Positions 1 through 64,000 of a DNA stretch of 64,000 nt are shown piece after piece. A program made the position numbers and the translations under genes. The notes beneath the pieces are model-generated. The model saw only the letters and a program-made list of their open reading frames with translations, was not told where the DNA came from and did not search any database. This DNA is from Macrostomum lignano (Eukaryota), in contig NIVC01002847.1 of NCBI GenBank assembly GCA_002269645.1, positions 62,001-126,000 on the forward strand. Reading direction: 5' to 3'. Within the stretch, counting starts at the first letter, position 1. Every line of letters begins with the position of its first letter.

Positions 1-1
1 T

Positions 2-1783
2 TTCTTACTGGCCCTGGGCTTGCTGCATCCTTTTGTGACGCTGGATAATCATGTTAAAAAAGCGGCACAAAAACAGAAGCCAGAAATATCAACTGATTCG
101 ACTGGCTTTCGTACTACGTGGAGTTATAATGTGACTTTGAGCAACTCCGCAGTTCGTCTTCATCAAATGAGCTCTACGAACTCGTCGGTTCGAGCGCCGG
201 ATGCCCAGCAGAACAAGGAGATCGCTCTGGTCGTGCTAGCCGCTACGAGGCCAGAAGTGCATCAGCTGGTGAGACAGTTGGTAGCTCAAAAGCCTGATAG
301 CGGATTCCGCATCATGATATCGCTCGATGGCACAGAAAAGCAAACAAACGAGGTCCTGCAGCAGATCGAGACGCCGGAGGTTAAACTGTTGCGGTTAAGC
401 GACGACAAGAGTCACAAATTCAAGCCTTCAAGCGACACCTACGTAAAGATTGCGCGGCATTACCTGCGCGTGCTGGACCATCTCATTCTGAAGCTGAACT
501 ACTCCTACGTTGTGCTCATGGAGGACGACCTGCTGATTGCTCCGGATTTCTACCAGTACTTCAGCTCGCTGCGAAGGGCGCTGGATTCGGACGAGAGCAT
601 CTTCTGCGTGTCCGCATGGAACGACAACGGTCAAATTGGTCTCGTGACCGAGGACCCACAGCTGCTGCACCGGACTGACTTCTTCCCGGGACTCGGCTGG
701 ATGATCAACCGGCGCCACTGGCTGCAGGTCAGGAAAGTATGGCCGAAGACGCAGTACGACGACTTCCTGAGGCTCTACATGCTGAATAATCGGCTGGTCT
801 GCGTGCGTCCCGAGCTGTCCCGGACGTTCAACATCGGGCGGAACGGAGGGCGAGTTTCGTCAGGAAAAAACGGGTACAGCTCGACGTTCTATCACAACTA
901 TCTGAGTCGGATGGCTCTAAACAGTTTCAATGTCACTCTGCTCGACAGCTCTATTGACAAGGTAATTGGTCGCTCAGCTGATATTAAGCTAGAAAAGTTT
1001 GCTCGCAGTCTACCTGTGATGAATGTTTCGACGCTGCTGTCCCAGCCGAAGCCGCCATCGGCTGTGCGTCTTCGCTACGCTTCAGCGGAAGAATTCATCG
1101 GCATAGCTGAGAGAATCGGCGCCATTCCGGAGGTGTGGTTCGGCGCCCCTCGCGCCTCCATCCTCGGAATATCCGTGATGTCGCTGAGAAGAACTCGAGT
1201 CTACATTGTTCCAGACAAACGGCTTCCCATAACTAAAAAGATACTAACACCAGAGCACGTGCGGAAGAAGCAGAAACGGCATCATAATAAAAAGCAAGAT
1301 CCAAAAAAGAACGACGATCCAAAGAAGAAAGAGGATCCTAAGAAGAAAAAGGATTCAAAGAAGAAAGAGGATACAAAAAGGAAACAGGATCCGAAGCAGA
1401 AAGAGGATCCTAAGAAGAAAAAGGATTCAAAGAAGAAAGAGGATACAAAAAGGAAACAGGATCCGAAGCAGAAAGAGGATCCTAAGAAGAAAAAGGATTC
1501 AAAGAAGAAAAAGGATACAAAAAGGAAACAAGATCCGAAGCAGAAAGAGGATCCTAAGAAGAAAAAAGATTCAAAGAGGAAAGAGGATACAAAAAGGAAA
1601 CAGTATCCGAAGCAGAAAGAGGATCCTAAGAAGAAAAAAGATTCAAAGAGGAAAGAGGATACAAAAAGGAAACAGTATCCGAAGCAGAAAGAGGATCCTA
1701 CGAAGAAAGAGGATTCAAGAAATGAAGCAGGATCAAAAGTAGGAATAAGATCTGAAAAAGAATCAGAACCAGAACAGAATTGA
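2..1783 (+). CDS. MGAT1-like: GT13 family beta-1,2-N-acetylglucosaminyltransferase I-like protein, copy 1 (5' end lies upstream of the window), with Lys-rich repeat tail
   Basis: Frame open from nt 2 (FLLALGLLHPF, end of type II TM). GnT-I motifs KIARHY, EDDLLIAPDFYQYF, CVSAWNDNG, RTDFFPGLGWM, WPK..DD, CVRPELSRT. Tail from nt 1298. Family is clear; orthology to MGAT1 is not established. Confidence 0.9.
   Translation, partial: FLLALGLLHPFVTLDNHVKKAAQKQKPEISTDSTGFRTTWSYNVTLSNSAVRLHQMSSTNSSVRAPDAQQNKEIALVVLAATRPEVHQLVRQLVAQKPDSGFRIMISLDGTEKQTNEVLQQIETPEVKLLRLSDDKSHKFKPSSDTYVKIARHYLRVLDHLILKLNYSYVVLMEDDLLIAPDFYQYFSSLRRALDSDESIFCVSAWNDNGQIGLVTEDPQLLHRTDFFPGLGWMINRRHWLQVRKVWPKTQYDDFLRLYMLNNRLVCVRPELSRTFNIGRNGGRVSSGKNGYSSTFYHNYLSRMALNSFNVTLLDSSIDKVIGRSADIKLEKFARSLPVMNVSTLLSQPKPPSAVRLRYASAEEFIGIAERIGAIPEVWFGAPRASILGISVMSLRRTRVYIVPDKRLPITKKILTPEHVRKKQKRHHNKKQDPKKNDDPKKKEDPKKKKDSKKKEDTKRKQDPKQKEDPKKKKDSKKKEDTKRKQDPKQKEDPKKKKDSKKKKDTKRKQDPKQKEDPKKKKDSKRKEDTKRKQYPKQKEDPKKKKDSKRKEDTKRKQYPKQKEDPTKKEDSRNEAGSKVGIRSEKESEPEQN
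1298..1740 (+). repeat. Coding 18-bp tandem repeat (hexapeptide D-[P/S/T]-K-x-K-x) with 72-bp higher-order unit
   Basis: Translation DPKKKK DSKKKE DTKRKQ DPKQKE repeated five times with minor variants. Confidence 0.9.
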
Positions 1784-2455
1784 GATACGACTAAAGAACT
1801 GATAGCCTGAGCCTCTATCTTTGAAGTCAAAATGACTGACACGAGAAACTTCACTGTCTGTTTTATCTCAAACTAGTTTTTACAAAAATCAGTACTTAGT
1901 GTTACTCCATTATGTGTGATTTGTTCCTTGTTCGAGTATGTCATACTCGATGTCCGACAGCTTTTAACTTCATTGTCTCTGTGGATGCGCATATACTTGA
2001 CTAGACCTGTTTACTGGATCACTTTACAACCTCTTTGTGTGTTGATTTTCAACCGTTTTTTGTTTTCGCTTGCGCATAATTGAGCTTTCTTTTGTTGAGT
2101 TTCTAGTTGACATTAGCTATTCTTCGTCAATATTTTTTCGTTGGGAAGGCCGGGAATTCCCGAGCGTTTTTAATCAGATAGTAGAAAAAGTTTCTGACAT
2201 TTGCAGGTAGCTTAATGAAGGAAACTTCTGAGAAAAAGTCTAGAACTACGCACGTATGAAGTTCAATTTTGTCTGCGCAGTCAATTGCACTGCGCCCACG
2301 CGAGGCTGCGTGTTTCTACTTGATTTTTGTCATTTTTACAAGCCTACTTGTCTAGCCTGTTGCCTGGTTATTAGTATCAATAAATACAGTTATATAATTG
2401 CAGAAAAGAATTTTCGTGCTTGATTGGCTTATTTAATTTTTTTCCTACCGACTTA

Positions 2456-3424
2456 CTTCAGGTGTGTCATAAGTAATGTCACTGATGTGAAAACAGACGA
2501 ACTTGCAATCGCAGATGAACAAAACTGTACCACTCAACAACATAGAGTCCCCCAATATTAATCACCCTCTGGCAGTGCTCATACAGCTTGTCCACCTCAG
2601 CCTGCAGGTGTTTTTCCTCCAACTGCCATAACCAGTGCAACGCAGCCTGTTTTACCTCTTCATGGTTTGCGAAACTCTTCTTGGAAAAGTCAGCCTTCAG
2701 CCATTTGAACAGGAATCTCTTGCAAAAGTTGAAGTCTGGGCTGTAGGGACTGTCAGAGCAGATTCACTTGCCATGCAGGCAGAAAATTCGAAACAGCCTT
2801 CAGGTGTGCAGCCGTGCGGTGTCCATCTGCCACAGAACCTTGTCCAGGTGACATGGATTTGACTGGAGAGTGCACCAGAGGTCTCCAGTGTGCCGGAAAA
2901 AGTCGATAAAGTACTGGCCATCGACCTTGGTGTTCGGTGGAGTTCTGCAGATGGAGACTCGTTTGTTTGGCGTGAAGGCTACCAGCAGCATGGTCTTCTT
3001 GTCCGAGATGGACTTCCTAGTCACCATCGGCCTGAAGTCCCCAGCTCCCAACCAGCAGCGATTATCTGCCTTGCTGCCCTTGCCATCCAGGTGGAGCCAG
3101 CTTTCATCCTCAGCAACCAGGCAGTTTAGGATGTCATTCAAGCCCCGGCTGCTAAACACCTTGCGGATCTGCTTGGTGCAGGCGTCTTGTCAAGATTCAT
3201 GATGATTTTTGTTCGCTGCATAGACGATTTTTCATTGCGTTGCACTTGCTAAATCTGCTTGGCGTATTCTTGCGATAGCTTGGGCCATAAACAACCTATG
3301 CACGTCTCAAATGCACTGCTATTGCTTCACTAAGTATACTTTGCAGCTACACTACCCACAAGTCCATGTGCCTACATATTTTAGACAGAGGCCTGCAGTG
3401 ACATTACTTATGACACACCCGAAG
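2456..3424 (-). mobile_element. Degenerate, internally deleted mariner (Tc1/mariner) transposon
   Basis: 29-bp TIRs 2456-2484 and 3396-3424 (1 mismatch) flanked by TA at 2454-2455 and 3425-3426. Minus-strand transposase remnants EDESW, QMDTARLH and SPYSPDFNFCKRFLFKWLK, with stops/frameshifts. Element absent at the homologous site (~8652) after copy 2. Confidence 0.9.
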
Positions 3425-3931
3425 TACCACCTACATACGAGAGTATATATGAATGCTGCGTATGCGTCTTGGATAGTTTACCTGTGTTTCAGTTTGTGTA
3501 GCAATCAAGCTTCATAATTGTTCCCCATTTTGAAAGTATAATATTCCCACAAATATTCTCAATTTGAAACGTTTGATAACTCATTAGTCAATTATCAGTA
3601 AGTTGAACACCGAATGTGCAAGCTGTCTGACACAATGAGTGAACTTGATTAAAGTATTGATAATACCCTATGAAGGGGTATAGATTAACAAAATACTTCA
3701 GTTGACTAATACCCCATGAAGTACAATGATTAGGATTCATTAGCATGGACAGCTCGACAAATGAACTGTCCCCTAATCGCTAATCGCTCTAACTCAGTCT
3801 TAGCTAAAAATGACCGATATCAAATAATCTAGGTCGCCCCATAGTAACCTCGCCCCGACACTGCCTCAGCCCCGAGCGGGCACTCTCGCTTTTGCTGGAA
3901 CTCTTTTCAGTAGAACTCTTACATACTTCAA

Positions 3932-5075
3932 GAAATTGAATGGGAAATCTGCATGCAGAAGCAAATTTTGTCCATAGACAGAATGAACGCCCTCACTATG
4001 GTATGAAATAGAATATCCAATTGCCGAAATTGAATGCTGCTTGACGAATACGACTGATGGTTGAAGTAGCTAAATGGTATATATTCCCCATTTATACCAG
4101 TGCTAGGGCAATAAATGGGTGGGGGAGCGGGGGGTGTGGGGGGCTTGAGTGACTTGTTTATTGACCGAGGCGAAGCCGAGGTCAATAAGCGAGGCACGAA
4201 TGCATTTTTGCCCTAGACACTTGGTATTAATGGGGAATATTATATGTATCCCTCAGTTGAATAGCATAAAGTACAAAGCTAAAAGCAAAAATGGCCATAG
4301 ACACTAGCATTAAGGTACTGTACCGCTAACTGAAAGACGCGCTCGTAAAAAGAAGAGAGACAACGCGAGTGCTTGGCTTAGCTAGCTAGTTAAAATGGCT
4401 ACCGAAAGATTTTTCAATCTGACTGACGAAGAAGTCAGTTCACTCATCGAAGGAACGGTTCCAACAAACACGCTAAAGAAATGTCGCTGGATGTTTGCTT
4501 CTTTCCAAGAGTGGCATGCGGCGAAGAAAGTACTCTGGTGTTCCGACAGAAAACCGTAAGCGCAATTCTATGCGGTCAAGTCGACAGTCAAACTCGTGAG
4601 ATCAGTACAAGGACCATGTCAACTGTGACTACACCCGATGGCAGTACTGCTACAACCGGGACGGACTTCTGTGAAACTACTGTGGTTCAAGGAACACCGC
4701 ACAAACTAATGCGGATTGAGGCTTGTGGTGACACTAATAAGGTGACCATCACATTCGTAAACAAGGACTAATCACTGTTATCTGCGTCATGTCTGCGTCT
4801 GCGTATATCACTGGAACTTAGACTATTGCACAAGTGCAATTGTTAAATGGTTACAATTTCATGTTGAATCGATTTCATTTTAAAATATAAAGTTCTCGTT
4901 TATTTGCACTCTGTGCCGGTGCAAATAAATCATTTATCTGCACCGGTGCAGATAAACGAAATAAACCATTAGAACATAGACTACTGCACCAGTGCAACTG
5001 GGGGATACATATAAAATGTTGAAATTGAATGTCAGCTTGTCGAAATAGAATGCGAGTTTTGTTGAAATTGAATGG
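3932..5075 (+). mobile_element. Internally deleted Crypton-like (tyrosine recombinase, DUF3504-type) DNA element; boundaries tentative
   Basis: Mini-ORF 4395-4559 MATERFFNLTDEEVSSLIEGTVPTNTLKKCRWMFASFQEW resembles a Crypton N-terminus. Overlapping frame gives QKTVSAIL...KVTITFVNKD*, resembling a Crypton C-terminus; catalytic core missing. Direct repeat GAAATTGAATGG at 3932-3943 and 5064-5075; 19-bp inverted repeat 4241-4259/4995-5013; hairpin 4158-4188. Confidence 0.6.
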
Positions 5076-5099
5076 AAAAAGGTGTAGTATGTTTAATCT

Positions 5100-5600
5100 C
5101 AGTCTGCGCTTAAAGACCACCCTCCACTACAGGGAGAACGCCAACCACTGAGACTTCCAGGTCAGCTGCTTCACGGATAGCTCCCTAAAAGACGGTATTG
5201 GCGGCTGTGGGGTCTGCATCCTGCTCAATGGATTGCAACTCGCGTCCGAGCACACAGCGGACTGTGCTGCAAGAACGCTAGTGGAAAGTTAATTGCCATC
5301 CCCTCGGGCAGTCAGGCCGGTCGCTCTGCCCCAAACTCCCGGACAGTAATCAGCCGAGTTCGGCAGCTCAACAGTCCGGTGCGTAAGAATTACCGCCGAG
5401 CAGAATCCCAGGCACGCAGGATTCCAGGGCGATGAGCTTGCTTACTCTCTTGCGGTCGAGTCCCTATCCCCTGATTTCAATCCCTGGCGCGCTCTCCATA
5501 AAAGGAGTTGGATGGATACAACCAACTGCCGCCAATCCTGACCGGAACCTTTGACCACGAGAGGCAGTGAGAAGCAATTACTATACAGCAATTACGACTC
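5100..5600 (+). pseudogene. Degenerate RNase H domain of a non-LTR retrotransposon (I-group-like LINE fragment)
   Basis: CFTDSSLKDGIGGCGVCI at 5167 and IPG/HAGFQGDELAYSLA at ~5405 (1-nt frameshift) match RNase HI motifs FTDGS and WIPGHAGIQGNELAD. Confidence 0.7.
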
Positions 5601-6010
5601 ATGGGAAAAGGCAAGAGCTCTGAGTAATTGATTGCCCTAAACCGTTCTATCGCCTATAGTACAAGCATCTGCTGAACTTGACTCATGTACAGCCCGTTGT
5701 CTCAGCGAAACCACTCTACTGTCTAACACTTTCAGATTCTTTTTAAAGCGCAAAATGTACCTATTTATTCCTTCAGTTTCTGTTTTAACCGGTGGCTCAT
5801 GAACAAACCAATGCTAAATGGGAGGCTTGTGCGATTGACTCTCATAAGAGCCAACTTAAAAGCACAGAGTTTGTACATACATTGCCTAGTCGTATGTTGT
5901 TCGTGCGTACACCCTTGCCCGTGGGAGTATCCATGTGCGTGTGACAGCGAAATGAACTGTCCAATACCAAAAAGGGCGGAGTATAGCCAGAATTCAAAGC
6001 TTCTGCGCTG
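5484..6010. repeat. Segmental duplication block upstream of GT13 copy 2, near-identical to 15430-15950
   Basis: Direct sequence match; ORF-track peptides 5799..6011 and 15739..15951 are nearly identical. Confidence 0.9.
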
Positions 6011-6276
6011 AGAAAACTTACTAGAATATCTACATTTATCTATATCCCGGCCGTAAAGTCGTAGCGTAATTTGCGAGCTTGGCAGTAAAGGCAGAGAAGA
6101 TAAGTGTTTATCATTAGTGTCTGTGCGTAAAGTTTTATATTCTAAGGCATGGGGCGATAAGCAGACTTCCTTACACGCTGACCTGCTTATGCAGTTTTAG
6201 CTACTCAGCGACGAGTAAAAGATTCGCTACTCAGTGAGTCTTTTCCTAACTTGATTTCGTCGAAAAACAGCATCCA

Positions 6277-7965
6277 ATGCTCGACTGCCTGCGGCGCGGT
6301 GGCCGGCTGTGCGCGACGCGCAGGCAAAGAGTTTTTATCCTGGCTTTCTTACTGGCCCTGGGCTTGCTGCATCCTTTTGTGATGCTGGATAATCATGTTA
6401 AAAAAGCGGCACAAAAACAGAAGCCAGAAATATCAACTGATTCGACTGGCTTTCGTAGTGCGTGGAGTTTTAATGTGACTTTGAGCAACTCCGCAGTTCG
6501 TCTTCATCAAATGAGCTCTACGAACTCGTCGGTTCGAGCGCCGGATGCCCAGCAGAACAAGGAGATCGCTCTGGTCGTGCTAGCCGCTACGAGGCCAGAA
6601 GTGCATCAGCTGGTGAGACAGTTGGTAGCTCAAAAGCCCGATAGCGGATTCCGCATCATGATATCGCTCGATGGCACAGAAAAGCAAACAAACGAGGTCC
6701 TGCAGCAGATCGAGACGCCGGAGGTTAAACTGTTGCGGTTAAGCGACGACAAGAGTCACAAATTCAAGCCTTCAAGCGACACCTACGTAAAGATTGCGCG
6801 GCATTACCTGCGCGTGCTGGACCATCTCATTCTGAAGCTGAACTACTCCTACGTTGTGCTCATGGAGGACGACCTGCTGATTGCTCCGGATTTCTACCAG
6901 TACTTCAGCTCGCTGCGAAGGGCGCTGGATTCGGACGAGAGCATCTTCTGCGTGTCCGCATGGAACGACAACGGTCAAATTGGTCTCGTGACCGAGGACC
7001 CACAGCTGCTGCACCGGACTGACTTCTTCCCGGGACTCGGCTGGATGATCAACCGGCGCCACTGGCTGCAGGTCAGGAAAGTTTGGCCGAAGACGCAGTA
7101 CGACGACTTCCTGAGGCTCTACATGCTGAATAATCGGCTGGTCTGCGTGCGTCCCGAGCTGTCCCGGACGTTCAACATCGGGCGGAACGGAGGGCGAGTT
7201 TCGTCAGGCAAAAACGGGTACAGCTCGACGTTCTATCACAACTATCTGAGTCGGATGGCTCAAAACAGTTTCAATGTCACTCTGCTCGACAGCTCTATTG
7301 ACAAGGTAATTGGTCGCTCAGCTGATATTAAGCTAGAAAAGTTTGCTCGCAGTCTACCTGTGATGAATGTTTCGACGCTGCTGTCCCAGCCGAAGCCGCC
7401 ATCGGCTGTGCGTCTTCGCTACGCTTCAGCGGAAGAATTCATCGGCATAGCTGAGAGAATCGGCGCCATTCCGGAGGTGTGGTTCGGCGCCCCTCGCGCC
7501 TCCATCCTCGGAATATCCGTGATGTCGCTGAGAAGAACTCGAGTCTACATTGTTCCGGACAAACGGCTTCCCATAACTAAAAAGATACTAACACCAGAGC
7601 ACGTGCGGAAGAAGCAGAAAAAGGATCCTAAGAAGAAAAATGATTCAAAGAAGAAAGAGGTTACAAAAAAGAAACAGGATTCAAAGAAAAAAGAGGTTAC
7701 AAAAAAGAAACAGGATCGAAAGCAGAAGGTGGATCCGAAGCAGAAAGAGGATCCTAAGAAGAAAAAGAATCTTAAGAAGCAAAAAGATCAAAAGAAAAAG
7801 GAGGATTCAAAGCAGAAAGAGGATCCAAAGCAGAAGGAGGATCCTAAAAAGAAAAATAATCTTAAGAAGCAAAAAGATCAAAAGAAAAAGGAGGATCCAA
7901 AGCAGAAAGAGGATCCTAAGAAGAAAGAGAATCGTAAGAAGAAAAAGGGTTCAAAGAATAAATAA
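6277..7965 (+). CDS. MGAT1-like: GT13 family GnT-I-like glycosyltransferase, copy 2 (562 aa, type II membrane, Lys-rich tail)
   Basis: Complete intronless ORF: short basic cytoplasmic N-terminus, TM VFILAFLLALGLLHPF, stem, GT13 motifs as copy 1, about 18 hexapeptide repeats from 7624. Confidence 0.92.
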   Translation: MLDCLRRGGRLCATRRQRVFILAFLLALGLLHPFVMLDNHVKKAAQKQKPEISTDSTGFRSAWSFNVTLSNSAVRLHQMSSTNSSVRAPDAQQNKEIALVVLAATRPEVHQLVRQLVAQKPDSGFRIMISLDGTEKQTNEVLQQIETPEVKLLRLSDDKSHKFKPSSDTYVKIARHYLRVLDHLILKLNYSYVVLMEDDLLIAPDFYQYFSSLRRALDSDESIFCVSAWNDNGQIGLVTEDPQLLHRTDFFPGLGWMINRRHWLQVRKVWPKTQYDDFLRLYMLNNRLVCVRPELSRTFNIGRNGGRVSSGKNGYSSTFYHNYLSRMAQNSFNVTLLDSSIDKVIGRSADIKLEKFARSLPVMNVSTLLSQPKPPSAVRLRYASAEEFIGIAERIGAIPEVWFGAPRASILGISVMSLRRTRVYIVPDKRLPITKKILTPEHVRKKQKKDPKKKNDSKKKEVTKKKQDSKKKEVTKKKQDRKQKVDPKQKEDPKKKKNLKKQKDQKKKEDSKQKEDPKQKEDPKKKNNLKKQKDQKKKEDPKQKEDPKKKENRKKKKGSKNK

Positions 7966-9176
7966 GGTTTGAAAAGGAATCGGAAGCAGAAAGGAATTAA
8001 GATGTGACTAAAAAGTAGTAGCCTGAGCTTCTTTTTAAGAAATCAAAATGGCTGACCCAAGAAACCCCACTGCAGTTTCATCTCAAACTAGTTTTTACAA
8101 AATCAGTACTCAGTGCTACTCCATGATGTACGAGTATGTGTGATTTCTTTCCTGTTCGAGTATGTCATACTAGATGTCCGGCAGCCTTCATGTTCATTAT
8201 CTTTATTGATGCGCATATACGCGCCTAAGACCTGTATATTGAATGACTGTACAAGTGAGATTTTCGTGTATTTGTTATTAGCGCTGTATGTTTACGTTTG
8301 CGCATTATTCAGCCCTCCATTGTTAAGTTTCTGGTTGATAAAAAGATTTAAATTCTTGGGTTAATATTTATCGTTGGGAAGGCCAGGGTTTCCGAGCATT
8401 GACAATCGCGTCGCAGCAAAAATCCGACATTTTCAGGCATTGCGCGTAACTCAACGATATTCCTTCTGAGAAATAGTCTAGAACTATAAAGTTCATTACT
8501 CAACTAGAACTCAACTAGAACTATTTGAATTTTGTTGTTACCTTTTCATGCCTACTTGCCCAGACTATTGCTTGGTTAATAGTAAATGAAAACTTATATT
8601 TGCAGAAGAGACGTTTCGCGCTTTATTGGTTCATTTAATTTTTTCCTACCGACTTACCTACATACGAGAGTAAATATGAATGCTGCGTATGCGTCTTGAA
8701 TAGTTTACCTGTTTTTCAGTTTGTGTAGCAATAAAGCTTCATAATTTTTCCCCATTTTGAAGGTATAATATTGCAACAAATATTCTCAATTTGAAACGTT
8801 TGAAAACTAATTAATCAATTATCAGTAAGTTGAACTCCGAATGTGCAAGCTGTCTGACACAATGAGTGAACTTTAGTGGACAGTAATTAGCCGAGTTCGG
8901 TGTTATGCCAACCATTATCCTAGGCGGAAAAGTATTCGGCTGAATAACTTTGGATGCGTATTTTATCTGGACCCAGATTGAATACGGCACGACATAAGTC
9001 ATGCGAGGCGAACTCCTAGGCTGATTTCTTTCTGGAGTTTACGAGATTAAAAACCTGTCAATAATCCCAGTTTGAGCCGTTATTTGATATCATCGACATG
9101 AATACTGCCGAAGTAAATGAACTACGCTGGACTTCGTGCACCTGGCTTTCTTATTTTGAGCTACTAATACATAAAC

Positions 9177-10687
9177 ATGTCTGTCGCGTATTCCGACATA
9201 AAACTTTACTTGCTTAGTAGCGCATACGACGTCCCTGCGTCTTTGACAACAACCAAGGAGAAGAACAACTTCAAAAGCAAGGTTCGGCAAAAGGCGCGCA
9301 ACTTTAGGTACGAGGGCCAGCAGCTGTTCTATTAGCTTTCAGCTCGGAATGACAGTCAGAAGAAGCTCCATCTGTCAAGGGAGCGTCGCCTGAAGGTAGA
9401 AGATCAAGAAGAACGAAGTCGATTGATCCAAGAATATCACACCTCTGCGACTGGAGGAGCTCATCAGGGGATAAAACCCACCCTATCAAAGCTGCAGGGA
9501 CGACTTCATTGGGACGGCATGACAAAATCTGTGCAAGATTACGTTCAGAAGTGCGCCGTCTGCCAGCGCCACAACAAGAGGGCCGTGGCGAACGAACCCC
9601 AGTTGACGCCAATTTTGATTCAGTTGATTGCCGAACGAGTATTCGGTTTCGTCTGCGTTGACTACGTCAGGTTCGAGCCAGCCATCTTCGAAAGGTGATT
9701 GATTAATCGATTAATAGTTTTTGTGGCTACGTGAATCAAATCAAAGTAGCATACTCTCATTCATTTAATGTAATCTAAACGACACAATGCTCCGCAGGGA
9801 ATAAATACCTGCTGACAATTTGCTGCAAATTTACCAAATTTGCCCTGGCGTCAGCACACAGCAGGAACGACGCACAGACAGCCACAGAACAGCTGTACAA
9901 GGCCGTCTGCGTCTTCTCCTGGCCCGACATCTTGTTGACCGACCAGGGACGAGAGTTCAACAACAATCTGATGAGCTGCCCTGTCTGAGAGGATTGATAA
10001 GAGACGAACCTCTGCTTATCACCCCCAGGTTAGTGAAGTGAATATTTTTCCCTTACATGCTCTCAGTTATAATATAAGTCCAGTTCGAATAAACTCGTAT
10101 TCGATATTAAATAACTGACAATGCTCTTTCAGACCAACGGTCAGTGCGAGCGCCTCAACCAGAGCTTGGTCGCAGTCCTGTGCAAAATGTGCGACGAGAA
10201 CTCTGACTCAGCGGTATGGGATGATAATTATTATGTCGATGGCGCAGTTCTGGCGTACAACAGTCGCGTGCACTCGACAACTGGCGTCTCGCCTTACAAG
10301 GCCGTGTTCGGCAACGAACCACGACTTTCCCATGACAGCATCGGACCAGCACACGTTGCCATGGTCGGTGACGTCAAGATTCGTCATGTAGAGAGAAAGG
10401 CAGAAGCGCGTGGGCGGACCATTGAGTTGATGCGTCGACGCATCCATCGGGCGCAGCAAGCTATGCAGCAGTACCATCAGCAGCGTCTGGCGTCTGCCAG
10501 CAGCCTCAGCATCAAAACCGGAGACAAAGTGCTGCTGCGGAACTTTGTCCGTGACGATCGGAAAGGCAGCAAAGTGAAGACACCATGGTGCGTCAAGGTT
10601 TACACAGTCGAACGTGTCCTAAGCAACAACCTGTACGGACTCGAAGGGAGATTTACAGCGATCAATGGCCGTCACCTGAAGAAATAG
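9177..10687 (+). pseudogene. Spliced Gypsy-like (Ginger1/GIN1-type) integrase: exons ~9177-9694, 9798-10028, 10133-10687
   Basis: HHCC (YH..GAHQG..W...VQKCAVCQ), CVDY, GNKYLLT, TDQGREF, SAYHPQ|TNGQCERLN, C-terminal GDKVLLRN..RKG..W. Introns 9695-9797 and 10029-10132 are AT-rich with GT..AG. Premature TAG at 9333 and two frameshifts. Confidence 0.85.
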
Positions 10688-10723
10688 CACGAATAGGTGA
10701 TTTAAAGAATTAGAATTTCTAAT

Positions 10724-10955
10724 TGTTGGTCTTCTTATCCAATTGGGTAACTTAGGAAACCAAAATGCTGCTTTGGGGATTTGAGATTTCAGCTCTCTCT
10801 TAGAGCGTGCAACCAAATTCTTACGAGCGTATATTATCTGCGGCTCTCTTTAGTCATCGCAGTTTAAAACATAACAATTACAGGATTGTGTTTCCATAGA
10901 CAACATCAATCTATTGATAGCACTGCTAAAACATATAAGGCGTCATATGGCTACA
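10724..10955 (-). repeat. 3' LTR of Mag-like element (232 bp)
   Basis: Matches 14612-14835 with a few substitutions and two indels; preceded on minus strand by PPT AAAAAAAGGAGGAG (10956-10969). Confidence 0.95.
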
Positions 10956-11073
10956 CTCCTCCTTTTTTTAGTTTTACTGTCCAGCGGCAGGATAATGATT
11001 AATAAAAAGGAATGTTGTTTTCAGACAGCAATTTTGTCACAATAACCACTTATTAAGTAATAACACTTTCACA

Positions 11074-11830
11074 TCACATAGGTTGTCCCAGTTGATCGTA
11101 TCTCAGTCTGTCAGGCGGTTGTCTATGGCGTTTGGTATACTGGTTATTGGTGACTGGCCGCGATGCTGCCATCGCCTCAGTCTCACTGGTCTCCTTGGCA
11201 TCTTGCAGTTCAGTAGCCGGCTGCGCTACTTGATGATGTGTCTCGCCGGTTTCTGGGATCCTGGGTTTCGTCTGTCCAATGTGCTTTCTTAACACTTTTC
11301 CATCTTCTCCTTCGACGTTGACAATGACTTTTCCTTCAGATCCGATAATCACGCCAGGGGCCCATTTCTTGCTGTGATCGTTGTAGACTCTGGCCCACAC
11401 AGGTTGTCTCGCTAGTTGAATGATCGGGCAGCGCAGTAGATGTCCTCTCATGAGTTCAGCTGGCGCTTGACCTGTTGTGGAGTGCTTTGCGTTTCGATAC
11501 TGCAGCAAAACCTGTCGATACTGGCTTGCATGTCGTTCGAATCTTGTGCTGCACGAAGTGCATCATCAAGTTCATCAGGTGGACTTCGGCCCACTTGCTG
11601 TAGGCGTCGATCATGATGAGACAGAACTTCCCATTCTTGAAGGGGCCGCAAAGTCTATGTGAACCCGGCTCCACTTCTCTGTCTCCTGAGGCCAGGAGGT
11701 CCACCCGCCTACTGAATAATCCTTTGCGTCTGACAGTTTTTACACGTCTTTGCCTGGAGTTCGATTTCCTTATCGATTGAAGGCCACCACACACACTGTC
11801 GGGCGATAGATTTCATCTTATCAGCACCCA
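11074..11830 (-). pseudogene. Frameshifted, partly deleted integrase of Mag-like element
   Basis: GPFKNGKFCLIMIDAYSKWAEV and LLQYRNAKHSTTGQAPAELMRG in different frames. Confidence 0.8.
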
Positions 11831-12025
11831 AGTAGTGTCCATTGTGCAGTCCTCAGTACGTAGCTCCGTAGCGTATCTGGTACCACAATTCGAAGTCCTC
11901 TGAACAGGATTCCGCTCTCGATAGACAGTTCCTCTTGTATCCTGGAATACTCCGTGCCATAGCTCTACCAATTCTAGTCCATCCATACTTCACCTGTGCG
12001 AAAACTTTCCGCATCAGTGGATCTT

Positions 12026-13399
12026 TCAGAGACTCCTGTCGAACCTTTTCTTTGTCATTGGGAAATCCAAAATGGTGTCTTGAACAGAACTCACGTCAAA
12101 TTGTTCTGATTCAGTGTGCGTTGACTTCAGCCTTGATAGAGCGTCGGCGACCGGGATCTCTTCCGAGCGGCGGCACTCGACTTCATAGTTGTACTGCATG
12201 AGAGCAATAGCCCATCGCTGAATCCGGGCTGAAGCCAAACTGGTGATGCTTTTTGACGGATCGAATATGAATTTCAACGGATGATGGTCTGTCACCAGTG
12301 TGAACTTGCGCCCGTACAGGTATTTGTGGAGGCGCTTAACGGCCCAGATGATAGCCAAGGCCTCCCGCTCTATCTGTGCGTAGTTTCTGTCAGTCTTGCT
12401 CAGAGTTTTTGAGATGAAGAGTACAGGTCCATTAGATTGCTCAAGCACAGCCCCGATTCCATATGGGGATGCGTCGGTGGTAAGCCTGGTCACCGGGTCA
12501 CAAGGGTCGAACGGCTTTATTACTTTCGATTTAAGGATATTATTCTTGATTTTGTTGAAGGCAGATTGCTCTTGCACGTCCCAATGCCACTTCTCGTCCT
12601 GTGGGATTAACTTTGCCAACGGTTCCTTTATGGTAGCGAGGTTCTGGATGAACCTGGAGTACAACTCGGCAAGTCCCAGGAAAGATCGGAGTTCCTTTGG
12701 AGACGTTGGTTCTTTTAGTCCTCTAATGACGTCCATCTTGTCAATGGCTGGGCATATTCCCTCTTCGGTGATATCCAAACCCAGGAATTTCACTCGCTTA
12801 GTCTTGATGAAACTTTTCTGGTAGTTGACCTCTACATTGTTCTCTTTCAGGATGCTTTTTACAGTCTCCAGCTGGTCGTCGTGCTCGCGCTCTGTTCGGC
12901 CAAAAATCAGGATGTCGTCCTGGTAGCTAACGGCATTCTTCTGCGACGCTAGCAACTTGTCCATATAGTTTTGGAATATGGCCGGTGCCTGTTTGACCCC
13001 GTAAGACAGCAACTGGGGCTCGTAGAGTCCAAATGGCGTGCTCAGTGTTAGAACACTCGCCGATGCCTCGTCCACAGGAAGCTGCAGATAAGCATTTGTT
13101 AGATCCAGGACAGAAAAGGTCTTGGCTCCTCCAAGTTGGCTCAACACGTCCTCGATGCTCGGTGTAGTGGAGATCATGTCGCACAACGACCTGTTAACCG
13201 TCACTTTATAATCACCACACAGCCTGATCTTACCATTCTGCTTTCTGACAACGACGATAGGTGTAGCCCAGTCACTCTGATCCACCTTCCGCAGGACTCC
13301 ATCATTCACGAGCTTATCCAGTTCTTCCTTCACACTGTCTCGAAGACCGTACGGGATAGGTCTGGGCTTGAGGAACACGGGTATTGTTCCCTCCCTCAA
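12026..13399 (-). pseudogene. RT-RNase H region of Mag-like pol
   Basis: WATPIVVV, RLCGDYK, LDLTNAYLQL, YQDD, TDASPYGIGAVL, EREALAI, TDHHPL; in frame with upstream gag-PR across a TAA at 13412-13414. Confidence 0.9.
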
Positions 13400-13411
13400 A
13401 GTTAGATGAGC

Positions 13412-14611
13412 TTAGTATTGCTTCACCCGATAGATATTCAGACCAGGTTCCAAGGCATGCATCCACTGCAGTCCATAGATGTTGGGAGCATCTGACTTGT
13501 CCATAATATATACTGGTAGTTTCTTAGAGTTGCCATCGTATTTCACAGTGACCATTGCCTCGCCTAGAATAGGAACAGCATGACCTTGGAAGTCATTGAG
13601 TCTCTTGTTCGTCGGCAATACATCGGGGATGACTGACAGGCACTCGAATGTAGTTTTCGATATGAGAGAGACATCCGCTCCCGTGTCGAACACCATATCA
13701 ACTGTAGTTCCGTTTATGCAGACTTCACGGGCGATCCTTTGCCGGGATGATAGCGAAAAAATCTGACCGTGCTGTTCTCCATCCTCTGCTTCATCATCGA
13801 GTAAAGGATGTTGCTGCAGAAGTCGAACTCTTAATGTTGCTCGGCGTCCACTTGTTTGGGACTTTGCGGCTTTACACACCGCTTTCAGATGACCTGCTTT
13901 GCCACAGCTGTCGCATGTGAGCGCTTTGTGTCGACACTCAGTTTTGGTGTGTCCAGGTTTTCCGCAGCAGAAGCATGTGACTGCCTTACCCTGGTTTCGT
14001 TTGGCCGGCGCCTTTGCGTAGCGCTTCCACGACTTTCTCGTGTGCTGAGGTCGGCTGCTTTTTTGTCGCATGTGCAGAACATTTGAGCCGCTCATGTCCT
14101 TCTCTCCTCTTTGGACAGCCTCGCACGCTGCGGCGACAGCAGTGACATTCTCCCAGGTGAGATCCTTTAACTTCTCGGAGAGTAGTTTTCTTAGGATTTC
14201 ATTGCTCTTTAGGCCGAATATAAACTGGTCACGGAGTCGGTCCGAGTTATCGGCGAACTCGCAGTCCTCTGCTAGCTGCTTTAGCCTGCGACTGTAGGTC
14301 AGGATGTCTTCGCTGCTTTCTTGCTTCGCCTTGTGAAACTCTTATCTGCAGGCGATTACTGATTTCTCGCCTTTCACTTCTTTTTTAATTAGCAGCACCA
14401 AATCATCAAATGATTTTGTTTCCACTTTAGCAGGTAGTGTTGCATCTGCAAGAAAGTTGAACATCCTCTCGCCGATTAGAGCCAGGAAGGCGTCTCGTTT
14501 ATTGTCGTCCTTCCAGCCGTTAAGTTTGGCACTGATCTCGAAGCGCTGGATCCATCTATTCGGGTCCTCGCCGTCTTCCAGTGGTTCGATGGTTGGTAGC
14601 CTCGTCGCCAT
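13412..14611 (-). pseudogene. gag-protease of Mag-like element (one frameshift near 14340)
   Basis: MATRLPTIEPL..WIQRFE, LRDQFIFGL, CFCCGKPGHTKTEC and CDSCGKAGHLKAVC, FDTGADVS. Confidence 0.9.
14600..14610 (-). promoter_or_regulatory. Primer-binding site TGGCGACGAGG
   Basis: One nt inside the 5' LTR end; complementary to the 3' end of animal tRNA-Ser(GCU) as recalled (..CCUCGUCGCCA). Confidence 0.8.
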
Positions 14612-14835
14612 TGTTGGTCTTCTTATCCAATTGGGTAATTTAGGAAACCAAATGCTGCTTTGGGGATTTGAGATTTCAGCTCTCTCTTAGAGCGTGCAAC
14701 CAAATTCTTACGAGCTTATATTAGTCTCTTTAGTCATCGCAGTTTAAAACATAACAATTACAAGATTGTGTTTCCATAGACAACATCAATCTATTGATGG
14801 CACTGCTAAAACATAGAAGGCGTCATATGGCTACA
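14612..14835 (-). repeat. 5' LTR of Mag-like element (224 bp)
   Basis: Direct repeat of 10724-10955; TGTAGCC...GACCAACA on minus strand. Confidence 0.95.
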
Positions 14836-16881
14836 CTAATATTTGACAATAGTTTTAGGCTTCTAATTAAAATAATCGAAATGCTTGGTATGAACTAGAG
14901 ACTAAGAAAGGTTTCTAACTTGACTCACACAAAGAAACTTTGTGCTGAGGACCAATGTCAACTTAATGAAAGACCTAGAAAGCTCGTAGGACTTAATCGA
15001 TAAGGAAATTTGATAATTCAACATATGCTCGTAATTTCTTTGCTTATACATATATTTGTAAAATGTGCAGGATTTATCTAAAGGACAGGCTAAATTAGCT
15101 ATTTACGATAAATTTCTTTTTCACATCTTATAAATATGATAAAGTACATTGACTAATTTTGTGTACGAGTACTTCAATCAGTTCTGGATTGTTGTTGTCT
15201 TTTTGTTGCAATTTACTTTGCAGTAATCATTTTACCATTTATTGTCTTCTCGCAATGTTGGTATATTTTAAGACGAATAAGATAAGGCATAAGATAGTTT
15301 CTGCTCAGAGAGGAATTCAAGATGACCGAATGAGTTTGGATAACTTAAAAGTATCTGGCCAAATACGTTTGTCGTCTTATTTCATTCAGACGAATAAAAC
15401 AACGCAGAAATTCTATAAGACGTGACACACCGGCGCTCTCCATAAAAGGAGTTGGATGGATACAACCAACTGCCGCCAATCCTGACCGGAACCTTTGACC
15501 ACGAGAGGCAGTGAGAAGCAATTACTATACAGCAATTACGACCATGGGAAAAGGCTAGAGCTCTGGGTAATTACCCTAAACCGTTCTATCGCCTATAGTA
15601 CAAGCATCTGCTGAACTTGATTCATGTACAGCCCGTTGTCACAGCGAAACCACTCTGCTGGTCTAACACTTTCAGATTCTTTTTAAAGCGCAAAATGTAC
15701 CTATTTATTCCTTCAGTTTCTGTTTTAACCGGTGGCTCATGAACAAACCAATGCTAAATGGGAGGCTTGTGCGATTGACTCTCATAAGAGCCAACTTAAA
15801 AGCACAGAGTTTGTACATACATTGCCTAGTCGTATGTTGTTCGTGCGTACACCCTTGCCCGTGGGAGTATCCATGTGCGTGTGACAGCAAAATGAACTGT
15901 CCAATACCAAAAAGTGCGGAGTATAGCCAGCATTCAAAGCTTCTGCGCTAAGCAAACTAACTAGAATATATAGCTGCTCAATATAAAACCGCCTAACACA
16001 GTGCTGGCGTTATTATGCATTTCTTTCTTTCTTTGACAAAGCCAAAGCCAACAAAGCCATTCTCTCGAGCTCTTCTATGCTGACCAATGCGCAGACAATT
16101 TCAGCCTCACCCCCCTCTCTCCCATCCAACCCCTGCACCCAGCCAAGGAGTTCTAGAACTAGGACCTGGAATACCAACTCTACCTTTAGCACCTAACGTC
16201 GTATTTTCGTATCAATTGAGGCCTAGAGCTAGAGCAGTGGTTCAATTTACCGCGGCAGACGGGCGAGTCTTGTGTATCAGTCACATTTTACTAAAACTGC
16301 CATTACCAACCAACCATAACCAAATTTCAGAAACTCTGCCTCATTTTAAAGCTGAATAAGTTCCTACTTCTGCTGTTGCTGCAATTCGAAGAACTTATTG
16401 AGATTTACATTAAGAGGGACTTTGAATAAATTTGTCAAGATGAGTGGAAGTTATGGCAATTTTAGCAAGAAGTGGCACAGAAACTCGCCTATCTACTTGG
16501 GTTGAAATTGAACAGTTACATCAGCCTCAATAGGTACTAAATGCGTGTTTGGAGTAGAGTTGGCACTCCAGGATCAAGTTCTAAAAATCTTGCTCTGCCT
16601 CCATTCCTACCTCTGCGTAGTGTACTCCGATGTTTGGCACGAAATATTCTCTCTGTTTGTAGCGCCAATGCAACTGCATGGTTACTTAAATGGCCCGAAC
16701 TCCCGGTCGTAAATAGGGTCTGTGCGTAAAGTTTTACATTCTAAGCCATGAAGCTATAAGCAGACTTCAGTCCCTACACGCTGGCCTGCTTATGCGTTTT
16801 CAGCTACTCATGGCCCCTTGAGTAAAATTCGCTACTCAGTGCGTCTTTCCTTAACTTGATTTCGTCGAAAAACAGCATCCA

Positions 16882-18534
16882 ATGCTCGACTGCCTGCGGC
16901 GCGGTGGACGGCTGTGCGCGACGCGCAGGCAAAGAGTTTTTATACTGGCTTTCTTACTGGCTCTGGGCCTGCTGCATCCTTTTGTGACGCTGGATAATCA
17001 TATTAAAAAAGCGGCACAAAAACAGAAGCCAGAAATATCAACTGATTCGACTGGCTTTCGTACTACGTGGAGTTCTAATGTGACTTTGAGCAACTCCGCA
17101 GTTCGTCTTCATCAAATGAGCTCTACGAACTCGTCGGTTCGAGCGCCGGATGCCCAGCAGAACAAGGAGATCGCTCTGGTCGTGCTAGCCGCTACGAGGC
17201 CAGAAGTGCATCAGCTGGTGAGACAGTTGGTAGCTCAAAAGCCCGATAGCGGATTCCGCATCATGATATCGCTCGATGGCACAGAAAAGCAAACAAACGA
17301 GGTCCTGCAGCAGATCGAGACGCCGGAGGTTAAACTGTTGCGGTTAAGCGACGACAAGAGTCACAAATTCAAGCCTTCAAGCGACACCTACGTAAAGATT
17401 GCGCGGCATTACCTGCGCGTGCTGGACCATCTCATTCTGAAGCTGAACTACTCCTACGTTGTGCTCATGGAGGACGACCTGCTGATTGCTCCGGATTTCT
17501 ACCAGTACTTCAGCTCGCTGCGAAGGGCGCTGGATTCGGACGAGAGCATCTTCTGCGTGTCCGCATGGAACGACAACGGTCAAATTGGTCTCGTGACCGA
17601 GGACCCACAGCTGCTGCACCGGACTGACTTCTTCCCGGGACTCGGCTGGATGATCAACCGGCGCCACTGGCTGCAGGTCAGGAAAGTTTGGCCGAAGACG
17701 CAGTACGACGACTTCCTGAGGCTCTACATGCTGAATAATCGGCTGGTCTGCGTGCGTCCCGAGCTGTCCCGGACGTTCAACATCGGGCGGAACGGAGGGC
17801 GAGTTTCGTCAGGAAAAAACGGGTACAGCTCGACGTTCTATCACAACTATCTGAGTCGGATGGCTCAAAACAGTTTCAATGTCACTCTGCTCGACAGCTC
17901 TATTGACAAGGTAATTGGTCGCTCAGCTGATATTAAGCTAGAAAAGTTTGCTCGCAGTCTACCTGTGATGAATGTTTCGACGCTGCTGTCCCAGCCGAAG
18001 CCGCCATCGGCTGTGCGTCTTCGCTACGATTCAGCGGAAGAATTCATCGGCATAGCTGAGAGAATCGGCGCCATTCCGGAGGTGTGGTTCGGCGCCCCTC
18101 GCGCCTCCATCCTCGGAATATCCGTGATGTCGCTGAGAAGAACTCGAGTCTACATTGTTCCGGACAAACGGCTTCCCATAACTAAAAAGATACTAACACC
18201 AGAGCACGTGCGGAAGAAGCAGAAAAAGGATCCTAAGAAGAAAAATGATTCAAAGAAGAAAGTGGTTACAAAAAAGAAACAGGATTCAAAGAAAAAAGAG
18301 GTTACAAAAAAGAAACAGGATCCAAAGCAGAAAAAGGATTATAAGAAGAAAAAGAATCTTAAGAAGCAAAAAGATCAAAAGAAAAAGGAGGATCCAAAGC
18401 AGAAACAGGATCCTAAGAAGAAACATAATCTTAAGAAGCAAAAAGATCAAAAGAAAAAGGAGGATCCTAAGAAGAAAGAGGATCCTAAGAAGAAAGAGGA
18501 TCGTAAGAAGAAAAAGGGTTCAAAGAATAAATAA
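16882..18534 (+). CDS. MGAT1-like: GT13 family GnT-I-like glycosyltransferase, copy 3 (550 aa)
   Basis: Complete intronless ORF, core nearly identical to copies 1 and 2; about 16 hexapeptide repeats from 18229. Confidence 0.92.
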   Translation: MLDCLRRGGRLCATRRQRVFILAFLLALGLLHPFVTLDNHIKKAAQKQKPEISTDSTGFRTTWSSNVTLSNSAVRLHQMSSTNSSVRAPDAQQNKEIALVVLAATRPEVHQLVRQLVAQKPDSGFRIMISLDGTEKQTNEVLQQIETPEVKLLRLSDDKSHKFKPSSDTYVKIARHYLRVLDHLILKLNYSYVVLMEDDLLIAPDFYQYFSSLRRALDSDESIFCVSAWNDNGQIGLVTEDPQLLHRTDFFPGLGWMINRRHWLQVRKVWPKTQYDDFLRLYMLNNRLVCVRPELSRTFNIGRNGGRVSSGKNGYSSTFYHNYLSRMAQNSFNVTLLDSSIDKVIGRSADIKLEKFARSLPVMNVSTLLSQPKPPSAVRLRYDSAEEFIGIAERIGAIPEVWFGAPRASILGISVMSLRRTRVYIVPDKRLPITKKILTPEHVRKKQKKDPKKKNDSKKKVVTKKKQDSKKKEVTKKKQDPKQKKDYKKKKNLKKQKDQKKKEDPKQKQDPKKKHNLKKQKDQKKKEDPKKKEDPKKKEDRKKKKGSKNK

Positions 18535-21500
18535 GGTTTGAAAAGGAATCGGAAGCAGAACAGAATTAAGATGCGACTAAAGACTAGTAGCCTGAGCTTC
18601 TTTTTAAGAAAACAAAATGGCTGACGCAAGAAACCCCACTTGCAGTTTTTCATCTCAAACTAGTTTTTACAAAAGTCAGTACTCAGTGCTACTCCAGTAT
18701 GTGTGATTTATTTCTGTTCGAGTATGTCATACTAGATGTCCGGCAGCCTTCATGTTCATTATTTTTATTGATGCGCATATACTCGCCTAAGACATGTTTA
18801 CTGGCTGATTGTACAAGTAAGATTTTCGTGTATTTATTTTTAGCGCGGTATGTTTACATTTGCGCATTATTCAGCTCTCTCTTGTTAAGTTTCTGGATGA
18901 TAATAAGACTTATATTCTTTGGTTAATATTTATCGTTGGGAAGGCCAGGGTTTCCGAGCATTGAAAATCGCATAGAAGAAAAAATCCGACATTTTCAGGC
19001 ATTGCGCGTAACTCAAAGAATGATATTCCTTCTGAGAAATAGTCTAGAACTATAAAGTTCTTTTTTTGTCTGGGGAGTCAATTGCACTGCGCACACGCCA
19101 GACTGCCTGTTTCTATTGAATTTTTTTTACCTTTCATGCCTACTTGCCCAGACTATTGCTTGGTTAATAGTAAATTAAAACTTTTATATTCAGAAAATAC
19201 GTTTCGCGCGTGATTGTTTCATTTAATTTTTTCCAACATACGTACGTACGAGCTACCTACACCTATGGATGCTGCGCATGCGTCTTGGTAGTTTACCTGT
19301 GTTTCGGTTCGTGTAGGAATCAAGCTTCATAACAGTTCCCCATTTTGAAGGCATACAGTGTAATATTATTCCCACGAATCGTCTCTATTCGAAACGTTTG
19401 AAAACAATTAATCAGTTATTAATAAGTTGAACTCGAGTGTGTATACTGACTAAGACAATGGGTGAACTTGGTAAAATCAGATACCCCTATGAAGGGTACC
19501 AATAAACAAAATGGTTGACTAATACCCATAAAGTACGATAATTAGGGTTCATTAACATGGACAGCTCAATAATTCCAATTGAAGCTAGTATGCATTCCAG
19601 CCGATGTTGACTCGAATGCTTCTCGAGACTGTTTTCTGATTGTTTTTCCCCGGCTGCCTTCTGGCGGCATTTCTCGGGTTGTGCGCAATCCACTTGACCT
19701 GCCCCTCGGGTAGCTCTATACTTAAGTTCCCTCACAGGAGGTGACGTGCACATCTAAAAATAGACCCTTTATTTTTCTATTTCGGCCCTGCCTTGGTTAA
19801 GGGGGTGTATCTGGAGTGATTGTGACTCTGGATTGTAGTGCGGCTAGATTGGGACTTGAGCCCCCTGGTCGTACTCGCCCTGCAGGAAAGACGACCATTC
19901 ACAAAAGTGTACGGTAGAGCCCAGTTGATGCCAGCCCTGAGGCTGAGCCCATAATAAGGGTTGTGCTCCTCCCTATTGTTTTTATCCCTTTGTGTTTTAG
20001 CTTTGTGTTTTATCCCTTTGCCCATGCAGCCGTCCAATCTTTGGAGTTATGAGCTCTGCCCTTTTCTTGTCCATCTTGCTCTCCCTTGGTACATCTGCTG
20101 GCTCCTCTGGTTGTCTCCCTGCTTATTGTGTCTCTGGCTCTCATTGGATTGGTGTCCTGGGGAAGAGTTTGTCCCGAATCGGGGAAAACCGGCTGAGTCC
20201 GGTGGTCCTTTTGCTTCATGGTACTCCTCTCCAACCCCTTGGCTTGGGCTTATTATAGCTGGGTAATAAAAATATGAAAGATATGAAAGACTCGAGTCTC
20301 CCGCTCTTGGACATGCTTTCCAAAAATCCATAATTTCCAAAACATTTCAAAAATTTTTCATTTCAATCTTTTTTGCGCGCGCACACTGGAAGTTTTGTCG
20401 TTGGTTGGTGGCTTGGGTGGATCAGTCTTTGCACCTGCCGTCCTGATTCCACTGTTGGGTTGGCGGTGTTCATAGGCTTGGGCTAGTAGCATCCAATAAG
20501 CCAATTTAACTTGGCCCTGAGTCCTAGTCCCAATCTGGACCTCTCTGGCTTTATGCCCCTGATAGTATGGCCCCTAATATATCCGCGGCTGATCCGCGGT
20601 AATCACACGCTTTCCACCCCAGTTTAACAACACAATGCTTCTCGACTACTGAAGAGTAAGTAGCAAGCAAAGTATCTTAGCTTGAGTGTCGTGCCGTGAA
20701 CTTGGCATAAAGAAACTCAAGGTTTATTTTAACTAGCAAGTAGCTTATTAAATAATGACACGAGCAGGGGCTGAGAGAACACCGAAATAAAGTCACGTGA
20801 TGATAAATACAAGTACATGGCGGCTTAGGGGATGGCCAGTCAGAGTGAAGGGAGAGGAAAGAATGGTGTGCACGTACGATGCACGTACATAGCATAAGTT
20901 AGTTAGTTAGCCAGTGCCTAGAGCTCAGCGCTCCAGCACCACATTGAGAAAGCGAAGTCGGATAGGAACACGCGTACTCTCGATTGTATTATCTAGCTGT
21001 ACCATTTGAATTTGTTCCCCTTTCTGGTTCCAATTCCCAGCACGATAACCAATTGAGTGCTCTAACACGTACTGTGGATGCATGAATATAAAGTAAAGAC
21101 GCGCGAGCCAAGGGTGATAACTGTGGTAATGACTGGCAATCTTGGACCCCGTTGGGAAGGCGACAAAGAAAAGCTGATACAATGAATGAAACACGCAGCT
21201 TTTGACTTTGTATAGTTCCTAATGCTCGTTTCTTAAGGGAAATGTTTCACTGGATGCTTCGAGTCAAGCTGCTGTTCAATAGAATCTGTCAGTTTCCGAG
21301 TCTTTGAATTGTTAAGCAGGACGGCAGTCTGGCAGGTCCTCACATTGCCACACTGCTCACACTGCTCCCAAAGTACAACTCTACGGCTACTCAAAATTGC
21401 ACCAAGCCATGACTATGGCACCATATGCATCCTAACGCTATATATTTAGAGAAAAAATTTACAGGCTTGGAAATTAACCTTTTGCTTGCCTTTTTCAAAA

Positions 21501-21769
21501 TCTTAACTTGAAGGAACGATCATTGCAAAGTCAGAATGTCTTCCTTCCTGTGATTGGTTGTTCCAGACATGGCAAGGTTCGTTTTAAGATTGCTGCACAA
21601 AAAGGAACTTCAATATTCGAAAATATGTATGTGTACCAAGCATGCGCCGGGTAGATGTTTACACAACGATAAATATCAAGATATGCATTGACAGTTTAAA
21701 TTTACCTGTGTTAAAGGCATAACAAGTATTTTACTAAGCAAATAAGTTACGAACATAACAGATAAAGCC

Positions 21770-23254
21770 ATGCCCTTAAACACGCCCCTCGATGGGGCGC
21801 AGAGCGAGTCTGCGTTACTCCTAACCAGACGTGGAAGATCACGGCAAATGAGCAAAACAACCAAAACCACTGTGACGTTTCTGCTCATCATGAAGCTCTG
21901 CAGCAACATGTACGAGTATCAAATGATCTCATTCGACGTGAAATCCTACAATCAAACAGCCGCCGAAGCTGGTCTGTGCATCTATCAAAAACAGACTCCG
22001 AACAGCTTAATAAATATCAAAATTCTTCCCCTCGCGACCGCCGCTTTTGTGCTGCCGACGCTCGGAGGCCTGATGTCCGACGCTTTCGTCGGGTGCATCA
22101 AGACGCTGTGGATTGCAGCTGTGCTGCAGCTGAGCGGTAGCGGCCTGCTGACAACCTTCGAGTCAGCCGGCATGTCTTGCAGGATGCCGCTGTATGTCAT
22201 GTCGTGGCTACCGTTTGTGCTCTTCATGGGCATCGTCAGCTCACTTGCTCTGCATGCGCCGATGCAGATTGCCTCGAGCAGTCGTGCCAGACAGCTCGTG
22301 CTCTGCCTCTACTTTGCCGTTGCAGCCATTGGCGAGACATTAGGAACCATGCCGTCAATGCTGAAGTACCTAACAGAGAAGAGTTTCGAATTTTCTAGTG
22401 TAATTTTCAGCATAGTGAGTGTCTTGTGTCTGACGATGGTGACTTTGTGGAATAAAACTCCTGAGCTAGAACAAGAAAATGTTCAATACTTTATGCTTCC
22501 AAGCGGGAGAAGGCTTAAAAAGTTTTATCTGATTTCGGCGGGAACCATTCCGCATCTGGCCTGCATTTTGTTATGTAGAGTCAACTTTTACTGGCAACAG
22601 ATCAGATTCTTTGCACGCACTCATGGCGTCGATGATTACTGGGCCTTTTTTGTTCCTTTTGCTGGGTACCAGACAGCCACTACTTTGTTCAGCCTGCTCG
22701 GAGCTTCTGCAATCTACAAGTTTGGTACTCCAGCTGGGTGCATAAACCTGATGACGCGCATCAGAGCTGGTCTCTGTCTCATGACCGCCTCCAAAGTTTC
22801 ACTGATGCTGCTGAGTCTGCTCGACTTCTATAATGCAATCAACATCGAGAGCTGGAGTTCCTCGACAGTGTGGGCGATCTACTTCGCATCAGCTTTCTGC
22901 GACGGTATCACTACAGTGTTGACTACAATTGCAATCTATGAGATCGTCTACCGGGTTGCTAACTCTGGCGCCAAAGCGACTATGCTGGGGATTTTCTACA
23001 CGGTCTGGGGACTGTCAGTCTTTCTAAACGGCTTAGTTCTGTTGACACTTCAGGCCTGCAACGTGCTGAGTCTGGATCCCAGCAATAGGACGAAGCCAAT
23101 GTCTCACTATGCGTACGGCTGCGTCATCTGCCTGTTGCTAATCGCTATCGCCTACTGGGAGAAGATCTCGTGGCCTCTGGCCTCCAGTTTACTAGCTGAC
23201 CAGGAAGCTCAAGAGCTCGAGTCGTCTGAACATGAAAGAAGTTCGCCAGCTTGA
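21770..23254 (+). CDS. Divergent POT/PTR2 (SLC15-like) MFS transporter, intronless
   Basis: 494-aa ORF with many hydrophobic segments. LPTLGGLMSDAFVGCIKTL resembles the PTR2 signature (PLLGGWLAD..LG.Y.T); IYEIVYRVANSGAKATMLGIF resembles SLC15 LEFAYSQAP.SMKS.IMGLF. Confidence 0.7.
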   Translation: MPLNTPLDGAQSESALLLTRRGRSRQMSKTTKTTVTFLLIMKLCSNMYEYQMISFDVKSYNQTAAEAGLCIYQKQTPNSLINIKILPLATAAFVLPTLGGLMSDAFVGCIKTLWIAAVLQLSGSGLLTTFESAGMSCRMPLYVMSWLPFVLFMGIVSSLALHAPMQIASSSRARQLVLCLYFAVAAIGETLGTMPSMLKYLTEKSFEFSSVIFSIVSVLCLTMVTLWNKTPELEQENVQYFMLPSGRRLKKFYLISAGTIPHLACILLCRVNFYWQQIRFFARTHGVDDYWAFFVPFAGYQTATTLFSLLGASAIYKFGTPAGCINLMTRIRAGLCLMTASKVSLMLLSLLDFYNAINIESWSSSTVWAIYFASAFCDGITTVLTTIAIYEIVYRVANSGAKATMLGIFYTVWGLSVFLNGLVLLTLQACNVLSLDPSNRTKPMSHYAYGCVICLLLIAIAYWEKISWPLASSLLADQEAQELESSEHERSSPA

Positions 23255-24624
23255 TATTCGGACTCTGTTGAGCATATAACTGGTTTTTATTACAGTCTAG
23301 GCATCTTACTTTGTTCTCTACGATTTTCTAAGCCAAAAATATAGCTATCAATACTACTGTACCTACCTATGCTTAAGTTAATGGGATGAAACACGGAAAC
23401 GATGCCTTAGTAAAGTCCGCGGTAGCAATACAGTTAATAACTGCATGCACTTATACCGATTTTAATGCTATGAGAATAGTTGACAAACGAGTTCTCGCAC
23501 CTCGAATTCAATTGTATTCGTACGTCGAATGCCATTAGGGTAAGTTATCAGAGTGTGAGCATAATTATGTCTTTGCTTGAACAATATTATTTTGGTCAGT
23601 GATTTTTTAGCTATATTTTTTAATCGGAAAGTCATAATCGAACAAAAAATTGTTAAATTGTTCAATAATTTTTTTAAGTAAGGAGAAGGGATTAAAATGT
23701 AGCTTTTAAGTAAGACAATAAAGAAGCGATAGCGGTTGCTGTCTAAGACTAACTATACTGCTTAATTATTCTAGAACAGCTATGCAGAGTAAGCATATTG
23801 CAAGACATCAACAGTATTAATGACAAACTTATGTAAGGAGTTATGAAATTATGTTTCGTATTGAAAGTGCAAATTAGTACATGTGAAATCCCACACAAGC
23901 TTTATTCTACCATCTTACTTTGCAAATCAATCTACTGGTGGGGTCTAGAGAGACAATGACTTGATTATTGTTTCAGAAGGTTTGCAACAGATAGTTCAAC
24001 CATGTCCTTGAGTTTCGACGAGTTTCAACTAGCAAATAGAGAAAAAGTTAAGTTTTTAGTGAAGTTATGTCCATGGCCCCCAGAATAGCTAGCTTATTTA
24101 TGGTCATGGCAAGGCAAACCTTCACTGGGAACTGAAGTTTCCAGTCCTGAAGTCCGCTTGAATTGGAAAGGCAGGTCCAATGGAACCATTTGAATTCTCG
24201 GAATAAACACAGATTGTCCTCTGCTAGATACTGTCACGATTTCGCCTCAATCACATCCAAAAAAAGCTGCTTGACGATTAGCCTGGTGCCCCGTTACATA
24301 GCTTTGGGGAATTTACATTTACATTTACATTCCGGAGGCTCCAGTGAGTTTAAGTACTCAATGGGAAATTCCAGTGCATTGTCATCAGTCATATATTGTT
24401 GCGTCAGATGACTTGCAGCTGGTGGTATTGCCAGCTCGAAATTTTCTCGTGCGATTTTTTAACTACATACATGTAATTATAATGTACATGAGAATGAACG
24501 CTAACAAAATGAACGCTAAATTAGAGTGTCTTATACCTGTACTTCCCGAGATACTCGTGATAAATGTGCATTTAAGCTATAACGCCGTTCATCTAGTTGT
24601 TTTTTATCTGCTTTGATTTGCAGA

Positions 24625-24900
24625 TGTTGTAGCCTAGTGGTTAGAGCGTCGGACTTACGACTTGAAGGTCGTGGGTTCGATTCCTGATCCCACTGTAACA
24701 ATTTGTGTCCTTGAGCAAAACACAACTCTGCATTGCTTCAGTTCACCCAGCTGTAAAATGGGTGCCAGTATTAGCTGGGGTAATTGAGGGTGTGCGTGGC
24801 GACCCCCCAGTCCTTGGACTGAAAGCCGTACGCAGCCTTCAGATGCGCCGCGCAATAGCTGCGGCTGAGCTGTCGGTTGCACATCTGCCCATTTGGTGCC
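24625..24900 (+). mobile_element. tRNA-headed CORE-type SINE, copy A
   Basis: A-box TAGCCTAGTGG, B-box GGTTCGATTCC (24674-24684), then GTGTCCTTGAGCAA...CAGTTCACCCAGCTGTAAAATGGG resembling the CORE domain; second copy at ~42903. Confidence 0.8.
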
Positions 24901-25489
24901 TTCACTTGTGGGCCTTTTCCCCCTTGTCATGTGAGTCAGTCACATGACAAGGCCTTCTTCCTTCTTTAGTCCAAAGTGCAATGATTTCATCATTGTACGC
25001 TGGGCTCGTGTTTATGGGGAGATCACGTGCGCCCGGACCCCCTTGCCTCCTCTGAGGCAGGGCCCGCTTGTTTGTTGCTAAAAATAGCAACAGAGTCACC
25101 CATGACTCTCAGCGGGGGTCTTTCGTGCTATGGTGCAATCGATCCTCCCTATAAATGCAGCCCCTCTCATGGCTTGGCTCAGACAAGCCTTTCTGTGCCC
25201 TTGCTCCGTATTCATTTCTCCTTTCCGCCGTTTCGCTCAGCGCGTGTGCTAAAGTTTAAACTCCAAGACTCCCGACTTTGCGCGTGACTGCCTCTGATTG
25301 CACCTGCTATTAATTAGCAGGCCAGCTCGGATCGCCCGAAGCTAGCACTTTCGCTCTCACCCCGCACCAGCCCGGCAGGGACTGCTGACGGTGGGCACCT
25401 CTGCGCGAGAACTGCTAAATCTGCACGAAGTGCGAGTCTCTTTCTCTCGTCTTAGTTATTTGCTTCTACGAGCTCAGCACCTCACCGAA

Positions 25490-25700
25490 GGCTGCGACTC
25501 TGCGAAGCTGATGGCAGCACTACCTACGCTACGAGAACTAGTTTCTAAGAAACCGGCACCTAGAGGTCACCGCCCTGCGCCAGGAGACTTACCAGGCCAT
25601 CTCCAGTCGACACCGCAGAAGCCTGTACTTCACTGGTGGCAACGCTCCTATTGAGGACTTCAAGACCACCCCGAGACAAACCAACAACAACATACACTTC
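25490..25700 (+). pseudogene. Possible degenerate AP-endonuclease N-terminus of a LINE
   Basis: Across a frameshift reads LRELV/FLRNRHLEVTAL(R)QET...SLYFTGG, resembling the APE ALQET motif; weak. Confidence 0.35.
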
Positions 25701-26923
25701 ATAAGGAAACCGGTGATTCCTGAAAAAATCATGGAGACCAACTTTTTGTAAGCTTTCTCTTGGTGGAATTTTTTGCAGGAGTTTTAGTTTTACTCATCCT
25801 TCACAGAGTTTCCCTCTTTCTAGAGGATTAGGCCAGAGAAACTGTATAATTACCATCAAGACGGCACTACATGAGCCATCAGCTTGGAGCTGCAATGATA
25901 CATGTACATGTACGATCGAATTAACCAAAATTAATATCTCAGTAGCTACACAATAATTTCCAAGAGAGTAGAGGTACTCCCTCATCATCCCGTTTCTACT
26001 ACTTTTGCAAAGGATGAGTGAAAATAAAGTTATGTGGCGGCTGTACAGGCCCCTGCACGCCTGGCTGCTGGGGAGTTTTGCCCAGCCAGCCAGTTCGAGC
26101 TGACTCACACCTCCTTATTCTCGTTATGTATAAATAACTATGCTGAACAAATATACGCAAGATCTTTTTGCTCGCTTGCTATACTAGCTACCACTCGCAA
26201 GCCGCTTCAGTTACCTATAATACATACAACATTAAAAAAAGATTCGGGAGAAACAATCATTTTTAACATTGGTATCCATGCTTTTTTGCATGAATCTCTA
26301 GTTTCTTCGCCAGTCACCAATGCGGACTAGCGGCAACTGTGTCATCTGTGTCAAACTGTGTCCTTTAATGTGATTTTGCGCCTTTGCCGACTCAAGCAGG
26401 CTAGCCGAGTCGTACGGCTTTTTATAGCCGGTGCAGTATTGTTTTCTAAAAAAACATAAAAAATCGTGAAATTATGTTTTAAAAACGACCTCTAACGCAG
26501 GGTAAATTTTTACTGTATTTTTTGTTTTAAGACGTTTAAAATTATCTTAGAAAATTTTTCAATTTTAAATAGCTTGTGTGGCAGTGTGAGCTGCCACTAA
26601 TGATTTTTTTATTTTATTAACCGTCATTATTTTATTAATTTTTCGGCCCATCTTGTGACCCCTTCTGTTGTTCCCCGGGTTGGCCCGTCCACCATTAGGT
26701 GCCTCCTGTTGGCAAATTTCGTCATTTCTCCCTGTTCCTGTGTTGGCCTTTCTGCCCCCTTTTTCTTGGTTTAGCGCGTCCCCCGTTTGGTTATCTTTTT
26801 GTTTTTCTGTGTTTTTCTGCGGCTTAATTTCTCGTTCCATGATTGGTCTTTCGTGGCCATGTTTTGTCCCCAGCTCATGTCCCCGTCTGCCCATTTGTTG
26901 TTCTTTAGCTTTTATTTAATGAT

Positions 26924-28876
26924 AGGTAGTACACGCGGCTCTGCCGAGTATGCCGCAGTCAGTTCAGCTGTCCGCACTGCCGCTGAACAGTCGGTGCCGC
27001 TAATGCGGCCTACCCAGCGGGGACAACCGGTCTGGATGGAGGATGAGGAGGTCAGACAGGCGGCAGACAACGTGAAGCGCATCCGTCTGAGTGGCCAGCC
27101 AGCGCACGACGCCAGCCGCCGTTGACGACGCCATTCGAGCCGTCTCTGCTGCGGGCCCTGACGCAAGGAGCCGCGTGGCCTGGTCCACCATCAACACCCT
27201 GACGGGGCGCAAGCAGCGGGCGGCGCTCAACCCGGCAGGCGACACCCCGGACGAGCGTAAGAACAGTCTGCGCACGTTCTTCGCCGCCATCGTCAATGCA
27301 CCGCCGCCGCCCACGCTGCCAGCTGATCTGCAACTGCCGCCTGAAACACCAGTGCCAACGGTGGAGCAGTTCAACACCAGTCCAGTCACCCCTACCGATG
27401 TTGTGACCCTCGCCTTTAAGACCCCGGGTGGCAGGGCGCTGGGTCCAGACGAAGTGCCAATCGAGGCGCTGCGCATCAACTGCGTGGCCACTGATGTCAC
27501 CCGTGTGATCAACAGCGTGCTTGCCGGAGGTCCAGCACCTACCGAATGGACCATGGCACACATCGTCGGCATACCAAAGAAGCCTGGCACCACCAAGCTG
27601 GAGGAACATCGAGGCATCTGCCTAATGTCCATCGCCGCGAAGCTGTTCAACCGGCTCCTGCTTACCCGGTTGCAGCCCGTGCTGGATCCCTACCTGCGGA
27701 CCGAGCAGAACGGGTTCCGGCCAAGACGCGGCACTGTTACGCAGATCCTGGCCCTTCGGCGAGTCATCGAGGAGGCGCGCACGCGCCAGTCAAGCCTGAT
27801 CGTGGTCTTCGTTGACTTCAGGAAGGCTTTCGACTCGGTTGCCAGAAGCGCGCTTCCACTGGTGGGTGCTCAGAGCGTACAACGTGCCGCAGCAACTGGT
27901 CAGTGCTACGATGGCGCTGTACCAGAACACCAGAGCTGCGGTGGTGACGCCAGACGGCCTCTCGGACACCTTCGACACGTCATCCGGAGTGCTCCAGGGG
28001 GACACGCTGGCGCCCTTCCTGTTTGTACTGGTTCTGGACTGGGTGCTGCGGACTGCCCTACTAACAGCCGACGATGGCTTCCTCCTGCAACGCCGTGTGG
28101 GCCGCCGCCAGCCAGAGCGTCGCCTCAGCATCCTGGGCTACGCCGATGATTTCGCCCTGCTGTCCTCAACCGTCGAGGGCGCCCAACGTCAGCTGGACCG
28201 TCTGGTTGGCGTTGCTGCGAGCGTCGGCCTGGTGATCAACACGCAAAAGACCGTCGTGCTCACCATGCCCACCAACATCCAAGCCGACATCTACTGACGA
28301 GGCGCTGATGGGCAGGCAACGCTGCTGCCGCGCGTTCAGCAGGCGGCCTGGTACCTGACGCCTTCGACGACCTGAGGCGTCGCCGTGGACTCGCTTGGGC
28401 GGCCTTCAACTCCATGAGGACCGTCCTGCACTCTGCGGCCCTGCCAGACCGCCAGCGCTCGGCGCGTTGTTCCAGGCGGTGAGACGCTCGAGCGACAGGT
28501 CGACGCGGCGCACGCCGGCCTGCTGCGCGCTGCCTTCAAGATCGGCGGCGGAGAGCATGTCACCAACGCGGCGCTGTACGCCCGAGCTCGCCTGGCCCGC
28601 CCCAGCGATCTTCTCCGCCGTCGGCGGCTCCAGCTGGCAGGCCACCTCATCCGCGCTGAGGCGTACTGCCCCGAGCCGGCGCAGGAGACGCTGCTGCTTG
28701 CGCTCCCGGCGCCCTTCCGGCGGGGGCAGGCGCGCACTCGGCGGTATCCGGACTGCCTGCTGGCCGATGCTGGCGCCCCCGACCAGGCCGGTGGACCGGC
28801 CTTTCTCCGCTCCCGTGCTCTGAGGCGCGACCTGTGACGCCCAAAATCGACCCTGGGGCGTAACTTGTTGTTGTTG
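26924..28876 (+). mobile_element. 5'-truncated RTE-clade LINE
   Basis: RT motifs GPDEVP, IPKKPG..HRGICL, QNGFRP, FVDFRKAFDSV, GVLQGDTLAPFLF, YADD with frameshifts/stop. (TTG)4 3' tail 28865-28876; TSD TTAATGAT at 26916-26923 and 28877-28884. Confidence 0.88.
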
Positions 28877-30109
28877 TTAATGATGTTCCCGGGAGCCGTT
28901 TGTTTTCATGCCTCCTTCTCCTTTTCTTTTTGGTTTTCCCTCCCTTCCCTCTCGTCATCCCCTGCTGCAATTTAACCGTTAACTTCTGAATCAATTTAGC
29001 TCAATTTGAGACCAGTCGTTTGTGCTTAAACTTAGTTAACTGTTATTAGCGCGCTCGCGGCACTGCCGGCTCTCATCTATTTGTCAGGTCGCCGATCTTA
29101 ATAAGTTACCTTGCTAGCATAACTATATTCCTTAGTTCTTTTGTGGTTTAATAAACGTTGAACGATACTTAATCGCTTATTAATTATCTTGAAAACTTAA
29201 CCTTTATTGAGTTCTTTGCCCACGGTGCTTAAAAATAGTCAAGTTCTCAACTCAAAGAAATCTCTGAGACTTCAACGTTCCGTAATACGTAAATTACGGT
29301 TGTGGCAGCGCTACTCTACTGATAGTAATAAGTCAAGCATACGAGGTACATTAATTTTCGGTGTCTCTGAACGACCGTGCCTAACGAAGACCGCCCGCCT
29401 ACGACCGAACTACCACCCCCCCGGAATTGAGGACCCCGGCAGCCGGAGTATTCAGGAGAAATTTCGTTAAGATTCGTCGGCGCGATTTTCCGGATTCAAT
29501 TCGTGCGAACGCAACGCCGGCGGTAATTCAAAAGTTAAAATTGCCCCACCTCGCGCATAGTAATTAAAATTATAAGCGCTTCTTTAGTTTCGTGTCAGCA
29601 GCCCGGCCGATTTTCAAAAGCTCAAGTTTTATTTTCTTTTCTCCGCCCCCACCTCACTTGACTCTGCGGCTGACCGGATCGTAGACTTGTAGTGTGTACT
29701 ATGGATGTTGTGTAGTAGAGTAAAGTGTTGTTATCTACAGTGTTGTGTAGCCCCCCTCTTAGCACAATTCAGTCTAGCGTAGTCTAGCTCCGCTCTAACA
29801 GGCCTTTGACTATGACTTGAGCTATGACCAAACATGTATGACCAGACTTAGACTTAGTTTGACTTAATCATCATATATTGTATGTCAATTCTCATGTTTA
29901 CTCTTCACTAATAAATATTTATAAGAACTTCCATTCCAATATACTTAAAATGGTCTGTCGCTGACTGAGAAATTGATTAGGGCCTATGGCTATGTCATAA
30001 CTTTTACTCTAACCATTTTTTGTCAGTAGGCATATTGAATTAAGTATTAAGAATTAAGAATTAAGTAAGCATATTGAAAAAGTACCCTTTAAGCCTATAA
30101 TATATCAAA

Positions 30110-30800
30110 GAAGTGTCATATCAAACATAAAAGGCACAAATACAATCCACTTTATTAACAGCCATTTCAGTAAACAGCCACTTTGATAACAAAGCAGATT
30201 TAATGACTATCATTATCAACACTTTGTCAACACATGTAAGTCGCATTTTTGACTAAAAATGATATCGCATTTTTGTTAAAACTAAGTTGCACAGCCAACC
30301 GAATTTTGGAAATTGCGCATGTATGTATTGTATATCAAACATAAAAGAACTACCATGTCAAACATAAAAGAGACACTTATTTGAAATGTAAAAAAGCAAC
30401 AATGCCAAACATAAAGGAGCCACAATATCAAACATAAAATAAGCATTCTATAAAACAAAAAAGAACATTATGTACAATATAAAAAAATGCATCAGGTAAA
30501 AAAATGGAGCCACTCTAAAGCTAAGGAAATTGTTGCATTAGCTACTTGTCTTCTAATAGATAGGCCTACTTGCTATTAGGAAATGCTTGCTATTGGAAGG
30601 ATGCATACTATCTGGAAAATGCTTGCTCTTGGGAGGTGGAGGGTACTTGGTATCTAAAAAGGGATTGCTGGCTATCTATAATGATTCTTTTTATCTAGGT
30701 AGGCCCCATCCCCCATGCTTGCTATATAGGGATTCTTGCTATCTAGGGATGCTTTCTATCTAGGGTTATTTGCTATTAAGGGATGCTTGCTAGCTAAAGC
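30110..30800 (+). mobile_element. Old relic related to the Helitron-like element at 37.8-41.2 kb
   Basis: Shares CAAACATAAAAG..CCATGT units, GAGCCACT.TA.AGCTAAGGAAATTGT and GGATGCTTGCTA motifs with 38430-41070, with few repeat copies. Confidence 0.55.
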
Positions 30801-32684
30801 ATTCCAAAATTTAGACCTAGAGTCGAGATATTCCAAATTTTTAATTTTTATTTTTTAAATTTCCAATTTTGAATCCAATTTTCTAAGTTTTAAATGCAAA
30901 TTTTGATTTTGATAAAAAATTTAAGAATAAAAGTTTTGAAAGTATCGAATTTCAAAGTTTTTCATTTAATTTCAATCAATACTATTATTAGATTAGAACT
31001 TTGTTAATTTTATTGTCTAGTAAAATAGTGTCATTATTCCAGTTTTTTAGTAAAGTTTTTAGATTTGTTAAACCAGTTTTATAGGCTAGTAGGCCTATAT
31101 TGGCAAAACAATTTTTTTGTAATTTCGGAACTTTATGAACTCTAAAAGCTTTTAGAGTTATTTAAAAGATACTCATTATTTGCATTGTAATTTGTAAATA
31201 ATACTATTGTTATTTATATGGTAACTAAAATAAATACTAGTCTTATATACTGTGTAGTACTTATAGCTATAGTATAATTATATTTAACCATTACCATTAA
31301 TCTATCTTTTTGAAAGCAAATAAGTCATATTCTTGTTCATTTCTTTTGAAACACCTTTTGTACTTTTGTACTTTGGTACTTTGCATTATTGATAATATAA
31401 GCAAATAAAAACGCTATGCTACAACTAAGGATTGATTCTGATCATGATCATAATCACGAAAACCATGATCTTAAGGAAAAAATCATGCCCAGTCTTTTGC
31501 CAATCACAATTTATGAATTCTATGAATAAAACCTTACTTTTTTCTGTTATAGCACAGTCAAAGCAAACCAAAATTGCAATAAATTAACACAGATGTAACA
31601 AAGCCATATAATAAAATATATTGAAACAATAAAAATGATAAAAACAAAGCTTAAAAATTATTAAACTCAGTAGTTATTAATACTAATAGTTCTATTTTTA
31701 GTACATGGTATTATTCTAGTCATGCATGCAAAAATCATAGTCAATCCCTAGCTATAACATATTTTAATCATACCTAAACTCATGTGGGCCATTCCATATA
31801 ATTATGGTCGTAACATGAGAGACTATTTTTACTTATAAAATGAAAGATTATTTTGTCAAGAATATGTTTATAAAGTTTCATATAGATATCATCATTAGTA
31901 TAGATGCTATTAAACCTTGAATGGCATTTATGGTTGTAACAACAGGATTTTTGACATATAGAAACTAAAAGGTAAAAGTGTAATAACATTTTTTATTTTT
32001 GATATTTTGCAATACATTCTTTAAAATTTGACTAAGAACATCTTCAGTAATCATACTCTTTTTGTAAAATATATAAACTCAAAAAGGCAACAAAGATACA
32101 AAAGAAAAGGCAGCCTTATGGTCCTAACATTATGGTCGTAACATATTTTTTTCTGTCAATTCAGTAACTTTGAGGTACCAATATATTAAAAATATAATAG
32201 ATTATTTGGTCACCAATACTTTTATCTGATGATCCAAGTACTATACTTTTATCTATAGTTTGTTTCAACTTTCCAAAGCTTTCTATTTGTTTTTAAAAGG
32301 TACACAAACTTAATGATGTCTTTTGCTTAGAAAATGTCCAATTTTTTTACAAAAACAACTTTTTGCCAATTGATAACATACTAATCCAACATTTTATCAT
32401 TTATTTATTCTTAGATTATATACATTACATACAAAAAAGAATTGGTAAAAAATTGGCTGATAAGGCAATGACAAGCAAAAATATTGACTTTTTTCTATTT
32501 TCCAAATATGTCCATCTTATATGGAATGGGCCATCTATCAGCTTTAGTTAGTTGAAACTCATTATGAAAATAAAAAAATATAAGGCAAGGCAAATATTAG
32601 GTAAATAAATAGTTAACTATTTATAAGGTAGGCCTATTTATTTCAGTTGACAAATAAATGACACCAGCAATTTTTTAATTGTAC

Positions 32685-32893
32685 TGTAGGTTGCGTTTGG
32701 TTTGGGCCGTCGGGGTGGGGGCTGCTCTATTAGTATATGTACTTGCATCTCGCTTTCTTCTCTGTACATGCCCACCACCCCAGTTGGGTGAGTCACTTTA
32801 ATCGATCTATCATCGCTGACTATTTAATCGCTCGTAAATTATCTTGCATCAAAATATACTTCGTAAACTTACTCTAAATTCTCGGCTCTTACA
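32685..32893 (+). repeat. 5' LTR
   Basis: Direct repeat of 37496-37704 with three substitutions. Confidence 0.97.
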
Positions 32894-32894
32894 T

Positions 32895-32905
32895 TGGTGG
32901 CAGCG
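32895..32905 (+). promoter_or_regulatory. Primer-binding site TGGTGGCAGCG
   Basis: Immediately after 5' LTR; matches the tRNA-Leu(AAG/UAG)-type PBS TGGTGGCAGCGGTGGG as recalled (11 nt). Confidence 0.75.
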
Positions 32906-32927
32906 AGAACCCAGTGCAAGTGCACTC

Positions 32928-33749
32928 ATGGCCCAGAACACCCTTCTACCACCAAAGTTCAGTGGAACAGACGGCACTGACGTGAGAAAGTGGCTGCGCA
33001 TCTTTGAGGAATTCGCCAACGATGCGAAATGGGACGACGCGACCTCAGCGTCGAAGGTGAAGCTGCTGCTCACGGGAGAAGCCCAACTGGTCGTCTGGGA
33101 CCTGGCCGAGACAAGACAAAAGAGTTTTAAAAGTATAAAGGAGGACCTCACAAAGTTTTATGGAGGCGAAGCCGACAGCTTTAAGGCCATGAGCGACTTC
33201 TACGCGAAAAAACGTGGAGATGCCGAGACACTGCGTGAGCTCTGCTTTAACCTGAAGCTGCTACCCCAGAAAGCCAGACCGGAGGACTCAATTGCTCAGC
33301 GAGACCGAGATGTGCGCTTCAAGCTTCTGCAGCTGCTCAAGGCCGACATTCGTGACAACCTGCTTAAGGCAGAGGACGCAGAGACCTGCAGCCTGGAGAC
33401 TCTGCTGCAGCGGGCGGCTCGGCTGGAGGAGCTGGCTGGGTGACAGTCGGTGGCGGCAGTCGGAGCCGTCAGCGCTACATCATCGGCAGAACCAAGCGAG
33501 GACCGCCTGGACCGACTGGAGAAACGCATGGAGGAGCTCATCGCGAGGGTCAGCGTACAGTCGGGTACCGACACTCGGCGTCGCCGTCAACAGCGAGGAG
33601 GCGGCTGCTTCAACTGCGGCCAGCTCGGACACCGTGCAGCGCAATGTCAGCAGCGAGAGAAACAGCCGGGTCCGATCATCTGCCACAAGTGCTCTGGGCG
33701 GGGGCACAAGGCCTCTGTCTGCCCATCGAAGGCTCCGGGAAACCTTTAA
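32928..33749 (+). pseudogene. gag with two CCHC knuckles, interrupted by in-frame TGA at 33441-33443
   Basis: PPKFSG..DVRKWLRIFE..W, LLLTGEAQ, CFNCGQLGHRAAQC, CHKCSGRGHKASVC. Confidence 0.9.
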
Positions 33750-33785
33750 GGGTTGGTGCAACGGGTGCGGGACCCACACCAACCC
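33737..33785 (+). promoter_or_regulatory. -1 programmed ribosomal frameshift signal
   Basis: Slippery heptamer G GGA AAC in the gag frame, 6-nt spacer, 9-bp perfect stem GGGTTGGTG/CACCAACCC; pol lies in the -1 frame. Confidence 0.85.
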
Positions 33786-36700
33786 CAAGGAGCAATCCCG
33801 TGCTTCATGCTATTTTTATACCTGGAGAGGCAAACGGCAAGCCGTGCCGCTGGCTGCTGGACACCGGAGCGCAGACCTCGCTGATCAGCGACGTTGCTTT
33901 GAGAGAGCTGGACGGTCGCTGCGAGCTGAAGCCGGCAGATGTCAGGCCTGTGTCCGTGGACGGCTCCGTTCTCGAGCTGTTAGGAAGCGTGAGCATTACG
34001 GTGCGACTCAGTCATCAGCTGCGCAGACAAATGGACGTGCTGGTGGTCAGAGGGATTCGCCCAAACTTCATCCTGGGGATGGATTTCGTGAGCAAGGCGG
34101 CCAGATCGCAGTTCAGCATCGACCAGGGTGCCAAGACAGTCGCATTCGATGGTGAGGCGGTTCCGTTCAGTAACTGCGATTCCAAGCAAGATGGCCCGCT
34201 GTCTTGTTGCTTGGTACCCACAGTGATCATCGCCAGAGTTCAGGGCGCCGTCGTGGTACCGCCAAGGTCAGTTAAAGTGGTGGACGTGACGACCGAGACC
34301 AAGCAGGCACATGGCATCTTCGAGCCGTCACAGGAGTTCATCGACAGAATCGGAGTGCTGCCCGGCCGCGTGTTCGCGGTGTCTTCAGAGAGCGGCAAGA
34401 TTCCGGTTCAAGTGTGCAACCTCAGCTGCAGCCCGGTCACGCTGTTCTCCAACCAGAGCATCGGCACCTTCGAGAGCGCGGAGGTTATCGACGAGGACGA
34501 GGACGTGCACGAGTGGCGAGGCCCCGCAGACCAGTTCAACATCAATCCGGAGCTGCCGGAGGAGGACAGCAACCGTTTAGCAATGCTGCTGAGGGCATTT
34601 GCCGACGTGGTCTCAGTCCATGAGTTCGACGTTGGTACGAGCAGCGCAGCGCAGCACAAGATTGAGCTGGACGACGGCGCTCGCCCGATTCGCCAACGGC
34701 CTCGGCGGGTGCCTCACGCCTTCAGGAGGCAAGTGGACGAGAAGCTGGAGCAGATGCGACAACACGGCGTCATCGAGCCCTCCACCAGCCCGTGGGCGAG
34801 CAACCTGATAATCGTCAGAAAGAAGAATAATGACATCCGAGTCTGTGTAGACTGGCGGGCGCTGAACAACCTCACAGTGAAGGACGCCCACCCGCTGCCG
34901 CATTTGCACCAAGCGCTCGACTCCTTGGCTGGCTGCTCATGGTTCTCTACGATCGACATGCGCCAAGGCTTCCTTCAGGTGGAGGTCAGAGAGGAGGATC
35001 GGCCGTTGACAGCGTTCTACACTCCGAGCGGCCTGATGCAATTCCGCAAAATGGGATTCGGCATGTGCAACGCGCCTGCGACGTACCAGCGAATGATGGA
35101 GCTCATCATGACCGGCCTGAGCTGGGAGGAGGTCATCGCGTAAATTGATGAGCTGATCATCTTCAACAGAGACATTGAGAACCACGTTCAGTCACTGTCC
35201 AAGGTGCTGCATCGACTGCGGTCTGCCAAGCTGAAGCTGAACCCAGACAAGAGCTTCTTTGCCTACCGGAGCGTCACGTACCTGGGTCACCAAGTCTCTG
35301 AGAGCGGCATCGCACCTGCCGCGGAGAAGGTCGAGGCGATCAGGCGGATGCCGGAGCCGCAGTCTGAGGAGGATGTTCGACGCATCATCGGCATGCTCAG
35401 CTTCTACCGCAGGTTCGTGCCCAACTTCTCTGACATTGCCAAACCGCTGCATCACCTGGCTCAGAAAGGCGCGGGCGGCGGCTTCGTGTGGACGTCAGAG
35501 CATGCTGCGGTGCTGAAAAAGTTGAAGGACGCGCTGACCCAGGCCCCGGTGCTCCAGCTGCCCGACTTCAGCCGGCCTATCGTCATCAGCTGTGACAGCA
35601 GTGCTGTGGCCTTGGGTGCGGTGCTCAGCCAGGAGCGCGACGGCCAGGAGCTGCCAGTGGCCTACGCTTCCCGGACGCTGAGCAAGGCAGAGCGCAACTA
35701 CAGCACCACGGACCGGGAGCTGCTCGCGATTGTTTGGAGCCTCAAGCAGTTCCGCATGTACCTGAGCAACAGCTGCAAGATCCAGGTGTTCACGACCACA
35801 AGCCGATCACTGGGCTGCTCAACGCGAAGGAGCCAACCGGTCGGCTGGCACGTTGGCTACAGCTCATTCAGGAGTTCCCCCTGGAAATCCTGTACCGGCC
35901 CGGCAAGGAGAACATCGTGCCAGACACCCTCAGCCGAGCAGCGGCGGTGCAGTTCCAGATCGCTAATCTGCCTGACGAGCAGGACCAGGACCAGGTTCTG
36001 CACGCGGTTCGGCACGCGATGCTCCAGCCCAACTTTCAAGTTCCGGCGGCGGTGAGTGCGTCGGTCCAGAAGCTGCTGCCCTGTCTGACGCTGTCACCGG
36101 ACGGCGCACTGCTCCACAACGGGTTGCCGGTGATCCCCCAGCACATGAGAGCGGAGCTGCTGCACCAGGCGCACGACCGGCCGAGCGCGGGTCACCTCGG
36201 ACAGCGGCGGGTGCTGCGGGCTTTGCGCGAGCGTTCCTGGTGGCCGGACATGCGCGAGGACGTGCGGGACTGGGTGCGGAGCTGCCTGGTCTGCCAACGA
36301 CGCAAGGGAGCGCCAAAGCGAGCGCGTGCTGAGCTGGTGCGGCAGCCGCTACCGGCCAAGCCGTGGGCTGTCATGCAACTCGACATCAAGGGCCCACTGC
36401 CAGTCACCGAGTCTGGCAAGCGCTACATCATCTGCTTTGTCGACACATTTTCAAAGTGGGTGGAGGCGGCGGCCCTCAGCCAGATCGACGCCAAGACGGT
36501 AGCCGAGGCTCTGGTGACCTGTGTGGTGCTGCGGCACGGAGTTCCGGAGGTCGTGCACTCGGACCAAGGTCGCCAGTTTGAGGCCGAAGTTTTCAAGCAG
36601 ACCTGCGCGCTGCTCGGAGCAGAAAAATCGAGGACCTCACCGTTTCACCCCAGCGGCAACGGGAACGTCGAGAGGTTCAATAGGACGCTGGGCAACATGC

Positions 36701-37387
36701 TCTCCGCATTCTGCTCAGAGAATCAGGCCAGCTGGGACGCCCTGCTGCCTATGTCGTGTGGGCCTACAACAGCTCTGAGCACAGCTCCACGGGCGAGTCG
36801 CCGTTAAAGTGCTACGCGGCATCGAGCCCAGACTGCCGGTCGACTTGGCACTCGGTGGGCAGCGCGACCAGCCGCAGGACTGCGCGGACCTGCAGGCAAG
36901 AATCAGGCGCGGCTTTCAGGTAGTGCGGGCGCACCTGCACACGCCCCAGAAATCGCAGCACGAGTTCTACAACCTAGGGGCAGAGACTACCGACTTCAAG
37001 ACCGGTGACCGAGTGATGCTGACGCACCATGCGATGAAGCGCGGCCAGTGCAAGTCGCTGTCGAACCGGTGGTCCGGCCCGTTCATCGTCCTTAAGAAGG
37101 TCAGCCCTGTGAACTACCGGCTGCAGGCTGTGAACGGCAGGCGCCGCTTGCTGGTCCACCACGACCGCTTGAAGCGCTTTATCGACCGACCGAATCTGAG
37201 CGACAGGCCACCAGCCAAGCCGGCCACCGAGGACGACTGTCAGAGCGTCGAGGACGCCGCGGGTCAGCTGGCCGGCCCGGACGCCTGGGAGCCGCTGCGC
37301 AACCTGGACGCGGCTGAACCCGGCAACACGGTGCGCCGGTCGGGCAGGCAGCGCCGGCGGCCGGATTTTTACACGGCGACCTGTTGA
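33737..37387 (+). pseudogene. pol (PR-RT-RNase H-IN) with stop in the RT YxDD motif and frameshifts
   Basis: LLDTGA, SPWASN, RVCVDWRALN, IDMRQGFLQV, A*IDE (TAA 35141-35143), CDSSAVALGAVL, HLG..R..WW...CLVCQ, LDIKGP, SDQGRQFE, PFHPSGNGNVERFN, WSGPF; frameshifts near 35790 and 36750-36810. Confidence 0.92.
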
Positions 37388-37495
37388 CGTGCTTTCTTTC
37401 TGATCGGGACTTTTTTCGCGTTGCATGAACTTTTTTTGTTTGCTTTTGTTTTATCCCGTTTTTTTATCCCATGTATTTTTCTTGGGGGAGAGTGA

Positions 37496-37704
37496 TGTAG
37501 GTTGCGTTTGGTTTGGGCCGTCAGGGTGGGGGCTGCTCTATTAGTATATGTACTTGCATCTCACTTTCTTCTCTGTACATGCCCACCACCCCAGTTGGGT
37601 GAGTCACTTTAATCGATCTATCATTGCTGACTATTTAATCGCTCGTAAATTATCTTGCATCAAAATATACTTCGTAAACTTACTCTAAATTCTCGGCTCT
37701 TACA
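37496..37704 (+). repeat. 3' LTR
   Basis: Direct repeat of 32685-32893. Confidence 0.97.
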
Positions 37705-38429
37705 GTACTATGCAAATAACAACTACCTTTGCAAATATATTGCATATTTTGGGCATATTATAATACAAAAATGTATGTATAGTTTACAATCTTGAATTGC
37801 TATAATATCCTATATACTAAAAATGAGTTGTCTGTATGTGGGTAGGTATGCGATAGATTTCAGAAAAAATGGCTCAACCGATTTTCTTCAAACTTGCACC
37901 ATTTGCTCAGAAATTTTCCTGGGACGGTACATGCATCTTGGCTAAGAAATTTCTCAATTTTAAAGGGATTAAATATTCGAAAAACATGCTTTTTTGCAAA
38001 GGTCAAGCAGCTCTTTCGACCTGAAATGCATTGTAAGAATGCTAGAGAAAAAACTGACTGGCTGAATTCCGATTGTGATAAAGATTGCATCACAAGTTGA
38101 ATACAGTGCCCAAGAAATGCACACACGACTTGATTTAAATTGCGTAACCATATTGCTAACTTAAATTGAGACTGATACTGGCTGACTGAGAAATAGATGT
38201 CTGACTTACTTTTTACTCCAAAGTATGTCTGAAGAAACTTTTTACTCCAATTGACTTGCTGTAAGAATTGAATTATAAGGGCCACAATTCCACAAGAAAA
38301 GAGATAGCCCTGATGCGAACAGACTGGAATGCTAATGTAGCGACCTGGGTTCGAATCTTAGTAGTGCAAAAAGATTTTTTATTAAAACACCTTAAAAACA
38401 CAACAAAACTGCTAAACATCAAAGAAGCG

Positions 38430-40820
38430 CAATGTCAAACATAGAAGAGCCAACATATCGAACATAAAAGAGTTACCATGTCAAACATAGAAGAGCCACC
38501 CTGTTGAACATTAAAGAGCCACCATGTCAAACATAAAAACCCACCATGTCAAACATAAAAGAGCCACCATGTCAAGCATAGAAGAGCCACCATGTCTAAC
38601 ATAAAAGAACCACCATGTCGAACATAAAAGAGCCACCATGTCAAACATTAAAGAGCCACCATGTCTAACAGTAAAGAGCCACCATGTCTAACATTAAAGA
38701 GCCACATGTCAAACATTTAAGAGCCACCATGTCTAACATTAAAGAGCCACCATGTCTAACATTAAAGAGCCACCATGTCAAACATAAAAGAGCCACCATG
38801 TCAAACATAAAAGAGCCACCATGTCAAACATATATGTGACTCCATGTCAAACAGTAAAGAGCCACCATGTCAAGCATAAAAGAGCCACCATGTCTAACAT
38901 AAAAGAGCCACCATGTCAAACATTAAAGAGCCACCATGTCGAACATTAAAGAGCCACCATGTCCAACATATATGTGACTCCATGTCAAACATTATAGAGC
39001 CACCATGTCAAACATTAAAGTGCTACCATGTCAAACATAGAAAAGCCACCATGTCGAACATTAAAGTGCTACCATGTCAAACATAGAAAAGCCACCATGT
39101 CGAACATTAAAGAGCCACCATGTCTAACATTATAGAGCCACCATGTCGAACATTAACGAGTCACCATGTCAAGTATATTCGTGACTCCATGTCAAACATA
39201 AAAGAGCTACCATGAAGAACATTAAAGAGCCACCACGTAAAACATTAAAGAGCCATTATGTCAAACATAAAAGAGCCACCATGTCAAACATAAAAGAGCC
39301 ACCATGTCAAACATTATAGAGCCACCATGTCGAACATTAAAGAGCCACCATGTCGAACATTAAAGAGCCACATGTCTTTTAACATTAAAAAGCCACCATG
39401 TCAAAAATTAAAGAGCCACCAAGTCTAACATTAAAGAGCCACCATGTCTAACATTGAAGAGCCACCAGTAAAAAATATAGAGCCACAATGTCTAACATTA
39501 AAGAGCCACCATGTCGAACATTAAAGAGCCACCATGTCTAACATTATAGAGCCACCATGTTGAACATTAAAGAGCCACCATTTCAAACATTAAAGAGCCA
39601 TCATTACATTAAGGTGCCACCAGGTCAAACATTAAAGAGCCACCATGTCTAACATTGAAGAGCCACCATGTCAAACATAAAAGAGCCACCATGTCAAACA
39701 TAAAACAGCCACCATGTCAAACATTAAAGAGCCACCATGTCTAACATTAAAGAGCCACCATTTCAAACATTAAAGAGCCATCATTACATTAAGGTGCCAC
39801 CAGGTCAAACATTAAAGAGCCACCATGTCTAACATAAAAGAGCCACCATATCAAACATTAAAGAGCCACCATATCAAACATTAAAGAGCCACCATGTCAA
39901 ACATTAAAGAGCCACCATATCAAACATTAAAGAGCCACCATGTCAAACTTAAAACAGCCACCATGTCAAACATAAAAGAGCCACTATGTCAAACATATAT
40001 GTGACTCCATGTCAAACAGTAAAGAGCCACCATGTCAAGCATAAAAGAGACACCATGTCTAACATAAAAGAGCCACCATGTCGAACATAAAAGAGCCACG
40101 ATGTCAAACATTAAAGAGCCGCACTGTCAAACATTAAAGAGCCATCATGTCTAACATTAAAGAGCCACCATGTCTAACATTAAAGAGCCACCATGTCAAA
40201 CATAAAAGAGCCACCATGTCTAACATAAAAGAGCCACCATGTCAAAAATATATGTGACTCCATGTCAAACATTAAAGAGCCGCCATGTCTAACATAAAAG
40301 AGCCACCATGTCAAACATTAAAGAGCCACCATATCAAACATTAAAGAGCCACCATGTCAAACTTAAAACAGCCACCATGTCAAACATAAAAGAGCCACCA
40401 TGTCAAACATTAAAGTGCTACCATGTTAAACATAGAAGAGCCACCATGTCGAACATAAAAGAGCCACCATGTCTAACATTATAGAGCCACCATGTCGAAC
40501 ATTAACGAGTCACCATGTCAAGTATATTCGTGACTCCATGTCAAACATAGAAGAGCTACCATGTCGAACATTAAAGAGCCACCATGTCAAACATATATGT
40601 GACTCTATGTCAAACAGTAAAGAGCCACCATGTCAAGCATAAAAGAGCCACAATGTCGAATATAAAAGAACCACCATGTCAAACATTAAAGAGCCATATT
40701 GTCAAACATTAAAGAGCCACCATGTCGAACATTAAAGGGCCACCATGTCAAACATAAAAGAGCCACTATGTCAAACAATAAAGAGACACCATGTCAAACA
40801 TAAAATTTACACAATTTCAA
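38430..40820. repeat. 23-bp minisatellite (TCAAACATAAAAGAGCCACCATG)n, roughly 100 copies
   Basis: 23-nt period read directly (e.g. CCACCATG at 38770 and 38793). Confidence 0.95.
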
Positions 40821-40914
40821 ACGTAAACGTAAGCGTCATGCCAATTTTAAAGGAGCCACTATAGAGCTAAGGAAATTGTAGCACTAGCTACTTATTGTAT
40901 GGTGGATGCTTACT

Positions 40915-41065
40915 ATTTGGGGATGCTTGCTATCTGGGGGATGCTTGCTATCTGGGCGATGCTTGCAATCTGGGGGATGCTTGCTATCTGGGGGATGCTT
41001 GCTGTCTGGGGGATGCTTGCAATCTGGGGGATGCTTGCTATCTGGGGGATGCTTGCTATCTTGGG
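40915..41065. repeat. 18-bp tandem repeat (GATGCTTGCTATCTGGGG)n, about 8 copies
   Basis: Direct reading; explains the DACYLG repeat ORF. Confidence 0.9.
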
Positions 41066-41590
41066 ATGATTTCTTTTTGCATTACACTTTATTTGAGCAG
41101 TTTGTCTGTCGTCTTTGTGAAGGCTTTTTTGGCTGTCTTTTTGTTACTTGTAGAGAACAGAGATTCTATACAGATGTCCCCCAACGGGGGGCGAAGATTG
41201 CTAGTATATCTCTAAATATTATATACAATTATATATTATATATTATATTATATATATTAATATATCTATCACTAGATATACATGATTAATGAACTATTTT
41301 GTAAATGCAAGAACAATAAAACATGCCAAGCATAGAGGATATACACAATTAGGGTTATATATCCAGCTTCTTCACGTCGTCTGTATGATACTATAATATA
41401 ATATAATATGAATATATTTTATTATATTATATATCATACAATATATAATATAATAAAATATAAATAATAAATAAATACAAATAAAATAATATAATATAAA
41501 ATATATTCATATTTTCTATAGCTCTATTGCCTGAGTCCCAGCCTTATACAAGGGTTTAATGTTATTATATTAATTTGGCTAATAAGGCTA

Positions 41591-41800
41591 TCTCCTTATA
41601 CTAAAACTGACGCGATGTTTGTCTGTCTGTATGTATGTAGTAAGTGAACTCCTACAATTCTACCAAGTCAGCGTTGAAACTTATATCATATATACCAGTT
41701 AGAAAAGTGGCAATTGCCACAGAAAATTCTGTTATCCTACATATTCCAAAGTCTTAAGTATATTTGGTATATAGCTTTTTTGGAAAATTTATCATAAACC
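41591..41800 (+). mobile_element. Possible 5' end of another Helitron-like non-autonomous element
   Basis: A|TCTCCTTATACTAAAA..GTTTGTCTGTCTGTATGTATG resembles 37808 and 46554; no 3' end found. Confidence 0.4.
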
Positions 41801-42902
41801 ATATAATTGCATATTGTTAATATAACTTATAATAATATGGTAAATTCTTATATAAAATGTTATCTAGTTTTTATAGATTATTTTATATGTGTTATTTTAA
41901 AGAATCACTATAAGCTCAAAATTTAGCTCAAAAATTCCTTCCTATTAAGTAGCCACTGCATCATCTGTCGGGAATCTGTGCATTCACACTGGAGTTCTGG
42001 TATCACCAGTGAATGCTTGACAGCTTGAGTTGTATTTGTGCAAGTGGCTGTACACCTTTTGAGTTGAATATCAAATTTTGCATGGCTATGGCCATTGGCC
42101 ATTGAAAAACTATTTGATTATATATACATGATTGCAAATCACACTGGAAACACTAGATGCATGATCTTTGTGAGGAAGGATAAGAAACTAGACTTAGCCA
42201 AATGCTCTTAAAACAAAGGCAAATTCAATGCTTATATTAAGATTGGTTCATAGACCACATAGTGTGTACATTATGGCTTGCACAGCTCTTAACCCTTTCA
42301 CCACCTTCCTATCCTCCCTTCAAGGCAACTTTGTTAGTTGGCTTTTACTAAAGTTAAGGCAACACAAAAAAGCTCTGCTTAGCTAGATGGCTTGAATAGC
42401 CCTTGGCCTCCACCCCTTCACCTACCCCCTCCACACTGCTATAGGCTAGCAATAGGGTTGAAAAGGGAAATCATTTACTGGAAATTTAGGGTAGCAAAAG
42501 CCTACCTTAAAGTTGAGAATGTATACTGTACTGTAGAAGATTGTAATTGATTTCATTTTAGTCACTGATAAGAATGTTTCTTATAAGTTGCTTTTACACT
42601 ACTGTCCTAAGAGTAGTATCAGTTTTGCTTCCCACAGCAAGATAGGAAGTGATCTATCTAGTTATATAGTATCTTTGATGTATAGTCATATATGTACAAT
42701 GTCTAAAAATCATAAAAATGGCACAGCTTAACCTATTGGCTTTAGGAATCTATTTTATCATTCTTAGCCTAATGACTATATAACAAAGTGAATTATAGAA
42801 TGGTAAATAGATTCTTTGTGATTTTTAGACATAAGACATATACATGTAGATGAGATGGGACATAATTATATATTTTTTGCAGTCTAGTTGATTCTATGAG
42901 AG

Positions 42903-43150
42903 GGTTGTAGCATAGTGTTCAGACCATTAGACTTGTGACTTAAAGGTCAAGGGTTTGATTCCCAATCCCATTGGAACTATTTGAGTCCTTGAGCAAGACA
43001 CTCAACTCTGCATTGCTTCAGTTCACCCAGCTGTAGAATGGGTGCCAGCATTAGCTGGAGTAATAAGGGTGTATGATGACCTAGTCCTTAGGCTTAACAG
43101 CCATATATTGCCTTTAAAAGCACTGCACAATAGCTGCAGATGAGGTATTG
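42903..43150 (+). mobile_element. tRNA-headed CORE-type SINE, copy B (older, CpG-depleted)
   Basis: Colinear with 24625-24900, including CCTTGAGCAA..CTCTGCATTGCTTCAGTTCACCCAGCTGT. Confidence 0.8.
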
Positions 43151-44059
43151 GCTACACATCTGGCCAAGTTGGGGCTGGTGTAATCAATAATTATTATAAA
43201 TTTTAGAACTTTAGCACTTTATTAAGCACAGAACTTGCAGTATAAAATAGGCTGAAAAAAGGTGATAGAATGATTCATAGGCATTTTTTCATAAATTTGG
43301 TTTGTCTTAATTTTTTAAATTTAACAATTTTATTTGTTTTAATTTAGTATGTTTATTTATTTACATACTTTTACTGAAATGTTTGATACTTAACTCATAT
43401 TCACAATATCCAGCCCAGGGTGCCAAGGTAGGCATGTCACAAAATTAACTAAACCAGCATTAAACTGTTGCAAAAAAGCTCTTTAGATACAAATATGCTA
43501 CATTTTTCTAGTAAACCGTGTCTACCAGCTATATAAAATTAAAGAGATTGTGCAGATATAATTAAAATGCTTTTAAACTGTATGAAACTGTCTTTATCAT
43601 GAAGAGAATGACACTCACCTATTGAGAGCACTCAGATTTAAAGATTTAAGCACTTTTTAAATGATCGTTAAATAATTATATGATATGTATCTAATAAAAT
43701 TAATGATCCAACTTAATAAAGCAACTGTTATATCACTAAATGATTGCAGCTTTAATGATTTCTGTGCACCAAATTTGCTGTTGAAGTCAATATTGGCTAT
43801 CAGAAAACTAATACACCTGCACTGGTAAGAATCTATTCAAGCTCTGTAACTGTGTTTTTGCTTAAATCTATCGTAACAGAAAGGACAAATTGTTTCACTG
43901 TTGAGCATGTGTAGGTCATTTTATAAATTCAGTATTTGTAAAAATCAATTAATCCTGTCTGTAGTAAATTATATTAAATGCAGTGATCCTCTCTGGGACT
44001 GGGTTGCTGCTATGGGTAAACAAACCGATGCTGCAGTATTTCCGATAAGTACTATGAAT

Positions 44060-45250
44060 AATTCTTGTACAGATGAGCAGTTCTTGTGCAGATGAGTAAT
44101 TCTTGTACAGATGAGCAGTTCTTGTACAGATAAGCAGTTCTTGTGCAGATGAGCAGTTCTTGTGCAGATGAGTAGTTCTTGTACAGATGAGTAGTTCTTG
44201 TACAGTTGTGTAGTTCTTGTACAGATGAGTAATTCTTGTACAGTTGTGTAGTTCTTGTACAGATAAGTAATTCTTGTACAGTTGTGTAGTTCTTGTACAG
44301 ATGAGCAGTTCTTGTACAGTTTTGTAGTTCTTGTACAGATGAGTAATTCTTGTAGAGATGAGTAGTTCTTGCTTGTACAGCTGAGTACTTCTTTTACAGA
44401 TGAGTAGTTTTTGTACAGAGGAGTAATTCTTGTACAGATAAGTAGTTCTTGTACAGATGAGTAATTCTTGTACAGATGAGTAATTCTTGTAGAGATGAGT
44501 AGTTCTTGCTTGTACAGCTGAGTACTTCTTTTACAGATGAGTAATTCTTGTACAGTTGTGTAGTTGTTGTACAGATGAGCAGTTCTTGTACAGTTGTGTA
44601 GTTCTTGTACAGATAAGTAATTCTTGTAGAGATGAGTAGTTCTTGCTTGTACAGCTGAGTACTTCATTTACAGATGAGTAGTTCTTGTACGGATAGTAGT
44701 TTTTGTACAGAGGAATAATTCTTGTAGAGATGAGTAGTTCTTGTACAGTTGTGTAGTTCTTGTACAGATGAGTAATTCTTGTACAGTTGTGTAGTTGTTG
44801 TACACATGAGCAGTTCTTGTACAGTTGTGTAGTTCTTGTACAGATAAGTAATTCTTGTAGAGATGAGTAGTTCTTGCTTGTACAGCTGAGTACTTCATTT
44901 ACAGATGAGTAGTTCTTGTACGGATAGTAGTTTTTGTACAGAGGAGTAATTCTTGTACAGATGAGTAGTTCTTGTACAGATGAGTAATTCTTGTAGAGAT
45001 GAGTAGTTCTTGCTTGTACAGCTGAGTACTTCTTTTACAGATGAGTAATTCTTGTACAGATAGTAGTTTTTGTACAGGAGTAATTCTTGTACAGATAAGT
45101 AGTTCTTGTACAGATGAGTAATTCTTGTACAGATGAAGAGTTATTGTACAGATGTCTAGTTCTTGTACAGATTTCTAGTTTTTGTGCAGATGTCTAGTTC
45201 TTGTACAGATTTATAGTTCTTGTACAGATGGGTAGTTCTTGTACAGATGG
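44060..45250. repeat. 19-bp minisatellite (GAGTAGTTCTTGTACAGAT)n
   Basis: Direct reading; produces spurious repetitive ORFs on the minus strand. Confidence 0.93.
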
Positions 45251-46084
45251 GTGTGTACATTGCCCTAACATGTCTGGCATGTGTGACCATCTGCCTGTGT
45301 ACAAATATGTAATGTGCATCTCCTGACTGTCTGCATATACTTCAGTGTATATGCAATCGCTTTATAACATTTCCTGACTACGAGTACTGGCCTTTCTACT
45401 GCTTTTACTAGTTCGCTTCGCTTCAGCCTCTGACCCGCCGTTGTCTGCACTGGCCCCTGTGTCTGTTAAGCAGTTGTAAATTATAATTCATATGTAGCGC
45501 CACCCGCCCTTGCCTCATCTTGGCTTCAAGCCTATATCAGGCGCTTGGATTTCACTTGGATTCCGCTGGTACCCCGGGCGCTTGTGGGGCTTGAAATTTT
45601 TCTTTCCTTCTTTTTTATTGCTCCAAATCCGCGCGCTGTTGGCATTGCCGCGCAGTTTTCCTGCTCTAAGTATTGATGATAAGTATCGTATGCTATATAT
45701 TATATTTTATTTATAAATCAGAAACATATGTGCGCAGTATTCACTGACTGCGCGGTAGACCCCTACCACCCCCCCCCCCTCTACTTTATGGTTATTTCTG
45801 ACTAGTTTTATCAAAATAATAGTAAATTCTGATTTTTCTACTGTTCACTTCTGTTGTGGATGAATATGGCATTGTGCTGCATATTTAATTAGGGTTCTGA
45901 TCTCCTTTGAATCTTGTATGCTTGCTATAAATTATCTAATTCTATTCATTAGTATGTATGGGCTATGAGCTTTAATGTTGATGCGGCTGATGACAGTATA
46001 GAAATTATGCATGAATGCGGTGAACCTCTCTGGGACTGTGTTGCTGCATATACCGATGAGTATTTCCGATGAGTACTATGAGTA

Positions 46085-46370
46085 ATTATTGTAGAAATAA
46101 GTAGTTCTTGTACAGATGAGAGCAGTTCCTGTACAGATAAGTAGTTCTCGTAAGATGAGTAGTTCTTGTACAGATGAGTAGTTCTTGTACAGATGAGTAG
46201 TTCTTGTACAGATGAGTAGTTCTTGTACAGATGAGTAGTTTTCGTAAGATGAGTAGTTCTTGTACAGACAAGTTGTTCTTGTACAGACAAGTAGTTCTTG
46301 TACAGATGAGAACAGTTCTCGTACAGATGCATGCAATTCTTGTACAGATGAGAGCAGCTCTTGTACAAAT
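46085..46370. repeat. Second array of the same 19-bp family
   Basis: Same unit; preceded by a leader (CCTCTCTGGGACTG.GTTGCTGC) shared with the 43980 array. Confidence 0.85.
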
Positions 46371-46553
46371 TAAAGTAATTATTGACAGATGCAAGAAACT
46401 CGTGCACATATACATACAATTTTACGAATAAGTAGTTAATGTTAGCAAGTAGATATTTTTATAGTACAGATTTAAGTTATTGCATTAACAAGCAGTATGA
46501 GTATCTAATAAATAATTTTTGTTTTATTATTGTATACGTAAATTTATGATTTA

Positions 46554-47230
46554 TCTCTACATATAAAAATCAAAACTCTGTGTGTGTGTGTGTGTGTCTG
46601 TCTGTGTGTGGACAATTTTGATCGCTATGGACTCCCAAACCGCTCAACCAAATGACACCAAACTTTACACCCACCCTAAACATACTACGGAGAATGTCTT
46701 AGGCTACCTTTAAATTTCCTAAACTCAAGTCTTCCTACCTAAAAGTACAAAAAACTGCTCAAAATACGCGATTTTTTCACTAAATCCTCCATAGCGCCGC
46801 TCCACTTCTACCGATTCTCTTCAAATTTGACACAGACAATCTTCAACTATTTTGGCACAATCGTGTAAAGTTTCGAATCTCAAAGTTAATCTCTACATAT
46901 AAAAATCAAAACTCTGTGTGTGTGTGTGTGTGTCTGTCTGTCTGTGTGTGGACAATTTTGATCGCTATGGACTCCCAAACCGCTCAACCAAATGACACCA
47001 AACTTTACACCCACCCTAAACATACTACGGAGAATGTCTTAGGCTACCTTTAAATTTCCTAAACTCAAGTCTTCCTACCTAAAAGTACAAAAAACTGCTC
47101 AAAATACGCGATTTTTTCACTAAATCCTCCATAGCGCCGCTCCACTTTTACCGATTCTCTTCAAATTTGACACAGACAATCTTCAACTATTTTGGCACAA
47201 TCGTGTAAAGTTTCGAATCTCAAAGTTAAT
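46554..47230 (+). mobile_element. Helitron-like 5' region present as a 336-bp tandem duplication
   Basis: A|TCTCTACATATAAAAATC..(GT)n start at 46554, repeated at 46890; second unit ends ~47230; no canonical CTRR 3' end found. Confidence 0.6.
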
Positions 47231-48047
47231 CCTGAACGGCGCTGTGCACTTTTAAAGTTAGGCTGTTTTTTTCAGCGTAGCAACCACCCCAACCTCCGCC
47301 CGCCTGCCTCTCTTTCCCGATACCGATCTGGGCCCAGATGTGTAAAAGGGTTTCAAAATTGACTAACTTTCAGCTGCCATAAGTTTGCTCCATGTAAAGC
47401 GATTGACTTCAAACTTGACACAATTCTTCATTGACTCATTCTCTGTCTAAATTTAAAGTTTCAACTCTCTAACTCAATCAGAACAGAAACTGTAAACATG
47501 TGAAGTTTGTCTGCTTTTTCTGTTGTTTGTGCCACTCACTCACTCATTCCCCCAGAGCCAGACGAAGGGTCAGGCGATAGGGCTCAATGTAAATAGCGAG
47601 TGTACAGTGTTTTGGAATAACTTTTTAATAGCCTTCTCTGTACCCCCGCGAGTGGAGAGGCGTGGAGAGGAGAGAGTTTAGCGAGAGATTCAAACTTACT
47701 GTCCTCTGTATAGACAAGTCTGCAGCAGTTAAACAAGGATGGCAAATCAAGGCGATGTGGCATGGTTTGTAAAAATATCGAAAAATTAATGAATAACTGA
47801 TTACAATGCAATCCTACACCATGAAAATTTTAACATTAAGATTCGCATAAGGTACTTTAAAATTTAAATGGCCTCCTAAGAAATGCGTATTTCCATGGTT
47901 GTTAGACTGCTGCAGACTGTTGTGGTGGAGCTGAAAATATACAAATTCCTCTCAGGGCTGCTAATTGACCAGAAAAATGACGTGATTAAAGCATGAGAAA
48001 TGATAACAACCATGATAGTACTATGTCCCACAAACTGGCTTTCGAAG

Positions 48048-49060
48048 CAGGGATCGGCAGATTTTTTACGTCAAAGGCCAGATAAAGAATCAAGCTCATG
48101 GCTGCGGGCCATATGAGAATGAAAAGGAGAAGGAATAGACTATTAGAAAGAGCGGAGGGGCGAGAGGAGGATCAGAGAAAAGATAGAAAATAATAAGAGA
48201 GACGAGGGGGTGAGGAGAAAGCAGAGAATATGGGAGGAAGAAGCGAAAGGAGGGATAGAGGAGGGAGAGGAAAGAGTAGAGGTGAGAAGAGGGAAAAAGA
48301 AGAGTTAAGAGATGAGACAGAATCGATGAGAGAGGAGGGTAGAAAAGAGTAAGAAGAGAGTAGAGATGAGTAGACATGAGAGAACAGAGAGGAGATGAGA
48401 GAGGAGGGTAGAGAAGAGAGTAGAGATAAGTAGACAAGAGAGAACAGAGAGGAGATGAGAGAAAATTGAGAGGAGCGATTAGAAAGGATAGAGAAGAGAG
48501 GAGATAAGAGGGGGAGAGAGGAGTGAGAAGAGAGGAGAGAGATGAGATCGAGTTGCGAAAGAAGAGAGGAGAAAGGAGAGATGATTGAGTAAAGGGAAGA
48601 GGAGGATAGAGGAAAGAGATGAGAGAGATGAAAGGAAAGCTGAAAGAGTAGAGATGAAAGATGAAGGAAGAGAGAGCAGAGTGCAAAGACGAGAGAAGAG
48701 AATAGAGGGAGAGAGTAGAGGAGAGGGAAGAGAAGTAAGGAAAGAGAGGAGTCAGAAGAGGGGAAAGAGAAGACTACACCGGAGAGAACATATAAGAGTA
48801 AAGATGACAGATGAGAGAAAGGAGATGAGAGAGCAGAAACGAGAGTGAACAGATGAGAGATGGGAGAGTAGAGAGAAAAGAGGAGAGATAGATAAGAAAT
48901 GAGGTGAGAGGTGGAGACAAGGGAGAGATGAGAAGTGAGTGAGGAGAGAGGAGGGAAGGGAAGAGAATCGAGAGGACAGGGGAAATTGGTGGAAAGGACG
49001 AGAGAGGAGAGGAAAGAGGGGAGAGATTAGAAAGAAGAGAGATGGGACAGGACAGGACAG

Positions 49061-49133
<73 letters not shown>

Positions 49134-49696
49134 AGAGGAGAGAAAGCAGAGAGAAATGAGAAAAGATAAGAGAGAGAAGATAAAATAAGGCGAGAGAGAC
49201 GAGAGGTGAGGGAAGAGATAAGAGGAGAGAGTGGGCAGAAGAGGAGAGAGTGGGCAGAAGAGGAGAGAGTGGGCAGAAGAGGAGAGAGTGGGCAGAAGAG
49301 GAGAGAGTTTAGAGAAGAGAAGAAAGGAAAAAGGAGAGAGGAGAGATGAGGGAAGTGTTGAGAGAGGGTAGAGTAAGGAGTGAGAAGAGGGGAGAGGGAA
49401 GAGAGAGTAGAGAGCAGAGAGAAATGAGAAGAGATTAAAAAAGAGAAAGGAGATCAGAGATCAGAGACCAGAAAGAAGAGAGGAGAGGCCAGGAGAGAGA
49501 AAGAGAGAAGAGAGGAGAGGCCAGGAGAGAGAAAGAGAGAAGAGAGGAGAGGCTAAGAGAGAGAAAAGAATAGAGGAGAGAGGGGAGACGAGAGACGAGA
49601 GAGAAGATAGGAAACAGAAGAGAAGATACTGTAGAAGTTTCAAAGGATCCAAGGGACATATGGAGAGGCAGAGACCAGAGTTTGCCTGACATTCTG
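48048..49696 (+). mobile_element. Possible hAT-Charlie-type MITE enclosing a GA-rich tract
   Basis: CAGGGATCGGCAGATTTTTTACGTCAAAGGCCAGATA..GCGGGCCATATG resembles recalled MER58-like left ends. Degenerate right end CCAGAGTTTGCCTGACATTCTG; no TSD seen. Confidence 0.4.
48115..49630. repeat. Purine-rich (GA) low-complexity tract with pure (GA)n at ~49062-49130 and a 19-bp repeat at ~49220-49305
   Basis: Plus strand almost entirely A/G. Confidence 0.95.
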
Positions 49697-50554
49697 CGCA
49701 GCACCCCAGCCAACAATATAAATGTTTGCCTCAAATCCTAATTTTACATGAATGTACTCTATTTTATGTTTAACTCTGTCCTAACTATAAACAAGTTTTT
49801 GTTTGAGTTTGACCTCAGATTTTAAAATACATGCAAAAATAATTCTGGGGAATGGAGTTCCCCGGGTTCAAAATCCGCGGGTTTCAACAGCTTGTACTTC
49901 ATGTTAAAAAGTTAGTTATACTTATCATATATATGAAAAAACACACCCTTGAAATACTACTGACTCCTCTGGCAATCAGTAGAAATACGCGCGTATTAAT
50001 ATTAAAACTTACTCGCCTGTATATATATGCATATATTTGTACTTCAGCCGCAGAGAGTAAAATGATTTGATGTATTAGTTAAGTATTTTTCTAATACAAA
50101 TTATCGTTAATTTTTTTTTTTGAAAAATCAAGCTCCGACTTCAAGCGAGGTTTTTTGCTACAGCTGGTGTAGTCTGCAGGCTGAAAGCAGAAGAAGGATC
50201 GCCATTTAGGTACATTTGTCCCCGTCAGTTGGCTCGCTTGGTTTAGGCTGGGACTGTGAGCGCGAATTCCATGCAAAGACATTTGAAGCCATCCATAAAA
50301 GATAATAAAGCTGAGCATTAACAAATAAAAGAGCCGAGCATTAACAAAAAATGCATTTATATGAATCTGTGAATGCAACAGAAAATCTTTTTTGTGCGTG
50401 GGCGCGTCGGTTTTTAGGCTTCCTCTTACTCGCGGGTCTTCTGAGATCGGCGACGCCCCAGATTTTTTCTATTTCTAAGTCTGAAAAGTGCGCAGAAGGA
50501 AGGCGAAGGAGGGAAGGTGGCTCTCTTGCTTGCTGGTGCCATTTCATTTTGATT

Positions 50555-52435
50555 TTGATGATGCGTGTGCCATTTCATTTTGATTTTGATGATGCGTGTG
50601 CCATTTCATTTTGATGATGCGTGTGCCATTTCATTTTGATGATGCGTGTGCCATTTCATTTTGATGATGCGTGTGCCATTTCATTTTGATAATGCGTGTG
50701 CCATTTCATTTTGATAATGCGTGTGCCATTTCATTTTGATGATGCGTGTGCCATTTCATTTTGATGATGCGTGTGCCATTTCATTTTGATGATGCGTGTG
50801 CCATTTCATTTTGATGATGCGTGTGCCATTTCATTTTGATAATGCGTGTGCCATTTCATTTTGATGATGCGTGTGCCATTTCATTTTGATGATGCGTGTG
50901 CCATTTCATTTTGATGATGCGTGTGCCATTTCATTTTGATGATGCGTGTGCCATTTCATTTTGATGATGCGTGTGCCATTTCATTTTGATAATGCGTGTG
51001 CCATTTCATTTTGATGATGCGTGTGCCATTTCATTTTGATGATGCGTGTGCCATTTCATTTTGATGATGCGTGTGCCATTTCATTTTGATAATGCGTGTG
51101 CCATTTCATTTTGATAATGCGTGTGCCATTTCATTTTGATGATGCGTGTGCCATTTCATTTTGATGATGCGTGTGCCATTTCATTTTGATGATGCGTGTG
51201 CCATTTCATTTTGATGATGCGTGTGCCATTTCATTTTGATGATGCGTGTGCCATTTCATTTTGATGATGCGTGTGCCATTTTATTTTGATGATGCGTGTG
51301 CCATTTCATTTTGATGATGCGTGTGCCATTTCATTTTGATGATGCGTGTGCCATTTTATTTTGATGATGCGTGTGCCATTTCATTTTGATAATGCGTGTG
51401 CCATTTCATTTTGATAATGCGTGTGCCATTTCATTTTGATGATGCGTGTGCCATTTCATTTTGATAATGCGTGTGCCATTTCATTTTGATGATGCGTGTG
51501 CCATTTCATTTTGATAATGCGTGTGCCATTTCATTTTGATAATGCGTGTGCCATTTCATTTTGATAATGCGTGTGCCATTTCATTTTGATAATGCGTGTG
51601 CCATTTCATTTTGATGATGCGTGTGCCATTTCATTTTGATGATGCGTGTGCCATTTCATTTTGATGATGCGTGTGCCATTTCATTTTGATAATGCGTGTG
51701 CCATTTCATTTTGATGATGCGTGTGCCATTTCATTTTGATGATGCGTGTGCCATTTCATTTTGATGATGCGTGTGCCATTTCATTTTGATGATGCGTGTG
51801 CCATTTCATTTTGATGATGCGTGTGCCATTTCATTTTGATGATGCGTGTGCCATTTCATTTTGATAATGCGTGTGCCATTTCATTTTGATGATGCGTGTG
51901 CCATTTCATTTTGATAATGCGTGTGCCATTTTATTTTGATAATGCGTGTGCCATTTCATTTTGATAATGCGTGTGCCATTTCATTTTGATAATGCGTGTG
52001 CCATTTCATTTTGATGATGCGTGTGCCATTTCATTTTGATGATGCGTGTGCCATTTTATTTTGATGATGCGTGTGCCATTTCATTTTGATAATGCGTGTG
52101 CCATTTCATTTTGATAATGCGTGTGCCATTTCATTTTGATAATGCGTGTGCCATTTCATTTTGATGATGCGTGTGCCATTTCATTTTGATGATGCGTGTG
52201 CCATTTCATTTTGATGATGCGTGTGCCATTTCATTTTGATAATGCGTGTGCCGTTTCTTTTTATGATGCGTGTGCCATTTCATTTTGATGATGCGTGTGC
52301 CATTTCATTTTTATGATGCGTGTGCCATTTCATTTTGATAATGCGTGTGCCATTTCATTTTGATAATGCGTGTGCCATTTCATTTTGATAATGCGTGTGC
52401 CATTTCATTTTGATAATGCGTGTGCCATTTTATTT
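50555..52435. repeat. 25-bp minisatellite (GATGATGCGTGTGCCATTTCATTTT)n, about 75 copies
   Basis: Highly homogeneous; main variant GATAAT vs GATGAT. Confidence 0.97.
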
Positions 52436-52735
52436 AAGAATCTCCATTCATCATCAAACTGCTGTGTAGCAGAAGCAGGTTTGCTAGAAAAAACCAACTG
52501 TTTGGTTTGAAAGATTAGGCTCAGCATTAATCTTTCTGATTGTCATAAAGCAAGCATTTTATACTCTTATTTTGCATCCGTATCACTGAATAAGCTTTTA
52601 ACTCACGCGACAGGTATAGGAAAGAAATGCAGTTTGATGTATAAATCCTGTGATCGCACGAATCCGGCTTCATTGATTTCATGGTCTTTCAAAGTTGTTT
52701 TACTTTAACACGTGTGACAAGTGTTAAGGGTGAAA

Positions 52736-53090
52736 GAGGCTCCCTACCGAAGGTTTGTTGGTAGAAGAGGCTCCCTACCGAAGGTTTGTTGGTAGAAGAG
52801 GCTCCCTACCGAAGGTTTGTTGGTAGAAGAGGCTCCCTACTGAAGGTTTGTTGGTAGAAGAGGCTCCCTACCGAATGTTTGGTAGAAGAGGCTCCCTACC
52901 GAAGGTTTGTTGGTAGAAGAGGCTCCCTACTGAAGGTTTGTTGGTAGAAGAGGCTCCCTACCGAATGTTTGTTGGTAGAAGAGGCTCCCTACTGAAGGTT
53001 TGTTGGTAGAAGAGGCTCCCTACCGAATGTTTGTTGGTAGAAGAGGCTCCCTACCGAAGGTTTGTTGGTAGAAGAGGCTCCGTATTGAAG
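52736..53090. repeat. 31-bp minisatellite (AGAGGCTCCCTACCGAAGGTTTGTTGGTAGA)n, about 11 copies
   Basis: Direct reading. Confidence 0.95.
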
Positions 53091-53657
53091 GACAGATACG
53101 GCAGAAGAAGCTCCCTACGAGCATACTGACAGGGCAAAGCAGTTTTAAACAGACGGCATGTAAATTGTTTAAGTGTTAATTAAAAAAAATTTTTATGCTT
53201 TTATACCCTTCTACCCTCGATATCCAGCAGCCCGCGTCTTTACTGTGGGCTCCTGACGGTCCTTATCTTTCTAATCAATATGTTTATTTCTTAGCCTGGA
53301 GCAGCTGGGCAGGGTAAGGGGGTTAAACATGAATATTCCCAGTGGATATTTTCAAAATCATCAATTGGGAATCAAGGCTAGGGATAAGGAATGAGGTTAG
53401 TTTTTGTTGAGAGGGCCGACGAAAAATGATCAAGAAGAGATTCTTGTTGTTGTTGACCTGTGCTGTCTTAAGCAAAGAGTATAACTTAAACCCGAGAAAC
53501 AGTCTGATCACCTTGCATTGCGATTGGTTAGTCGGGCTGATTCGTCAGTACTTCTTTCCTTACCCTCCCCTCCACTCTCCTTTCCTTTTTCCGTTCCGTT
53601 CTCGTCAATATCGGATAAGCAGTTGTGTGCAGTGTGTGTTATCATCAATTATCTGAG

Positions 53658-53930
53658 ATGCTGAGCGAACCGGACGATCTGGGCAAAGCGGAATCAACTA
53701 CGGCCTCGGTGCAGTCCTTGCGCAGCGGCAGCACCAGCGAAGGCGCCGAGTTTAGCGCCGCAGATGCGGACGACTCGTCCGCGCAACAGCAGCTTTCGGA
53801 GCAGTTGTCGAATATTCGAGCTGCTCGGCAACAACAGCAGCAGCAGCAGCAGCCTCAAGTCTTGAAGCCGCGTCAGCGTAGCAACGCCATTTCGGCTAGC
53901 TCAATGCAGCTGTATCTGAAGCATTACAAG
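53658..53930 (+). CDS. Probable first coding exon of an unidentified multi-exon gene (acidic/Ser-rich, poly-Q)
   Basis: GC-rich non-repetitive ORF from ATG 53658 (MLSEPDD...QQQQQQQQPQVLKPRQRSNAISASSMQLYLKHYK) ending at AAG|GTAGCC, after which composition turns AT-rich; inverted CCAAT (GATTGG) ~135 bp upstream. Confidence 0.5.
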
Positions 53931-54244
53931 GTAGCCAAGCATAACTATTTCGATCGGGTTTGCAATAGTGCGGATGTTACTACTAGTAGCAGTAGTAATT
54001 TAACTTTCAATCAATCGCTTGCAAATAATGTTGCTGGGAAAGCGGTAGGGAATGACGATTCTTTAATATTAAAGTAATTATTATTGATTTAATGCGTTTA
54101 TAATCGGCCAGTCGGCCAGAGTTTCTATTATTTTCTGTTAGTTAAAAGTGTTGCCAAGATAAATTCAGTTGAACTAATTAAAGTGTCCGAGGTAGCTGTT
54201 AAATTGGTCTGTCTGCGTTTTTTTTGACTCAATTCATAATTGTC

Positions 54245-54940
54245 TAATGACTCAAATCATTGATTGTCTGAAATAGCGCAAATCACTATCTAAAATGACT
54301 CAAATCACTATCTAAAATGACCCAAATCACTATCTAAAATGATGCAAATCATCGATTGTCTGAATGACTCAAATCATTGTGAAATGACTCAATTCATTGA
54401 TTGTCTAATTGACTCGAATCAATATCTGAAGTGACTCAAGTTATTTATTGTCTGAATGACTCAAACCAATGTCTGTAATGACTCAAATCACTATCTAAAA
54501 TGATGCAAATCATCGATTGTCTGAATGACTCAAATCATTGTGAAATGACTCAATTCATTGATTGTCTAATTGACTCGAATCAATATCTGAAGTGACTCAA
54601 ATTATTTATTGTCTGAATGACTCAAACCAATGTCTGTAATGACTCAAATCACTATCTGAAATGACTCAAATCATTGATTGTCTAAAATAGCGCAAATCAC
54701 TATCTGAAATGACTCAAATCATTGATTGTCTGAAATAGCGCAAATCACTATCTAAAATGACTCCAATCAATATCTAAAATGACGCAAATCATTGATTGTC
54801 TGAATGACTCAAGTCATTATGTGAAATGACTCAAATTATTTATTGTCTGAATGACTCAAACCAATGTCTGTAATGACTCAAATCATTGTCTGAAATGACT
54901 CAAGTCATTGATTGTCTGAATGACTCAAATAATTATCTGA
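54245..54940. repeat. Irregular AT-rich tandem repeat built on AATGACTCAAATCA
   Basis: About 20 TGACTCA heptamers counted by eye. Confidence 0.85.
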
Positions 54941-55619
54941 AATGCCTGAAATAAATCTGCTTCCTGCCATTGGTAGCGCTTTTTACCTATTTTAAGCGGC
55001 TTTTGTGTGTTTTCTGCTCTTTGTTTTCGACAGCATTGTATTTCTGCTTTTGCGTTTTGAGACCCGCTCCCAGTGTCAATATCGTTGTCTTGTCTTGGGG
55101 CCAAAAATAACCTTACAAAATATGTACCCAAGCTTCAGCTTTTCTAGTCTGATAAGAATTATTAATCTTCAATAAATTCCACACGTCGATTCGTGTCGAC
55201 TTTGCACGTTGCCCGATAAAACAAGTTATTTTTTGTACTTTTATATCATAAAGACAGCGTTTTATCTCAATTATTTTGCGTCTCTATTGTCATTTGTATC
55301 AGGAAAATGCAAAAAGCACTTATACGTGTACTTTTAGCCTCGTGTTCTGGGTATATTGTATACCATTGTATGACTTAACACACTCTGTATGACTCTCATG
55401 CAGTTATTGTAATTTTTTGGTCCTCACTTAATTCATACTTCTACCCAGCTTTCTAATTTAATTAATAGTATTGGCAAATGTGAATTAAATATTCCAGTAT
55501 TTTAACAAAAATATACCAACACTAAATATTTATTTTTAATGTTGTCTCATTCGAATGCAACTGAGACTATTCAGTGTGCTTTGCTTTGAAACTAGCTGGT
55601 TTGTAGGCTTTGGGAATGG

Positions 55620-56400
55620 ATAATATTGACCTTGTCTGATTAATAATATTGATATTGTCTGAGTGATAATATTGCCCTTGTCTGATTGATAATATTTACC
55701 TTATATGATTGATAATATTGACCTTGTCTGATTGATAATATTGCCCTTGTCTGATTAATAATATTGTCCTTGTCTGATTGATAATATTGCCCTTGTCTGA
55801 TTAATAATATTGTCCTTGTCTGATTGATAATATTGCCCTTGTCTGATTGATAATATTGTCCTTGTCTGATTGATAATATTGTCCTTGTCTGATTGATAAT
55901 ATTTACCTTATATGATTGATAATATTGACCTTGTCTGATTGATAATATTGCCCTTGTCTGATTAATAATATTGTCCTTGTCTGATTGATAATATTGCCCT
56001 TGTCTGATTAATAATATTGTCCTTGTCTGATTGATAATATTGTCCTTGTCTGATTGATAATATTGTCCTTGTCTGATTGATAATATTGTCCTTGTCTGGT
56101 TGATAATATTGACCTTGTCTGATTGATAATATTGAACTTGTCTGATTGATAATATTGTCCTTGTCTGATTGATAATATTGCCCTTGTCTGGTTGATAATA
56201 TTGAACTTGTCTGATTGATAATATTGTCCTTGTCTGATTGATAATATTGACCTTGTCTGATTGATAATATTGCCCTTGTCTGATTGATAATATTGCCCTT
56301 GTCTGATTGATAATATTGCCCTTGTCTGGTTGATAATATTGCCCTTGTCTGGTTGATAATATTGCCCTTGTCTGATTGATAATATTGCCCTTGTCTGATA
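55620..56400. repeat. 23-bp minisatellite (TTGTCTGATTGATAATATTGYCC)n, decaying to ~56610
   Basis: Direct reading. Confidence 0.95.
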
Positions 56401-57159
56401 ATATTGTTCATTTTGTGTGATTGATACTGTTGATGTGCTGTGATCGATACTGTTGATATTGTGTGATTTTTAGTGTTGTATTTTTAGTATATATGATCTT
56501 GTGTGATTGATAATAATGATATTGTCTGATTGATAATATTGATCTTGTGTGATTGATAAGTTTAATCTTGTATGATAGATATATGCTGAGATTGATACTG
56601 TTGATGTGATGTAATGGATGCTGTTGGCCTAAGCATGCATAGCAGTCACAGAATAGCCATGGCAAGAGTGCCACCGCACTGCAGCCTTTCCTACGCCCCC
56701 CCCCCTGCCCTGCTCTGCCCTTTGATGGCAGTCGCATATTTGCTAATTGTCGCCATTTGACAATCTGCTGGTTGCCATGCTCCTGCTGTTAACTTGATCC
56801 TCGCCAGCTCTTTACCTCCCCCTGACACTCACTCGTTACATGATTACTAGATTGAAAGCGTGCCGGAAGTTGGGTGAGAGGGCAGCGAATTTTTTTCCAA
56901 GATTATCGACTTTTCTCAGAATAGCCTGCTTCTACTCATCACACAGTGTATGGATGTGTTTCCTGCGCATTGTTGCTTCTGTCCATTTCCTGTCTGGCGT
57001 CTGTTGTCACCCCCCCCCCCCGGCTACTGACTGAGCGAGGAATCGACAGCTTCTCAAATGTCCTTCTAAATTGTAGTGGTAGCACTGGGCGTTTTTTAAA
57101 GCACTGCAGCTTAATTTAGCTCACCTGTGCTGGGTCGCATTGGCTGTGGAGTGAGCCTC

Positions 57160-57700
57160 CCTCACCCACTGCAGACACCCGCTAGCCTCCCTCTCAGTGC
57201 AGACACCCGCTACCCTCCCCATCACCATTGCAGACACCCGCTACCCTCCCTCACCCACTGCAGACACCTGCTACCCTCCCTCACCCACTGCAGACACCTG
57301 CTACCCTCCCTCACCCACTGCAGACACCTGCTACCCTCCCTCACCCACTGCAGACACCCGCTAGCCTCCCTCACTCAGTGCAGACACCCGCTAGCCTCCC
57401 TCTCAGTGCAGACACCCGCTAGCCTCCATCACCCACTGCAGACACCTGCTACCCTCCCTCACCCACTGCAGACACCTGCTACCCTCCCTCACCCACTGCA
57501 GACACCTGCTACCCTCCCTCACCCACTGCAGACACCTGCTACCCTCCCTCACCCACTGCAGACACCCGCTAGCCTCCCTCACTCAGTGCAGACACCCGCT
57601 ACCCTCCCTCACTCAGTGCAGACACCCGCTACCCTCCCTCACTCAGTGCAGACACCCGCTACCCTCCCTCAGCCAATGCAGACACCCGCCACACTCCCTG
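57160..57700. repeat. 30-bp minisatellite (CTACCCTCCCTCACCCACTGCAGACACCYG)n
   Basis: Direct reading; 10-aa periodic ORFs are by-products. Confidence 0.95.
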
Positions 57701-58552
57701 AGTTCTAGTTGCCTCATCATATCGATAGTCGTCAGTCAGTGCAATGCAGCTTGTGCATCGAAACTTCTCGCCCCATTCCAGAGCCCTCACACAGCCGTTC
57801 TCACTAATGCTGTCAGCTCAGGCTCAGCAGTGGCCACCCAGAGCTAATAATACCGAATTGTACGTCAATGATGAACAGGTAAGTCGTTATTTTTCTATCT
57901 AAATACTAAAAATGAAAATCTTTTCTATCTAAATCCAATGTGTTTTCTATATAAAAATTGTTGGTATTCTCCTATTTCTCTACTTAGCCAAGTAGTTCAT
58001 TTTGATTATGAAAATTGTTTTTTATTTTATTGTTATACGTCTAGACGCAATTGAAGCAGACGTACTGATCAAATTATTGTTAGCTTAACTGCTTTTAGTT
58101 TCAAACGATGCTTGACTGCACCAATTTCTTTCTGCTGCTACTGTTGAAGGGTTTCTATCGGTTGTGTTGCTTTTTGCTGCTTCTAAAAGAGAAAAAATTG
58201 TAGAAATTCCGATTTAGCGGCAAGAGAAGCCGCAGAAACGGACCGCGCCTTTAATATTATTTAATATTTCTATTGCTTCTCTGTCTGCTTTTAGTATTTG
58301 AATTAAGGGCGTTGCAATGCAATATTTCTTGGATAATTTCATCCATTCATTGCTATAAATTGTTGCGTTTCTATGGTTTTAATTAAGTGTCTAGACGCAG
58401 GTGCGTCAGCAGCAACAACAAAAGAAAGCGAAATTGCTGTTTTGTTTCTTCTTGACAAAGTACAATACATTAAAAATACTATGTACTATGTATTTCGGAC
58501 AATATGACTCAGCGGCTATACCTGTCATGAAATATGATAGTAGTAATCTCAT

Positions 58553-59310
58553 TGGTATCTGAGCAACTCCCTGATTGAGTCATAGCATCTCAGCAACTCC
58601 CCCATTGAGTCATAGCATCTCAGCAACTCCCCCATTGAGCCATGGCATCTCAGCAACTCCCCCATTGAGCCATGGCATCTCAGCAACTCCCCCCATTGAG
58701 CCATGGCATCTCAGCAACTCCCCCCATTGAGCCATGGCATCTCAGCAACTCCCCCCATTGAGCCATGGCATCTCAGCAACTCCCTGATTGAGTCATAGCA
58801 TCTCAGCAACTCCCCCATTGAGCCATGGCATCTCAGCAACTCCCCCATTGAGCCATGGCATCTCAGCAACTCCCCCCATTGAGCCATGGCATCTCAGCAA
58901 CTCCCCCCATTGAGCCATGGCATCTCAGCAACTCCCCCCATTGAGCCATGGCATCTCAGCAAATCCCATATAGCCATGGCATCTCAGCAAATCCCATATT
59001 GAGCCATGGCATCTCAGCAAATCCCATATTGAGCCATGGCATCTCAGCAAATCCCATATTGAGCCATGGCATCTCAGCAAATCCCATATTGAGCCATGGC
59101 ATCTCAGCAAATCCCATATTGAGCCATGGCATCTCAGCAAATCCCATATTGAGCCATGGCATCTCAGCAAATCCCATATTGAGCCATGGCATCTCAGCAA
59201 ATCCCATATTGAGCCATGGCATCTCAGCAAATCCCATATTGAGCCATGGCATCTCAGCAAATCCCATATTGAGCCATGGCATCTCAGCAAATCCCATATT
59301 GAGCCATGGC
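58553..59310. repeat. ~30-bp minisatellite (GAGCCATGGCATCTCAGCAA-CTCCCCCATT / -ATCCCATATT)n in two sub-arrays
   Basis: Variant A 58553-58960, variant B 58960-59310. Confidence 0.95.
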
Positions 59311-60519
59311 CTAGGCAGCTCATTTTACATTTGCCACGGGCAACTTGCTGCTTGCTGAGAGCCAACGGAACTTCATTCTGACATGTCAGCGGCAAGGAAA
59401 AACAACATCAGTGACTGGATAGCCAGAGACAATTTAAATTTACAGATCGTTTTATAAAACCCATGCGTTTGTTGCTTCAAGCGTGGAAACTTTACAACAC
59501 CCCTCGTACTAAACATGATGTAGAACACAGAACACTAATAATCTTCTACTGCATTGAATGCTACGAAGTTTAACAAACCTATGACTCTTCTCTTTTTTGT
59601 CAATCAGTTTTTCTACATACAGACTTTATATCCTGCGTATTTTTGAGCTCTTCACTTCTTTCAATTCAGTTCGCCCGCAATCGGGTTGAATGTACTTGTA
59701 AAAATTAGAATTGCAAATTTTAATTTATCTTTTTCTTGTTTGCCGACAACAGCTCCGCTTTTGCATTTGTGTGTGCGCCCTGTCCTCGATTGAATAAAAT
59801 GAGCTTCAGTGTCAGTTAAATCAGTTAATCTTTAAGCACGCCTCTCTTGCCTAGCATTAGCCGTATATTAGACTTCCTACTCTCTGATCTGATCACCTTC
59901 AGGATCATCAGGTAAGTTGAAGCATGTAATTTACTGAGAATTATCTTGCTTTCTTTATTCCTTTCTCTCCAAATCGTTTAGCTTTGATTGAGTTCTTTGC
60001 CCATCTGAGCAATTCTCATTGAATCTGTTCTATCTAAGCAATTCTACCTGACGTGCTAGAGTTCTTGTCTTTCTGGTTAATTCTACCTGAATTTTATGAG
60101 TTCTTGTCTATCTAAGCAAGCAATTCTACCTGACGTCCTTGAGGTCTTGTCTATCTCCAAAACCTGCATGGTTTCTCAGACAGCCGGGTCAAACAGACAC
60201 AAGTTTAAAGTCCAAGATAGGTCTTAGGGCTGTACAATGCATTCGTACTTCCCCGTCTTTGAAATCTGAGGTCACACCGGCGTGCCCGCGTCTCTCTCTC
60301 CTGTCCAGTAACTGGGGCACGCGCCCCATGAAGTCAGCCGCTGTCCAAAAAATGGTTCGGATTTATGAATGTGAAAAATAGCGCAGGATGCTCGAGTTGC
60401 TTGATATGAAAAATTATTTAAACTACAAAAATGCGAGTTAAAAAAGTATGATTTTAAATAAGAACGATTGATGTAGTGTCTCATTTGATATTCCGTCTCT
60501 GATTCACGAGATCAAGTGT

Positions 60520-62100
60520 CGCGTTATCTCATTTCACATCTGAGTCCTCAATTCACATCTGAGTCTAGTGAGATGAAGTGTCTCATTTCACATTTGAGTC
60601 TAGTGAGATGAATTGTCTCATTTCACATCTGAGTCTTGTGAGATGAATTGTCTCATTTCGCAACTCAGTCTAGTGAGATGAAGTGTCTCATTTCACATCT
60701 CGGTCTAGTGAGATGAAGTGTCTCATTTCACATCTCGGTCTAGTGAGATGAAGTGTCTCATTTCACATCTCGGTCTAGTGAGATGAAGTGTCTCATTTCA
60801 CATCTCGGTCTAGTGAGATGAAGTGTCTCATTTCACATCTGAGTCTAGTGAGATGAAGTGTCTCATTTCACATCTCGGTCTAGTGAGATGAAGTGTCTCA
60901 TTTCACATCTCGGTCTAGTGAGATGAAGTGTCTCATTTCACATCTCGGTCTAGTGAGATGAAGTGTCTCATTTCACATCTGAGTCTAGTGAGATGAAGTG
61001 TCTCATTTCACATCTCGGTCTAGTGAGATGAAGTGTCTCATTTCACATCTGAGTCTAGTGAGATGAAGTGTCTCATTTCACATCTCGGTCTAGTGAGATG
61101 AAGTGTCTCATTTCACATCTCGGTCTAGTGAGATGAAGTGTCTCATTTCACATCTGAGTCTAGTGAGATGAAGTGTCTCATTTCACATCTCGGTCTAGTG
61201 AGATGAAGTGTCTCATTTCACATCTTAGTCTAGTGAGATGAAGTGTCTCATTTCACATCTGAGTCTAGTGAGATGAAGTGTCTCATTTCATATCTCGGTC
61301 TAGTGAGATGAATTGTCTCATTTCACATCTCGGTCTAGTGAGATGAAGTGTCTCATTTCATATCTCGGTCTAGTGAGATGAAGTGTCTCATTTCATATCT
61401 CGGTCTAGTGAGATGAAGTGTCTCATTTCACATCTGAGTCTAGTGAGATGAAGTGTCTCATTTCACATCTGAGTCTAGTGAGATGAAGTGTCTCATTTCA
61501 CATCTCGGTCTAGTGAGATGAAGTGTCTCATTTCACATCTGAGTCTAGTGAGATGAAGTGTCTCATTTCACATCTCGGTCTAGTGAGATGAAGTGTCTCA
61601 TTTCACATCTCGGTCTAGTGAGATGAAGTGTCTCATTTCACATCTGAGTCTAGTGAGATGAATTGTCTCATTTCACATCTCGGTCTAGTGAGATGAAGTG
61701 TCTCATTTCACATCTTAGTCTAGTGAGATGAAGTGTCTCATTTCACATCTGAGTCTAGTGAGATGAAGTGTCTCATTTCACATCTGAGTCTAGTGAGATG
61801 AAGTGTCTCATTTCACATCTTAGTCTAGTGAGATGAAGTGTCTCATTTCACATCTGAGTCTAGTGAGATGAAGTGTCTCATTTCATATCTCGGTCTAGTG
61901 AGATGAAGTGTCTCATTTCATATCTCGGTCTAGTGAGATGAAGTGTCTCATTTCACATCTGAGTCTAGTGAGATGAAGTGTCTCATTTCACATCTCGGTC
62001 TAGTGAGATGAAGTGTCTCATTTCATATCTCGGTCTAGTGAGATGAAGTGTCTCATTTCATATCTTAGTCTAGTGAGATTACTCGTCTCATTTTGACATC
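60520..62100. repeat. 35-bp minisatellite (CTAGTGAGATGAAGTGTCTCATTTCACATCT[GA/CG/TA]GT)n, about 44 copies
   Basis: 35-nt period read directly; no unique spacers. Confidence 0.97.
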
Positions 62101-64000
62101 TGAGTTGCAGTATAAATGACTTGTCTTAAAATATTTAATAATAGCAAATTTCGTTGCTCTATTCAGGCTGCCATGGTTTTGGCATATAATTCTTTCCACT
62201 TTTTGGCAAGTTTATTATACAGCAGTTTTCGCTCTAAGTTCCCCTATGAATTGCGCAGTTGGATTTTAATAAGGCCAGGCCATACGGGTCCGTTGGCCTT
62301 GTTAGAGTATATAAGTAATATGCATGGGAGCTGACTCGCTGGGAAAGTACTTTATGTATAGTTTATTGCGATAAATACACGCCAGGGGGGCTTTTTTAAA
62401 CAATCGTGAAAACAGGGCCGGCTGCTGTGTAGGATATTTTTCTTGATGTCTTCATTATTGGACAAATTTTGTACAAAGATCTGGTGTTCATCTTTTGCCA
62501 ATACATGAGTCATAATTTGTGTGGCATCGGAAGTTACTTTAATTCATTTCTTTCGTATTGACTTAAGATTATTCGAATAATTTATTCAGCCTTTCAGTGA
62601 GACCATGAGATAATTGGTTAAGCAAACAATAGTAGCTTGATTTCCAATCCGTGATTCTAGTTTCCTGGGTCTCCTTAAGAGGCAGCGAGTCGATAGTGGC
62701 CCAATTATCGACAATAGTAATCCAAACTTTATTTGGATAGCTCCGTTTTTTCAGCTTGAAAACTTTTTTGTTGTTGATTTTTTTAATATGCGCGTGTTTT
62801 TATTTTTAGAGTCCCGCTCGCTTTCCTTATAAAAGTACAAATCCTTGCGCGTCTTGTTTATTAGCCGTGAGGGGAGAGGAGACGCTGCAATTGGAATTGC
62901 AGGCTAGGGGCAGACATGACAATAAAGGAGGTAAATAATTACTTCGGCATTAAGGGGAAGTCCGGAAAGTGTCTGAGCACTGCGGTTATTAACGTTGTGC
63001 TCAAAATTCCTTAGACTTTTAGCATTTTTGTGCGTCTGGTACTCTGGTTGAGGCTTTTTAAAATATTGCAGTTTTAATAAATAGCTTGCGGACGACGAGC
63101 TCGTTAGTTTTAAACTATGAGACTAGCTTTTTTAGCTTAGCTAATTAGTCACTCACATGTAACTTGCTTCCTTAATACGAGAATATTTTGCTTTTAAAAT
63201 ACCTGTTTCATATATATATATATGTATACTTGTATGTATTGAAGTTTGTTCTTGTAAGTATTCGTAGACACAAACTAGTGAAAAAAGCATTGAGGAAGTA
63301 AAACTAACAAAATTATTAAGAAATCGAGAAAATGTAACTCTTTTTGTGAATTGCTAGGAGCTCGATGGGTCTTAGTAAGCTACTGTTGCACATCGACACG
63401 ATACGGGTAGATTAATTACGAGACACGCTCGTACTAAGGCAGTTTGTTACTAAGTCCAAATGCTTTATTAAGCATTGAGTAATAGTTGAAAAATTATTTT
63501 GCTAAAAAGCTGTCCTTTTAAGTTACATGAATGTTTGACACCCATTAATTACTTGTACAAACTCGGACGCCAACCCTGAATGCATACTTTTATTCTAATT
63601 CGCATAACGCGCACACACATTTTTGCTTGGGGTTGATAAAACAAACCAGTTAAACAGTAAAAATGATTAAAATTTGAAAATTACTTTTTAAAATTTTGAG
63701 TATTTAAGGTTGGAAATTACCAATGCTATGAACATCCATTTGGCTTGTTATATATAAATTTCAAAAAAGACGACAGCAGCACTATTTTATTTACAAAAGC
63801 TTCATTGCATTGGCAAATCTATCTAAATTCAATGCACTCGGCCCTACTGCCTATACTGCCTAACTTATGTTCTACTATAGCTTTTTGCAGCCCATTTGGG
63901 CCTACGTGCATTGAAGTTAATCCAAGATAGATTTGCCAATGCAGTGAAGCTTTTGTCTATGGTAGCAAGGCTGGCACAGCGGCATTCAATTTGATCCAAC

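What the first reader, a model, noticed from the sequence alone, without database searches (positions are those of the whole stretch)
2..18534. Tandem triplicated GnT-I-like enzymes, each with a luminal Lys-rich repeat tail
Seen: three intronless GT13 genes with type II topology. After the catalytic domain each continues into roughly 16-24 hexapeptides of pattern D-[P/S/T/Q]-K-x-K-x, about half lysine. Established: canonical GnT-I ends shortly after the GT-A domain, and its C-terminus faces the Golgi lumen. Inference: a polycationic, copy-variable tail is an unusual add-on that could tether the enzyme to polyanionic substrates or glycans, drive luminal condensation/retention, or act after secretion. 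Amplification plus a tunable tail suggests a lineage-specific glycosylation system rather than housekeeping N-glycan processing. This is the best candidate for an undescribed system in the window.
Basis: partly seen in the sequence, partly recalled or inferred. Interest (0 to 1): 0.78.

Follow-up and report, generated by a model that had tools for sequence, protein, structure and literature searches.

The report
Flatworm GnT-I genes with lysine-repeat tails
Three neighbouring copies of a flatworm (Macrostomum lignano) sugar-adding Golgi enzyme each end in a long, length-variable, lysine-rich repeat that was found in no other member of this enzyme family and looks selected to stay translated; what the tail does is unknown.

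Summary
The window is contig NIVC01002847.1 of the Macrostomum lignano Mlig_3_7 assembly. It carries three same-strand, single-exon GT13 (GnT-I-like) genes: copy 1 at 2-1783 (start cut off by the window), copy 2 at 6277-7965, copy 3 at 16882-18534.

Each has a type II signal anchor and a confidently modelled GT-A domain with the donor, metal and catalytic residues intact. Each ends in 18-23 copies of an 18-bp unit encoding [E/Q/K]-D-[P/S/T]-K-[K/Q/R]-K (36-49% Lys, net charge about +38, predicted disordered).

- **Unique:** none of 194 other GT13 homologs, nor the two other M. lignano paralog groups, has such a tail.
- **Old array, converted cores:** flanks are 75-86% identical, but catalytic cores are at least 99.5% identical (gene conversion). 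Tails diverge quickly, always by multiples of 18 bp.
- **Tail looks coding:** substitutions are preferentially synonymous in the lysine frame (ω 0.24-0.53, against 0.6-5 in shifted frames). Stop-free survival is unlikely under neutrality.
- **Transcript evidence is mixed:** one RNA-derived model reads through the tail; the model for copy 1 stops just before it.

Function is inferred only. A luminal polycationic tether for polyanions is my preferred reading; a tolerated low-complexity expansion is the main rival. This is a new variant of a known enzyme kind, of moderate interest.

The parts
2..1783 (+). GT13 gene copy 1. The CDS is cut at the window start; the full gene is about 616 aa and starts 68 bp upstream on the contig. 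Catalytic core about 218-1228; tail codons 1256-1780; stop 1781-1783.
   Evidence: The annotated CDS in the public record (P0239) ends at window 1255 without a stop codon.
1298..1718 (+). Copy 1 coding minisatellite: 23.4 units of 18 bp, or 5.8 units of a 72-bp higher-order repeat at 95% identity.
6277..7965 (+). GT13 gene copy 2 (562 aa). Signal anchor at aa 19-37, disordered stem, GT-A catalytic domain at aa ~96-430, tail from aa 439 (nt 7591).
7612..7962 (+). Copy 2 coding minisatellite: 19.5 units of 18 bp. An AATAAA hexamer overlaps the last codons and the stop (AAG AAT AAA TAA).
16882..18534 (+). GT13 gene copy 3 (550 aa), with the same architecture as copy 2. Tail from nt 18196.
18217..18536 (+). 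Copy 3 coding minisatellite: 17.7 units of 18 bp.
6115..8873 (+). Duplicated segment shared with 16714-19469 (copies 2 and 3). Flanks about 86% identical, catalytic core 99.8%, tail 96%.
10722..14837 (-). Degenerate gypsy-type LTR retroelement inserted between copies 2 and 3. LTRs at 10722-10957 and 14610-14837 (94.5% identical); gag/protease 13412-14095; RT/RNase H 12026-13399. It is absent from the related locus L004.

Best explanation
What it is (shown): an old three-gene tandem array of GT13 β-N-acetylglucosaminyltransferase genes (GnT-I-like) in Macrostomum lignano. Each gene encodes a type II membrane protein with an intact GT-A catalytic domain. The coding cores are kept nearly identical by gene conversion and purifying selection.

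At the C-terminal junction, an 18-bp (six-codon) minisatellite has expanded in frame. It probably grew from a short Lys-codon seed. The result is a 102-168 aa tail that is proline-punctuated, predicted disordered and polycationic (net charge about +37 to +39). Its length changes by whole repeat units between paralogs and between related contigs. Its substitutions are filtered to keep the [E/Q/K]-D-[P/S/T]-K-x-K composition.

How it works (inferred):
- The enzyme transfers GlcNAc from UDP-GlcNAc in the Golgi lumen, as GnT-I does.
- The tail, which faces the lumen, acts as a sequence-independent electrostatic tether for polyanionic partners such as sulfated or acidic glycans, or acidic secretory cargo.
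- This would bias where the enzyme sits or which cargo it meets. It could also hold the enzyme on acidic matrix after the stem is cleaved and the enzyme is shed.
- Tail length would tune avidity.

Likelihoods: descriptive part about 0.85; tail translated and under constraint about 0.7; polyanion-tether mechanism about 0.3.
For: **Enzyme**
- Pfam GNT-I at E 1e-70 and rabbit GnT-I at E 1e-48.
- The AlphaFold core has pLDDT above 90 and matches 1FOA at TM 0.88, against 0.68 for POMGNT1.
- E197, D199 and D276 are invariant across 64 homologs; R106, D132, H176 and D198 are conserved in at least 90%. These correspond to rabbit R117, D144, H190, E211-D213 and D291.
- Core dN/dS is 0.08-0.3.

**Gene conversion**
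- Core identity is 99.5-99.8% (dS at most 0.017) while flanks are 75-86% identical.

**Tail is coding and constrained**
- In a frame-agnostic DNA alignment, ω is 0.24-0.53 in the Lys frame, against 0.58-1.0 and 0.8-5.5 in the shifted frames.
- In the comparisons involving window copies, length differences are multiples of 18 bp, apart from a 17+133-bp gap pair in c1 vs L001b that I attribute to alignment.
- All three window arrays are stop-free. At flank-like neutral divergence that has a probability of 0.008-0.16 per tail.
- The always-Lys codon varies only synonymously. The hypervariable first base of NAG codons is G, C or A but never T.
- No A-run exceeds 6 nt, whereas shuffled Lys codons give runs of 9-10.6 nt.
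- The RNA-derived gene model Mlig013550.g1 reads contiguously through the tail to a stop.

**Tail properties**
- Net charge +37 to +39 and pLDDT 34-60.
- Unique among GT13.

**Context**
- M. lignano already secretes Lys/Arg-rich repeat proteins whose function depends on binding polyanionic sugars (Mlig-ap1, PMC6410801).
Against: - There is no direct evidence of translation, localisation or binding.
- The annotated CDS for copy 1 on this very contig is 3'-partial and stops exactly at the start of the tail. Copies 2 and 3 are not annotated at all.
- On other contigs, one array continues past a frameshift and an in-frame TAG (L001b), and one has a nonsense codon 9 codons before the normal stop (L004). 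These are either PacBio assembly errors or real decay.
- The +1 frame of the repeat is also nearly open, so an open frame alone is weak evidence.
- The pairwise ω values are not independent, and repeat alignments are ambiguous.
- No expression data were found.
- Two paralog groups manage without the tail.
Confidence: 0.4

Rival explanations
1. Tolerated low-complexity expansion. The tail is translated, but it is a by-product of replication slippage in a repeat-rich, neopolyploid genome. Selection only removes variants that harm the enzyme (stops, frameshifts, hydrophobic or aggregating residues, ribosome-stalling poly(A) tracks). The tail has no function of its own.
For: - The tail diverges about as fast as the non-coding flanks between copy 1 and copies 2/3 (78-83% against 75-78% identity).
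- Length varies freely, from 102 to 224 aa.
- Paralogs Mlig021685 and Mlig027550 lack it. Mlig021685 carries a different small microsatellite, (AAGCCG)x4, at the same junction.
- The window is packed with minisatellites.
- Some copies on other contigs are truncated without obvious consequence.
Against: - ω of 0.24-0.53, specific to the Lys frame, means the residue pattern is conserved, not merely the absence of stops.
- Asp at position 2 and Lys at positions 4 and 6 are nearly invariant.
- The tail has persisted in all copies through about 0.15-0.3 substitutions per site of flank divergence.
- Net charge is similar (+37 to +39) in the three window copies despite different lengths.
Confidence: 0.3
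2. The tail is not part of the working protein. Either mRNAs are cleaved and polyadenylated or processed before or inside the A-rich repeat, or the tail is removed soon after synthesis by dibasic-site proteases. The mature enzyme would then be a conventional GnT-I-like protein.
For: - The public CDS for copy 1 ends without a stop at window 1255, right before the tail.
- An AATAAA hexamer lies at the start of the copy 1 tail (1286-1291).
- The tail is full of KK, KR and RK dibasic sites.
Against: - A transcript ending before the tail would lack a stop codon, and non-stop mRNAs are normally degraded.
- The Mlig013550.g1 model reads through the identical junction into the tail.
- In copies 2 and 3 the AATAAA sits at the stop codon, as expected if the tail is inside the mRNA.
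- Frame-specific purifying selection and stop avoidance are not expected for untranslated sequence.
- No R-x-[KR]-R furin site is present in copy 2.
Confidence: 0.15
3. The tail is an expression or topology regulator. A long polybasic nascent chain would slow ribosomes or translocation, setting enzyme dosage according to tail length rather than binding anything.
For: Polylysine stretches are known to slow translation (my own knowledge). Tail length is variable. Lys codons are about half AAA.
Against: The tails avoid long A-runs (maximum 6 nt, at most 10 A per 12 nt), which looks like selection against stalling rather than for it. Acidic residues and prolines interrupt every Lys cluster.
Confidence: 0.05

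Closest known systems
MGAT1 / GnT-I (CAZy GT13; rabbit enzyme, PDB 1FO8/1FOA)
   Same: PF03071 domain, GT-A fold (TM 0.88), EDD motif, catalytic Asp, type II anchor and disordered stem.
   Different: - Only about 30-36% identical.
- Sits on a long branch outside the metazoan MGAT1 cluster in an NJ tree.
- Lacks the Cys pair of the rabbit enzyme (AATR and SLDG replace ACDR and SQDC).
- Lacks the usual W-x-GYD-x-W ending and instead carries a 102-168 aa polylysine-rich repeat.
- Acceptor specificity is untested.
POMGNT1 (GT13 with an added stem lectin domain)
   Same: It is a GT13 catalytic domain fused to an accessory module thought to bring the enzyme to its glycan substrate. That makes it a conceptual precedent for a tethering add-on.
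   Different: The accessory module there is a folded N-terminal domain, not a disordered C-terminal repeat. The window proteins match GnT-I better than POMGNT1 (E 1e-48 against 5e-21; TM 0.88 against 0.68).
Nematode GnT-I paralogs (C. elegans GLY-12/13/14 type)
   Same: Lineage-specific multiplication of GnT-I genes. Nematode-type hits also carry a lineage-specific C-terminal extension of 62-64 aa.
   Different: The nematode extension contains cysteines, is not repetitive and is 11-17% Lys. It is not a minisatellite. The statement that C. elegans has three GnT-I genes is from my own knowledge.
Polybasic glycosaminoglycan-binding regions of secretory enzymes (EC-SOD/SOD3 C-terminal heparin-binding tail; polybasic region of polysialyltransferases)
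   Same: Clusters of Lys/Arg in a luminal or extracellular enzyme that hold it on polyanionic glycans or acidic substrate patches. This is the mechanism I propose (own knowledge).
   Different: Those regions are short (about 10-35 aa) and non-repetitive. Here the tail is 17-23 tandem hexapeptides with interleaved acidic residues. Binding was not tested.
Mlig-ap1 adhesive protein of M. lignano (PMC6410801)
   Same: Same organism. It is a secreted protein with Lys/Arg-rich tandem repeats whose function depends on charge interactions with polyanionic sugars.
   Different: It is a structural glue protein, not an enzyme. The repeat sequences are unrelated, and no link to these GT13 genes is known.
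KKE/D-repeat tails of nucleolar proteins (Nop56, Nop58, dyskerin)
   Same: Very similar composition: alternating Lys blocks and Asp/Glu at a C-terminus (own knowledge).
   Different: Those tails are nuclear and bind RNA. Here the tail follows a luminal domain behind a signal anchor.

Membership tests
GT13 / GnT-I (MGAT1-like) | GNT-I (PF03071) catalytic domain above the curated threshold | tested here: met
   238-242 bits against a cut-off of 25.4 for all three copies.
GT13 / GnT-I (MGAT1-like) | GT-A fold superimposable on solved GnT-I | tested here: met
   The AlphaFold model core has pLDDT above 90. Foldseek top hit is 1FOA: E 2e-33, TM 0.88 (normalised to the target), rmsd 2.6 Å.
GT13 / GnT-I (MGAT1-like) | EDD metal/donor motif and catalytic-base Asp (rabbit E211-D213 and D291), plus donor-binding Arg, Asp and His | tested here: met
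   M-E197-D198-D199-L and Y-D276-D277-F align to the rabbit motifs. E197, D199 and D276 are invariant, and R106, D132, H176 and D198 are at least 90% conserved, in 64 homologs. The residue roles come from my knowledge of the rabbit structure paper.
GT13 / GnT-I (MGAT1-like) | Type II topology (short basic cytoplasmic N-terminus, one signal anchor, luminal stem and catalytic domain) | tested here: met
   Net charge +5 before a 19-residue hydrophobic segment. The model shows a helix at residues 12-46 followed by a disordered stem at 49-85. The topology itself is predicted, not measured.
GT13 / GnT-I (MGAT1-like) | Orthology to metazoan MGAT1 | tested here: inconclusive
   All the best non-self hits are annotated MGAT1, at 30-36% identity. 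In an NJ tree, however, the M. lignano clade is a long branch outside the animal MGAT1 cluster. No other flatworm sequences were available.
GT13 / GnT-I (MGAT1-like) | β1,2-GlcNAc transfer to the α1,3-mannose arm of Man5GlcNAc2 | not testable with these tools
   This needs an enzyme assay.
POMGNT1 | N-terminal stem (carbohydrate-binding) domain before the GT13 domain | tested here: not met
   Only about 95 residues precede the catalytic domain. They are the TM helix plus a disordered stem. The match to POMGNT1 is weaker.
Coding minisatellite (VNTR) tail | Repeat unit a multiple of 3, kept in frame with the upstream CDS, with copy number differing between paralogs or alleles | tested here: met
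   - 18-bp unit with 0% indels.
- Tail lengths are 168, 114, 102, 120 and 224 aa.
- Copy 1 and L001a differ by 144 bp, copy 3 and L004 by 36 bp, and copies 2 and 3 by two 18-bp gaps.
Polybasic polyanion-binding tail (EC-SOD type) | Salt-sensitive binding to heparin or sulfated glycans through a luminal or extracellular basic cluster | not testable with these tools
   Only composition is shown: net charge +37 to +39, 36-49% Lys.

The most novel reading that the evidence does not exclude
The lysine-repeat tail is a functional, length-tunable luminal module that binds polyanions or drives condensation. It would direct a divergent GnT-I-like enzyme to particular acidic or sulfated secretory cargo, for example gland or granule contents. 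That would define a Macrostomum-specific glycosylation route separate from housekeeping N-glycan processing, and would be the first case of a Golgi glycosyltransferase targeted by a disordered polycationic repeat.
Probability: 0.2. Interest if true: 0.65.

Novelty: new variant of a known kind. Interest (0 to 1): 0.42.

Why it matters
Golgi glycosyltransferases are thought to find their place and their substrates through the transmembrane and stem region or through folded lectin-type add-ons. A disordered polycationic repeat that varies in copy number, sits on the luminal end of a GnT-I-like enzyme and is kept under selection would be a different and tunable way to do this.

M. lignano has transgenesis and RNAi, so tail-deletion experiments are feasible. 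The locus is also a clean example of two processes acting side by side: gene conversion freezing catalytic cores while an attached coding minisatellite evolves freely. If the tail proves to be a merely tolerated expansion, the finding is an ordinary lineage-specific oddity.

Tried and rejected
**Searches that found nothing**
- Exact-sequence look-ups of copies 2 and 3 in public assemblies: not on record.
- Expression data: gene IDs Mlig013550, Mlig021423, Mlig021685 and Mlig027550 appear in no paper's main text and in no held supplement of three M. lignano papers.
- Orthologs in other Macrostomum species or other flatworms: none in the databases. The next-best hits are about 36% identical.
- Tail-only protein search: only the M. 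lignano gene itself.
- Literature precedents for Lys-rich C-terminal tails on GnT-I, or for flatworm MGAT1: nothing relevant.

**Ideas rejected**
- Assembly artefact or collapsed duplicate. Rejected because flanks, tails and the LTR insertion are distinct, and independent contigs carry the same genes.
- Retrogene poly(A) origin of the tail. Rejected because the tail is a structured 18-bp unit with A-runs of at most 6 nt, and the tail-less paralogs are also single-exon.
- C-terminal KKXX/KXKXX ER-retrieval motif. Rejected because the lysines are not at -3/-4 or -3/-5, and the end is predicted to be luminal.
- 'No T at NAG first positions' as a stand-alone proof. Downgraded because of ascertainment: L001b and L004 do show such stops.
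- Open reading frame alone as evidence of coding. Rejected because the +1 frame is also almost open.


Full report
**Source and observation.** The window is 100% identical to contig NIVC01002847.1 of the Macrostomum lignano Mlig_3_7 assembly, GCA_002269645.1. M. lignano is a free-living, neopolyploid, repeat-rich flatworm.

Copy 1 is in frame from base 2 to a stop at 1783, and its first ~23 codons lie upstream of the window. Copy 2 is 6277-7965 (562 aa) and copy 3 is 16882-18534 (550 aa). All three match Pfam GNT-I at E about 1e-70 and rabbit GnT-I at E 1e-48.

**The enzyme part.** A basic N-terminus (net +5) is followed by a 19-residue hydrophobic segment, which fits a type II signal anchor.

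AlphaFold2, run with a 64-sequence alignment, gives four regions:
- a TM helix;
- a disordered stem (residues 49-85);
- a GT-A catalytic domain with pLDDT mostly above 90;
- a low-confidence tail (pLDDT 34-60).

Foldseek places rabbit GnT-I first (1FOA, TM 0.88, rmsd 2.6 Å), ahead of POMGNT1 at 0.68.

The residues that hold UDP-GlcNAc and Mn2+ and act as catalytic base in the rabbit enzyme are conserved. Their roles are from my own knowledge of that structure. E197-D198-D199 corresponds to rabbit EDD 211-213, D276 to D291, and R106, D132 and H176 to R117, D144 and H190.

Between copies, the 1011-nt core differs at only 2-5 positions, with dN/dS 0.08-0.3. Against a copy on another contig the value is 0.14-0.18. 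These look like active enzymes.

**The tail.** Right after the catalytic domain (…YIVPDKRLPITKKILTPEHVRKKQK) each gene continues into an 18-bp tandem array. The arrays lie at 1298-1718, 7612-7962 and 18217-18536, with 23.4, 19.5 and 17.7 units, no indels, and 72- or 90-bp higher-order periods. The 18-mer occurs 40 times in the window, only in these arrays, against 0.13 expected.

The hexapeptide consensus is [E/Q/K]-D-[P/S/T]-K-[K/Q/R]-K. Lysine makes up 38%, 46% and 49% of the three tails. Net charge is +39, +37 and +39.

**Is the tail unusual?** Yes.
- Among 194 GT13 homologs whose catalytic C-terminus aligns, the median extension is about 1 residue. These homologs came from one word-indexed search and one exhaustive HMMER search of 1.8 billion representatives.
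- Only M. lignano sequences carry a K-rich tail.
- Nematode-type proteins have an unrelated Cys-containing extension of 62-64 aa.
- A search with the tail alone against 5.8 billion proteins returned only the M. lignano gene.
- The two other M. lignano GT13 paralog groups are 68-77% identical and also single-exon. They end 18-25 residues after the domain: Mlig021685 (P0002) and Mlig027550 (P0003).
- Mlig021685 has a small (AAGCCG)x4 = KPKPKPKP microsatellite at the homologous junction. This suggests a Lys-codon seed that expanded differently in each lineage.

**Evolution of the array.** The array is not young. The 3' flanks are 75-78% identical between copy 1 and copies 2/3. Both flanks are 86% identical between copies 2 and 3. 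A degenerate LTR retroelement (10722-14837) separates copies 2 and 3 and is absent from the related contig L004.

Despite this, the catalytic cores and the linker up to the tail are 99.5-100% identical, with dS at most 0.017. This is the signature of gene conversion confined to the coding core.

The tails behave differently. They are 78-83% identical between copy 1 and copies 2/3, and 96% identical between copies 2 and 3. In the comparisons involving window copies, length differences are multiples of 18 bp, apart from one 17+133-bp gap pair in c1 vs L001b that I attribute to alignment.

Two other contigs of the same assembly carry the same kind of genes with different tail lengths. L001a has 120 aa against 168 aa in copy 1, a difference of exactly 2 x 72 bp. 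L001b has 224 aa. L004 is 36 bp shorter than copy 3. So the tail is a true copy-variable coding minisatellite.

**Is the tail translated and constrained?** There is no direct evidence, and the indirect evidence has several lines.

(i) On a frame-agnostic nucleotide alignment, substitutions between tails give ω of 0.24-0.53 in the Lys frame. The same alignments read in the +1 and +2 frames give 0.58-1.0 and 0.8-5.5.

(ii) The always-Lys codon 4 varies only AAG/AAA. Second codon positions are nearly invariant. The hypervariable first base of codon 1 is G, C or A but never T, which would give the stop TAG.

(iii) I simulated neutral evolution at the per-lineage divergence seen in the flanks (0.075-0.15). 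A stop-free Lys frame survives with probability 0.008-0.16 per tail, yet all three window tails are intact.

(iv) No tail contains an A-run longer than 6 nt, or more than 10 A in any 12 nt. About half the Lys codons are AAA, and shuffling the Lys codons gives runs of 9-10.6 nt. The tails therefore avoid the poly(A) tracks known to stall ribosomes (own knowledge).

(v) Mlig_3_7 gene models are derived from RNA-seq and a de novo transcriptome (PMC5730564). The model Mlig013550.g1 (PAA77108.1, P0099, on L004) reads contiguously through the tail to a stop.

(vi) In copies 2 and 3 an AATAAA overlaps the last codons and the stop codon.

**Caveats.**
- The annotated CDS for copy 1 on this very contig (P0239, 441 aa, no stop) ends at window 1255, exactly before the tail. 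Copies 2 and 3 are not annotated.
- That truncation could be an assembly, mapping or boundary-cutting artefact in a multi-copy repeat. It could also be a real early 3' end, although such an mRNA would lack a stop codon. I could not resolve this.
- On other contigs, L001b's array continues after a 1-nt frameshift and then contains an in-frame TAG. L004 has AAG→TAG nine codons before the normal stop.
- Those contigs also have 1-nt indels inside the otherwise conserved catalytic cores. PacBio errors or decay of redundant homeologs are both possible.
- The +1 frame of the repeat is almost open too, so openness alone proves little.
- The pairwise comparisons are not independent.

**Mechanism.** The following are shown or strongly supported: a GT13 enzyme with an intact active site, type II topology (so the C-terminus is luminal), and a disordered tail of about +38 net charge with regular (--)(P)(+++) charge patterning.

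The rest is inferred. The tail most plausibly acts through charge, as a tether to polyanionic luminal or extracellular partners such as sulfated or acidic glycans and acidic cargo. It could influence Golgi sub-localisation, cargo preference or retention after shedding.

There are three conceptual precedents. The first two are from my own knowledge.
- The polybasic heparin-binding tail of EC-SOD.
- The polybasic region of polysialyltransferases.
- In the same animal, the Lys/Arg-repeat glue protein Mlig-ap1, whose function is blocked by heparin-like polyanions (PMC6410801).

I put this mechanism at about 0.3. The main rival, at about 0.3, is a tolerated slippage product under only 'do no harm' selection. 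Smaller possibilities are that the tail is absent from the mature protein (about 0.15) or acts as a translational attenuator (about 0.05).

**Housekeeping or specialised?** I cannot tell. All M. lignano GT13 proteins recovered form one divergent, long-branched clade. It is 30-36% identical to other animals' MGAT1 and lies outside the metazoan MGAT1 cluster in an NJ tree. No other flatworm sequences and no canonical M. lignano MGAT1 appeared among the named hits, but the hit lists are truncated and the genome itself could not be searched.

**Verdict.** Its function, and even its presence in mature mRNA and protein, still need RNA and protein data. It is a new variant of a known enzyme kind and of moderate interest.

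Noticed in passing
window 1-10255 = L005 9069-19323: The window is contig NIVC01002847.1 of M. lignano assembly GCA_002269645.1, from about position 62,001. The only annotated gene in this stretch is a 3'-partial CDS for copy 1 that stops at window 1255, just before the tail. Copies 2 and 3 are unannotated.
   Followed up: partly
window 218-1276, 6562-7620, 17167-18225: Gene conversion tract. The catalytic cores plus linker are 99.5-100% identical, while the 5' and 3' flanks are 75-86% identical. The homogenised tract ends where the tails begin to differ.
   Followed up: yes
window 10722-14837 (-) and ORF 10121-10687 (+): A degenerate gypsy-type LTR retroelement (LTRs 94.5% identical, with gag/protease and RT/RNase H ORFs) is inserted between copies 2 and 3. 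It is absent from the related contig L004. The neighbouring 188-aa ORF (10121-10687, no Pfam hit) is present in both.
   Followed up: partly
window 21770-23254 (+): A 494-aa ORF with many hydrophobic segments and no Pfam hit lies downstream of copy 3. A same-length ORF with no Pfam call lies at the corresponding position downstream of the GT13 gene in L004 (9128-10612), so it is probably a conserved neighbour; I did not align the two.
   Followed up: no
window ~32685-37704 (+) and 27091-28149: A second gypsy-like element with protease, RT, RNase H and integrase ORFs lies in a 56-60% GC block. It is bounded by 209-bp repeats that are 98.6% identical (32685-32893 and 37496-37704). A separate RT fragment lies at 27091-28149.
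   Followed up: partly
window 38414-62101: At least ten unrelated tandem arrays (periods 23, 19, 340, 25, 31, 22/92/161, 23, 30, 30 and 35 bp) are packed into 24 kb. A strongly purine-skewed block lies at 48-50 kb (GC skew 0.65).
   Followed up: no
L001 10001-11706 and 16046-17866+; L004 4234-5822: Related contigs carry the same genes with 1-nt frameshifts in the catalytic core (L001a, L004). L001b has a frameshift plus an in-frame TAG inside its longer array. L004 has a nonsense codon 9 codons before the normal stop. These are either PacBio indel errors or decay of redundant homeologous copies.
   Followed up: partly
L002 7330-7419; L003 7440-7491: The tail-less paralogs end in short hydrophobic peptides (…SRRFWFF and …SRSFLFL) that are homologous to each other. 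Mlig021685 has an (AAGCCG)x4 microsatellite (KPKPKPKP) at the position where the long tail starts in the window genes.
   Followed up: partly
window 1241-1258 (also 7576-7593 and 18181-18198): The junction before the tail reads aTACTAACaccAG|AG, which resembles a branch point plus a 3' splice (or trans-splice) acceptor. It lies within 2 nt of where the copy 1 CDS model ends. The same sequence is read through in the Mlig013550.g1 model, so this is probably coincidence.
   Followed up: no
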